A program made the position numbers and the translations under genes. From assembly GCF_006345805.1 (NCBI RefSeq), contig NC_043004.1, positions 41,044,001-41,108,000 of the forward strand: a DNA stretch of 64,000 nucleotides, read 5' to 3'. Source of the DNA: Octopus sinensis. Lineage: Eukaryota. The notes below the pieces were generated by a model. It saw only the letters and a program-made list of their open reading frames with translations, searched no databases and had not been told where the DNA came from. Positions 1 to 64,000 of this stretch are shown in pieces. Numbering within the stretch: the stretch's first letter is position 1; every line of letters starts with the position of its first letter.

Positions 1-37
1 TATATATATGTATATATATATATATTATCTGTGCATT

Positions 38-980
38 ATGTGGTCGGTTGAGCTGAAAATATGCACACCTATGTTAAAAGTGCTGGCGAGTTTGCATGGC
101 ACCTATTTATCTCTCAAATGAAAGGCGTGACCTCTAGGACAAAATTCCTCATCTTTTAAAATGTGGCCCAATTAGACTCGAATGAAATTGGGTTATATTA
201 ACCAAACAAGTAAGACAATAAAAAACTATGCCATTTTAATCCCAAGCAAGGCCGGGTATCTCTGTAGGTCTACTACATATTTGTGAAAAGGGCAGACGTT
301 GTCTCACAAGCAGTTATACAGGCAAAAGTGTTAGTAAATATGGTCGGATTCAGCTGAAAATTTGCACACCTATGTTAAAAGTCTTTGAGTTTGCTCAATT
401 GAAAGGTGTGACCTCTAGGGCAAAATTCCTCATCTTTAAAGTGTGGCCCACGTAGACCCAAATGAAATCGAGTTATAATACCGAAACAAATAAAACAATG
501 ATAAACTATTTTAATCCCGAGCAAGACCAGGTTTCTCTGCTATCTATATATATAAAAGAGGCTTTGGGTTAAAATTGTGCGCAAAATTGTGTGCACATTT
601 TGCTATGTCAGAGGTTGGCGGGCAGACCAGTGGTCAGATCGAGCTGAAAATTGACACAGGCATAGAAGGCGTGATGAGGCAGAGAGCTGAGTAGATCAAA
701 ACCCACCATCTGGTAAGATGCGGTTGCTATGGTGAGAAGATTCAAGGGAATTCTAAGCCCCTCGAGATTAGTGCAATTGGCATCTAATCCTATCCATAAA
801 ATGAAGAAGGCGAACGTTGATACAAATTGGATCTTTATGTAAATGGGGATTAAGATTTACAGGAGGGGGTAACTTGAGGTGAGAAATTGATTAGGACACG
901 TTTTGGGGCGCTATAGTGGTTGCTTTGGTGTGAAAATGGGGATTTTATTGATTTTTGGAGACACCTGGGGGTCTAGATTG
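38..980. repeat. Degenerate tandem copies (~300-bp period) of a non-autonomous Helitron-like repeat
   Basis: The block tggtcggNtNNagctgaaaatNtgcacacc recurs near 40, 340 and 630; 38-260 and 340-545 are clearly similar. Units end in gcaaggccgggtatctctg(c)ta and the next begins tctatatatataaaag, resembling Helitron-type ends. Confidence 0.45.
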
Positions 981-1889
981 GACACCTTTTGCCCGATTTC
1001 AATCAAATTTTCAACATGGTAAAGTGGAAGTGGATTTGTAATTTAAGTGCAGAAAATGGGTTCAAAATTTTGAAAATTATGGCAAGATTTTTGAAGTTGA
1101 AAAAAACTTCTCATTTTTACGTATTTTTGCCTTTTATTTTTTATTGTTTAGTTTTCATTTTCTCTGAAAGCCCGTTTTTAGAGCTTTCATTTGCATGGTT
1201 AATCGTCGAAAAATTTCCAAAATAAGTACTAAATTTAACAAAGAAATCCTTTTTTTCCTTATTTTTAATCACTCAAATAGTAGCAAGTACAAAAGGTTAG
1301 TGTGCTTTCCTTTGTCACTGCCTGATATTTATGATTGATCTAGAGATAGATAGAGAAAGATAAAGAGTGGCAAAGTGAGAAAGGAGAGAGAAACACTAAG
1401 GAAGAATGTGGCGATAAGAAACAGAAAGTAAGCAAAAGAAACAACCACACCCTCACCCATGCGTAGAGCAGGTTACCTTAAGCTAGTCTTACATATTAAA
1501 ACTGAAAATGTGTTTGTGTATCGGTATGTCTTTGTTTTGTGCCAAAACAGCTTGACCAATTTTTCTTAAACTTCACACGCACATTGCATATGTGTCTGGG
1601 GAGGTTTTAAATATAAATTGATTTCGAAAAATATTTGGGTAAACGGTGAAACAACAACATTTGGGTGCAGTTGAACAGTGGTTGTAATTATTTTTAAGCT
1701 TCCAAGGGAAATAACCCATTCCCTCCTTTGTAAATTATTTGGTAAAAATGAAATTGAGTATGGTTTCACCGATACAATATACAGCCTAGTGCTGATACAA
1801 TATACAACCTAGCGCTAATTGAGATTGAAAACAAGACTTTAGCTTTAGGCAGTCACATAATGACCACTTAAAAGCTTGCCCCACGCTGC

Positions 1890-2225
1890 AAAGCCTACTT
1901 CAAATGATCTCCCTTCTGAGATTGTTCGGAAAACATCTTATGATATATTACTGAACTATCCGCATATGTACAGATCAACGAGGCACTCCAGCCACTTGAC
2001 CAGAAGCATGCCTACGACACTATCGTTCAGCAAGTCCAGGGTCGTAAGGGTGGCAACAGCTGTGACAACTTTGGGCATAGCTGCTACTCTGCACCCTGGT
2101 GGTAGGACTGCACACTCTACGTTTAAGCATCCCCTTAACCTCGCAAGTTCACCAATGCCTGTTTGCAACCACAATGCTGATTGTTTGGGATGAATGCACA
2201 ATGGCTCACAAGGTTGCCCTTGAGG
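1890..2225 (+). pseudogene. Helitron Pif1-like helicase fragment
   Basis: ORF 1876-2193 contains VATAVTTLGIAATLHPGGRTAHSTFKHPLNL, matching the Helitron helicase motif VASSGIAATLLPGGRTAHSxFKxPL. Confidence 0.72.
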
Positions 2226-2233
2226 CATTAGAC

Positions 2234-2483
2234 GGTGTGGGATGACGTCAGCAGCTGGGGTTATCCGGAAGGAGCAGCCGTGAGGTGCGCGCAGCGAGCG
2301 GCGATATCGGCCTTACGAATGAGGGCCGTCGACGTGTTAAGACGTTGCTAAGGTTGGGTGAAGCAGCTGCTATCTTTAGCGTTCGGGTCGGGGCTGTGTT
2401 GAAGGATCCGTTACCACTGAAGAGTCTCCATCAGAGTGAAGAGAAGGTAGGTGCCTTTATATTCGAATCTTGCACACACTACA
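2234..2483 (+). mobile_element. Gypsy 5' LTR (5'-truncated)
   Basis: Homologous to 8590-8849, which follows an integrase end and purine tract. Ends in cacactACA directly before the gag ORF. Confidence 0.65.
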
Positions 2484-2518
2484 AGCTATTTCGGCATTCC
2501 ACATAAGTCGTCACCACG

Positions 2519-2998
2519 ATGTCTGCAAAAATTAGGATCGCCAGCGACATCATCAGACCCTTTAATGGTGAAGGCAATGTAGTGGCCTGGATTCATAAAG
2601 TCAGGCTGGTGGCAAGACTGCAAGGTATAAGCGATGTGGCAAGTCTTATGGCGCTGTATTTAGAAGGGAGTACGTTGATGCTATATCTTGAGATGGAGGA
2701 GGAGGAACGCCTGAGCGAGGAAAAGATAGAGCAACGTTTGCGGGATGCCTACACAGAATGTGAATACACAGCTTTTGCTAAGCTAGGTACGATCAGATGG
2801 ACAGGAGGACAGGTGGACGATTATGCGGCAGAAGTTAGAAGGTTAGCGACACCGGCTGGGTTTACGAGAGAAGGGCTGGAGAGAGCAGCGCGGCTGGCGT
2901 TTGTAAATGGGTTCCCCAACGATGTAGGGATTCACCGACGATTGCCCGGGATTAAAAAGATGGCGCTGAGCGAACATGTGACTCAGGCCCGCGTGTTG
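2519..2998 (+). pseudogene. Ty3/Gypsy gag fragment
   Basis: ORF 2519-3040 (IRPFNGEGNVVAWIHKVRLVARLQG...) is homologous to 16246-16700, which continues into zinc knuckles, protease and integrase. Truncated at ~2998. Confidence 0.75.
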
Positions 2999-4723
2999 AA
3001 AAAATTATTATTTAAGTTAAAAAATTATTTACTTTGCTAAAAAAATATTATTATTAAATATGTTGTATGATATGTATAGTATCGTCCGAGATTTCGATAC
3101 CACATATTCCTTCCTAAAGGAAAAGAAAGTTTTGAATGACGTATCTCCGCATTGTGTGCAATGCCAGAGAGAAATGACTCTCATAAAATACAACAAAGAA
3201 AAAATATTTCGCTGCCCAACACACAAAGGTGAAAAAGTATCTATTAGGAAGAAATCCTACCTGGAAAACCCTAAAATAAAATTACGTGACTTCATACATG
3301 TAACAGTTTTATGGAGTAACAACATACCAATATCATCAACAATAGAATTGACTGGATTGGCCAAAACTACTGTTATTCAGTGGTTTCAATACATGCGTGA
3401 CATCTGTAGTCACAATCTTGTCATTAACCCGTACCAAATTGGTGGGGTTGGGCACATCGTGGAAATTGATGAATCCATGATGTGCAAGAGAAAATATAAC
3501 AGAGGTAGGATGCCACAGGAGAGATGGGTTTTCGGAGGATGGGACAGAGAAGACAATAAAGGTTTTTTAGTGTTCGTACCTACACTGTCATAAAATTGCT
3601 ACAATGTCATAAAAAAGAAAATGAAGGTATGTACAACATATATTTCTGTTTATTCGTATAAATCATTGAAATTGTTGCACAGAAACGAATACACCAATCA
3701 TGCACTCTTTCTATATCACCCCACTCCATTTTTCGAACCGCAATTCGTTCAAAGAAAAAAAAAAAAAAAAATCCAATTCGCCAACCCCTTTTCTGAACCA
3801 AAATATGGGATTTGTAGCATATTAGGGTAAGGAGGTCAAAGTACTTGATTCCACGCAAAAAATCCGAATTTAAAAAAAAAAAATTTTCCCTTAGTGAAAA
3901 TTGCGACCATGTATGTTGAATATTTTAATCGTGTCCTAACAACTACATACAAAGAACTCAAACACACACACACAAACGTGTGTGTTTGTTATTAGTAAAA
4001 AGGGCGCCAAACAATATTCAGTTTCTCATTCGAACACATTTGCAAACACACCGACGGTCGAATTGCCATAACTCAACAGAAAAGGTGAATTGGTTTTTAA
4101 TTTATTTTCTGTCGCTAAATTTTGGTAGTGTACTTCAGTTGTCAATTGTTGAGCGGCAGGTTTGGTAGTCTTCAACTAACACTATCTCCTCCGAGACCCT
4201 GCAGCGCAAGTTGACCAAAATTGAGAGTATGATAGAAGAAGGGTTGCTCTTTCTTCCGTAGAAGATAAAATTCAAATTGGACCATGTTAACACCAAAAAT
4301 TATTTACATAAAAAAGCTGCTTTTTTCTATGAAAATCCCTATTTTATAACATTTTTTCACTGCTGTGTCGCCACACAGAAAAATGTTCACTTGAACACAA
4401 TAACAAACTACATAATGCAAAATTTTTACTTTTCGAAAATTCCAATTCCAGCAGGTCGAAACAAACCCGACCAACAAATTTTTTTTTTAAATTTTTCCTT
4501 GGGGGGGGGGGCCCTAACTGAACGACCACGTATGTTGAATATTTTAATCGTGTCCTTTAAACTGCTATAAGAAACATAAAATCCGAATTAAAAAAAAAAA
4601 ATTTCCTTAGTGAAATTGCAGGGGGTGGAACGCGCATGCGTGAATCACGCAAGTCACCTCGTAGGATCGAGTACCTACGTCTGGCTAGTGCGCAAACCGG
4701 GACCAGTCTACGATACTAGTACC
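2999..4723 (+). mobile_element. Merlin (IS1595/ISXO2-like) DNA transposon, right half, with transposase fragment 3060-3593
   Basis: The ORF has CxxC...CP, WFQYMRDIC and GGVGHIVEIDESMMCKRKYNRGR...WVFGG, typical of Merlin transposases. The terminus ...actagtacc (4723) reads GGTAC on the other strand. The left end is missing. Confidence 0.8.
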
Positions 4724-4900
4724 CTTCTGCCAACCTACATGGGGAGACAAACTGCTCGTGTAAGGGTGAAAGAAGTGCCACCTGAAGTTGATGCAAGGGA
4801 GGTGATGGCCGCCTTGTTGCATAACAGGACAGACAAAATCGCCTTCTTTCAGATCACACGCTCTGCCCCACGAAACTGGCTCGGGCAGAGCATTTCTGCC
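4724..4900 (+). pseudogene. Non-LTR retrotransposon ORF1-like fragment (type a)
   Basis: LLPTYMGRQTARVRVKEVPPEVDAREVMAAL resembles LMPNSLDKRIARIRVGRIPPSIEPEWII of the repeated ORF at 6335. The ORF1 assignment is inference. Confidence 0.45.
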
Positions 4901-6310
4901 ATTATTCAAGACGGCTTCAAGACAGCTGCGGGAACTCTGACCCAGATTCACGATTTGGAGGAGTCAGTGTGATGGCCGTTGGGGATCTCTATCAACTGCA
5001 ACCTGTAGGCCAGAATCACGTCTTTGGCTTCCTGAGAGACAACTACACCTGCTTCCATGGATCTCTGTAGGAGGAAAACTTCAAAGTGATGGAACTCACA
5101 GAGAGCATGCGACAAAAGGAAGATCAACGTTTGGCCCAATTATTGACGAGGGTCAGGACAGCTGCCTGCACGGAAGATGGTATAACCTTGCTTAAGACCA
5201 GAGTCATCACCAAAGAAGACACTGACTACCAAGTGAACGCCTTTCACGTGTTTAAGACGAACAAAGAGGTTGATGAACACAACACAGAACACCTCGAGCT
5301 GTTTCATCTGATTTATGACATCAAAGCTATCGACAAAAAGAAAGCCGTCCAGACTGGCCTTACTGATGTTCCCATTTACACGAAGGCATCAGATACTGGC
5401 AACCTCAGGGAAGTACTGTCTGTAGCAGTTAGCGCTAGAGTGATGATAACTGTCAACATAGACATCTCTGACAGTTTGGCAAATAGCGTCTGTGGTACAG
5501 TTGTCACGATTGACAACACTGGTAGTGACATCCATACAATCCTCATCAAATTTGACAGTGAATGGGTAGGTAAGCAGGCCATCGCTGACAGCCAGTACAA
5601 GAGGTCATTCCCGGGAGTAGTTCCCATCAAATGACTGGATGTTCAGCTCTATACCAGGAGGGGCAGACAATCTGTGGAAGCAAAGCGTTCGTAACTTCCT
5701 CTCTCACTGGCCTGGGGTTGCACCATATATAAAGACCAGGGCAAGACCATGGATAAGATTGTCGTTGCCATGCAAGGAAAAAGTTCCTTCATGCTTGGCC
5801 ATGCATATGTTGCCTTCAGTTGTGTCCAACACTTCAGTGGCCTCTTCTTGCTTGGATCTGATGCCACTGCAATCCGCACTAGTCCATCTGTTGTTCGTGA
5901 AATGGAGAGGCTTCGACGGCAAACGTTGTCTGAAACTTTGCCTTCTGCTGCTCCCACAGTTACTCATGGAGGACTGCAAATCAGACTGCTCAAAATCAGG
6001 TCCTTCTTTGAACATGAACAAGACTTGAAAGCAGATAACACTCTTCAAAATGTTGATGTAGTTTTTGTTTCGTGGAAGCGTTCTTGAAACAGAATCAACA
6101 AGTAGCATCCATCTTACTGCAGTCGAAGATCACTAGAACAACAGGCCTGCTGCACTGGGGTGTGGAGGTGGGGTGATGACTGTTGCCAAGAAGGAGATCG
6201 CCCCCACGGATAGACATTTCAATGTCAGTGGCTAGAGTACCCCACTGTCAGGGTGACCATCCCGTCAACAAAAATCAATTTACAGATCTCCTTCTGTACC
6301 AGTTGCTCCT
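4900..6310 (+). pseudogene. Helentron-type Pif1 helicase C-terminus plus AP-like (EEP) endonuclease fragment, copy 1
   Basis: Contains FGGVSVMAVGDLYQLQPV, MELTESMRQKED, ARVMITVNIDISDSLAN and [25 protein letters not shown]...HAYVAFS. This is followed by an EEP-like stretch (DR...GGGVMTVAK...GLEY). Frameshifted. Confidence 0.8.
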
Positions 6311-6334
6311 TTTCTGATACAGAAATATTACAGT

Positions 6335-6745
6335 ATGGTAGAAAAGGATGGGTCAAATATAAAAATGACTCTGCCACAGGAGGAAAAAGTTAAAATGGAA
6401 AAGAAGACCGTCATTTTCAGATCATTTTCAAATAAAAATAGACAAACTGAATACACACCGCAGGAAGAAATAGAAGAAATTTTGGAAGAACAGATAGGAA
6501 AGAGCATAACGTTCTTTACGAGAGGGAAGACATATGCGTCGATAGTGGTAACCCTTGTATCAGAAGAGGAGGCGGAAAATACCTCCAACAGGCTGATACA
6601 GGGAGAGAAATGGAATTTGATGCCAAACAGTTTGGACAAACGAATTGCCAGAATTAGGGTGGGAAGAATCCCACCATCGATAGAACCAGAGTGGATAATA
6701 GTGTCGATTTTTTATTCAGAGATGAGGAGAGGAGGGGAATGGTAA
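6335..6745 (+). pseudogene. Repeated 136-aa ORF, non-LTR ORF1/RRM-like fragment (type b), copy 1
   Basis: Near-identical ORFs at 9079, 11501 and 13857. The family assignment is tentative. Confidence 0.5.
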
Positions 6746-7190
6746 ACAAAATGGGAATGAAAGTCAATATACTGTGAAAAAACATTAAAAAGTGGGCGTT
6801 TTTTCAGACAAATTGGCGAGATTTTCTAATTTTGGGCAATGGAAAATTGAAAAAATTCACCATGGGTATGGTAAAGAGGTATATTTCCTTCATTTCAGTG
6901 ACATCTAGGGCGTTAATAGACAAATATTTCCAATGGTTACCTGTGTATCACAAATTTCCACTTTTAATCGCCTCAAGACACCTTTACTTATAAAAAAAGC
7001 TGTTGCCCTAATGACAAGTGAAAATGTCATCCCCGTAGACCCAGGAACAATGTGGTACCATCAAACTAAAGTTGGAGGGAAGTGGGTGCAACCAACTCAA
7101 TAAATAAGGCCCTTTTTGGATTTGGCCCACCGACTACATCTTTCAGCCCCAAAATGTTGAGCTGAAGCAATGACAATTGACCAAGGTTAA

Positions 7191-8188
7191 ACATACCTCG
7201 ACCGTGTCCTTGCCCCCCTAGTGGCGTCTCTTCCCTCCCACATCCACGACACCAACCATGCTCTCCGGCTTTTCAACTCTTTCTCCTTTCCTCCCGGCTC
7301 CTCCAAAATACTTTTTACTATGGACATCCAGAGCCTCTATACCGTCATCCCTCACCACAAAGGACTGCGGGCCCTTCAACACGTTCTCGACCTCTGCCTC
7401 AACCCCGAACCCGACACCTCCACACTCATTTGTCTGGCCGAACTTGTCCTTTCTCTCAACTGCTTCTCGTTCGCGGGCGAGTTCTACCAACAGGTCTCGG
7501 GAGTGGCCATGGGAACGCGAATGGGCCCCAACTATGCCAACCTGTTTGTTGGCTATGTTGAGCCCCAAATATTCTCTAATTTCACTGGTCCCACTCCCGA
7601 ACAATACGGTCGTTACATTGATGACATTATCGGTGCCACCTCACTCTCCCGTGAATATCTAGATTCCTTCCTCTCTTTCGTTCAATCCTTCCATCCTGCC
7701 CTCCACTATCTCCTACACCTCTGTCTCCTTCCTTGACATTTCGGTCAGCATTCATCACTCCACTCTTACCACCTCCATTCACTACAAACACACAGACTCA
7801 CACTCATACCTAAACTTCTCTTCCTCCCACCCCAAACACACCAAGCTTTCCATCCCCGATTCCTCCGTCTACGTAGGCTCTGTAGTGACAACCATGACTT
7901 TGAGACTCAGTCTCAACTCGTGGCTTGCCACTTCATCCTACGTGGATACCCCTCACCACTATCCACACCGCCCTCGCCAGAGCACGTTCCGTAGACCGTG
8001 CATCTACTCTCTCCCCCCGAACATGCCCTGTAGTCTCCCGCCTCCCCTCACTTACCACCCCACCACCCTACCTCTCCAACGCCCCATTCTTAGAGCTTTC
8101 CGGCATCTCCAGTCCGACCCGTCCACATCACACCTCTTCCCTAACCGAGCCCTCCCCTCCTTCAAACGAGCCCATAACCTACGAGACC
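7191..8188 (+). mobile_element. Penelope-like element (PLE-1) reverse transcriptase fragment, copy 1
   Basis: ILFTMDIQSLYTVIPH, YQQVSGVAMGTRMGPNYANLF and YGRYIDDIIG are PLE RT motifs. Frameshifted downstream. Confidence 0.88.
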
Positions 8189-8849
8189 AATCTGGACAAG
8201 CTGAGGAATCTGTGCCACAGAGAGCTGTATTCAAATATGAATGGAGGCACCCGAGCAAAGCGCCGGACGGTCACGAGAAAGAGAAGAGGCCCGTCTGCGT
8301 GAAAATAGGGGAGGAAGTCTGGGCTAAGCCACCAAAGGCGCGCTGTACGTCTCAATGGAGCAGAGGAATGGTGACGGCGGTCAATTCCAGAAACAACGTC
8401 TCCATGGATGGAATGCCACGACACGTCTTGGACCTTGGCAGGATTGTCGCTTCGACGGACGACGATTATGGAGAGGGGGAGAACGAGGTGTCCAGCTTGA
8501 GAAAATCTCGACGCTCAAGGTGCCCTCCCGGTTGGACGGTGGACTACGACATGGAGTAGAGAGATTGTGATCTTTAAGATCAGGGTGGCGTATGGGATGA
8601 CATCAGCAGCTGGGGACCGGAACTGGGGTCAACTGGAAGGGGCAGCCGTTAAGCGCGCAGCGAGCGCTGACCTCGGCGTTTCGAACGAGGGTTGTCGACG
8701 TGTGAAGACGTTGCTAAGGTTGGGTGAAGCAGCTGCTATCTTTAGTGTTTGGGTCGGGGCTGTGTCAAAGGATACATTACCACTGAAGGGTCTCCATCAG
8801 AGCGAAGAGAAGGTAAGTACCTTTATATTCGAATCTCACACACACTATA
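8187..8849 (+). mobile_element. Gypsy integrase C-terminus, polypurine tract and 3' LTR (8566-8849)
   Basis: Matches 18358-18570 (SGQAEESVPQRAVFKYE...VWxKPPKARC). The stop at 8559 sits in a purine-rich ggagtagagaga tract, followed by TG...ctata LTR homologous to 2234-2483. Confidence 0.75.
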
Positions 8850-8890
8850 GACGGAACTTTACGAGACATAGAGGGAAGCCACAAATAGAT

Positions 8891-9053
8891 ATACTTTTTA
8901 CTATGGACATCCAGAGCCTCTATACCGTCATGCCTCACCATGAAGGACTGCGGGCCCTTCAACACTTTCTCGACCTCTGCCTCAACCCCGAACCCGACAC
9001 CTCCACACTCATTCGTCTGGCCGAACTTGTCCTTTCTCTCAACTGCTTCTGGG
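8891..9053 (+). mobile_element. Short PLE-1 RT fragment
   Basis: Near-identical to 7308-7470 (ILFTMDIQSL...LSLNCF). Confidence 0.8.
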
Positions 9054-9065
9054 GACTTTAGACGA

Positions 9066-9429
9066 AGAAAAAGTTAAAATGGAAAAGAAGACCGTCATTT
9101 TCAGATCATTTTCAAATAAAAATAGACAAACTGAATACACACCGCAGGAAGAAATAGAAGAAATTTTGGAAGAACAGATAGGGAACAGCATAACGTTCTT
9201 TACGAGAGGGAAGAGATATGCGTCGATAGTGGTAACCCTTGTATCAGAAGAGGAGGCGGAAAATACCTCCAACAGGCTGATACAGGGAGAGAAATGGATT
9301 TTGATGCCAAACAGTTTGGACAAACGAATTGCCAGAATTAGGGTGGGAAGAATCCCACCATCGATAGAACCAGAGTGGATAATAGCGTCGATTTTTTATT
9401 CAGAGATGAGGAGAGGAGGGGAATGGTAA
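9066..9429 (+). pseudogene. ORF1-like repeat, copy 2 (5'-truncated)
   Basis: ORF 9079-9429 is near-identical to 6395-6745. Confidence 0.5.
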
Positions 9430-9876
9430 ACAAAATGGGAATGAAAGTCAATATACTGTGAAAAAACATTAAAAAATGGGCGTTTTTTCAGACAAATTGG
9501 CGAGATTTTCTAATTTTGGGCAATGGAAAATGAAAAAAATTCACCATGGGTATGGTAAAGAGGTATATTTCCTTCATTTCAGTGACATCTAGGGCGTTAA
9601 TAGACAAATATTTCCAATGGTTACCTGTGTATCACAAATTTCCACTTTTAATCGCCTCAAACTCACCTTTACTTATAAAAAAAGCTGTTGCCCTAATGAC
9701 AAGTGAAAATGTCATCCCCGTAGACCCAGGAACAATGTGGTACCATCAAACTAAAGTTGCAGGGAAGGGGGTGCAACCAACTCAATAAATAAGGCCCTTT
9801 TTGGATTTGGCCTACCGACTACATCTTTCAGCCACAAAATGTTGAGCTGAAGCAATGACAATTGACCAAGGTTAAA

Positions 9877-10587
9877 CATACCTCGACCGTGTCCTTGCCC
9901 CCCTAGTGGCGTCTCTTCCCTCCCACATCCACGACACCAACCATGCTCTCCGGCTTTTCAACTCTTTCTCCTTTCCTCCAAAATACTTTTTACTATGGAC
10001 ATCCAGAGCCTCTATACCGTCATCCCTCACCATGAAGGACTGCGGGCCCTTCAACACTTTCTCGACCTCTGCCTCAACCCCGAACCCGACACCTCCACAC
10101 TCATTCGTCTGGCCGAACTTGTCCTTTCTCTCAACTGCTTCTCGTTCGCGGGCGAGTTCTATCAACATGTTCACGGGAGTGGCCATGCGAACACGAATGG
10201 GCCCCAACTATGCCAACCTGTTCATTGGCTATGTTGAGGCCCAAATATTCTCTAGTTTCACTGGTCCCACTCCCGAACTATACGGTCGTTACATTGACGA
10301 CATTATCGGTGCCACCTCACTCTCCCGTGAACATCTAGATTCCTTCCTCTCTTTCGTTCAATCCTTCCCTACATTTCACCTGCACTATCTCCAACACCTC
10401 GGTCTCCTTCCTCGACATTTCGGTCAGCATTCATCACTCCACTCTTACCACCTCCATTCACTACAAACACACAGACTCACACTCATACCTAAACTTCTCT
10501 TCCTCCCACCCCAAACACACCAAGCTTTCCATCCCCTATTCCCAATTCCTCCGTCTACGTAGGCTCTGTAGTGACGGCCATGACTTT
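9877..10587 (+). mobile_element. PLE-1 RT fragment, copy 2
   Basis: Same RT motifs as copy 1. Carries a 9-bp deletion (cggctcctc) shared with copy 4. Confidence 0.85.
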
Positions 10588-11480
10588 AGCAGTTAGCACT
10601 AGAGTGATGATAACTGTCAACATAGACTTCTCTGACAGTTCGGCAAATGGCGTCTGTGGTACAGTTGTCAGGATCGACAACACTGGTAGTGACATCCATA
10701 CAATCCTCATCAAATTTGACAGTGAATGGGTAGGTAAGCAGGCCATCGCTGACAGCCAGTACAAGAGGTCATTCCCGGGAGTAGTTCCCATCAAATGAAT
10801 GGATGTTCAGCTCTATACCAGGAGGGGTAGACAATCTGTGGAAGCAAAGCGTTCGTAATTTCCTGTCTCACTGGCCTGGGGTTGTACCATATATAAAGTC
10901 CAGGGCAAGACCATGGATAAGATTGTTGTTGCCATGCAAGGAAAAAGTTCCTTCATGCTTGGCCAGGCATATGTTGCCTTCAGTTGTGTCCAACACTTCA
11001 GTGGCCTCTTCTTGCTTGGATCTGATGCCACTGCAATCCGCACTAGTCCATCTGTTGTTCGTGAAATGGAGAGGCTTCGACGGCAAACGTTGTCTGAAAC
11101 TTTGCCTTCTGCTGCTCCCACAGTTATTGATGGAGGACTGCAGATTAGACTGCTCAAAATCAGGTCCTACTTTCAACATGAACAAGACTTGAAAGCAGAT
11201 AACACTCTTCAAAATATTGATATGTTTTTTGTTTCGTGGAAGCATTCTTGAAGCAGAATCAACAAGTAGCATCCATCTTACTGCAGTCGAAGATCACTAA
11301 AACAGACAGGCCTGCTGCACTGGGGTGTGGAGGTGGGGTGATGACTGTTGCCAAGCAAGAGATCGCCCCCACGGATAGACATTTCAATGTCAGTGGCTTA
11401 GAGTACCCCACTGTCAGGGTGACCATCCCGTCAACAAAAATCAATTTACAGATCTCCTTCTGTACCAGTTGCTCCTTTTC
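10587..11480 (+). pseudogene. Helentron Pif1/EEP fragment, copy 2
   Basis: Near-identical to 5423-6310 (offset ~5164 bp). Confidence 0.8.
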
Positions 11481-11500
11481 TGATACAGAAATATTACAGT

Positions 11501-11911
11501 ATGGTAGAAAAGGATGGGTCAAATATAAAAATGACTCTGCCACAGGAGGAAAAAGTTAAAATGGAAAAGAAGACCGTCATTTTCAGATCATTTTCAAATA
11601 AAAATAGACAAACTGAATACACACCGCAGGAAGAAATAGAAGAAATTTTGGAAGAACAGATAGGAAACAGCATAACGTTCTTTACGAGAGGGAAGAGATA
11701 TGCGTCGATAGTGGTAACCCTTGTATCAGAAGAGGAGGCGGAAGATACCTCCAACAGGCTGATACAGGGAGAGAAATGGATTTTGATGCCAAACAGTTTG
11801 GACAAACGAATTGCCAGAATTAGGGTGGGAAGAATCCCACCATCGATAGAACCAGAGTGGATAATAGCGTCGATTTTTTATTCAGAGAAGAGGAGAGGAG
11901 GGGAATGGTAA
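11501..11911 (+). pseudogene. ORF1-like repeat, copy 3
   Basis: 136-aa ORF near-identical to 6335-6745. Confidence 0.5.
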
Positions 11912-12358
11912 ACAAAATGGGAATGAAAGTCAATATACTGTGAAAAAACATTAAAAAATGGGCGTTTTTTCAGACAAATTGGCGAGATTTTCTAATTTTG
12001 GGCAATGGAAAATTTTTAAAATTCACCATGGGTATGGTAAAGAGGTATATTTCCTTCATTTCAGTGACATCAAGGGCGTTAATAGACAAATATTTCCAAT
12101 AGTTACCTGTGTATCACAAATTTCCACTTTTAATCGCCTCAAGACTCACCTTTACTTATAAAAGAAGCTGTTGCCCTAATGACAAGTGAAAATGTCATCC
12201 CCGTAGACCCAGGAACAATGTGGTACCATCAAACTAAAGTTGGAGGGAAGTGGGTGCAACCAACTCAATAAATAAGGCCCTTTTTGGATTTGGCCCACCA
12301 ACTACATCTTTCAGCCCCAAAATGTTGAGCTGAAGCAATGACAATTGACCAAGGTTAA

Positions 12359-13371
12359 ACATACCTCGACCGTGTCCTTGCCCCCCTAGTGGCGTCTCTT
12401 CCCTCCCACATCCACGACACCAACCATGCTCTCCGGCTTTTCAACTCTTTCTCCTTTCCTCCCGGCTCCTCCAAAATACTTTTTACTATGGACATCCAGA
12501 GCCTCTATACCGTCATCCCTCACCACGAAGGACTGCGGGCCCTTCAACACTTTCTCGACCTCTGCCTCAACCCCGAACCCGACACCTCCACACTCATTCG
12601 TCTGGCCGAACTTGTCCTTTCTCTCAACTGCTTCTCGTTCGCGGGTGAGTTCTACCAACAGATCTCGGGAGTGGCCATGGGAACGCGAATGGGCCCCAAC
12701 TATGCGAACCTGTTTGTTGGCTATGTTGAGCCCCAAATATTCTCTAATTTCACTGGTCCCACTACCGAACAATACGGTCGTTACATTGATGACATTATCG
12801 GTGCCACCTCACTCTCCCGTGAACATCTAGATTCCTTCCTCTCTTTCGTTCAATCCTTCCATCCTGCCCTCCACTATCTCCTACATCTCTGTCTCCTTCC
12901 TTGACATTTCGGTCAGCATTCATCACTCCACTCTTACCACCTCCATTCACTACAAACACACAGACTCACACTCATACCTAAACTTCTCTTCCTCCCACCC
13001 CAAACACACCAAGCTTTCCATCCCCTATCCCTCCGTCTAAGTAGGCTCTGTAGTGACGACCATGACTTTGAGACTCAGTCTCAACTCGTGGCTTGCCACT
13101 TCATCCTACGTGGATACCCCCTCACCACTATCCACACCGCCCTTGCCAGAGCACGTTCCGTAGACCGTGCATCTACTCTCTCCCCCCGAACATGCCCTGT
13201 AGTCTCCCGTCTCCCCTCACTTTCCACCCCACCACCCTACCTCTCCAACGCACCATTCTTAGAGCTTTCCGGCATCTCCAGTCCGACCCGTCCACATCAC
13301 ACCTCTTCCCTAACCGTGCCCTCCCCTCCTTCAAACGAGCCCATAACCTACGAGACCAATCTGGACAAGCT
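12359..13371 (+). mobile_element. PLE-1 RT fragment, copy 3
   Basis: Near-identical to copy 1 (offset ~5168 bp); lacks the 9-bp deletion. Confidence 0.85.
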
Positions 13372-13835
13372 GAGGAATCTGTGCCACAGAGAGCTGTATT
13401 CAAATATGAATGGAGGCACCCGAGCAAAGCGCCGGAGGGTCACGAGAAAGAGAAGGGGCCCGTCTGCGTGAAAATAGGGGAGGAAGTCTGGGTTAAGCCA
13501 CCAAAGGCGCGCTGTACGTCTCAATGGAGCAGAGGAACGGTGACGGCGGTCAATTCCAGAAACAACGTCTCCATGGATGGAATGCCACGACAAGTCTTGG
13601 ACCTTGGCAGGATTGTCGCTTCGACAGACGACGATTACTGCAGTCGAAGATCACTAGAACAGACAGGCCTGCTGCACTGGGGTGTGGAGGTGGGGTGATG
13701 ACTGTTGCCAAGAAGGAGATCGCCCCCACGGATAGACATTTCAATGTCAGTGGCTAGAGTACCCCACTGTCAGGGTGACCATCCCGTCAACAAAAATCAA
13801 TTTACAGATCTCCTTCTGTACCAGTTGCTCCTTTT
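13370..13835 (+). mobile_element. Gypsy integrase tail (13370-13637) fused to Helentron EEP fragment (13635-13835)
   Basis: The first part matches 8187-8469 and the second matches 6115-6310; they are joined at a shared TTA. Confidence 0.75.
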
Positions 13836-13856
13836 CTGATACAGAAATATTACAGT

Positions 13857-14267
13857 ATGGTAGAAAAGGATGGGTCAAATATAAAAATGACTCTGCCACA
13901 GGAGGAAAAAGTTAAAATGGAAAAGAAGACCGTCATTTTCAGATCATTTTCAAATAAAAATAGACAAACTGAATACACACCGCAGGAAGAAATAGAAGAA
14001 ATTTTGGAAGAACAGATAGGAAACAGCATAATGTTCTTTACGAGAGGGAAGAGATATGCGTCGATGGTGGTAACCCTTGTATCAGAAGAGGAGGCGGAAA
14101 ATACCTCCAACAGGCTGATACAGGGAGAGAAATGGATTTTGATGCCAAACAGTTTGGACAAACGAATTGCCAGAATTAGGGTGGGAAGAATCCCACCATC
14201 GATAGAACCAGAGTGGATAATAGCGTCGATTTTTTATTCAGAGATGAGGAGAGGAGGGGAATGGTAA
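13857..14267 (+). pseudogene. ORF1-like repeat, copy 4
   Basis: 136-aa ORF near-identical to 6335-6745. Confidence 0.5.
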
Positions 14268-14716
14268 ACAAAATGGGAATGAAAGTCAATATACTGTGAA
14301 AAAACATTAAAAAATGGGCGTTTTTTCAGACAAATTGGCGAGATTTTCTAATTTTGGGCAATGGAAAATGAAAAAAATTCACCATGGGTATGGTAAAGAG
14401 GTATATTTCCTTCATTTCAGTGACATCTAGGGCGTTAATAGACAAATATTTCCAATGGTTACCTGTGTATCACAAATTTCCACTTTTAATCGCCTCAAGA
14501 CTCACCTTTACTTATAAAAAAAGCTGTTGCCCTAATGACAAGTGAAAATGTCATCCCCGTAGACCCAGGAACAATGTGGTACCATCAAACTAAAGTTGGA
14601 GGGAAGTGGGTGCAACCAACTCAATAAATAAGGCCCTTTTTGGATTTGGCCCACCGACTACATCTTTCAGCCCCAAAATGTTGAGCTGAAGCAATGACAA
14701 TTGACCAAGGTTAAAC

Positions 14717-16245
14717 ATACCTCGACCGTGTCCTTGCCCCCCTAGTGGCGTCTCTTCCCTCCCACATCCACGACACCAACCATGCTCTCCGGCTTTTCAA
14801 CTCTTTCTCCTTTCCTCCAAAATACTTTTTACTATGGACATCCAGAGCCTCTATACCGTCATCCTTCACCACAAAGGACTGCGGGCCCTTCAACACTTTC
14901 TCGACCTCTGCCTCAACCCCGAACCCGACACCTCCACACTCATTCGTCTGGCCGAACTTGTCCTTTCTCTCAACTGCTTCTCGTTCGCGGGCGAGTTCTA
15001 CCAACAGGTCTCGGGAGTGGCCATGGGAACGCGAATGGGCCCCAACTATGCGAACCTGTTTGTTGGCTATGTTGAGCCCCAAATATTCTCTAATTTCACT
15101 GGTCCCACTCCCGAACAATACGGTCGTTACATTGATGACATATCGGTGCCACCTCACTCTCCCGTGAACATCTAGATTCCTTCCTCTCTTTCGTTCAATC
15201 CTTCCATCCTGCCCTCCACTTCACCTCCACTATCTCCAACACCTCTGTCTCCTTCCTCGACATTTCGGTCAGCATTCATCACTCCACTCTTACCACCTCC
15301 ATTCACTACAAACACATAGACTCACACTCATACCTAAACTTCTCTTCCTCCCACCCCAAACACACCAAGCTTTCCATCCCCTATTCCTCTGTCTACGTAC
15401 ACTCTGTAGTGACGACCATGACTTTGAGACTCAGTCTCAACTCATGGCTCGCACTTCATCCTACGTGGATACCCCCTCACCACTAACCACACCGCCCTTG
15501 CCAGAGCACGTTCCGTAGACCGTGCATCTACTCTCTCCCCCCGAACCTGCCCTGTAGTCTCCCGCCTCCCTTTTCCCCTCACTTACCACCCCACGACCCT
15601 ACCTCTCCAATGCACCATTCTTAGAGCTTTCCGGCATCTCCAGTCCGATCCGCCCACATCACACATCTTCCCTAACTGACTCCTCCCCTCCTTCAAATGA
15701 GCCCATAACCTACGAGACCTCTTGGTCCATAGCTTCTTCCCTGACCCTACCTCCCAACCTGGCTTGTTCCCCTGCTCCCGCCCACGTTGCCGCACTTGCC
15801 CTTACCTCTCCAACACCACCCTCCTCACTGGCACCCATCATCGACCCTATCGCATCATCAACTCCTTCACCTGCACCTCCAGCTCTCTCTGCCATTCCCT
15901 GTACATCGCTTGGCTGACCGGTTCGCGAACACCTCCGTGACATTCGCCTTGCCAATGACACACCGGTCTCATGCCATTTCTGCTCCACCGGTCACTCCCT
16001 GCAACACCTGTCTGTGTTCGGATTGTCCCTGCACAGAGGCCATCCGGATTCCCGTTTTGCGCCTTAAACAGGGATTAATCTTCTCTCTTCGCTCTTTTAC
16101 GCCATTTGGTCTCAACTCTTCCCCCCTTTTCATCTAACCCACCCCAACTCCTACTTCTCTTCAGTCCTTCATCTTTTCACTCCTACTCTCTTCCCTCCTC
16201 TTCTCTTCTTCTTTCCTCTTTCTTCTCTCTGCTACCTCACTCCCT
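14717..16245 (+). mobile_element. PLE-1 copy 4: RT plus degenerate GIY-YIG endonuclease and pyrimidine-rich 3' end
   Basis: RT motifs as above, then PGLFPCSRPRCRTCPY...SFTCTSS...LYI and ...LKQGLIFSLRSFTPFGLNS, the typical PLE linker and GIY-YIG C-terminus. Confidence 0.85.
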
Positions 16246-18628
16246 TCCCTTTAATGGTGAAGGCGATGTAGTGGCCTGGATTCATAAAATCAGGCTGGTG
16301 GCAAGACTGCAAGGTATAAGCGATGTGGCAAGTCTTATGGCGCTGTATTTGGAAGGGAGCGCGTTGACACTATATCTTGAGATGGAGTAGGAAGAACGTC
16401 TGAGCGAGGAAAAGATAGAGCAACGTCTGAGGGATGCTTACACCGAGTGTGAGTATACAGCTTTTCCTAAGCTGGGTACGATTAAATGGACGGGAGGACA
16501 GGTGGACGACTACGTGGCAGAAGTTCAAAGGTTAGCGACGCTGGCTGGGTTTACGGAGAAGGGCTGGAGTGAGCAGCGCAACTGGCATTCGTAAATGGGT
16601 TCCCCGATGACGTAGGGATTCACCTACAACAATTGCCTGGGAGTAAAAAGATGGCACTGAGCGAACTTGTGACTCAAGCCCACGTGTTGATGCCACACTC
16701 CGGGTGGAAGGCGATAGCGATGGCGGTGACGGAGCTGCGTAAAGACAGCTGACGGCTGGAGAAAGACGTGCAGAAGTCTACCGTGCAACGACAGCAGCCG
16801 TTCTCAGGTCAGTGTTTTAGATGTCAGGGGTTGCACATGGTGAGGGAGTGTACGCAACCGGGGCCCGTTTGCTATCAATGCAGGCAGACAGAGCACATCG
16901 CACGTGATTGCGACCAGGGAAACGACCGCAGGGAAGTTGCTGCCTCTCGAACTTGCCCCGCAAACGAGTAGAGGTGCTTTTGGAGATGCTGCCATTAATT
17001 GATGTCGAGGCCAAGGGGAAGATGTTCAAGGCCCTCGTGGATACGGGCTGCAAGACCACCCGTGTGACTTCAAGAGTGACAAAGAAATGGAATGGGGCAA
17101 GTAGCGTCTGAGCTGTCGACGGCAGCGAAATCCATTGCAAAAGCAGCAGCAAGGTAGAGATAGTGGTGGGAGGCGCAACGCTAAGGCTGCAGGTAATTGT
17201 GGCTGAACGCGTGATAGATGGGGTTGATGTGGTGATGGGGATGGACACCATCAACTGCCTCGGTGGCGTCAGTATTGTGGGAGATGAGGTCACGTTCGGA
17301 AGCGTGGGGGCATGTGCACTGTGAGTCAGGATCGCCAGAGAGAGCAGAGCCCCGTGAGGGACTGCGCCACTTACACCATCGAGGACAAAGATTTTCAGGC
17401 GGCATTTGATGGTCAGCGGTGGACGATAGAGTGGCGATGGAAGAACGAGCCCCCGATGCTGAAAAACAGAGTGAGCTGCTACCAGCATACCCTGAAAGGC
17501 CACGCCAGGGTCGAGTTTGAAGACGAGGTGGAGAGGTGAATCGAGGAAGGGGTTCTTGTCTCTTGGGAGGAGGAGGTAGCGGGCGGAGTGATCACCGGTG
17601 TAAGGAGAGTTTGGATGAAAGGTGCTGCGGAGATGTTGGTGAAGCACCATCTAGGAGAATTGATCGCCGAGTTTGGACTGAAGCTGAACGTGGTTTTCGT
17701 GCCTTTGGAGAAAAACAGGGCGGACGCACTGACCAGGGTGAAATGGGTGTGGTTGGAGAAACTGGAGGAGGCCCGGAAAGGGATAGCTGTGGCGTGTCGG
17801 TTGGATGACTCTGAACTGAAGAGACTGCATGGTATGCATCACTTGGGTGTGGACAGGACCCTGTATCTGGCAAAGAAAATTGATGCTGACATCACAAGGA
17901 GAAGCATCCGGAAAGTGGTCGGGAGCTGCGACAGGTGTCAGTCCATTGACCTTGCTCCATGTGGGCATGAGCAAGGAAACCTTTCGGTGGAGCACAACTG
18001 GAAAAGGCTAGCTGTGGATGTGACGCACTACCACCAGGGAATGTATCTCTCCATGGTCAACTGCGGGCCGGGGCGGCTGGCCATGTGGAGGGAGTTGAGA
18101 ACAGGCATTGCTGACGAGATTGCGCAGATCTTGAACGGCATATTTTTAGAGAGAGGTCCCGTGGAAGAACTGCTAATGGACAACGGGGCGGCGCATTGAG
18201 GGATATGCTTAACCGGTGGAAGGTGTGTCACTTGTTCAGAGCAGCGTATAGGCCCAGCGGTAACGGGATCATAGAGAGGCATCATCGGACAGTCAAGGCC
18301 ATAGCGGAAAGAGGGCACATTTCGCCACTCGAAGCAGTTAGTTGGTACAACTTGTCTCCCCAATCCGGACAAGCTGAAGAATCTGTGCCGCAGAGAGCTG
18401 TATTTAAATATGAATGCAGGCACCCGAGTAAAGCGCTGGAGGGCCACGAAGAAGAGAAGGAACCTGCTTACGTGAAAATAGGGGAGGAAGTCTGGGTTAA
18501 GCCACCAAAGGCGCGCTGTATGTCTCAATGGAACAGAGGAACGGTGACAGCGGTCAATTCTAGAAACAACGGGAGAAGCAGCTGCTATTTCTAGTGTTTG
18601 GGTTGGGCTGTGTTGAAGGATCCATTAC
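16246..18628 (+). mobile_element. Internally deleted Ty3/Gypsy element: gag, zinc knuckles, protease, RT largely deleted, RNase H tail, integrase, LTR remnant
   Basis: CFRCQGLHMVREC and CYQCRQTEHIARDC knuckles; ALVDTGCKT protease; HHLGVDRT...CDRC, LAVDVTH, LMDNG and RPSGNGIIERHHRTVK integrase motifs. Contains stops and frameshifts. 18575-18628 is LTR interior. Confidence 0.88.
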
Positions 18629-18652
18629 CGCTATATATATATATATATATAT

Positions 18653-20660
18653 AGAAGACCAACACCTCGGATAAAACCACAAATGAGGACATACTCAAAG
18701 AACTGAAAAATATTAATACACAGCTTATTAACCTGAACAACAAAATCGAGGAATCAAACCTACTCGCCCGGGAAAGTAAAAGCAATGAAGATACAACTCG
18801 CTACACTGACCAGGCTAGTAAGGATTTGCAACTGTTATATACAACACTAAATTCAATTTTCATCAACAAATCCGAAAATAATAAACACGCACCAAATGAA
18901 ACACAGCAGGACATCATACACACCCAAATTAACCCAGCAAAAAGAAAAATAGGAAACATTTGGAATACAAACCTGCACAACAGAAAACTCGCCTTCTGGA
19001 ACATGATAAAAAATTCCAACAAAGCAGATATTTACGAGGGATGGATGAACTCAACACCAATTATCCTCCCACGCAAATTCCAGATAAAATTAATTCCTAA
19101 CGAGCCTGACGGACAGAGAACTATTAGGGAAAAGTCAGCTCTGTTCAATTTAAGATCAGAAATAGAGCTTCTAAGACTAAGGGCCTCCACAAATGAAGAA
19201 AAATTTAAAAGCATAGACGAGGAGATGCACAATATAATACAGAAACATACCGAGGGACAACCCCTCTAAAATACATTAGATCATTGGAAGGATACCTGTG
19301 AAAAAGAAGAGAGAAATTCTCTCCTGCGCTGGGAGAAAAACATGGACTTCTTCCAAAAATATAGTGCAACTTTCAAAAATGAATTGGGTACAAATAATCC
19401 CTTCCTTAAGAAAATTACAAAAAATAAAAAAGAAAAACCAAACAACCCCCAACTATCCTCCATACACTAAAAACAGAAATCACCCACAACCAACCTTTGC
19501 AAACCACGCAAGACCTAACAGGGAACTAGCTGACAGACGACGCGTCTATGAAATAAATTACACCAAAAACAGAACACACCAACAACATCCTAATACCAGA
19601 CCCAACCACCATACAGCACAAAACGACACTAGAATAAGAAATACACCACACACAAGTCACTACTACCCCATGAACCAAAATTACTGGTCCCCACTAAACA
19701 CAAGACAAACGCAAAAAAACACTATGTCAAGCAACATCCCACATACAAGCAATTCGAAACAAAAATATTTCCCATACAGAAATTTTACACACACCACAAA
19801 CAAAATCAACCATAGATTCCCACACACACACAACGATCGGGGGCAACAATACCACCACTCCCCCAACCAAATACCACACAACCTCACAGGCAACTCATAC
19901 AAACAAAATTACACCCAACATTTTTTAGCGAGGGACCAGGGACACCAGGACACAGGCTGGAACCTAGTAATAAGGAAAAAAAACAACACACCTTCCCCGA
20001 AAATACTACCTTACATATCCACATACAACCCCAGAAACAAAGAAGCCTTCACCATCATCACCCAGAATTTACCAACACTTCATAAAGACCCCAAATTAAA
20101 GGAAATTCTAAACATACACCAAATCATTAAAAGCTACAAACAGCCTAAATCACTTAAAAAGATTCTCACAAAGGCAAAATTGTCTTCTGAAATTACGGAT
20201 GCAAAAGTAAAACAAATGTGGTAGATCGAACTGTGCAACATGCCCTAACCTGCTAGAAGGATCAGAATTCCTCTTTAAAGAGGGACAGAAATTCAAGATC
20301 AAATCTAACTTTACTTGTGCCTCTGAAAACATAATTTATGTCATAAAATGCTCGGGCTGCCACCAAGACTACGTGGGTTCCACAGGACTATCACTCAGAT
20401 GTAGATGCACACTGCATTGACAACAAATTGCATTCCCAGAATATAGAATGATACCTTTTAGTGAGCACATTGAGAAATGCGCAAAGCAACTACTACCACA
20501 ATTTTTAATCTTTCCATTTTACCAATGTGCTTTCGGATCATCAACACAAATTAGACTAAACAAGGAAACATTCTTCATTGAAAAGTACAAGCCCAGACTC
20601 AACCATCCGAACATACTGATACAGAGAAATTCACACCAAGGGAAAGGAAAAAATTTTTAA
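18653..20660 (+). mobile_element. Second Penelope-like element (PLE-2): N-terminal region plus GIY-YIG endonuclease, RT absent
   Basis: C-terminus has YKQPKSLKKILTKAK...CGRSNCATC...FTCASENIIYVIKCSGCHQDYVGST...ETFFIEKYKPRLN. No RT motifs are seen. It starts after a (TA)n tract. Confidence 0.8.
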
Positions 20661-20769
20661 GCGATTATCTCCCTTACACCGGAAGAAATCACTCACTACC
20701 TTCCCTTATTTAGAACTCTCCTGAACTTAAACATAACGAAAACTCTATTCAACATAAACATAACGTCGC

Positions 20770-20809
20770 AAGAAATTTGAAAAGCTACACGCGAAACCGG
20801 TCTTTCTTT
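20770..20809 (+). ncRNA. Degenerate minimal hammerhead ribozyme candidate at the PLE-2 3' end
   Basis: aagaaat-ttgaaaa-gc tacac gc-gaaa-ccgg-tc-tttctt. GAAA, a palindromic CCGG stem III, a GUC site and stem I potential are present; the CUGANGA core carries two substitutions. Confidence 0.4.
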
Positions 20810-21203
20810 TAAATTATGTCATTATAAGAGAAAAAAATTTTTTTTTTTAATTTTCTAATATTCTTCAGACATATTGACGCAAATATATATATTTTTTAAC
20901 ATTTAAGCCTTCTGTAGTTTTTTCACTCTTGACTGTTTTTTATATATTCACCCACGTGCTTTCACAAACCAACTTTCTTATCTATATATATATATATTAA
21001 AACAAAACATTGGTCCTCCGAAAAAGAAAAATGAAATTCTACCACAACCACCGGGGTCACTGTTGCTACGGCCACAGTGAGAGAATTATAATAATGGAGG
21101 TGGGGCGAATTACAATTTCTCAGATCCTTAAACAGTCACTCACGCTGACAGTGATATGTCTTAGGGAAGGAAAAATTTATAAAAAGATCTCTTTCTCTGC
21201 GAG

Positions 21204-21490
21204 CAGATCTAATCCTGATTCGTCAAAACATTGATGACGTGTTACCTCAGTGGTCAAGCTATTGTCACCCTGCTTGGTCGGTTTCCTCACACGATACAGC
21301 TATGGGTCAGACCCGATTCTGATTTGTCAAAACATTGATGACGTCTTTCATCCGTGGTCAAACTACTCATTCTGCTGGACTAGCCACCTAACAGGATACA
21401 GTCATGGGTCAGATCTAATTTCGATACGTCAAAAAAATGATGACATGTTTCTTCCGTGGCTTGGTTGGTTTCCTAACAGGATACAGTTAG
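21204..21490. repeat. Three degenerate ~103-bp tandem units
   Basis: cagatctaat...cgtcaaaacattgatgacgt...gatacagctatgggt starts at 21204, 21308 and 21410. Confidence 0.75.
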
Positions 21491-21561
21491 GAGTCTTTTC
21501 ACTATATTCGTTGAGACTGGGTTTTGATTGGTTTGGAACTATATGACGCAAGTGAACAGTG

Positions 21562-21830
21562 CAATTATGAACTATTACATCATACTCTTTAAACATATAG
21601 CATGGACTCTCTTTATTATATATGAATTTTTTATATTTGACTATTGAATATTATATATGAATTTTTTATATTTGACTCTATTGAATATTATATATGAATT
21701 TTTTATATTTGACTCTATTGAATATTATATATGAATTTTTTATATTTGACTCTATTGAATATATGTCACAATTATGAACTATTACATCATACTCTTTAAA
21801 CATATAGCATGGACTCTCTTTATTATATAT
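21562..21830. repeat. ~37-bp AT-rich minisatellite (4 copies) flanked by a ~62-bp direct repeat
   Basis: tatatgaattttttatatttgactctattgaatatta x4. The flanking caattatgaactattac...ttattatatat occurs at 21562 and 21769. Confidence 0.85.
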
Positions 21831-21931
21831 AAAAAAATTTTTTTTGATAAGGTTCGTCATTTCAAGAACCGAAACATGTTAAATTAAAATTTGTCTAATA
21901 TAGCAGCATTTTCAAACTTCATTTTTTACAA

Positions 21932-21970
<39 letters not shown>

Positions 21971-23017
21971 TGTTTGTCCCCCTCACCACCACTTGACAAC
22001 CTTGTGTTGGTGTGTTTGTGCACCTGTGACTTAGTAGCTCAGCAAGAGATCAATAGAATAAGTACCACTTCTTAACGAAAGATTAAAAAGTCTCGGTTCG
22101 ATTCATTTGACTAAAAATTTAAGGCAGTGCCGACGTAAGACTGCTGTCTAATGAGTGAAACAAGTAAAAGATAGAAGCAATGAAGGTTTCTGCAAAATCT
22201 TAAGACAAGCTCATATTTAAACAATTGTACACAAACACACACTAGTATGCATATTCACATATACAGAAACTAGAAAATACAGGGAATTCACTAAAATCAT
22301 TCTCATAAGACTGTGGAGGTGACAGGAAACATAGCTGCCACACGATGATGATGATGATGTAGTGTAGAGGCAGGTTAAATGATTATTTTTTTTTTTTTCA
22401 AATGAAAATGTTGATTAGAACTATGTCAACCTTGATTGAACATACAGGATTTGAAAGTATCCCAGCCATGACTTCAGGGGTGGAGAAATGTGAGAGAGAA
22501 ATGTGTTTTGTATTTATGTAAATCAAGTGAAAATGTAGAGGTTTGTATACCTTCAAGAAATTATCCTCGTGGAAAGAAGGTAAAAAAAAGGAAAAAAAAA
22601 AAAAAAAAAAACTGTGGTTGCTCAACCTTCCAGAAAAATACCAACCAACACTTTTGGAAAATAAGGGTTATTGACAATAAACTATAATAGCAAATTGGAG
22701 GGAATGTAGAAAGAAGGAAAAAAAAAACAACAAATAAATAAATAAAATATCACAGCCTTTCATAAAAAAAACATGTTTAACATATTTCAACATTTTCATA
22801 GAAGTCTTCATTCATGAAGATGATAAGGTAGCGATAGAATATAGTTTTGATTGCAGTGATGGTGTGGTTTTCATGGTAAAAATGTAATGATAGTGTAGTT
22901 TTAGTGGTTTTTGATTGTTTTGGTATTAATGAAACTTGGGGATGGAGTTTCGGATCAGGATACCTATGTAAGTGGAATTTCTCCGTTTTGCCAGGTATTT
23001 TTCAGATTTGTTTTTAA

Positions 23018-24096
23018 CCCTTTCGTTACTATATTTCTGACCAAATTACACCCCTTATGTGTTTCAATTAATTTCTAACGTAATCATAAATTTAGTCTGG
23101 TTTCATTAAACAACTATAACTTTTTTATTTATCGATATATTAATCTGATTTTTGGAAGATAATTTAATGAAATATTCTCAACCAATTCTATACTATAATT
23201 TTTGTCACAAAGTGACTCTATTTGCAGGTAGATACAGGTAAATTCCACAAAATATAAAATTATTAAAATTTTGTTCAAACATCGCTATAGAAAATATTAG
23301 CTAATATTCAATTGGGTATACAACAAAATTTTACGATAGAATTTGTTATTCTGGGTAACTTTCTGATACCCATAATAATATTTATGGCAAAATAGGCCTT
23401 AATTTCATTTAAGGTTGTGGGAAATAAACTATCCTTTCTTTCGTTTTGTTTACGTTTAGCGTAACGGTTCGTTTTCGCTGTAATGATTTCAAATAGGCTC
23501 ATTCGAAAAAGTAAATAGAAATAGCCTAAGGCTTTACCCTTCTGGGAAAGTCTGTAGCTTGGTCCAGTTTCTGCAGAAAAATCACCGAAAGAAACAGTTT
23601 TTAAATTTTCACTCCATTCAGGTGCCAATTCGTTTTCTTTATCGCTATCGGAGATCTCAGATTCACTGTTTTCACTTTCAGAAAATGAAACATCAGATTC
23701 ATTATCAAATACCATGTGCTTTTTTTTTTCAGTCATAGAGTTAGATTTATGAAGGTCTTCAGTAGAAAATCCTTCGAATTCTGACTCGCTGCTTGATATA
23801 ATGAAATTCGTATCCATTTTTTGTCAGAATTACAAATTTTGAAAACACAATAGGAACAAATTTCGGAAAAAAATCTCCCAAAATTCACGGAATTAAAATT
23901 ACACTTCGATTATTGTACAAAACTGTAGTTGAACTGTTTACGAAGTATAATACGTGTTTTCACGAATGTACTGAAGAGATTTGCTCTGATATTCTCATTT
24001 AAATATGAATAGGTAAATTTGGGCGGCTTTGGGCGGTTTGGTTTCATAAACCAAAATTTTTTTCGGGCGGCTTTGGGCGGTTTGGTAACGAAAGGG
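23018..24096 (-). mobile_element. Internally deleted piggyBac element with N-terminal transposase ORF (23817-23308)
   Basis: TTAA|ccctttcgttac...gtaacgaaaggg|TTAA termini (TSD at 23014-17 and 24097-100). Acidic N-terminus, then TGPS...YFYLLF...TNRYA...EIKAYFAINIIMGIRKLP. Confidence 0.9.
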
Positions 24097-24493
24097 TTAA
24101 ACAAAACTCTTGGAAATGATGGGGGACGTTTCTTCTTCTTTTTGCTCAAAAGATCATTTCCAAGGGTGTTGTCAAGAAGGAGAAAAAAAAATCTGAAAAA
24201 TCCCCATCAAAACAGAAAAATTCCAACTTATGTGGGCATCCTGATCAGAAACTATTTACTCAAGAAAAAAAAAGGTTAACTTAGCATAGTCAATTGAATT
24301 GACTAATACATTACCACCGGTATTCATTTTAATCCCAGAGGGATGAAAAATTATATGAAAATTCAGAAAAAAAAAGGGACAAAAATGCTGACAGATAATT
24401 TAATCCATCAGCCAACAGTTGTTTTCAACAAACAATTTTCCTTCAAATTTTTCCCATTTACCTTAAATTGAAAAATTACTCTATGGCTGTTAC

Positions 24494-24810
24494 TTACAAA
24501 TCTTCAAAGGACTTCTTTCGTTTCAAAGGAGACAATGTCCTCTTCTCTGTTTTCGCCTTTGAAGCTTTCATTTCGCACTGCTCAAGAGACTCTTTCTCTC
24601 GTTTCTTTTCGTGGCTGTTAGGAGCTGTGACCAACAGGTGGGACAGCAACCCGTCGGCTGTCGGTTCTCCTTGGTATTTACTGTAAAGGATGATAGCTGC
24701 CTGTATGGAAAGGACTCTATCGTGGTTCTTTTCACCTTCAAAGAGGTCCCAGTAGATGCTGTGTTCCCAAATGTGCTTAATGAAACATACTTTGCTCTTG
24801 TAGAGTTTAC
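24494..24810 (-). CDS. Single-C2H2 zinc-finger protein, coding exon 2 (terminal)
   Basis: Polypyrimidine-AG acceptor (ttttttttacttgtag). A phase-1 join with exon 36224-36431 builds CSICGKLYKSKVCFIKHIWEH (C-x2-C-x12-H-x3-H). Open to the stop at 24494. Confidence 0.85.
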
Positions 24811-25179
24811 CTACAAGTAAAAAAAAAAGAACCAAGACGTAAACATTAGTGTTAAAGCACAAAAGCCATGAGGTTAAAGTGTTTGGGCGATTTACCTACA
24901 AAAGTGAATCAACTGAGAATACTCAAGCTGACTAGTATCACATACACAGGTTCTCAGTTCAAACCACATTGCATGCCTTTAACCCTTAGCATTCAGGTTA
25001 TTCCGTCAAATATATTGCCTGTTTATTCACATATCTGAATTAATCATGCATTATTTTCATATCTTTGGGGATTTTGGTGATTTGACTTTATTTTTAGAAC
25101 ATGCAAGTAAAATAGTAAATTTGGGGATCCACAGTAGTATTTTAAGGGTCTATGAAAAAATTTGATTTAGATGTATTTA

Positions 25180-25770
25180 TGAGGTCTGATCAATAAGTAT
25201 CCGGACTGTTGCCATAGTAACGAAGCTAAAGCACACAGAGTGAAGCTACTCGGCACAGGTTGACCTTGAACTCTGCTGTGTATGCGCACTAAGTTTTAAC
25301 GTTCTAGCTCACTTCCACTGATTACAGCAGTGCTTGGAAGGAAGGTGTGTAGCGTGTGATTGTTGCATTGACCATGACAGAGAAAGTTGTCATAGCAATA
25401 CCTATGCAAAGTTGCAAAAAGTGTATGGAGAGGAGTGTATGAGCTGCACAAAAGTGTACGAATGGTTTAGACATTTCCAAGATGGCTGAAAAAATGCTGA
25501 TATCGACAAATGTTCTGGGAGACCAGCAACTAGCAGAACTGAGAAAAACATCACTGATGTGCATACAGCTGTGAGGGGAAATTGTCAAATCACCATCCAT
25601 GAGTTACCAGAGGATGTGCAGATTAGTTATAGTTCAGTTCAGTCCATTATCACTGAAGATTTGGGTATGAGACTCTTGTCTGCCAAGTTAGTGCCAAAAT
25701 ACTTTCAGCTGAACAAAAAGATACACAGGTTACTATAGCAATAGTCCGGATACTTATTGATCAGACCATG
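25180..25770 (+). mobile_element. Non-autonomous mariner element with transposase HTH fragment
   Basis: TA-flanked TIRs gaggtctgatcaataagtatccggact / agtccggatacttattgatcagacc. The internal sequence encodes VYGEECMSCTKVYEWFRHF...SGRP...IITEDLGMR..SAKLVPK. Confidence 0.85.
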
Positions 25771-26659
25771 TATTGCTAGAAACAGCAGTTTCTTTTCCTA
25801 ACATTTTACATACTTCAAACTACACAATGTGAATGTGTGAAAAACAAAATAGAAATTATGAAAGAAGTATCAATAAAAATGGTTTTTAAACATCAAAAGG
25901 TGGGGGGGGGGCAAAAAAGTTATCAAAGGGGGCCATAAATAAAATGGTTATGACCCATTGTTTTAGTGTTTGAACCGACAAGATCTGGCCTTTCACACCT
26001 ACTCTACAATGTCATTTTAAGAGTTTTGTAAACTTGCATATACTAAATAATAAAACAAACTTGAAAAAATACAAAACTAGTTTTTTTTCGATCACTTTAT
26101 TCCCTATGCCCAGTGATTGCAAATGGACTAGTTCATGCCGGAAAGGTTATTTTTCTGCTGGTTCTTAAGACTAAGTACGCATCTTACCTAGTCAACCTGG
26201 AATAAGCAAGACATTTTCATTTAATACCTACTATACACTAATGGGCATTTCTGTGAAACCAAACTTAAGAACCAATAAATGTGTTATGCTGGGTGCTTTC
26301 ATTTTATGTCTTCAGCTTCTCAATTTAAATACAGGCAGGGTTGTGTGGGGAAGTCCAGCCCCATTGCACAAACCTTGGCAAAATACCCTCTACTATTGCC
26401 TCCAGTTGACCACAGTAAAATCAGACAGAAACTGCATAGCAACTTGGCATATTGTCACCAATATTCTATACTTTCATGGGGTAGACAGAATTTACTGAGG
26501 AAGATTTCCTATGATTGGATGCTCTTCCTGTTGCCAAACCTCAGCTTTTTCCAAGCAAGATATTTTCTCATAACCATAAATGTTTTTCATGGAAAACTGG
26601 AAACAAAACTTGTCTGATTAAACACTGTCTACATGAGGCTACACATATCTTTTACTGGT

Positions 26660-26955
26660 TTCAGTTGTTTGACCATGGCCATGCTGGGACACTGCCTTGA
26701 AGGGTTTTAGTCAAAAAATTGATGCTAGGCCTTAATTTTTTAAAGCCTAGTACTTATTCTATGGGTCCCGAATCACTAAACTACGGAGATGTAAACACAC
26801 AACCACACTCTATATGACGGGCTTTTTCAGTCTCCATCTACCAAATCCACTTACAAAGCTATAGTAGAAAACATTTGCCCAGGGTGCCATGCAGTGGAAC
26901 TGAACCCAGAACCATGTACTTGAGAAGCAAGTTTCTTACCACATGGGCATGCTTG
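26660..26955 (-). mobile_element. tRNA-head SINE (family B), diverged copy
   Basis: Similar to the reverse complement of 38749-39065. Confidence 0.6.
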
Positions 26956-27242
26956 CACCTATATGAAAGATATATCCATATGACTGCTTCTTTTCAGTTT
27001 CAATCTACCAAACAAATCCAGACCATCACCACAACTGCTTCCATTCTTTTCTTATTTTTTTCTACAGGAACCCATGTTTTTGGTTACAAAGATTCCGAAT
27101 CTAAAAACATTGGCAAAAATCAGCATTTCAAAATTTCAATCCCTACCTCCAATTTTTCACTTTTTACAGAAATTTTTTGGGGCAAAATATGTGGCATTCT
27201 TTTGTTACTGTTAGCAAAGTTGTCATGAAAGCATGTGGTATT

Positions 27243-27440
27243 ATCATCATCATCATCGTTTAACGTCCGCTTTCCATGCTAGCATGGGTTGGACGGTTCA
27301 ACTGGGGTCTGGGGAGCCCGAAGGCTGCACCAGGCCAGTCAGATCTGGCAGTGTTTCTACAGCTGGATGCCCTTCCTAACGCCAACCACTCCGAGAGTGT
27401 AGTGGGTGATTTTATGTGCCACCGACACAGGTGCCAGGCC
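27243..27440 (-). mobile_element. SINE/LINE-tail repeat (family A, (GAT)n tail)
   Basis: catcatcatcgtttaacgtccgctttccatgctagcatgggttggacg...gatgcccttcctaacgccaaccac. Further copies lie near 31040-31357, 46496-46710, 48776-49240, 49327-49640, 51865-52077, 54218-54715, 55480-55750, 59346-59730, 60468-60755 and 61795-61983. Confidence 0.8.
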
Positions 27441-28199
27441 AATTTCCGTAAAAATTTATTTCTTTACTTTTCTTTGGAAGGTGACAACTTGCTTTCAAGA
27501 GTAGAACCGGAAAGAGAGGAAGGCAACATTTGCTTTGAAGTGAGAGCAGGAAGTTGAAAGAGAGGAGAAAGTGAAAATGTATGTATGTGTATATGAAATG
27601 GATGTAAGTGCATGTCTCAGAGAGAGAGAAATAGTGAGTGATGGTGTGCGATGTCATATGTGTATTTTTTTGTATGTATAAGTGGCACTCACTTCCTCTC
27701 TCTTACACACACATCATTCATATACACGTACGTACATACATATTTTTTTGTATATATGCGCACCAAAGAGAGAAAGAGTGAGTGAAGGTGTGTGTTCAGA
27801 TGTTTTTTTTTTTGCATGTATGTCTAAGTGGCTGGGGTTCGTTTTTACATGCATCCTTTGTTAGCAGGTTAGCATGTGCACGTGTGTGTGAAAGAGAGAT
27901 TCCTTTTAACACACCCACTTCAAACCCTACCTATTTCTTTTTTTTTCTTTATTGCCCACAAGGGGCTAAGCATAGAGGGGACAAACAAAGGGATTAAGTC
28001 GATTACATCGACCCCAGTGCGTAACTGGTACTTAATTTATCGACCCCGAAAGGATGAAAGGCAAAGTTGACCTCGGATGGCTGGACGATATAGGATAGTT
28101 GAATCTGTCATCTCTATTAACGAATGGTCTGAAATTAAATTCCAATCTACAAGACATTCATGTCATAATAAAAGACAAGAATTCAATGATCCAATCCCT

Positions 28200-29360
28200 G
28201 GCACCTGTGGGATTGATCCACAATTCTTCAGAATGCTGTAACCAGTGTGTTTCTTTCACTGTGCTATAGAGAATCTGAAGGAAAAATGTGGAGGTGTTTT
28301 GTTAGCCATAGTTATCAAAGCATTAGACAGGATCCCGTTTTTTGGGGGTGCCCATTCACTGTTGACTCTCCTCTTAGAGTTGATGTATCACTGGCCCAAT
28401 ATGGATTGCAGTATGTTGTAATGAGTGAAATTGGAATTGCATCAGAACCATTGGATCTTTTCGGTTTGAACGGCAGTTTTTTCTAGTGGTGTCATATGAA
28501 ATTGTCACCCATAATTATGACCCTAGTATCAATCTATTTTAGGGTTAGGGGTGGGGGGAAGGGTATCTTTTTTTCTTCATAAATGTAAATAAACCCAATC
28601 TGTTTCTTAAACGAGGGACATATTCATACGGCACAGAATGCTTTTTTTTTTTACCTCAATAGACGTCAGTGATTGGTTGAAATTGCAGAAAAAAAACAAC
28701 AAATATCTTACAAACTATAGAATTTTCTCAATAAAGCCAAGAGAAAAACATATTTTATAAACACATTCTACCAGTATACGAAGTTTAAAATTTTCTAGCT
28801 ACCTAGAAATTATGTTAAAAACTGCCGTTCAAACCGTAAAGATCCGAACCATTTGATAATTGGTACAATTACCTCCGCGATATTTGTGCCACGTTGTGCA
28901 CTGATAATTCTGTACAACTTGGAGAACAGAATGTAGTTGTTGAAATTGATGAATCTAAGTTTATGCCCAGGAGGTATCATCGCAGTCGCTATCGGCAAGG
29001 CCACTGGGTTCTTCGAATGACTAAACACAGTAATGCGTTTTAGACCCTGTCCAAGACATAAGTGCAGCCACGTTGTTGCCTATAATTACCAGACACATGC
29101 AGCCAGGAACTAAATTACAGACTGTTGGTAGGCATATAATGCCCTGGCACATCATTCTAGTGTGAACCACAGTGCGAGCTTCATTGATCCCAATGATGCA
29201 ACAATTCACATGAACATAGTGGAAGGTATGTGGGATCATACAAAGGCAAATTATCACAATATGCATGGAGTGTCTGGTTCTTTATTGCAGGAATTTTGTC
29301 GCCAATGTTATAACAAAAATAATACTTCTATGAATTTCATAAAATGCATTAATTTAGCCT
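28200..29360 (+). pseudogene. Merlin transposase remnant interrupted by a MITE
   Basis: WRC...SIRQD before the insert. After it: WYNYLRDICA...VVVEIDESKF..RRYHR...GHWV and VNHS..FIDP...IHMNIVEGMW. Confidence 0.78.
28453..28845. mobile_element. Merlin-type MITE (393 bp) with 8-bp TSD
   Basis: TIRs GGATCTTTTCGGTTTGAACGGCAGTTTT / AAAACTGCCGTTCAAACCGTAAAGATCC. TSD GAACCATT at 28445-28452 and 28846-28853. Confidence 0.9.
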
Positions 29361-29669
29361 AAAATTAATGGAAATATGTTATTTTATATTTATTTATTCC
29401 ATGCACGTTACAATAATTCCGATCACATAATTTTTATATTTTTTGGACTTTTCAAAAAATCATTACAAATTTGTGTTCCACACACGAAAATAACCCACAT
29501 GGCTAGGTAGCATGGTAATAGCATGGCTTGTTACTACAGAAACAGGTATCTATATACCTGTGGCTTTCAACTGGATAAAATTACCCAAAATTTGAAAATT
29601 ATAAATGCTAATTTACTTTTTATTTTCAATGTCTGAAGAGAAGTGTGTACCTTAGTTGTTAAAGAAATG

Positions 29670-30990
29670 GCATCAGCAAGTAGCGATTCCGACTTTGAAG
29701 GTTTTACTCTTGACGATATAGAAAATATAAATGAAAACAAGAGTATTTTGTCTTCGGACAAATCTGATATCGATATTAGTGAATATTCATCAGATGAGGA
29801 AGATTTTGGAAACGAAAGTGATATCATAAACATGGCAACATGGTTCAAGATTACAATGCCCAATCACTATTCCTGACTTCACAGAAAACACTGGTCCACA
29901 ACACAATTTACCTCCTGATGCTCAACCACTGGACTATTTTAATTTTTACCAGAAAGTTTTTTTTGAAAATGTTGCAGAGGAAAGAAACAAATATGTGCAA
30001 CGTTTAATTTCTATTCACGGAAGAAACGATCCACTATGGCAGCCAACTTATACTGCGGAAATGAGAGCGTTTTTTTTTACAATCAATATTATGTTTGGTG
30101 TTAAACAGCTTCCTCGACTGGAACTACTGGAGTCCTGATATAAGGTATGGCAATCCATATATCTCAAGTATAATGCCGAAGACAAGGTATTCGAAAATAA
30201 CTCAGTATTTGCATTTAACTGATTCTGCCAATGACCCCAAGCAAAAACGACCCAGACTACGATCCCCTGTACAAAGTACGCCCTGTAATTGATTTACTTG
30301 TTAATAATTATAAAGCTGTGTATCTACCTGGGGAAAATCTCAATGTAGATGAAGCCATGATAGGCTATATGGGCAGAGTACATTTTCGGCAGTACATGCC
30401 TGCTAAACCTACTGAATGGGAGATCAAGGTATGGAAAGTTTATGAATCAGAGACTGGATATTGTGTAAACTTTGATGTTTATACAGGTAAAAAAATATAA
30501 TGGAAACGGACCACGTAGATTGGGACATGATGTAGTATGGTCTCTTACTGAACCATCAGCACCAACACCTCTATTTTGATCGTTTTTTTTTTATTCTTCA
30601 GTGGCTTTGGCAGAAAATCTTGCCCATGTAAGTACTTAGACGTACAGTACTGTTATGGGAAACCGTAAAGGTTTACCCCATGAAATTAAAACAAAACTAA
30701 AAAAAAAAAATGAGGGGACATTTTACAAATGCAAAAAGAAAATATTTTAGTTACTGCTTTCAAAGACAAAAGACAGATTTTATTTCTGTCTTCTAATGAA
30801 CAACCTGGTGTTGGCGCTGAGATGAAACCACTAGTGAATATTTGTTATAACAAATATGAGTAGGGTTGATAAATCCAACCAACATCGAGCATATTACCCA
30901 GTTGTTTGACTTGGGAAGAAATGGTGGAGGCACATTTTGTGGTTTTTAGTTAATTTAACTATAGTAAATTCATATATTGTATATGTAAAA
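29670..30990 (+). pseudogene. piggyBac transposase remnant
   Basis: MASASSDSDFEGF..., DPLYKVRPVIDLL...LNVDEAMIGYMGRVHFRQYMPAKP..W.IKVW, then LYFDRFF and KKWWRHILW motifs. Multiple frameshifts. Confidence 0.85.
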
Positions 30991-32301
30991 AGCTACCAAA
31001 GGACTATGACCATTTGAGATTTTGTTTAATGGTTCTGCCTGAGCGGCTAACTGGCGTCTGTGCCAGTGGCACATAAAAAGCACAATTTGAGCGTGTTTGT
31101 TACCAGCGTCGCCTTCCTGGCACGTAAAAAACACAACATTTGGGCGTGGCCGTTGCCAGTACCGCCTGACTGGCTATCGTGCTGGTGGCACGTAAAAGCA
31201 CCCACTTGGAGTGGTTGGTGTAAGGAAGGGCATCCAGCTGTAGAAACTCTGCCAGATCAGATTGGAGCCTGGTGCAGCCATCTGGTTCGCCAGTCCTCAG
31301 TCAAATCGTCCAACTCATGCTAGCATGGAAAGCGAATGTTAAACGATGATGATGATGAATTCATTAGTAGTACCTTTTGAACTGGCAATCATTAAACTGA
31401 GATTCTGAATCCCACCCCCGAAAAATTACAGCACACAAAACATTTTCTCAGAAATTTACTTCAACAGTTCTAAAATATAGAAGAGCATGTTAAGCTGGAT
31501 ATTAGAGAAACAAATGAAGCAAGAACGAACCTTAGCCACTTAGACATACATGTAAATAAAACAAAACAAAAAAAAAATCAGAACATATCTTCACTCACTC
31601 ACACATGCATGCTAACTTGGATTTTACAGAAACAAAGGAAGCAGGTAAGAATGAACCCCAGCCACTTAGAACATACATGCAGAAAAAAAAAACCCCCAAA
31701 AAATGCCAACCAAATACATACATACAAAAAGGATGTATACATATGTATATATGTATGTGCGTGTATATGAAAAAATGTTTGTGAGAGAGTGCCACTTACA
31801 CATACATGACATTACACACCTTCACACTCTCTCTCACACATGTTCAATTCATATACATACAGTGGCCCAGGAACAAAATTTTTACAAACAAGGAGGATTT
31901 TTCCAATCTCAATACCAAAACAAACAGAGATTCAATAATAACTTTTTATCATGAGGGTCGGCTGAAAAGTTAATAGGCTGACCAATATATTCTCATGGAA
32001 TGTGACCAAATGAATATTTTTAAATATTAGGATCTTTTCTGCTTGGCTTCACTTTCTGAAATTTTTCATATTTTATATATTGGTGTAATTTTCCATGCTG
32101 AATCTGATGTTATTCACTCGTTCCAGAAAAACTTTAGAAAAATGTTACAGAGGTTTAAAGTTTGATCATTCTCACGCAATCAGAAAACAGGATTTGGAAG
32201 CTGGCATTTTGTACATGATGACATTATGACAACAAAACATTCAACAATGGGAGTTTTAATGAATAAAGTTTTGTGAAATGTTGGATTAACATATTGTTGA
32301 T

Positions 32302-32600
32302 TTAGTTCATGTGGACATTACACGTTTTTGAAATCAATTGGGACAAAATTGAAGGAATTGTAAAGTGAAAATCAAACAGAAAAGATCCTCTACACACTTC
32401 TTTTGGCATTGCAGTGTTTTGATCCTTGGTGAAAAAGCTATCCTGTAAGTCAGGAGAATTATAAAAACCAAGAAAATCCTCATGAGCATTTATGTCTTCA
32501 GAAACACACCGGACAGTGATTGATGCTAGTTCCATGCCAGAGCAATAAGTGGTACCATCTCAGACAATGCCATTAGACACTCTCCATTTTTCAACTACGT
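32302..32600 (-). pseudogene. hAT (ZMYM1-like) transposase fragment
   Basis: SITVRCVSEDINAHEDFLGFY resembles the hAT DUF4371-region motif. Confidence 0.5.
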
Positions 32601-32699
32601 CATGAAATATTTTGGCAAAGTTTAATCTTATGGTTCAGCATGTTGGTTGTCCTGGGTACATAATCCGACTTACAATGGATCTAGGATACCTGTTGGTTT

Positions 32700-33964
32700 T
32701 CAATATATCTAGGAAGCATGTAGTGTGGGTTACCTTGTCCTCCGTTCTGCTGCACTTACCCTGGATACATTTCTGGCGTGTCCTATTCTGGCACCGAGTG
32801 GAAGTGCTGAATTGTACTGGACAAACATATCTCTACTGGCCGCTTTCCTGTAGAACTCGATGTGGATCTCCCCTTCTTTCGTTATATTCAGTTTGAAGTC
32901 AAGTAGTGTTAGTGATCCAGTGATGTCGGGATGTTCTGTAGTGAACTTCATGTTCATGTCCATGCTATTGAACGTCGTAATATTCTATCAGTCTCTTCAC
33001 GGGAGGATGTGAGTATGAGGATGTCATCTACGTATCTGGTGAAAAAGGCGCATGAGCAGCAGATGTTAAGTGCTCGACGTTCCAGATGGTTCATATAAGT
33101 GATGGCTAGTAGGCCCGACAGACTGGATCCCATGGGGAAACCTGTTGTCTGTGTATGTGGTCCTGGAAATAGAAGTAGGTGTTGACCACGATGGACAAAA
33201 GTTTAAGTATATCAGCTGCGGTAAGTTCGAAGCATTGGATGTTGGACGTTATTATGCAGTCAGTCAATAGGTTGACTGCTGAGTGTGCTGGCACCGTTGT
33301 GTACATTGAGACAACGTCAACACTAAGGGCATATCTGTTTTGCCTGAGTTGGTGTAGGGGCACCTGGTGCAGTCTTTTGATGACTTCGGAGTTCTTGACG
33401 TGTCCAGGAAAGGTGGAGAGTATGGGTTTCAGGATGTGAGAAAGTAACCAGGATATTTTAAATAGAGGTCCTTCCACGCTGAAGACGATGGGTCTAATCT
33501 GGATCGTGTCGCTATTCTTATGCGTTTTAATGAGGTGATAAAATCTGGGTATTCTACTGTTCTTGGTGATGAAGTTGTTCTTAAATTTATTATGTATTTG
33601 CCTCCGTCTACAGATGTCTGTCCATACGGTGTTAATTCGCTCCTCAATGCTGGTCGCACTTATATCTGTCACTTCAGAATATAGCCTGTCATTGCTTAAA
33701 TATTCTAGTGCTAGTCTATCATATAGTTCACAAGAAATCACGCATATTTCTTTTCCTATATCTATCTGATGGTAAGTATACAAGATTTTTGCTTTTTAGT
33801 TTGGTCAGTGTTTTATATTGGGCCTTGGTTAAGTTTGGAGTTATTTTCGATTCCTTCCTTAAGATGTTGGAGATAGACTGTTTCCATCTGAATAGTTTGT
33901 GGTTGAGTTCAAACAAAAAAAAATAATTTATGAATTTCTTTCTCTTCGAAAGTCCTCTTCCCAC
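32700..33964 (-). mobile_element. Penelope-like element (PLE-3) RT remnant
   Basis: NLTKAQYKTL..LPSD, IPRFYHLIKTHK..IRPIV, SVDVVSMYTTVP, RYVDDIL, and FTTEHP...LLDFKL...FYRK motifs. Confidence 0.85.
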
Positions 33965-34974
33965 CCGTCAGAAAAAAATGTCCCCATAAAACTTCGTGTT
34001 TATGACGCATACTGCAGGGGAGAGGAATGGTGTAGCCCCCCCACACACACACACATTTTCTCGCAATTATTGCTTTAAAAAATTTTTTTTATTTCCAAAA
34101 ATCGGTATTTTGAAATACCCCACCCCCAATTTCTTCATTTTTCACTCAGTAGTGTGAGGGGGAATTTCAAAATACCGACTTTTGCCAATTTTTTTGCAGA
34201 TTTGTATTCTCCGTAATCGAAAACAGAGGTTTGTGTAGAGAAAAAAATTAAAAAGAGGGTGATGGGGGGGGGGGGGGAATCGGCATTTTGAAACCACCCC
34301 CATACTGTGATTCTGAAAAAATTCCAAAGATTTCAAAAAAAAAAAAAAAACCCTCCCCCTCGCAATCTACGGCATAAACAGGAAGTTTTGAAACCCTTTT
34401 CGCCATTGCTCATGCGTTAACTGCGACGATAAAAGTGAAACTTTGCAAGTGGTGTGTGTGATGGTAAGCAGCCGTCAAGCAGTCTATGCACATGCTAGAA
34501 ATAACAGTCAAATCTAATTTTGTTTGGTCAATATAAAGACCTTCGCCCGGGAACAAAAAAAAAAATCAGCTAAGGGGGTGGGGGTTACGTAGTGTGTGGA
34601 AAACGAATATGAAAAAAATGTACGCTGACGATCCTGGGGGTGGGGAGGGACTTTCGGAAAATTCACAAGATCTAATTTTTCCGTCATAACTTCCGGTAAA
34701 ATGGCTATATACTTTCACTTCTGACAACTAAAAGCATGACAGTGCCTGAAATTTTTTTCCAGGAATCCCACGTTTTTTAGTTATGGGAGGATCCGATTCC
34801 GAAAAGTATTTTTTCAAAAAAATCGCGTTTTCAAAATTTCAATTACCCCCACTCCCCACCCTTCCCGGAATTTATTAATTTTTTTGCGAAATACATAGAA
34901 AAATAAGATTACGACTCTGAAAAAAAAAAAGGTTTGTAAAATTTCAATATATATAAACATATATATAGCCCCAG

Positions 34975-35461
34975 GCCTTCAAGCAGGCTATCCACATGCT
35001 AGAAATAACAGCCAAACCCCACAAACCTGCGATAACAATGTAATCAATCTACTCACCTTTCTGCAAAGATTTCTTTCAGAGTAATTTCCCGCACTAATAT
35101 AAATAAGTAATTCATGTGAAATTAAAGTTTTTTTTCTTTTAAACTTTTTTCGAAATTTTCCCCCATCAATCTATGTGGGAAAATACGGAGATTTAGAATA
35201 TGGAAAATAAATAAACAAATTCAAATTTTAATTTAATTTTTTATGAAAAATTCCGACCTAAAATTCCCCAGCCATCCCGCCGTCTAAATGTGAAAAATGA
35301 ACGGTTGTTTCGAAAGTTAAGGAGAAAAAAAAAAAACTTTAATTTTGGCAATTACTCCGAAAGAAATCTTTGCAGAAAGGAGAGTAGTTTGATTACATTG
35401 TTATCGCAGGTTTGTGAGATTTGGCTGTTATTTCTAGCATGTGGATAGCCTGCTTGAAGGC
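34975..35461. repeat. Inverted-repeat element with ~115-bp arms
   Basis: gccttcaagcaggctatccacatgctagaaataacagcc...gagtaatt (34975-35090) is inverted at 35349-35461. No TSD is seen. The core catgctagaaataacagc recurs many times in the window. Confidence 0.7.
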
Positions 35462-35480
35462 GTGTGTGTGTATATGGGAT

Positions 35481-35838
35481 GGAAGCACTCCGTCGGTTAC
35501 GACGACGAGGGTTCCGGTTGATCCGAATCAACGGAACAGCCTGCTCGTGAAATTAACGTGTAAGTGGCTGAGCACTCCACAGACACGTGTAACCTTGGGG
35601 ATATTCAGCGTGACACAGAGAGTGACAAGGCCGGCCCTTTGAAATACAGGTACAACATAAACAGGAAGTAAGAGTGAGAGAAAGTTGTGGTGAAAGAGTA
35701 CAACAGGGATCACCACCATCCCCTGGAGCTTTAGGTGTTTTTGCTCAATAAACACTCTCAACGCCCGGTCTGGGAATCGAAACCGCGATCCTATGACTGC
35801 GAGTCCGCTGCCCTAACCACTGGGCCATTGCGCCTCCA
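35481..35838 (-). mobile_element. tRNA-derived SINE (family D)
   Basis: On the minus strand the head reads ggaggcgcaatggcccagtggttagggcagcggactcgc...ttcgattcccag (A/B boxes). A near-identical copy is at 48168-48539; related copies are at 50205-50540 and 57150-57440. Confidence 0.85.
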
Positions 35839-35996
35839 CTGTGTGTGTATGTGTTTTGGAAAACTGAAATTTTACAAACCAATTTTTTTCAGAATCACTA
35901 TCTTATTTTTCTACGTATTTCCGGAAAGAAAAAAAATTCCGAGGGAGAAATTGAAATTTTGAAAATGCGATATACTAGAACCGTAAGATTGCCACG

Positions 35997-36150
35997 GGCG
36001 ATCCTTCGGTATAGGTACCGTAAGTGGCGTTGTTTACCTTTCTGAAGATAACAGAAACCCTTTTCTCCCACTCCTAACCTTAAGCCCCATATATATATTA
36101 AAAAAAAACACTTTCTTGAAATGTATCCGGTACTTCCGGTACCTATACAC
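35997..36150. mobile_element. Short MITE related to the host element at 40814-45122
   Basis: ggcgatccttcggtata...gaagataacagaaac...cactttcttgaaatgtatccgg matches the reconstructed empty host MITE. Confidence 0.6.
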
Positions 36151-36223
36151 CCATATTTATGAAAAGAAATTACAGCAAATATGCAAGTGTATATGAACGA
36201 TAAGCTAAAATAAACTGACTTAC

Positions 36224-36431
36224 CGCAAATACTGCAGTTGACGCCACCTTCGTAGTCATCGTATTGTTTGAGAAGATCAATAACACCCTGTAATTCTAAG
36301 GTTTTACAACCAGATCCGCTAACATCGTTATGTCGATGATTGTAGGTACTGCCATCACCACAAATTCTAAGACGCTTTGGTCGAGTGGTGAAACTCAAAT
36401 GTCCGACAGTCTCCACAGGGTCAGCTAACAT
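36224..36431 (-). CDS. Single-C2H2 zinc-finger protein, coding exon 1
   Basis: ATG in acaaccATG context; 69 codons plus 1 nt ending ...VNCSIC-G, followed by a gtaagt donor. The phase matches exon 24810. Confidence 0.85.
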
Positions 36432-37356
36432 GGTTGTCGGTGGTAACTATATCACAAAATGTACAGCGAAACAAAATGTAGAGGTTTTTTTTTTCTGATG
36501 TATTCACCAAATCAACAATCGAAAAAATTTCAAATAAATAACTTGCAATAAAATCTATATAATGTAGCAACTGTTCTTTATATCTAAGCAAGTGTGTTTA
36601 AGTTTTTTCATTTCCTCGACTGCTTTGTATGGGTTTCATATGCGCACCAACCGTTTCGCTATTTCACGGAAATAACTTTGCCCATGCAACCTACTCAGTA
36701 ATTTTTTTTTTTTGTTACTACTTGAATATGGCAGGTAAACAAACTCCAGCAAGGGCAATCAGTGGTGAATTCGTAAATATATTTATGAACATAAACAGCT
36801 TATGTTGTCCAGATAGTTTTCTTTGCAGTAAATATAGCAGACAAAAACAATCAAGAGTATGGTATAAAAAGTGTCCGTGCGTGAATTAATGCATGTCCAT
36901 TGAATTGGCCTCGTTATTATTTCAAATGTATAGAAATGTTCACAGTGAAATTAATACTTTTAAAGCGATATTCCTTTTAGTATCATGTTTTCGTTTCAAA
37001 TCAACAGTGTTACTAAAAACAAAAAAAAAAAAATGTTAATAGAAACGAATAGGAAGTGGTTGGTAAGGGTGGACGGTTCCTGTAGAATAAGTAAAATATT
37101 GGCGATGTTACGGTCCGTAAGATTGCCAAATAATTTATCTTCGTTTTATATTATTGAGCAGTGCGAATTGTCCGTACAAAGATTATTTAAACTGAATAAG
37201 AAAAAATCCCGAATCTTCATTGTGCAATTCATGTATAAGCGGAGCAGCATGTTGAATGTCGAAAGGTAACCATGCTGTCAATGACAGGGAAAACGAATAC
37301 AACATCCCCTCCCCCCGCCTAATACACGTGAACAAAATAGTTGTAGAAACTTAAAC

Positions 37357-37394
37357 CCCGCGAAAAAGATATCACGTGATATCTTTTTCGCGGG
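37357..37394. promoter_or_regulatory. Perfect 38-bp palindrome centred on a CACGTG E-box
   Basis: cccgcgaaaaagatatcac|gtgatatctttttcgcggg, ~930 bp upstream of the zinc-finger ATG. The palindrome is certain; the regulatory role is inferred. Confidence 0.55.
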
Positions 37395-37794
37395 AGAATA
37401 TGAACTTTTTCACTGACTCCATCAGGTCGATAGCTAAAATTACGCGCCAAAATTCTTTTTAGCTGTTCGTAAGTTAAGTCTTCTGTGCGTTGGACGTGTT
37501 GCGTCAGTATTTCACTGAATGTTTTGTACGAAGCAAAAGCTGAAATATGAAAAGTAAAATATCTTCACTCTGCTCTTCCTTCTTTTTGTAAACTTTGTAA
37601 TTGGCTGAAATTTAGAAATATTGTAAACATGTTTAAATAGGACAATAGAAGAAAGTACGGTGAAGGCAAAGCGTGTACACACCACCCATTTCAACATTTT
37701 ATTATTATTTTTTTTCAAAAATCTCTTAGGATTTCTGTTTTCGATATAGAATACGATTTTGCCCAAAATTCACATTTTCGAAATTTTAAATTCC

Positions 37795-38056
37795 GGTACT
37801 ATTTAAGAAGAGTGGTCCCAGTGCGCGCACTTGCGTGGTCGCGCATCCGCGCTAGCTAGTCGTGACTAGTCGATCCTAAAATGACTACCTAGCAAAGTAA
37901 ATAAAACACAAAATAAATATTTTTTTACACAAAGTAAATATTTTTTTGGCAATCAATAATTTTTTTTAAAACAAAGTAAATAAAACATAAAAAACAAAGG
38001 ATCGACTAGTCACGACTAGCTAGCGCGAGTGACCACCACCCTTCTTAAATAGTACC
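37795..38056. mobile_element. GGTAC-terminated MITE nested within a larger imperfect inverted repeat (~37700-38250)
   Basis: ggtactatttaagaag...gctagctagtcgtgactagtcgatcc is inverted at 37999-38056. No TSD is found. Confidence 0.65.
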
Positions 38057-38748
38057 GAGGAAGTGGAGGTTGGGGGATGGGATTTAAGTGTTTCTTAAAA
38101 TTTTTTTTTTTTTTTTCGAAAGTAGTTAAAAACTTTAAAATTGGGGTGAGGAGGGGGAAATTAAAATTTTGAAAAATGAGTTTCTACTGCAAAATCCTAA
38201 TCTTCTATATCGAAAACAGAGGAATCCGAAGAAATTCTGAAAAAAAAGTAAGGGTGAGGACGCAAATGTTGCCCCCGACATGCTAGAAACAACAGCTAAA
38301 CGACCATTTCTGAAAAAAACTTCCTTTTAACTCTATATTGAAGATCAGGTTTACGCTCACAGCAAACACGAATTACAATATAAAAAACAGGTCGGCAGAG
38401 TTCTGATCGAAGCACTTAACTAAAACTCCTCATAACATTTTTATTCTTGAGAATTTTCATTATTTCTTAGATTCTGTCTCCTGCATAATGGAATTAATAC
38501 GATTGTCCAACACATTTTTTTTTTTTCAATATTATCCCACCTAATTCCCAAATTTTTCATTATTGTTCGATTTTTAAAAAGTATTTGGTTTTAAAATATG
38601 GACAGTCCGATTCTGCCATTTGTTTCTCTTTATAATTTCCAATTTTTTTAAATATTTCGAAATCAAAAATCGATGCGTGTTTGTGTAAGAGAAAATCATA
38701 TATTAACAGAAAATTATGTTATTAAAATAAAGGGAAACTTTCCAAAAA

Positions 38749-39065
38749 GGAGTGGCTGTGTGGTAAGTAGCTTGCTTACCAACCACATGGAGCCGGGTTC
38801 AGTCCCATTGCGTAGCACCTTGGGCAAGTGTCTTCTACTATAGCCTCGGGCTGACCAAGGCCTTGTAAGTGGATTTGGTGGACGGAAACTGGAAGAAGCC
38901 CGTCGTATATGTGTGTCTGTGTTTGTCCCCACATGTGTGTCTGTGTTTGACAACCGATGCTGGTGTGTTTACGTCCCCGCATCTTAGCGGTTCGGATAAA
39001 GAGACCGATAGAATAAGTACTTGGTTTACAAAAAGTAAGTTCTGGGGTCGATTTGCTCGACTAAA
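38749..39065 (+). mobile_element. tRNA-head SINE (family B)
   Basis: ggagtggctgtgtggtaagtagcttgc...ggttcagtccca...ttgggcaagtgtcttctactatagcc. Minus-strand copies are at 47001-47440, 52405-52806 and 61194-61543. Confidence 0.85.
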
Positions 39066-40429
39066 CTGTTTTCAATTTTTTTTTTAATCCACGTAGAATT
39101 TCTATGTGGATTTTAAAAAATTTGAAGAAAAGGTAAAAATGAAGAAATTGGAGTGGCGAGGGGAGAAATTAAAATTTTCTTCATATATGCTTCAGGTAGT
39201 GTAGTTTTTCATCATGTAGGAATTTGTTGGGTGAAAATAAAAAACCAAAAAAAAACTGCGACAAAATAATGAAAGAAATATGTAATCAATTTACTATCTA
39301 TACATACACGCATGCTTATAATTATGTTCATTATTACCTTGATTGTCGTGTTGTTATATTCGGGAACATTTTCACAAAAAATATATAAATCATCACCATC
39401 AAACATCCATGTTCCTTGCTGGCCTGGGCTGGACTGTTTGACAGGATCCGATGTGTCCAAGAACTGCACTGTGCTCCAATGTCTGTGTTTTGTCTCCTAT
39501 TTATGGCTAGATGCCCTTCCTAATATGAACCACTTTACAACATGGACTGGGTGCTTTTTTTTTCATACCACCTGTCTATTGAGGTTGCCATGTACATCGC
39601 AGAACTACAAGTCCTGTGGGGGTGGGGTCAGCTTCATGCCAGCGGACAAGAGAATGATCTATGAGAAGGAGGTGCGGTAGTGCAGGTTTTTGTAGAGGAC
39701 CTGTGTGGTTACTAATATTTTGTAGGGGAAAAGGGTAAAGATCCCCTTCGGTCATGAATGACCATGAGATTGCACCTAGTAAGTTCCCCTCCAAGACACA
39801 AGTCTGGGCAAATTTGTTTATGGAAGACCAGCAGTCACCTGTGCATACCAGCGTACCCTCTCCATGCCACCAATGTTGTCCAAGGGAAAGGCAAAGACTT
39901 ATACAGCAAGGCATTCGATGCAGAGTATATATGTATGTGTCAAAAAGAGTTTGTGTGAGATTTGGCTGTTATTTCTAGCATGTGGATAGCTTGCTTGAAA
40001 GCCGTAGAATCGAGAGGTGGGGGTTGGTTTTTTTCCTTCTTTTCTTTTTTGAAAAATTGAAATTTTGTAGATGGGAATTTAGCCATTTTTTTTCAGAATT
40101 GGAACCTCCACAACCGAAAACGCAAGTTTCCGTAAAAAAAATGTGGGAAGTGGGGTTACGTCTCCGTCATGCTAGTAAGGAAGCATAGTAGATACTAATC
40201 TAATTTGAATATACACGAAAGTGGACAGTTGGGACCTGAACACAGACGAAAAAGAAAAAAACAAACAGACGATTAAATATTAATTTGCTATATTATGATC
40301 GATATGCTTACTGTCTCTCCAGTGATGAACCCGCCACTTTGATTGCTCGACCTGCTAGAAATAACAGCGAAGTTTTTCTCAAATCCCACCCTAAGATAGT
40401 TTTAGATATTTTTGGATTATGTATTCTTT

Positions 40430-40715
40430 TTATTATTAGAGTAATCCCAAAAGGGATGAAAGGCGGAATTTGACCTCCGAACGTAAGGATGGACGAAATA
40501 CCTATTTCTTTACTACCCACAAGGGGCTACACACAGAGGGGGCAAACAAGGAGAGAGAAACGGATTAAGTCGATTACTTCGTCTCCAATGCGTAACTGGT
40601 ACTTAATTTATCGACCCCGAAAGGATGAAAGACAAAGTCGACCTCGGCGGAATTTGAACTCAGAACGTAACGGCGGACGAAACACCGCTAAGCTAACGTT
40701 TCTGCCAGCTCGCCG
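40430..40715 (-). mobile_element. SINE (family C)
   Basis: Reverse complement of gagctggcagaaacgttagc...gttctgagttcaaattccgccgaggtcgactttg...aagtaccagttacgca. Other copies are at 27945-28078, 54997-55400, 56750-56968 and 62018-62248. Confidence 0.8.
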
Positions 40716-40842
40716 CCTTAAGCAGTATGAAATATTTCTTTCTTTTCTATAATGCGTTTTATTTACTCGTCACAAAAGTTCAAACGGTGGATATTAATTT
40801 ATAAAAGTATTTTAGCGATCCTTCGGTATAAGTACACACGTG

Positions 40843-41245
40843 GGCATAGTTTCGGTTGTAGTAGCACAGATTTCCGTCGATTTCCGTAAAAAACTTTTAT
40901 TTTTTTACATAAGTAATGAGAGCGAAAGAGACTAAGAGGAAGCGATTTTACGACGAGAAGGTTTCACTTTGAAATCGGCCTGTGTGCGTTTGATGGGGTG
41001 TGGGAGACAGACAGTATGTTGTGTAAGTGAAGTGCTTCTGTTAGTGTGTGTGAAGAGACAGAGAGAGTAATGTGTGAAAGAGAGAGATAACTGATTTTTT
41101 TACTCGGTGTATGTGTATATGTATGTATGCATGTATGTGTGTGTGTTTATGTATGTATGTATGTATGTATGGCCGATTCATCGTAATTTTTTACTCGGTG
41201 TATGTGAATATGTATGTCTGCATGTATGTGTGTGTGTGTAAGTAC

Positions 41246-41277
<32 letters not shown>

Positions 41278-42107
41278 ATGTATGGCCGATTCAGTGTTTA
41301 CATTATTTCGAATTAAAACGAAAGATTACCTTGCGGCGCCTGTTTATGTAACAGTCTGCTATGTAGAAAATAATGAGGTTGACTCAATGGAATAATGACA
41401 GTGATCGAAGATATAGACAAAATTTTTTTTATTTAATCGTTATACATGCCTTGTCGACTGCTACTGTGCAGCCTTAATGTCTCTGTTGATGTGACGATGG
41501 TGAAATGGTAAGAAAAAGATGGGAGAGTTATAAAATGAGGAGATATTCTTCTCATGAGAAAAGAGTTGCATTCAAAGGAAAAAAAAAGTAATAGTCTATA
41601 GAGGTGCACAGAAACTGGGTGCAAGCATGCATATATATGCATGTGTAAACATTGTGTTGTGCAGCAAAAGGAACGAACAGTACAAAATGTGTAAGGAAAA
41701 GTGACAAAATCCGATTGGTAATGTTCTGTGTGAAAAGTCTATGCCGGCCATACATACATACATACATACATAAACACACACACATACATAGATACATACA
41801 CACACACACACACATACATGCATACATACATATACACATACACCGAGTAAAAAAATCAGTTATCTCTCTCTTTCACACATTACTCTCTCTGTCTCTTCGC
41901 ACACACTAACAGAAGCACTTCACTTACACAACATACTGTCTGTCTCCCACACCCCATCAAACGCACACAGGCCGACTTCAAAGTGAAACCTTCTCGTCGT
42001 AAAATCGCTTCCTCTTAGTCTCTTTCGCTCTCATTACTTATGTAAAAAAATAAAAGTTTTTTACGGAAATCGACGGAAATCTGATCTACGACATACGAAA
42101 CTTCGCC
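40843..42107. mobile_element. Non-autonomous Merlin-type element with ~330-bp inverted arms and 8-bp TSD
   Basis: GG...CC termini; TSD CACACGTG at 40835-40842 and 42108-42115. Arms 40867-41175 and 41745-42083 are near-identical inverted copies. Confidence 0.85.
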
Positions 42108-42186
42108 CACACGTGACTTTGTTTACATTTCCGAAGATAACAGAAACTCTTTTCTCCCACTCTAACCCTAACACAAACCCTATCCC

Positions 42187-45036
42187 GGTACTTGTCTATT
42201 GTCGTGGTCCCGGTTTCGCACACGCGAATTCGCGCGCGCGCGCGCCAGACGTAGGTACTCGATACTCGAGATCCTACGAGGTGACTTGCACAGTGCAGAA
42301 TTCGCGCATGCGCGTTAACCCCCCCCCCTAAAAAAAAAAGGTGTTGGATTTCACTAAAAATATATATGTGTATATATAACATTTTCAATTTTACACAAAA
42401 AAATTACATAGTCGCTTTCCTCGCGGATTTACAGATAAATGAATTAATTACTATTTTACAGAATAAAATTAATGAATTAATTATATAAATTAAATAATTC
42501 TTGAAAATTAATTAATATTAATAATATTTTTTGAACAAAGTAAATAATTTATAAAACTTGGTTAATAATTTTTTTTACACAAACGCGAACGTATATAATT
42601 TGTGAAACTTTTTTTTTTTTACAGACGTATATAATTTGGTAAACTTAATGAATTAATTTCTTCTCATCATCATCATCGTTTAACGTCCGTTCTCCATGCC
42701 AGCATGGGTTGGACGGTTCGACCGGGGATCTGGGAAGCCAGAAGGCTGCACCAGACTCCAGTCTTATCTGGCAATGTTTCTACAGCTGGATGCCCTTCCT
42801 AACGCCAACCACTCCGAGAGTGTAGTGGGTGCTTTTTACATGCCACCCGCACAGGTGCCAGGCGAGGCTGGCAACGGCCACGGTCGGATTGGTGCCAGTC
42901 GAGGCGGCTCTGGCATCGGCCACGATTCAGATAGTGCTTTTTACGTACCACCAGTCCAGGTGTCCTGGCATTTGCCGGGTGTCACACTTGCCCCAACATG
43001 TTTTCGCAAGCAAAGGGGGTTGGCATGGGTGCCTGTCGTAGGATGAGGTTCGATATCAACTTCGCCTGCCTCAACAGGTCTTTGTGTATAAATGTATAAA
43101 TTTTTCGCACTAAATTCTTTCCGTAGAATTTATCAAAAAACGCGCAAAATTATTCCGTAGAATTTATCAAATTAAAAAACGCAAAATTAATATATTTTTT
43201 GAAATTGCAAATTATTTAGAATATAAAACAAATGAAGTTAAATTTTAAAAATAAATGTCATATACTTATACTCTGTAAGGTGCTGTGTTCACACTTCAAT
43301 TTACTATTTTCTAGAACTGTTGCTTTTCTAATTGAAACAATTTTTCTCAATCTCCATTTAAAAGTCCATAATGCCTCTTGAGACATATCAAAATGAACAA
43401 CTTTGAATTACGCGGCGGCGGTGGTGGTGTGAGGTTCTAATTTTTTTTTCTGATCTCTCTTTGCCCCCTCTTTATCTCAGTTCCGCTAATATTTAGAAAA
43501 ATTTTCGCGCCCAATTTTTGTTGTCGCGGGAAAAGATGAACGATTTAAAATAAATATATGTTAATTGTAGTGTGAGAAAGTATATATATTCTGATGACAA
43601 TAATATATTATCTTTCAAAAACATCCCAAATTTATAGACTATATCGTGTAGGTTAAGAAATATATATATATATATATAGATATATATAATATATATACAT
43701 ATATAGTAGAGAATGAAACATCTTTCATCTGTCTCCCCACCACACCTCCATCTAGGGGGGCAAAGAGAGATCAGAAAAAAAAATTAGAACCTCACACACC
43801 ACCACCGCCGCCGCGTAATTCAAAGTTGTTCATTTTGATATGTCTCAAGAGGCATTATGGACTTTTAAATGGAGATTGAGAAAAATTGTTTCAATTAGAA
43901 AAGCAACATTTCTAGAAAATAGTAAATTGAAGTGTGAACACAGCACCTTACAGAGTATAAGTATATGACATTTATTTTTAAAATTTAACTTCATTTGTTT
44001 TATATTCTAAATAATTTGCAATTTCAAAAAATATATTAATTTTGCGTTTTTTAATTTGATAAATTCTACGGAATAATTTTGCGCGTTTTTTGATAAATTC
44101 TACGGAAAGAATTTAGTGCGAAAAATTTATACATTTATACACAAAGACCTGTTGAGGCAAGCGAAGTTGATATCGAACCTCATCCTACGACAGGCACCCA
44201 TGCCAACCCCCTTTGCTTGCGAAGACATGTTGGGGCAAGTGTGGCACCCGGCAAATGCCAGGACCCCTGGACTGGTGGTACGTAAAAAGCACTATCCGAA
44301 TCGTGGCCGATGCCAGAGCCGCCTCGACTGGCACCAATCCGACCGTGGCCGTTGCCAGCCTCGCCTGGCACCTGTGCGGGTGGCATGTAAAAAGCACCCA
44401 CTACACTCTCGGAGTGGTTGGCGTTAGGAAGGGCATCCAGCTGTAGAAACATTGCCAGATAAGACTGGAGTCTGGTGCAGCCTTCTGGCTTCCCAGATCC
44501 CCGGTCGAACCGTCCAACCCATGCTGGCATGGAGAACGGACGTTAAACGATGATGATGATGAGAAGAAATTAATTCATTAAGTTTACCAAATTATATACG
44601 TCTGTAAAAAAAAAAAAGTTTCACAAATTATATACGTTCGCGTTTGTGAAAAAAATTATTAACCAAGTTTTATAAATTATTTACTTTGTTCAAAAAAAAT
44701 ATTATAATATTAATTAATTTTCAAGAATTATTTAATTTATATAATTAATTCATTAATTTTATTCTGTAAAATAGTAATTAATTCATTTATCTGTAAATCC
44801 GCGAGGAAAGCGACTATGTAATTTTTTTGTGTAAAATTGAAAATGTTATATATACACATATATATTTTTAGTGAAATCCAACACCTTTTTTTTAGGGGGG
44901 GGGGTTAACGCGCATGCGCGAATTCTGCACTGTGCAAGTCACCTCGTAGGATCTCGAGTATCGAGTACCTACGTCTGGCGCGCGCGCGCGCGAATTCGCG
45001 TGTGCGAAACCGGGACCACGACAATAGACAAGTGCC
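42187..45036. mobile_element. Foldback-like Merlin-type element, ~1.28-kb inverted arms, 9-bp TSD
   Basis: GGTACTTGTCTATTGTCGTGGTCCCGG...GACAAGTGCC; TSD CCCTATCCC at 42178-42186 and 45037-45045. Arms are 42187-43468 and 43756-45036, around a ~290-bp (TA)n-containing spacer. Confidence 0.9.
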
Positions 45037-45183
45037 CCCTATCCCTAACCCTAACCCCAATATAATAAAAAAAAAACAACACTTTCTTGAAATGTATCCG
45101 GCACTTATACCGAAGTTACGCCTATTTTTTTTATATCTTACAGGTTTACATCATCTAATGCGTCCGTTTTTAATACAATACAG

Positions 45184-45372
45184 CAGTGCTTTTCAAACTT
45201 TTTGCTGGAGCGAAACCCCAAGGAAACATTCCACTGGCTCGAGGAACCCCTGTGCAATAATTTAATAGTCTTCTGCACAGGAGACTTAAAAATTACTGCC
45301 AATTTTAGCAGTTTTGTAACTTCTTGCGGAACACCTGAACTGTACTGGCGGAACCCTGGTTGAAAACCACTG
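45184..45372. mobile_element. hAT-type MITE (189 bp) with 8-bp TSD
   Basis: TIRs cagtgcttttcaa / ttgaaaaccactg; TSD CAATACAG at 45176-45183 and 45373-45380. Confidence 0.85.
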
Positions 45373-45585
45373 CAATACAGTATAATTTGAGAAAGATTTG
45401 GGTGCTTTTGCTATTTCGTGCCGAGAGGGCAGCCAGTCAGTGTTCTGATAAATAAGAGACGGAAAGTACTGTAACACCGGTTCAACGCATGCGTTATAGT
45501 CACAGTACAAAAGGCGAACAACTTGAAATTCAGACACAAATGCGTCGTTTTGGGTTGTAAATAAATTTTCCATCCAAAGTTGACG

Positions 45586-45612
45586 ATGTTTGGAGTTAAA
45601 CGAGATATCAAG
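45586..45612 (+). CDS. NUP214: Nucleoporin Nup214, coding exon 1 (MFGVKRDIK)
   Basis: First ATG after an in-frame stop, followed by a gtaagt donor. Phase 0 joins to DFEF..., paralleling human ...EREMK|DFQF. Short, so less certain. Confidence 0.65.
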
Positions 45613-47599
45613 GTAAGTCAGTGCATACACGTATAATTACTGCTTCTAGCTAAATGAAAGTAATATATGCCAGACAGTGATAGAACTGGAATTTGCAAGG
45701 AATAACGAGGACTGACCCCTAATTCCACGAAATGATGCAAGTCTTGTTTATCTTAAAACGTTTGACGAGTATTTTAATGTTCTAAACAAATAAAAGAAGA
45801 AGAAAATAAAACCGTTTTATGTTTGGAAAATATGAAACAATAATTGGTTCTATTTAATAGGAATACGTGGTTGAGAAAAGCGTGCTTTCATTTCGTGTGA
45901 GATTCAAATTTGAATATTTTCGTTTTTATCCGAGAGGAAACCTTTACACATGCTCTTCGCTCGACTTGCTAGAAATATCAACTAAGTTTCTTCACTTCTT
46001 CCCTTATCACACTAAAAACCAAGGACACGTTAGAAAAATATGGTCCTAGATATGCAAAAGGACCGGATGGCCAATGTTAAAACTAGTTTCCTTACAAGTG
46101 TACTGAAGCAGGGCTAAACAACCCTTGTTTTACCGTTTATTTAGTTTGTTCTTACTCTTTCTCTACACTTAATTAAACCCCCTGTTTGTCCGATCGTACT
46201 CCCTTATATTTTATTTAAGCTCAATGTAACTGTTCCTATGCGTTCAACCTGGTGATTGGAGCCCCCACCTTTGCAAAAATATCTTTTCGTGAGTTGATGT
46301 TATGCGACCATGCAGCTTGCTAAAAATAGTGACTAAATCTTAAAATTATATACTGCCGTTTTAAAAACTTACGTAGAGTTGGATATATTCGTTTATATTG
46401 GTCGGCCCAGGGTTGTCATAGAAGACACTTGTCCTGAGCGCCATATAATTGGGACACAATAAAGCAACAGTGAGGTTCAGATAAGTAGAATATCACCATC
46501 ATCATTTAAGGTCCGTTTTCCGTGCTGGCATCGGTTGGGCTATTTGACCAGAGTTGATGAAGCCGGGGACTACATCAGGCTCCATTATCTGTTCCGGCAT
46601 AGTTTCTACAGCTGGGTGCCTTTCCTGATGCCACCCACTTTCCTAAGTGTACTGAATGCTTTTTATGTGGGACCAAGCACCAGTGCTTTTAACGCGACAC
46701 GAGCACCAGTAGATTTTTTTTCGTTTTTTTTTTTTTTTTTTTTGCACCAGTATCAAATTCTGCTGTGGTGGACGGGTATAATAACAGGCGCAAAATTGTC
46801 GAAGTTAATTGTTTTAACAATTCCCATTACAACAGGTGTCAAACTTTAGCCATCTTAGTGCATTTTTTAAATTGTTGATTATTGCTGTTATCAAAGATTT
46901 TGTTTCATATATATCTTACACAGTTGGTAAAAAAAAAAGTGAGAGCAAGGTTTGCTGCACGAAGGTGATCATAACTATTTTGTATTTGTAAACGTTTCAT
47001 ACTCTTTTACTCTTTTCAGCCATTTGACTGCGGCCATGCTGGAGCACCGCCTTTAATCGCGCAACTCAACCCCGGGACTTATTCTTTTGTAAGCCCAGTA
47101 CTTATTCTATCGGCCTCTTTTGCCGAACCGCTAAGTAACGGGGACATAAACACACCAGCATTGGTTGTCAAGCAATGCTAGGGGGACAAACACAGACACA
47201 GAAACACACACACGCATATATATATATATACATATATACGACGGGCTTCTTTCAGTTTCCGTCTACCAAATCCACTCACAGGCTTTGGTCGGCTCAAGGC
47301 TATAGTAGAAGACACTTGCCCAAGGTGCCACGCAGTGGGACTGAACCCGGAACCATGTGGCTGGTAAACAAGCTACTTACCACACAGCCACTCCTGCGCC
47401 ATACGTGCATGTTACTTGAGAAAAGGATCGTAAACAGTAAAAGAAAGTTAATTTTGTGTAATATTTTGTGCATGGCTGCTTAGTCATTTATCATGTGCTA
47501 AGTTTCCAACATGTGCGAGTTAAGTTTTTCTGTGTTATGAGTTTTGAAACCAGAATCAAGTAAATATTTACAAATTAAATAATGGGGACTAGAAAACTG

Positions 47600-47645
<46 letters not shown>

Positions 47646-50600
47646 ATGATATATCTCAGAGCGAGTTATAAACAGTAGTGGTAACAGATCGTGACGCATA
47701 TTTGCCATTTGAATATGGCTAACCCATAAGGGTGGATGCTACTGTAGTTTGTAGCTCCAGGAAGATTTCTCCTCCAGCTGGCTATAGACACACTCTCTGT
47801 GTCCTCTCAGTATTTGTGAAGGGGAGTCATCCTCCCCATCTTCAATTCATGATACACACGTAGCACAAAACGGTGGTGCATCAGCATGGCTGCAGCTCTG
47901 AGCTGAAACTAGAAAAAAATATATATATATTTATGTGTATTATATTGTATATATAACTGCAAATGAAGTTTTGAAGGCATGTTGCACATTTGTGTCTTTC
48001 TTTAATAAAGAAGAGTTTGATTTCAGGGAGATTTGGCTGTTATTTCCACCAAGGTGACCAGCTTTGTAGAAGCTTCTTCACTGGCCGGGCTTGCTTACTC
48101 ACAAAAGTTGATGCTTAAACATTATAATTCAGAAAATGTAAACCAACTTACTTCAGATATAAGGAAGGGAAGCACTCAGTCGGTTACGACGACGAGGGTT
48201 CCGGTTGATCCGAATCAACGGAACAGCCTGCTCGTGAAATTAACATGTAAGTGGCTGAGCACTCCACAGACACGTGTACCCTTAACGTAGTTCTCGGGGA
48301 TATTCAGCGTGACACAGAGAGGCCCTTTGAAATACAGGTACAACAGAAACAGGAAGTAAGAGTGAGAGAAAGTTGTGGTGAAAGAGTACAGCAGGGATCA
48401 CCACCATCCCCTGCCGGAGCCTCGTGGAGCTTTAGGTGTTTTCGCTCAATAAACACTCACAACGCCCGGTCTGGGAATCGAAACCGCGATCCTATGACTG
48501 CGAGTCCGCTTCCCTAACCACTGGGCCATTGCGCCTCCACTTCAGATATACACCACCCAACTGCATTGAAACAAACCAGCTATAACTCTTATATAATAGC
48601 AAGGGAATTACACCCTACCGCCTAAAAAAAAAAAAAATTTGTCATCTAAGTCTAATACTCTAATAGATACATAATACTAAAAAATAAAGATGGGATGGTT
48701 ATGGCTCAAGAGCTTTTGTTCATAGATCTCATCTACTGGGATTAAACAAGAAAGGTATGTTGAACAGAATGGATTCTCATCATCATCATCATTTAGCATC
48801 AGCTTTCCATGCTAGCATGGGTTGGACAGTTCAACTGGGGTCTGGGAAGCCAGAAGGCTGCACCAGGCCCAGTTTGATCTGGCAATGTTTCTATGGCTGG
48901 ATGCCCTTCCTAACGCGAACCACCTCCGTGAGTGTAGTGGGTGCTTTTTACGTGCCACCGGCACAGGTGCCAGATGAGGCTGGCAAACGGACATGATCAG
49001 ATGGTGCTTTTTACGTACCACCGGCACGGGGGCCAGGTTAGGCTGGCAATGGTCACGATCGGATGGTGCTTTTTACGTGCCACCTGCACTGGTATCACAG
49101 CGACAATTTCCGTTGCTGTTTTTCGATTTTGATTCTGATTCTCAATTGCCTCAACAGGTCTACACAAGTAGAGTTTTGTGTCCCAAGAAGGAAAGGTATG
49201 CATAAGTAGACTGGCTACATCCCAGGTAGAGGCCATGGGTTATGGTCTCACTTGTACTGCCGGGTCTTCTCACGCACAGCATACTTCCATAGGTCTCGGT
49301 CTCTAGTCAACATTGTTTAACATAATCATCATTGTTTAACATATTTTCCATACTGGCATGGGTTGGATGGCTTGAGAGGAGCTGGCCAACAGGAGAGTTG
49401 TCCAGGTCCCAATTGTCTGTTTTGGCTTGGTTTCTATGGCTATATGCCCTTCCTAAAGCCAACCACTAGACAGTGTGTGCTGGGTACTTTTACTTGCCAC
49501 TGGCTCAGGTCTCTTCAGTGAGGCCCAGCATCTGAAGATCCTTTCTCACCACTTCATCCCATGTCTTCCAGGGTTTACTCCTTCAACAGGTTCCTTCTGC
49601 AATTAGAGATTGGCACTCCTTTATGCAGCTGTCCTCATAACCCAACATACAATTTTAGCTAGAGAACTGTGCTTCTATTTTCTCAGCGAAAACTGTTTAT
49701 AAGAAGAAAGTGTGAACAACTGTTTGTGGGCTAAAATAAGTTTTGTTTATGATGCTGTCTTGACATAAGGAAACGAGGAAGTCTTCTACAGGAGGCTTTT
49801 AAACAGGGATCATTGAGCCTACTGTTTTAACCCTTAAGGTACCAACCTACTCGAGACTGCTCCTGGTCCTAAATTAAAAACTTCCATTAAAATTTCAGAT
49901 ATGTTTATGCCTCAAACATCAAATTTAATAATTCTTTCTGTTATAGGCCTGGAATTTTGATGGGAAGGGGCTAATTGATTACATGGAACTCAGTGCTTGA
50001 CTGGTACTTATTTTATCAACCTGAAAGAATGAAAGACAAAGTCAGTTTTGGCAGAATATAAACTCAAAATGTAAACACAGACAAAATGCTGCCAAGCATT
50101 TAATCTGGCATGCTAACAATTCTGTCAGCTCACCAACTTAATAATGATTACTATTTTGCTAGTCTTCATTTTCAAAATTAATTGAGACAAAAGTGTGAAT
50201 GGGTGTGAAGGCGCATGGCTCAGTGGTTAGAGCGTCAAGCTTACAATCGTGAGGTTGTGAGTTTAATTCCCAGACTGGGCTGCGCGTTGTGTTCTTGAGC
50301 AAGACACTTTATTTCACACTACTCTGGTTCACTCAGCTGTAGAAATGAGTTGCGACGTCACTGGTGCCAAGCTGTATCGGCCTTTGCCTTTCCCTTGGAT
50401 AACACTGGTGGTGGCGTGGAGAGGGGAGGCTGGTATGCATGAGTGACCGCTGGTCTACCATAAACAACCTTGCCCAGACTAGGAGGGTAACTTTCTAGTT
50501 GCAATCCCATGGTCAGTGTCGTGACAGAAGGGGGTCCCGACTGAATGGATGTGATGGTTTGAATTGGTTACTATTCTAGAAGAGAGAGAATTTAGTGTTG

Positions 50601-50694
50601 CATAATATCTATTAAGTTATCTGGAAAATTCTGAGCGTCTTTTTAATATGCAAAAAAGGGATATAAATAATTGGCCTTTCAATAAATTTTATTC

Positions 50695-51680
50695 AATGAA
50701 ATAATTTCCATTATTATTAATGATTTTTGCCCATCTAATCAGGCAATTTAATTATTCCATCAACATGAAATTTGACTGGTTTTGAAGAAAAAAAGTTATC
50801 TATTTGGCTCCTAAAGCATTAAATGTTTTTCCTTGCGATGAGTTCTGTAGAGACAAAACCAAGTGGTAGTTGGATGGTGCAGTATCAGGAGAATATGGTG
50901 GACAGGGTAAGTGATCCTAGCCAAGTCCATGTAACTTTGTTGTCGGAACACTATTCCTTTCCTGTTGGCAATCTTAGGCCACAATTCTTTGAGTTTTTTT
51001 TTTTTTTTGTTTCAAATTAGCCAGCTGACAACAGGACACATCAGAATTAATGGTCTGGTTTTGTGGGAGAAGCTCATAATAAATAATGCCTTTACGATTC
51101 CCACCAAACACAAAGCATAGCTATTGTGGCATGGATATTTGTCTTTGGTTGCTGTTTTGGAGGATCCTTACGCAAACTCCAGGATCTTTTTTGCATTACG
51201 TTTTTGTACACAATCCATTTTTCATCTCCAGTCACAAATTGTTTCAAAAAAGGCATGTTTTCATTCTGTTTCAAAAGCAAATCACAGAGTACTGACTCAA
51301 GCAATTCTTTTCTGAGAGTTTGTGAGGGTCCCATACATTATAGTGAGAAATGTATCCTAGCTTCACTAGGTGTTCATGAGCCGTACTTTTAGAAATTTCC
51401 AACTCCTCTGCAAGTTCTCTTGTGATATTTGAGTTTTCTTTGATTTTTTGCCTTCAAAACATCTTAGTCCAATTTTGAAGGTCTTCCACTGCAACTGTCA
51501 TCTTCCAAGCTAAACACTCCAGCATTAAATTTTGCAAACCACCTTCAAATTGTTGATTCACCTACAGCATCACCGCCATAAACTTCACAAATGTTTTTAC
51601 ACATCTTTGCAGCATTTTCTCCTGTTTTAAAAAAGAAAAGCATTGCAACACAATTATGAAATTTTTAGTTATCTGTTTCA
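50695..51680 (-). pseudogene. Mariner (Mos1/SETMAR-like) transposase remnant
   Basis: ICEVYGGDAVGEST..RWFAKF...SGRP, FVTGDEKWIVY, MLCVWW and RWAKIINNNGNYFIE motifs, with stops. Confidence 0.85.
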
Positions 51681-52243
51681 AATGACAATAAAGGGTAACC
51701 GAAATGCAAGATAAATCTATTTTTAGTCAGGAACAAAGAAGAGATGCACTACCACTTCAGGCAATGCCAAAGTTTTAACTGTTATGTTTATGGTGTATTC
51801 AATGAAGCATTAAAAGATTTGGCTTAAAAACCACTCATAACTTTCCGTACGACTTAATATTTATGATGCCAGCCTCGTCTGGCCTCCATGCCGGTGGTAC
51901 ATAAAAAGCACCCACTACACTCATGGAGTGGTTGGCATTAGGAAGGGCATCCAGCTGTAGAAACACTGCCAGATCAGACTGGAGCCTGGTGCAGCCTTCT
52001 GGCTTCCCAGGCCCCTGTTGAACCGTCCAACCCATGCTAGCATGGAAAGCGGACGTTAAACGATGATGATGATGATGTAAGTTAAGTAGACCAAGTCAAG
52101 CTTTTGAGATATTTTTGGAAATCTTTGTTCATGTTGGCATGAACATGTCTTGTTAAATTTTCAAATCTGATTATTTACATACATTTGTTATTATGATTTT
52201 CTTAATTTGCTTAATTTTTTTAATTATTTTTTTTTAATTACAG

Positions 52244-52370
52244 GATTTTGAATTCCAACAGCTGTGTAAATTCCGTTTATTCAAACCTATTGCTGATAGC
52301 CATAAACAGAGAAATTCTCTCTTGACTTGTTCAAGCAAATATGGACTTTGTTTTGCGGGGTTTGGAAATA
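52244..52370 (+). CDS. NUP214: Nucleoporin Nup214, coding exon 2
   Basis: ttacag|DFEFQQLCKFRLFKPIADSHKQRNSLLTCSSKYGLCFAGFGN|gtaagt; cf. human DFQFRALKKVRIF...RSSLLAVSNKYGLVFAG. Confidence 0.9.
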
Positions 52371-52998
52371 GTAAGTAGTTTTGTTACTGTTTTTGTTATT
52401 CTCTTTCACTCTTTTACTTGTTTCAGTCATTTGATTGTGGCCATGCAGGAGCACCGCCTTTAGTCGAGCAAGCCGACCCCAGGACTTATTCTTTGTAAGC
52501 CTAGTACTTATTCTATAAGTCTGTTTTGCTGAACCACTAAGTTACGGAGACGTAAACACACCAGCATCTGTTGTCAAGCGATGTTGGGGGGGACAAACAC
52601 AGACATACAAACATACACACACACACACACACATATGAATATAAGATGGGCTTCTTTCAGTTTCCATCTACCAAATCCACTCACAAGGCTTTGGTCGGCC
52701 CGAGGCTACTGTAGAAGACACTTGCTGAAGGTGCTACGCAGTGGGACTGAACCCAGAACCATGTGGTTCGTAAGCAAGCTACTTACCACACAGCCACTCC
52801 TACGCCTATTATTAATTTTTAAAAATTTATCGAATGCGACTCACTGAGATAATTGTATTGGCTAATTATACACCCATGCTGTAGTCACCAGTGTTTTATT
52901 TGACTATTCTGATTCTTTTTGAAGTCAAAGCTAACTACCACCACCAAAGAAAAGTTCTATTCATCAGCATGAATCAATGTTGCTCTGCCTGTTAGAAA

Positions 52999-53363
52999 TC
53001 TCTATATATAAATGGCAAAATGTCTGCATGTGTGTCCTTTATACAAATCCACAATTTTTCAGTTAGAGAGGGCTCGCACTTTCTATAGTCATTCAAAACC
53101 GTCCAAGGGTGGTCGTGCACCTCCTTACATTTCCCAAGTCACCCCGCAAAGCTATTAAAAAATCAATAGAAGTGACTTTTTTGTGAATTTTCTATCCAAA
53201 ACCCAATCAAAATGCCCAAAACTTGATGCGCCAATTGAATGCCAGCTAGCTGTATGTGATTGGTCAGAGATTTGGACAGTATTCGCGTGTATGTGCGCAC
53301 GCATGCAGCTGTATATGCATACACTAGCACTATGACCTGGCATTGCCGGGTCATAGTGCTAAT
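52999..53363 (+). mobile_element. Non-autonomous Helitron-like element
   Basis: Starts tctctatatataaa and ends in the hairpin agcactatgacc-tggcattgccg-ggtcatagtgct. Confidence 0.55.
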
Positions 53364-55907
53364 ATTAGATAATGGGGACTAGAAAACTTTATCAGAGGAA
53401 GTAAAAGGCATAACACATTTTATTATTTGCAATAAAGAAGTTGAATCTCATTGTTCTTGAAGGCTTTAACGATGTATTTAAAGTAATTCTGGTTATTGAA
53501 TTGGTGACATTGTTGAATACAGAAGACTGGAAATAGTTGGCCGTAAATAGGCTTTACTCTCCTTCTGGTATTTGTCATTAGTTGTTTCAATTGTGAAACT
53601 TGCTTATCAAGAGTCAGCCATGTTTATATATCATTCCAAAGTTTTGTTATTGACTGGCTGGTGAGGTGATGGAAATAACTGAGTAGTAATAATAGCAGTA
53701 ATTATTACCACAGTATTCACAAACACATTCCATAACTGGAATAAAAAATATTGTTCCTCAGTCCCAGTTGACCCTGATTGAGCAGTGAGCAGCAGTCCAG
53801 CCATGACTGACACGTCTTTTCCTGAAACACAATGCATCCGGGACAGTAGGGCCAAGAAGGTACTCCTTTGCTGTAATGTATTAAACTTGTTCTGTTGTGT
53901 CTGGGGAGAGTCATTAGTGCCTTATTATTTAACACATTCACTGGTAAAATTTCCACTTCTTTCTTTTTTTAAAATAAAAAAATAAGTGGAAATTTTATCT
54001 GTGAGTGTGTTACATTATAAGGCACAAAAAGAAAATGACTCTCCCCAGACACAACAGAATATGCTTCAACACACGAACTCATATAAAGAATCTTGCAAAC
54101 CAAATCCAAAAACGAAATATTAAACTTGTATTTTATGCAAATACTTTGTCCTTCACGATATTTTGATTGGCTTATTCTCTTGGAGTATTGAGCACAGTAT
54201 GTCTGCTATTCTTCATCATTTAACATCCATTTTCCATACTGGCATGACTTGGAATGGTTTGACTGAAAGCTGGGGAGCTGTACCAGGTTCAAGTCTGAAT
54301 TGACATTGTTTCTACTGTTGGATGCACTTCCTATCGCCAACCACTCCAAAAGTGTAGTGGGTGCTTTTTACATGCCACTGACACAGGTGCCAGTTACGAA
54401 ACACCAGCATCGGCCACAACTGTGATCTCACTTGGCCTGACAGGTCTTCTCAAGCACAGTACATTGCCAAAGGTCTCAGTCACTTGTCACTGCCTCTATG
54501 AGGCCCAAAGTTCAGAGGGTTTTTTTTTACATGTCATCAGCACAGGTGCCAGTTATGTGACAATTTCATTTGGCTTGACTGATCTTCCCAAGCATGGTAT
54601 ATTGCCCAACGTTTGAAGGGTGTTTATTACGTGCCACCAGCATGGGTGCCAGTTATGTGACACTAGCATCAGCTACGACTGCAAATTCACTTAGCCTGAC
54701 AGGTCTCCTCAAGTGAGAGCTCATTGAAATAATAATTGTTTTGATTTCAAACTCAGCCTATGAATTTGTATAAGAATAAGGCATCTAAAAGGTGAATGTT
54801 GAATGTAACAGCATTGGAGAAAAATTCACAAGAAGGAAGATGAAAAATTTGGAAAATATCCTAAAGGGACATGTTCGTTGGTTTTGCTAAAGGAATCTCC
54901 TCATCCATGCAATGTTAAATCATGGTCACTTGAAGCTGTTGCCCAGGAACCCCAATTTTTACCAGACGTTCTGTGACTTGCTATCAAATAAATGAAAGGG
55001 CGGTGAGCTGGCAGAAATGTTAGCACACCGGGCGAAATGCTTAGCGGTATTTTGTTCTAAGTTCAAATTCCGACGATGTCGACTTTGCCTTCATCCTTTC
55101 GGGGTCGATAAATTAAGTACCAGTTACGCACTGGGATCGATGTAATCGACTTAATCCGTTTGTCTGTCCTTGTTTGTCCTCTCTGTGTTTAGCCCCTTGT
55201 GGGTAGTAAAGAAATAGGTATTTCATCTGCCGTTACGTTCTAAGTTCAAATTCTGCCGAGGTCAACTTTGCTTTTCATCCCTTCGGGGTCGATAGATTAT
55301 GTACCAGTTACGCACTGGGGTCGATGTAATCGACTTAATCACTTTGTTTGTCCTTGTTTGTCCCCTCTATGCTTAGCCCCCTGTGGGAAATAGAGAAATA
55401 AGGAAGGGCTTCTGTACATTCCTTTTCCTGGATGCCCATATTGATGTTCATACAGGCCTCTAATCATCTTCATCAATATTTATCATCCATTTTCCATGCT
55501 GGCATGGGTTGAATGGCTTGACAATAACTTGCAAGGCCAAGGACAGCACCAAGTTCCATAGTTTGTTTTTGCTTGATTTCTGTGGCTGAATGCTCTTCCT
55601 AACACCATTCACTTTACAGAGTGCACTGGGCGCTTTTTACATGCTACCAGCACCCACGCCAATGCTATTTACATGGTACCTTGGTTTTAGGATCTCGATT
55701 CCGTTGTGATGGGTGGGTCTTCTCGAATATAGCAATGCGCCATATATCTCAGTCCTAAGGGACTCAAAAGTCAGCAAAGCTGATGAGATTACAAAAGATG
55801 GAAAACACATGATTTTGAAGTTAGATGTGTCTAACAGTCCAAATATTTTAGTTATTCTTTTACAGCTTCTTCAAGTTTGCCATTATTAATTTATTTTTAC
55901 TTTCTAG

Positions 55908-56131
55908 GTTTGCTTGGTTTCAAAAGTACGGACCTTCTACGACTGGACGAAGAAAATATTGAACAAAGGAGCCAGAATATCATTGAAACTCTACCACTTC
56001 TCAAGAACTTTTGCCTCAGTGGGAAACTTCTAAATGTAGCTATTAGTTGTGATGATCTTGTTCTTGCTGTTGTCGTTGAGGCAGCTACAACTGTACTATA
56101 TTTCTTTGAAACAAAAGCATTCCTCAATCCT
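55908..56131 (+). CDS. NUP214: Nucleoporin Nup214, coding exon 3
   Basis: ttctag|(S)LLGFKSTDLL...LLNVAISCDDLVLAV...LYFFETKAFLNP|gtaagt; phases are consistent; cf. human HLALSCDNLTLS...FFDVRTF. Confidence 0.9.
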
Positions 56132-56187
56132 GTAAGTAAATTTCTCTGTTTAGTTAATTATAATGCAATGAACTGCTGTGTTTATGT

Positions 56188-56480
56188 TTATTTCAATTCA
56201 ATTCAATTCAATTTATTGGCTCAAAAAGCAAAAGCAAGGCCATGTAGGGGGACAGGGAGTTATGTACAGGGAGGGTGGTCATAGAAAGAGTTCAGGCCGT
56301 TTCTGGTCAAGAGAGACTTTGAACCGAGCGGTTGTCGGCATCTTCACTATCTCGTCCTGCAGCTTATTCCACGGAGAAAGCACCTCTCCTTCGATTGAGA
56401 TGAAATCGTCGTAGATAGAGCTTTTTGGAGTGACCCCGCAGCCCACGCTCTGGAGCAGGAATGAAGAACCGCTCTTTCGA
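56188..56480 (-). mobile_element. CR1/L2-type LINE 3' fragment with (TTGAA)n tail
   Basis: The minus strand reads ...GLRGHSKKLYLRRFHLNRRRGAFSV...ARFKVSLDQK, followed by a ttgaa repeat tail. Confidence 0.7.
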
Positions 56481-58115
56481 GAGGTTATATATTTATGGCA
56501 AAGTGGTTAAGATAATTTTGCAACCATGTGTCTTAGTTTTGATTCTATAATACTGTACCTTGGACAAAACCTTGTGAGTAATGTTTGTTACCTGTAAACT
56601 CCCCTGTGTTTGTAACTGCTTGGAAAACAAGGTCTGCTGTGTTGGACAAAAATCCTTTGGGATTTTTTTTCTGACTCAGTTGACTTCAACTTTTGTTCCG
56701 GGATGACTAAAACTCTTGCTGACAGTGCTCCTGTATAGGCCAATGGTTGAAGGGTGGTGAGCTGGCAGAATCGTTAGCACGCCGGACGAAATGCTTAGCA
56801 GTATTTCGTCTGCCGCTATGTTCTGAGTTCAAATTCCGCTGAGGTCGACTTTGCCTTTCATCCTTTCGGGGTCGATTAAATAAGTACCAGTTATGCACTT
56901 AATACCTTATGCCTGGCCTTGTTTGTCCTCTCTATGTTTAGCCCCTTGTGGGCAATAAAGAAATAGGTTGAAGCACTGAAAGAAAGAACAAAAGTACACA
57001 CACACATACTCTATATATCTCAGAATTTGAAAATTACATCATGTCCCATAAGAAGTGACTGAGAGGTTTAGTGACAGGAAGAACATCCAACTGTAAGACA
57101 TTGCATCAGAAAAATCTGTTCAATCTAAGCTGGCATGGAAAAGCACATGTATCTTTGTTGTTTGTTCCTTCTCGAGCCATGCCTGGCTCATAAGGGCCGG
57201 TTTCTTGGCGTATAGGTTCTCCACCTGGACGGGACGCCAGTCCATCGCAGGTGAGCTGCAAGATGCAGGAGGAAAGAGTGAGAGAAAGTTGTGGCGAAAG
57301 AGTCAGCAGAAGCTTCACCATTACCTACTGCTGGAGCCACATGGAGCTTAGGTGTTTCGCTCATAAACACACACATCGTCCAGTCTGAGATTCGAACCTG
57401 CGAGTCCGCTGCTCTAACCACTAGGCCATGTGCCTCCACACATGTATTATGATGGTGTGTGTGTGTGTAGACAGACCTGCACAGTTGGTTTTAGTGTTTA
57501 GAATATGCAGTTTTGGCTTTAGTGTTTAGAGCATGCACACTTATAAATAATTTACAGGTGTAAATTAAACTGGTTTCCTGCATTGGCTCAAGACTATAAA
57601 GTTATAGGGGAAGGACATAGTTGAATGAATGAACTCTCATTATATGACTGAGTTTGAAACTAATGAAGAATTTTGTAAAATATCTTTCTTTGGAACAAAA
57701 ACAAACATGAAATTTTGATCTGAGGTTTTCATTTAGATCACCTTTAAACAGGAAGTTAGTTTCATAGAATGAGGAATGGTTTCAGATGAATGAAAAGGAG
57801 CCATTGGTGCTGTTCTTTATCTTTTAATGACATTTAATAAAATTTAGCTTTGCTTTCGGTTTATTAGTCATTCTGAGTTTAAATCCTGTTAGTCATCTTT
57901 GTTTTAACTATGTCTCTAGGCTTGATAAATTTCTATAAAATACTAAATTAAATCAAACATCAATATTTTTTTGTTAATGCTCCAAATGTATTTTTGTTCT
58001 TCTAAGTCTGTTAACGCATTTCTCATATTCTGTTTTATTTTATGTTGTTATTCAGTTGCTATAGTGGGAAAAAAAATCTGAATTTATTTTAATCACCAGA
58101 CCTTTCTCTTAACAG

Positions 58116-58296
58116 GGAGATATCGGGCCATTCCTAGTTCACAGCATGGAGCCTGGGATCCAGGTGAAAGACCTTGCTTGGAATCCTAAAATGCCAGAGT
58201 TACTTGCAGTCTGCTGTTCAAATGGCAATGTTAGTATGTTCAAGATTGCTGCTGACGTAAAAGTGGTTGCTGAAGTGTCTGTTGGTGCTTCTTGTT
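58116..58296 (+). CDS. NUP214: Nucleoporin Nup214, coding exon 4
   Basis: taacag|GDIGPFLVHSMEPGIQVKDLAWNPKMPELLAVCCSNGNVSMFKIAADVKVVAEVSVGASC|gtaagt; cf. human DMKWNPTVPSMVAVCLADG. Confidence 0.92.
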
Positions 58297-60963
58297 GTAA
58301 GTGAGCTTTTAGCTTCTCATATTTTATTTTGGAACAGCTAAATGATGACTATTTTAACTACAACATTTTTAGATGAATTTCCTTTGGGTTGGATAACAGA
58401 GATTGCTTTCTTTACACCACAATTTTTTAAAATTCCTGAAGAAAGGCATTCCAGCTGTAACCATCCAGTCTTTTTAGTGAAATCTAAGACTACATTATCT
58501 TTTGTGTTTTATCCTTCTTTATGATGAATGGGTGTAATTTCAGAGAGATTTACCTGCTACTTTTAGCAGGTTGAGTGATTGTGTAAAAAAAAAACCTTCA
58601 TTGGCTTACTAATTTTATCATCTTGAAGGCCATATAGAGTGGCAGAAACAGTGTAACATTAGACTAAATACCTTGCTCTAATTAGTTTTGTCTCTGTGTT
58701 CAGAATTTAAATCCCTTTGAAGGAGGGTGGGGCTTCAATAAAATATTTCCCAATACAAACTATTGGACTGGGCTCAGGTTTAAATCCTCTCTACCGCTTT
58801 TCTACAAATTGATGACCAAGTACCAGTTTTAAAAACATAATTGTTTACTTCATTAAGATTAGAAAAATGTTTCAAATGAAATAGTTGGTGTTTTTATGAC
58901 ACTGTATCAGTGCTCCACAACTAGTATTCCGCGGCACACTGGTATACCACGAGACGATGCTAGGTGTGCCACAGTGTAACCTGAATCTAATTTTTTTCCC
59001 TATTCTTTTAGTTATATTTTTAGTTCAGGTATACCACTGAATTCTAAAAACTGTAAGTGTACTGTAAGTGTAAAAAGGTTGCAGAGTACTGCATGATATT
59101 AACATACCATATGTTTATTCACGAACATTTATTAAAGCTCTTATAGAATAAGTACCAGGCTTAGAAAAACTTGTACTGGGGTAAATTCACTCAGCTAAAA
59201 TTCTTCAAGGCAGTGCCCCAGCATGGTCACAGTTTAATGATTGAAACAGTTTAAAGATTAAGAAGGTGTATGGAAACAACAAAACATTACAAATATTGAT
59301 TTTTGGGACTAGTGTTCTTTAAACCGTCAGTATTGAAACTGGTCATTATCATCATCATCGTTTAATGTCCGCTTTCCATGCTAGCATGGGTTGGACGATT
59401 TGACTGAGGACTGGAGAACCAGATGGTTACACCAGGCTCCAATCTGATCTGGCAGAGTTTCTACAGCTGGATGCCCTTCCTAACGCCAACCACTCTGAGA
59501 GTGTAGTGGGTGCTTTTACATGCCACCGGTACGAGGGCTAGTCAGGAGGTACTACGGCCATACTCAAATGGTGTTTTTTACGTGCCACCTGCACAGGAGC
59601 CAGTCCAGCAGCACTGGCAACGACCTCACTCGAATGATTTTTCATGTGCTGCTGGCACAAGTGCCAGTAAGGCAACGCTGGTAACGGTCACGCTCAAATG
59701 GTGCTCTTTACCGGAAGCCTGTTAGCTGCTCTGTAAACGATCACTCTTGGATATCTGGCAAAAATATTCTACCTGTCTTATGTTCAAACTGACTAGATCT
59801 GGCCTCTCACACCTATCATACAATGTTATTCTAAAGATAAACAGTCACGTCATCAAAATTTTGAAGTTATGATTAATTCAAAACAAAATAAATAATTAAG
59901 CATTGCATTTGACAATAATCTAAATGCTAAAGAGTTGATATTTTAATCAATTTTGATATCTTTGGACAGTGCTATTCAGTCAAGGAATATGACTTGGATG
60001 TAGCTAATGTGCACACCTAACTTTTGAATTTTTGTTTTCTGGAGTGGTTGGCATTAGGTAGGGCATCCAGCTGTAGAAACCTTGCCAGTTCAGATTGGAT
60101 GTTAAACAACGATGGTGAGGGGCCAAAATCACAGCTGGTTCACTCTCTTCTTGTTGCTATACATTCCCTACAGGTTGTGTGACACAAAACAATGAAACAA
60201 AAAAAAACCCTTGCTAGTATGATTGTTTAACCTGCTAGAAATAGCAGCTACATCCCTCTCTTACATTAAAATGGTTGCATTGAACAGTATAGTGTCTGCT
60301 ATACAAAAATGTCTTTGTTTGGTCAGTGCTGACCAGAAGCTAAACAAGAACTTAATTCAGATCAAAGCAGGATGAAACTAAACAATGTATCATGTTAGTC
60401 AGTCTAGTGTTCTGTAGCTCCTGACAATTATCTTTTTCTGATTGAAATAATTAGTATTAAACATTCGAGTGAGGTCGTTGCCAGTGCCACTGGACTGGCT
60501 CCTGTGCAGGTGACACATAAAAAACACCATTTGAGCGTGGCTGTTGCCAGTACCTCCTGACTGGCCCTCGTGCCGGTGGCACGTAAAAGCACCCACTACA
60601 CTCAGAGTGGTTGGTGTTAGGAAGGGCATCCAACTGTAGAAACTCTGCCAGATCAGATTGGAGCCTGGTGCAGCCATCTGGTTCGCCAGTCCTCAGTGAA
60701 ATCGTCCAACCCATGCTAGCATGGAAATCGGACATTAAACGACGATGATGATGAATCCTGCTGAAATTTGAATTCTCATCATCAATGGACAAAATCTAAT
60801 TATCATATGATGTTATTCAGTCTAGTGTTCTGTTTCTGACTGTTTCCAATTAAAAAAATTAGAGTTTCTCTTAAAATGCAAGAAAAATAGAAAATAAAAT
60901 TTATAATTCTTTAATACCTTTTTCTTTATCTTTTTTTTCTTTTTTTTTGTTTTTGTCTTATAG

Positions 60964-61095
60964 TATGCTGGAGTCCCAAAGGCAAACAGTTAGTTGTTGG
61001 AACTAAAACAGGTGAACTGAAACAGTTTCAACCCCAGTTGACAATAACAAAAAATTGGCCTCCTCCAAACAACCTTGGTGATGGTCATCATGAAG
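60964..61095 (+). CDS. NUP214: Nucleoporin Nup214, coding exon 5 (gene continues beyond window)
   Basis: ttatag|(L)CWSPKGKQLVVGTKTGELKQFQPQL...HHE|gtttgt; CWSPKGKQL is identical to human NUP214. Confidence 0.93.
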
Positions 61096-62566
61096 GTTTG
61101 TCAGTAACTTTGTCTTTGATTATTGGATAAATTCTTTGTTTTAGATTTGTTTTTATTGTATTCCAAAGAGGCAGATTCTATGAGGCATCTCTTTTACTTG
61201 TTTCAGTCATTTGACTGTGTCTATGCTGGAGCACCGCCTTTAGTCGAGCAAATCGACCCCAGGACTTGTTCTTTGAAAGCCTAGTCCTTATTCTATCGAT
61301 CTCTTTTGCGAACCGCTAAGTTACGGGGGCGTAAACACACCACCATCGGTTGTCAAGCGATGTTGGGGGGACAGACACACAAACATACACACACACACAC
61401 ACACACACACACCCATCCATTCACAAGGCTTTGGTTGGCCTGAGGCTATAGAAGACACTTGCCCAAGGTGCCACGCAGTGGGACTGAACCTGGAACCATG
61501 TGGTTGGTAAGCAAGCTACTTACCGCACAACCACTCCTATGCCTAGGTATGTGTAACAAGTATTAAACTTGTGGTATAATTTATATCAGTTTAATGAACA
61601 AGTTTCCAGCACTTTGAATCTTGTCCTTGGAGAAAAGTAACGACCAGCTGGATGGCACAGGGTGGAATTTTACTAATGCTAACCTTATTTTGCTAAATAA
61701 AAGCATTGTTGTCCTTGTATACAGGCTGTTCCCTGCATCCCTCTCCAGCAGAGCATTCCTAACCTTGCAGGCTTATGGGTGCTGGTGCCATGTAAGGGCA
61801 CGTGTTGTGCTGTGTAAGAGCACCCTCTACACTCTGTAAAGTTGTTGGCATTAGGAAGGGCATCTAGTCAGAAACCATGCTGAAACAGACATGGAACTTG
61901 GTCAGCTCTTCAGCTGGTCAGCTCCTGTCAAATCATCCAACCCATGCTAGCATGAAAAATGGACGTTAAATGATGATGATGATATATAACAGCATCAGAA
62001 GCAGTATTAATAACAAAGGTGGCAATCTGGCAGAAACGTCAGCATGCCGGGCGAAATGCGTAGCCGTATTTCGTCTGCCGTTATGTTCTGAGTTCAAACT
62101 CCGAGGTCGACTTTGCCTTTCATCCTTTCGAGGTCAATAAATTAAGTACCAGTTATGCACTGGGGTCGATGTAATCGACTTAATCCGTTTGTCTGTCCTT
62201 GTTTGTTCCCTCTGTGTTTAGCACCTTGTGGGTAGTAAAGAAATAAGTATTAATAACAAATGGTAATCTGATCTCCAACTTAACATGGAGGTTCTATTAG
62301 AACACGGAATACCAGGTTATTTACCTTCAGAGAATCTCTTAAAAACACTCGAAATTATATTCTTGACAGATAATAGTCTGCTTCATCTATCAGATCACAT
62401 GATTTCACCCTGCTATGGGTTCCTCAGTGACAGATGTTCAACAGTGCAATAACAGGCAAATCTCCTGTCAACTATATATAGAATCTAAGTGTCTATTCAA
62501 ACTCTGGTGTTACAAATAGCCAATGGGCTTATTGAAAAATAGATAATGGCAACAGAAGTATTATTA

Positions 62567-62966
62567 ACTAGCAGTATCGCCCAGCGTTTTTCGGGTTTGT
62601 TTCAACCCTTTAGAATTGGAATTTTTGAAAAGTAAAAATTTTGCATTATGTAGCTTGTTATTCTCTTTAAGTGATCATTTTTCTGGTTGAAATACACCGA
62701 AAAATGGCGACACAGCAATAAAAAAAATTGTAAAAAAAATAGGGATTTTCAGAGAAAAAAAGAATCTTTTTGATGTAAATAATTTTTGGTAGTAACATGG
62801 TCAGATTTGAATTTTTTTCTTCTACGGAAGGGAGAGCAAGCCTTCTTCTCTCATACTCTCAATTTTGATCAACTTGCACCACAGAGTCTAGGAGGAAATA
62901 GTGTTAGTTGAAGGCTACCAAACCTGCCATACACAGACAACTTCAGCTTTATATATATGTAGAGAT
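62567..62966 (-). mobile_element. Non-autonomous Helitron-like element
   Basis: The minus strand starts atctctacatatatataaag and ends ...cgctgggcgatactgctagt (CTAG 3' end). Confidence 0.55.
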
Positions 62967-64000
62967 ATGAAAAAGTAATCTTGATCTCCAACTTAACATG
63001 GCGGTTGTTTTAGAACGCAGAATACCATGTTATTTACCTTGAGAGAACCTCTCATAAGGACTTGTGCATAAAAGTACTCAAAATTATATCATCAACCAAT
63101 GAGCAGTCTGCTACAGCTAGATCACATGATTTCACCCTGCTATGAGTTCCCCTAGTGACAGATATCCACCACTCTGTGTGTGTGTGTGTGTGTCTATATT
63201 GATAATATTATTTTATAAGCTTAAAGCTTCTAAGTGATTACCATGCATTGACTAAGGTAAAGGGTCTAATATTGGGGCATGTAAACCCTTGAGGGGGAAA
63301 AAAGCAGAGTTGTCTGTGTGTGTGTGGGGGGGGGGGACTTTTTTGTGGCCAGATGCTCTTGATGATACTAACCTTTTTCATTACTTAGCACATGCACCAA
63401 TGTTGTATATTCTAAACACTGGGGAACACATAGCAAAACCTCTTATTTATAAAGATCTATTTTATCATTAAAGATTTGTAGGGGTTACATTTGTACCTCA
63501 TTCCTGACAATTCAATTAATTCTCTTGGTCTTCCTTTCAGCTGCAGTTTGACCTTGTGGGTTTAACTGAAACTAAAATGTGGTAGTTTGTTGGATAGACT
63601 CTATTTTTGGATGACTGACCTGGCTTAACTCTTAAGCATTTAAACCAGCCATATCAGGCCAAAATATTCTACCTGTTTCACGTTCATATCATCAAGAACT
63701 GGCATCTGACACCTACTCTACAATGTCATTCTAAAAAAAACACTCAATCACATTGAAATCTCAAAGCTATGAGATAATGCATGATTTATTTCCAAACAAT
63801 GTGAATAAATAAGCATTACATTTGACAGAGTAATCTGAATGCTAGAGGAGTATACACTTGTTCTTTGTGTGCCTCTAGCAGTATTCACTGTTTCATAAAT
63901 ATTCAATCCAAGTCTCTCGTCTGATGAAAACTTGATGTTTGGATCTGATGTTTCTTACTGTAGCAAACCATTGTTCTCCATTTCTTACTACCAACCTTAG

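What the first reader, a model, noticed from the sequence alone, without database searches (positions are those of the whole stretch)
1890..20660. 19-kb mosaic of about eight transposon sources, every fragment on the same strand
Seen: Helitron helicase, Gypsy, Merlin transposase, two different ORF1-like pieces, Helentron helicase/endonuclease and two different Penelope-like elements are butted together, all coding on +. If eight sources were oriented independently, this would occur 1 time in 128. Remnants at 23-57 kb are mixed in orientation (piggyBac -, mariner +, Merlin +, piggyBac +, hAT -, PLE -, mariner -, CR1 -). Inference, two models: (a) a unistrand flamenco-like piRNA cluster, since minus-strand transcription (for example read-through from the zinc-finger gene ending at 24494) would be antisense to every fragment; (b) a chimera stitched from sense TE RNAs by reverse-transcriptase template switching, reminiscent of the co-oriented cargo of bdelloid Terminon PLEs.
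Basis: partly seen in the sequence, partly recalled or inferred. Interest (0 to 1): 0.82.

Follow-up and report, generated by a model that had tools for sequence, protein, structure and literature searches.

The report
Same-strand transposon mosaic built by copying
The 19-kb same-strand patchwork of transposon pieces in this octopus-like genome is real, but the pieces share a strand mainly because they were carried or copied together, so it is a decayed transposon graveyard and not good evidence for a piRNA cluster or a giant Terminon-like element.

Summary
Pieces of about eight transposon families lie in 1864-20997, and every piece with recognisable coding homology reads on the + strand. They are not eight independent orientation events.

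- 2236-8849 is a single LTR-bounded unit of 6,614 bp, which I call G*. It has two LTRs and a 5-bp target-site duplication (GACGG). Joining its flanks restores one PIF1/Helitron helicase frame.
- Inside G*, about 2.6 kb of pol is replaced by 5.2 kb of sense-oriented fragments: Merlin-like, two ORF1-like pieces, a second PIF1 helicase and a Penelope-like RT.
- 8891-16246 is a head-to-tail chain of partial re-copies of that cargo. The copies are 96-100% identical, against about 87% for the LTR pair. The joins have 1-3 nt microhomology and short fillers.
- The second "ORF1-like" piece and Penelope #2 are one element (18653-20997). Octopus vulgaris copies match it at 92-94%; the window copy has lost 1.6 kb.

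That leaves about 5 independent orientation events, or 9 at most. A run of 5 or more occurs by chance in 27-42% of such windows.

I found no zinc-finger gene at 24494. The piRNA-cluster reading is untested and weakly motivated. The Terminon analogy fails. An RT template-switch origin stays plausible only in a different form, with the LTR element as the vehicle.

The parts
1864..2235 (+). Decayed Helitron-type PIF1 helicase remnant, left part. It is the target of the LTR-element insertion.
   Evidence: Pfam PIF1 hit. After correcting one frameshift the hit covers profile 52-123 at 46 bits. It reads ...LIVWDECTMAHKVALEALDG up to 2235.
2231..2235 (.). Target-site duplication, copy 1 (GACGG)
   Evidence: The same 5 nt lie at 8850-8854, directly outside the two LTR ends.
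2236..2483 (+). 5' LTR of the composite LTR unit G* (TGTGGGATGAC...CACACACTACA)
   Evidence: Aligns with 8591-8849 and with the post-integrase region of the O. sinensis copy, L001 11099-11387.
2519..3000 (+). gag of LTR element G (copy G-a). Homology to other G copies stops at about 2999.
   Evidence: 89% nt identity to 16247-16690 and 83% to L001 7666-8191. 74-86% aa identity to L001.
3021..3590 (+). N-terminal half of a Merlin/IS1595-like transposase, 3'-truncated
   Evidence: 43% aa identity to 28861-29013, whose neighbouring ORF at 29132-29359 hits NF033547 IS1595 transposase at E=8e-6. There is no direct Pfam hit.
3591..4591 (.). AT-rich unassigned stretch holding an interspersed repeat (4155-4470). 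Orientation unknown.
   Evidence: 4155-4470 matches 62928-62591 on the minus strand at 83% and O. vulgaris L003 17269-17568 at 84%. No Pfam hits.
4592..4890 (+). R': C-terminal fragment of a second ORF1-like (RRM-type) family
   Evidence: tblastn to O. vulgaris L003 64321-64473 at 57%, and weak similarity to the R copies. 4717-4869 matches L003 64297-64445 at 74% nt.
4894..6313 (+). 6063-6313 might be the start of an AP-endonuclease, which is unconfirmed.
   Evidence: Pfam PIF1 profile 119-158. Collinear PDB PIF1 matches to about chain residue 408-460. The APE reading is by eye only and has no Pfam or PDB support.
6314..6733 (+). R: an ORF1/gag-like fragment (RRM-type), matching residues 31-163 of a 257-aa Octopus protein that carries a CCHC knuckle
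   Evidence: P0035 at 48% and P0036 at 72%. zf-CCHC in P0035. R occurs alone in O. vulgaris at L003 10088-10493 and L004 36981-36583.
7000..8188 (+). Penelope-like element 1 (PLE-1): RT and thumb, 5'- and 3'-truncated. Joined in frame to the integrase C-terminus at 8188.
   Evidence: RVT_1. 34-49% aa identity to PLE proteins P0012, P0016 and P0019. The start is set by eye; homology begins at about 7140. The junction is shown.
8187..8590 (+). Integrase C-terminus of G (copy G-b) plus the polypurine tract
   Evidence: 52-61% aa identity to Octopus sinensis LOC115217217 (P0003) and to rve-domain proteins. AAGATCAGGGTGG lies just before the LTR.
8591..8849 (+). 3' LTR of G*
   Evidence: About 87% identical to the 5' LTR. 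Ends ...CACACACTATA.
8850..8890 (+). TSD copy 2 (8850-8854) plus 36 nt that continue the Helitron helicase (TLRDIEGSHKQID)
   Evidence: Joining the flanks restores the frame. The PIF1 hit then extends to profile 134 and gains 10.8 bits.
8891..9063 (+). 160-nt PLE-1 RT fragment (matching 7308-7467) followed by a 13-nt filler, GGGGACTTTAGAC
   Evidence: 99.4% identical to 9983-10142. The filler is unique in the window.
9064..10587 (+). X2: partial copy R-PLE-1 (matching 6380-7901)
   Evidence: 95.8% identity. Shares two indels of about 10 bp with X4.
10581..13637 (+). U3: a copy of G*-internal 5417-8468 (helicase C-terminus, R, PLE-1, integrase C-terminus), including the same PLE|integrase junction
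   Evidence: 97.6% over 3,057 bp. Junction sequences are identical.
13635..16246 (+). X4: a copy starting at the equivalent of 6114. It is the only copy with the PLE-1 3' part, comprising the CxxC/GIY-YIG region (15719-16134) and a 15-nt tandem-repeat tail (16147-16208).
   Evidence: 96.6% to 6114-8188. tblastn of P0012 and P0016 runs through residues 423 and 460. GIY-YIG lies at residues 390-428 of P0016. TRF result. TTA microhomology at the 5' join.
16247..18632 (+). G-c: a separate, older copy of LTR element G. It runs from gag residue 14 through the start of pol, the RNase H end and the integrase to an LTR fragment, and lacks the RT core.
   Evidence: 87-88% nt identity to O. sinensis L001 7748-9092 and 9957-10961; 865 bp of L001 is absent. 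77-83% aa identity to P0003. About 89-90% identity to G-a and G-b.
18653..20997 (+). PLE-2: one Penelope-like element (ORF1 plus the ORF2 C-terminus and 3' end) with a 1.62-kb internal deletion between 19980 and 19982. (TA)n lies on both sides.
   Evidence: 18653-19980 matches L004 6008-7347 at 94%, and 19982-20947 matches L004 8968-9932 at 92%; L005 gives the same picture. Full copies have a 455-aa ORF1 and a 621-aa ORF2 with RVT_1. EN-region homology at 20214-20429. Ends shown.

Best explanation
The block is a fossil transposon junkyard in an octopus-type genome. Its same-strand look is inherited through copying, not produced by eight independent insertions or by selection.

SHOWN
1. An LTR retrotransposon unit, G* (2236-8849), inserted once into a decayed Helitron helicase and made a 5-bp target duplication.
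2. In G* the pol region, about 2.6 kb in the O. sinensis relative, is replaced by 5.2 kb of partial fragments from at least five other elements. All are in the sense orientation and are joined internal-to-internal.
3. Directly downstream, 7.4 kb (8891-16246) is a head-to-tail chain of partial copies of the same cargo. The joins have 1-3 nt of microhomology, plus a 13-nt filler and a 160-nt snippet.
4. A further, older G copy (16247-18632) and an ordinary internally deleted PLE (18653-20997) close the block.

INFERRED
- The internal-to-internal sense joins arose by copy-choice. The most likely route is RT template switching: LTR-mediated capture for G*, and possibly PLE 5' template jumps for the helicase|R|PLE-1 composite.
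- The young chain arose at the DNA level, by one or a few break-repair or replication events with serial template switches that used G* and the X4-type copy as nearby templates.
- Nothing in the block is intact. Every long gene is frameshifted or truncated, so I infer no present function.
For: A SINGLE INSERTION
- The LTR pair is 2236-2483 and 8591-8849, and the TSD GACGG lies at 2231-2235 and 8850-8854.
- Joining the flanks gives LIVWDECTMAHKVALEALDG|TLRDIEGSHK. The PIF1 hit then grows from profile 52-123 (46 bits) to 52-134 (56.8 bits).

REPLACEMENT OF POL
- gag homology stops at 2999 and integrase homology restarts at 8187. These points correspond to L001 8191 and 10750.

THE CARGO IS NOT SIMPLY NESTED
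- No second half of any cargo element is present.
- The inner helicase overlaps the outer one on the PIF1 profile (119-158 against 52-134), so they are two different genes.
- The chimeric 298-aa ORF at 7663-8556 is half PLE and half integrase. No database protein spans both halves; the highest coverage was 60%.

RE-COPYING
- Identical junctions recur at 8188/13357 and at 6113/11277.
- The copies are 96-100% identical by substitutions, against about 87% for the LTR pair.
- Two indels of about 10 bp split the copies into X1/X3 and X2/X4, which fits two templates.
- The microhomologies are TTA, CC and T, with fillers.
- All repeats are direct; none is inverted.

OTHER POINTS
- PLE-2 is an ordinary family member.
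- G occurs as a stand-alone element in O. sinensis, with no PLE or helicase beside it.
- The architecture matches published LTR-mediated retroposition (PMC5131818).
Against: - I could not search the source genome. No window ORF is in the protein collection, so I do not know whether G* or its junctions exist elsewhere.
- The microhomology at the one G*/cargo junction I could resolve is only 2 nt. The published LTR-mediated cases have a median of 6 bp (PMC5131818).
- A more complete cargo source (X4) lies only about 5 kb from G*. That is an odd coincidence if the cargo was captured as RNA before integration. It suggests DNA-level copying into G* instead, or gene conversion that hides the true ages.
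- The co-orientation of the remaining roughly 5 independent units (Helitron, G*, the X4 source, G-c, PLE-2) is put down to chance at 1/16. A piRNA-cluster or transcription-unit bias would explain it equally well.
- The tandem part could be an assembly artefact.
Confidence: 0.6

Rival explanations
1. A unistrand (flamenco-like) piRNA cluster, or a piRNA-producing extension of a minus-strand transcript. Minus-strand transcription through 21 to 1.9 kb would give RNA antisense to every fragment, and insertions in that orientation would be retained.
For: - All recognisable fragments are on +.
- The region is a dense graveyard of fragments from many families, with local duplications, as known clusters are.
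- The PIWI/piRNA pathway and TE-rich piRNA clusters exist in molluscs (PMC6128900).
- This reading is compatible with the structural history given in the best explanation.
Against: - The orientation signal shrinks to about 5 independent events. A run of 5 or more occurs by chance in 27-42% of comparable windows.
- The co-oriented block is only 19 kb, and orientation is mixed immediately to the right.
- The proposed upstream zinc-finger gene is not there.
- There are no expression data, and I found no octopus piRNA-cluster data.
Confidence: 0.13
2. Plain nesting and decay. The elements inserted one into another independently, happened to share a strand, and later deletions trimmed them. Ordinary unequal crossing-over made the tandem copies.
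For: - G* did insert into a Helitron, and PLE-2 is an ordinary separate insertion, so nesting does occur here.
- The region is old: the LTR pair is about 13% diverged, which leaves time for many deletions.
Against: - None of the five or more cargo elements shows a second half or its own ends or TSD inside G*.
- All seven joins are internal-to-internal. This model would need five or more same-strand insertions and six or more precise deletions, all confined between two LTRs and a TSD that stayed recognisable.
- A simple tandem duplication cannot produce X4, which is longer than X2 at both ends and keeps a 3' part that G* lacks.
Confidence: 0.17
3. The whole 19 kb, or the 8891-16246 chain, is a single RT product built by serial template jumps on sense TE RNAs.
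For: - The chain is strictly head-to-tail and ends in a PLE-1 copy with a complete 3' end and tail (X4).
- The segments fall into two template types, as expected for two RNAs.
- The joins have 1-3 nt of microhomology and a 13-nt filler.
- PLEs are known for complex partial tandems (PMC8557442).
Against: - The block is not one unit. A TSD-bounded LTR unit, 36 nt of target Helitron, a separate G copy and a separate PLE-2 lie in series.
- The upstream PLE-1 copies are 3'-truncated, the opposite of PLE pseudo-LTRs.
- Both PLE families have GIY-YIG-region homology. There are no telomeric repeats and no hammerhead motifs, so the Terminon features are absent.
- The use of local templates only, and the young age of the copies relative to G*, fit DNA repair synthesis at least as well.
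Confidence: 0.1
4. Assembly artefact. The 96-98% identical tandem copies in 5.4-16.2 kb are mis-joined reads from dispersed copies or from two haplotypes.
For: - High-identity repeats of 1.5-3 kb are hard to assemble.
- PLE arrays are known to cause assembly problems (PMC8557442).
Against: - The window has no N runs.
- The copies differ by specific indels and have distinct, clean junctions with microhomology.
- The LTR unit with its TSD is internally consistent.
Confidence: 0.07

Closest known systems
LTR-mediated retroposition or transduction: chimeric LTR retrotransposons such as maize Bs1 and the Drosophila and vertebrate cases of Tan et al. 2016 (PMC5131818)
   Same: - G* has two LTRs and a TSD.
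- The LTR-element parts are discontinuous (gag ... integrase C-terminus), and internal ORF sequence is replaced, not interrupted.
- The foreign pieces are partial, come from several parents, are all in the sense orientation, and are joined with short microhomology.
   Different: - The cargo is other transposons, not host mRNAs.
- The resolvable microhomology is 2 nt, against a median of 6 bp.
- A more complete copy of part of the cargo lies 5 kb away, which is unexpected for capture before integration.
- Secondary mobility (other copies) could not be tested.
Complex rearrangements by serial template switching during DNA repair or replication (MMBIR/FoSTeS-type; named from my own knowledge)
   Same: - The 8891-16246 chain uses only nearby templates.
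- It has 1-3 nt of microhomology, a 13-nt filler and a 160-nt snippet.
- Its copies are much younger than the surrounding insertion.
   Different: - All four segments are direct; such events often include inverted segments.
- No second allele or outgroup is available to show the state before the event.
Drosophila flamenco-type unistrand piRNA cluster
   Same: - A dense graveyard of truncated TEs from many families that share one strand, with local duplications.
   Different: - The block is only 19 kb, with about 5 independent orientation events and mixed orientation next door.
- No promoter, transcript or small-RNA evidence is available.
- Co-orientation here is explained by descent.
Bdelloid Terminons (giant Athena-based PLE composites; PMC8557442, PMC6431247)
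   Same: - Co-oriented ORFs of mixed origin lie in a block that includes PLE RT sequence.
   Different: - The PLEs here are EN+ (GIY-YIG region present).
- No PLE terminus bounds the block, and there are no telomeric repeats or hammerhead motifs.
- The block breaks down into an LTR unit, re-copies and separate insertions.
Penelope-like element partial tandems (pseudo-LTRs)
   Same: - PLE-2 relatives in O. vulgaris show the classic upstream partial direct or inverted copy and a (TA)n tail.
- PLE-1 copies lie head-to-tail.
   Different: - In the window the upstream PLE-1 copies lack the 3' end, whereas pseudo-LTRs arise from upstream copies that keep the 3' end.
- The repeat unit also carries helicase, ORF1-like and integrase pieces.

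Membership tests
LTR retrotransposon insertion (unit G*, 2236-8849) | Two direct terminal repeats with TG...CA-type ends | tested here: met
   The LTRs are 2236-2483 (TGTGGG...CTACA) and 8591-8849 (TATGGG...CTATA), about 87% identical. Both ends of the 3' copy are mutated at one base.
LTR retrotransposon insertion (unit G*, 2236-8849) | Short target-site duplication and a restorable empty site | tested here: met
   GACGG lies on both sides. The joined flanks read through as PIF1 helicase, and the Pfam score rises from 46 to 56.8 bits.
LTR retrotransposon insertion (unit G*, 2236-8849) | gag-pol interior with PR-RT-RH-IN | tested here: not met
   Only gag (to about 2999) and the integrase C-terminus (from 8187) remain. 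Foreign TE fragments lie between them. G* is therefore a non-autonomous chimera.
LTR-mediated retroposition chimera (PMC5131818) | Foreign sequence replaces part of the internal ORFs, flanked by discontinuous parts of one LTR element, in the sense orientation | tested here: met
LTR-mediated retroposition chimera (PMC5131818) | Microsimilarity at the switch points beyond chance | tested here: inconclusive
   The PLE-1|integrase join has 2 nt. The gag|Merlin join cannot be resolved without a Merlin reference.
LTR-mediated retroposition chimera (PMC5131818) | [quoted passage not shown] | not testable with these tools
   The source genome is not searchable. No window ORF is in the collection, and no database protein spans the junction.
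Unistrand piRNA cluster (flamenco type) | Strand-specific piRNA production from a long single-strand precursor | not testable with these tools
   No RNA data are available.
Unistrand piRNA cluster (flamenco type) | TE orientation bias beyond chance across independent insertions | tested here: not met
   About 5 independent events remain after collapsing co-transported and re-copied parts. A run of 5 or more is expected in 27-42% of windows. With the liberal count of 9 events the figure would be 2-5% per window.
Terminon / Athena-type PLE composite | An EN-deficient PLE RT at the 3' end, telomeric repeats and hammerhead motifs, and a unit bounded by PLE features | tested here: not met
   Both PLEs have GIY-YIG-region homology. 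Rfam found no hammerhead. The block breaks down into separate insertions.
Penelope-like elements (PLE-1, PLE-2) | [quoted passage not shown] | tested here: met
   X4 aligns with P0016 through its GIY-YIG segment (residues 390-428), and RVT_1 is present. PLE-2 has RVT_1 in full O. vulgaris copies and EN-region homology at 20214-20429.
Helentron (inner helicase, 4894-6313) | A Rep-helicase protein followed by an AP endonuclease | tested here: inconclusive
   The PIF1 helicase is confirmed. The endonuclease reading of 6063-6313 got no Pfam or PDB support. No Rep domain is present.

The most novel reading that the evidence does not exclude
G* is a transducing LTR retrotransposon that packaged RNAs of at least five other transposon families and stitched them, by reverse-transcriptase template switching, into one mobile non-autonomous unit. 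The locus may also be kept as a trap that feeds antisense piRNAs. If so, octopus LTR elements would shuffle and spread pieces of rival transposons, as retroviruses do with host genes.
Probability: 0.15. Interest if true: 0.55.

Novelty: new member of a known kind. Interest (0 to 1): 0.27.

Why it matters
- For a genome scan, the lesson is about method. Same-strand runs of TE fragments must be collapsed into independent events (LTR-bounded units, re-copied segments, multi-ORF elements) before orientation statistics are read as a piRNA-cluster signal.
- Biologically, the locus gives a clean empty-site-proven example of an LTR element whose pol was replaced by pieces of several other transposons. 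Beside it lies a chain of microhomology-joined re-copies.
- If the chimera proved to be mobile or a piRNA source in cephalopods, it would be a useful case of TE-on-TE capture. As it stands, it is an ordinary decayed repeat region.

Tried and rejected
- **Helicases as one gene.** I first thought the two helicase pieces (1864-2190 and 4825-6113) were one gene split by an insertion, because the PDB matches were collinear. I rejected this. The outer helicase continues at 8850-8890 after the LTR unit is removed, and the two overlap on the PIF1 profile.
- **6114 as an element end.** I first took 6114 for a natural 5' end. It is only a breakpoint, because the reading frame runs across it.
- **A simple 5.17-kb tandem duplication.** Rejected, because X4 is longer than X2 at both ends and the spacers differ.
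- **The PLE|integrase join as a deletion within X4...G-c.** Rejected, because the integrase pieces are only 89-91% identical while the PLE copies are 97-98%.
- **Rolling-circle concatemers.** Rejected, because the junctions are not at a constant unit boundary.
- **R as the PLE-1 N-terminus.** Rejected, because R occurs alone in O. vulgaris and in a 257-aa stand-alone ORF.
- **Searches that found nothing:**
  - Rfam, for hammerheads and other families.
  - tRNA genes.
  - Pfam and PDB, for an AP endonuclease at 6063-6313.
  - An exact look-up of ten window ORFs, to find the source genome or other copies.
  - A search for the rest of the outer Helitron helicase anywhere in the window.
- **P0036.** This O. 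vulgaris protein looked like another ORF1-integrase chimera, but it is a gene model spliced over 50 kb.

Full report
**What is there**

The window contains no N. G+C rises from about 0.34-0.39 in the flanks to 0.42-0.53 across 2-20 kb. Stop-to-stop ORFs and homology searches place TE-derived coding remnants on the + strand throughout 1864-20997.

- Two PIF1-type helicases.
- The gag and integrase of one LTR-retrotransposon family, which I call G.
- An IS1595/Merlin-like transposase N-terminus. The support is indirect, through a second Merlin-like remnant at 28.8-29.4 kb.
- Two ORF1-like fragments of RRM/CCHC type, R and R'.
- Two Penelope-like elements.

None of the minus-strand ORFs I scanned in the block has a Pfam match. 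The repeat finder reports only direct repeats. To the right, orientation is mixed:

- piggyBac - and piggyBac +;
- Merlin +;
- PLE -;
- mariner-like pieces on both strands, judged by eye only.

**Host**

The integrase region at 17633-18579 is 77-83% identical in protein to Octopus sinensis LOC115217217. The second PLE is 92-94% identical in DNA to copies in Octopus vulgaris. The flanks share many short interspersed repeats with an O. sinensis locus at 80-95%. The window therefore comes from an octopus or a close relative. None of ten window ORFs is present in the protein collection, so I could not search the source genome for further copies.

**The pieces are not independent**

Self-comparison shows extensive internal copying:

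| Segment | Matches | Identity |
|---|---|---|
| 5417-8468 | 10581-13637 | 97.6% over 3,057 bp |
| 6114-8188 | 13635-15719 | 96.6% |
| 6380-7901 | 9064-10587 | 95.8% |
| 8891-9050 | 160 nt of RT sequence | 99.4% to 9983-10142 |

About 10 kb of the 19 kb is thus one composite (helicase C-terminus, R, PLE-1, integrase C-terminus) present in two to four partial head-to-tail copies.

**The key structural result**

Aligning the sequence upstream of gag (2180-2530) with the sequence after the integrase (8540-8900), and with the O. sinensis relative, defines an LTR.

- The 5' copy is 2236-2483 and the 3' copy is 8591-8849, preceded by a polypurine tract.
- Directly outside the two ends lies the same pentamer, GACGG, at 2231-2235 and 8850-8854.
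- Joining 1864-2235 to 8855-8890 gives the continuous reading LIVWDECTMAHKVALEALDG-TLRDIEGSHK.
- With the 13 residues from the right flank added, the Pfam PIF1 match extends from profile 52-123 (46 bits) to 52-134 (56.8 bits).

This is an empty-site demonstration. Everything in 2236-8849 (6,614 bp, 'G*') entered a decayed Helitron helicase as, or within, one LTR-retrotransposon insertion. The inner helicase (4894-6113) covers PIF1 profile 119-158 onward.

**Inside G***

Homology to other G copies runs from the LTR through gag to about 2999 and resumes in the integrase C-terminus at 8187. In the O. sinensis copy these points are 2.56 kb apart (L001 8191 and 10750). In the window that pol segment is replaced by 5.19 kb, in this order:

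1. Merlin-like N-terminus (3021-3590).
2. About 1 kb of unassigned AT-rich DNA with an interspersed repeat.
3. R' (4592-4890).
4. The inner helicase (4894-6113), perhaps with an endonuclease start up to 6313. I could not confirm the endonuclease.
5. R (6314-6733).
6. PLE-1 RT (about 7000-8188).

Every piece is partial, and no second half of any piece is present. All joins are internal-to-internal. The PLE-1|integrase join is in frame and gives a 298-aa chimeric ORF. Its two halves match different protein families, and no database protein covers both.

This is the architecture described for LTR-mediated retroposition: a discontinuous LTR element, with internal ORF sequence replaced by partial sense copies from several parents (PMC5131818). 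It is not what simple nesting produces.

**Downstream of G***

After the TSD and 36 nt of Helitron, the sequence runs as follows.

1. A 160-nt PLE-1 snippet and a unique 13-nt filler.
2. X2, equivalent to 6380-7901.
3. U3, equivalent to 5417-8468, which includes the same PLE-1|integrase junction.
4. X4, equivalent to 6114 onward.

The joins show 1-3 nt of microhomology: T at X2|U3 and TTA at U3|X4. The inherited PLE-1|integrase junction has CC.

X4 alone keeps the PLE-1 3' part, with the CxxC/GIY-YIG-region homology and a 15-nt tandem-repeat tail. X4 therefore cannot derive from G*. Conversely, G* holds helicase sequence that X4 lacks. Two indels of about 10 bp group X1 with X3 and X2 with X4, as expected if two templates, a G*-type and an X4-type, were copied.

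By substitutions the copies are 96-100% identical, with a mosaic pattern; U1 and X4 are 100% identical over 6114-6313. The two LTRs of G* are only about 87% identical. So the re-copying, or homogenisation by gene conversion, is much younger than the integration of G*.

The chain uses only templates that lie within a few kb, and it reads as a left-to-right series of copied segments. I therefore favour a DNA-level break-repair or replication event with serial template switches for the chain. An RT-mediated chain is not excluded.

**The right end**

- 16247-18632 is a separate, older G copy. It is about 89-90% identical to G-a and G-b and 87-88% identical to the O. sinensis copy. It starts at gag residue 14 and lacks the RT core.
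- 18653-20997 is a single PLE-2. O. vulgaris copies (L004, L005) are collinear with it and carry an extra 1.62 kb between window positions 19980 and 19982.
- Those O. vulgaris copies also show the classic PLE partial direct or inverted upstream copy and a (TA)n tail (compare PMC8557442).
- PLE-2 is therefore an ordinary, internally deleted insertion. The block ends at about 20997, not 20660.

**Statistics**

The units whose strand could have been set independently are the Helitron remnant, G*, the X4-type source composite, G-c and PLE-2. That is five events, and P(all on the same strand) = 1/16. If every cargo family inside G* is counted as independent, the number rises to nine.

In simulated windows holding 12-18 independently oriented fragments:

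| Same-strand run | Share of windows |
|---|---|
| 5 or more | 27-42% |
| 6 or more | 12-21% |
| 8 or more | 2-5% |

The boundaries were also chosen after the fact. The '1 in 128' figure is not justified.

**Interpretations**

- **Model (a), piRNA cluster.** It loses most of its sequence-based support, and its proposed driver is absent. I found no zinc-finger gene ending at 24494. There is no convincing C2H2 pattern in any frame. The ORF at 24497-24895(-) has no zinc-finger Pfam match. It belongs to an uncharacterised repeated family, and the eight longer members I scanned have no Pfam domain. The model remains possible, because TE graveyards are typical piRNA sources and molluscs have the pathway (PMC6128900). 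Only RNA data can decide.
- **Model (b), RT template switching.** The idea is plausible for the internal-to-internal sense joins, but with an LTR element as the vehicle. The Terminon comparison fails on every feature I could test: the PLEs have GIY-YIG-region homology, there are no hammerheads, no PLE end bounds the block, and the block breaks down into separate insertions.

**Verdict**

This is a real but ordinary decayed TE nest. Its anatomy is instructive: an LTR chimera proven by its empty site, followed by a chain of re-copies joined at microhomologies. The shared strand is mostly inherited. Interest is low to moderate.

Noticed in passing
window 46995-47400, 52397-52822, 61188-61545, 38748-39065 (-), 26648-26971, 21932-22184 (-): A short interspersed repeat of about 350-400 bp occurs at least six times in the window, on both strands. 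It matches several copies in the O. sinensis locus L001 at 70-93%, so it looks like an abundant octopus SINE-like family.
   Followed up: partly
window 27229-27423, 42664-42855, 44371-44562 (-), 48777-48967, 60575-60754 (-), and others: A second interspersed family of about 170-190 bp translates to '...WVGRFDRGSGKPEGCTRLQS...LQLDALPNANHSESVVGAF'. It is scattered on both strands and is also present in L001.
   Followed up: no
The eight I scanned have no Pfam domain. It is probably an uncharacterised repeat or TE-derived family.
   Followed up: partly
window 21204-21459 and 21614-21762: Two tandem arrays lie just right of PLE-2: a 102-nt unit in 2.5 copies (75% matches) and a 37-nt unit in 4.1 copies (98% matches).
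   Followed up: no
window 3904-3937 and 4523-4556; 3856-3904 and 4575-4619: Near-identical direct repeats of 34 nt and 49 nt bracket about 590 bp that contain the interspersed repeat at 4155-4470. This may be the footprint of an insertion inside the AT-rich part of the G* cargo.
   Followed up: no
L003 10001-60742, L004 6001-57064 and L005 6001-40270 (O. vulgaris GCA_951406725.2): Several O. vulgaris 'hypothetical predicted protein' gene models (P0036, P0038-P0041) begin with an exon taken from a transposon ORF1 and are spliced over 34-51 kb. One is fused to DGCR6. These are probably annotation chimeras.
   Followed up: partly
L005 5117-5981 (+) and 3447-2429 (-); L004 5920-5308 (-): Full PLE-2 copies in O. 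vulgaris are preceded by a partial direct copy and/or an inverted copy of their own 3' part and end in (TA)n. This is the textbook PLE pseudo-LTR arrangement with a microsatellite association.
   Followed up: partly
L001 7666-11387 (O. sinensis CM016869.1): The stand-alone relative of element G lies between a Vps39-like gene and an HD-domain gene. It has a 3' LTR-like region, but no matching 5' LTR was detected upstream of gag.
   Followed up: partly
window 18001-20000: The sense strand of PLE-2 has a very strong A-over-T skew (AT skew 0.36). All three + frames therefore stay open for long stretches, and ORF length there is not evidence of coding.
   Followed up: no
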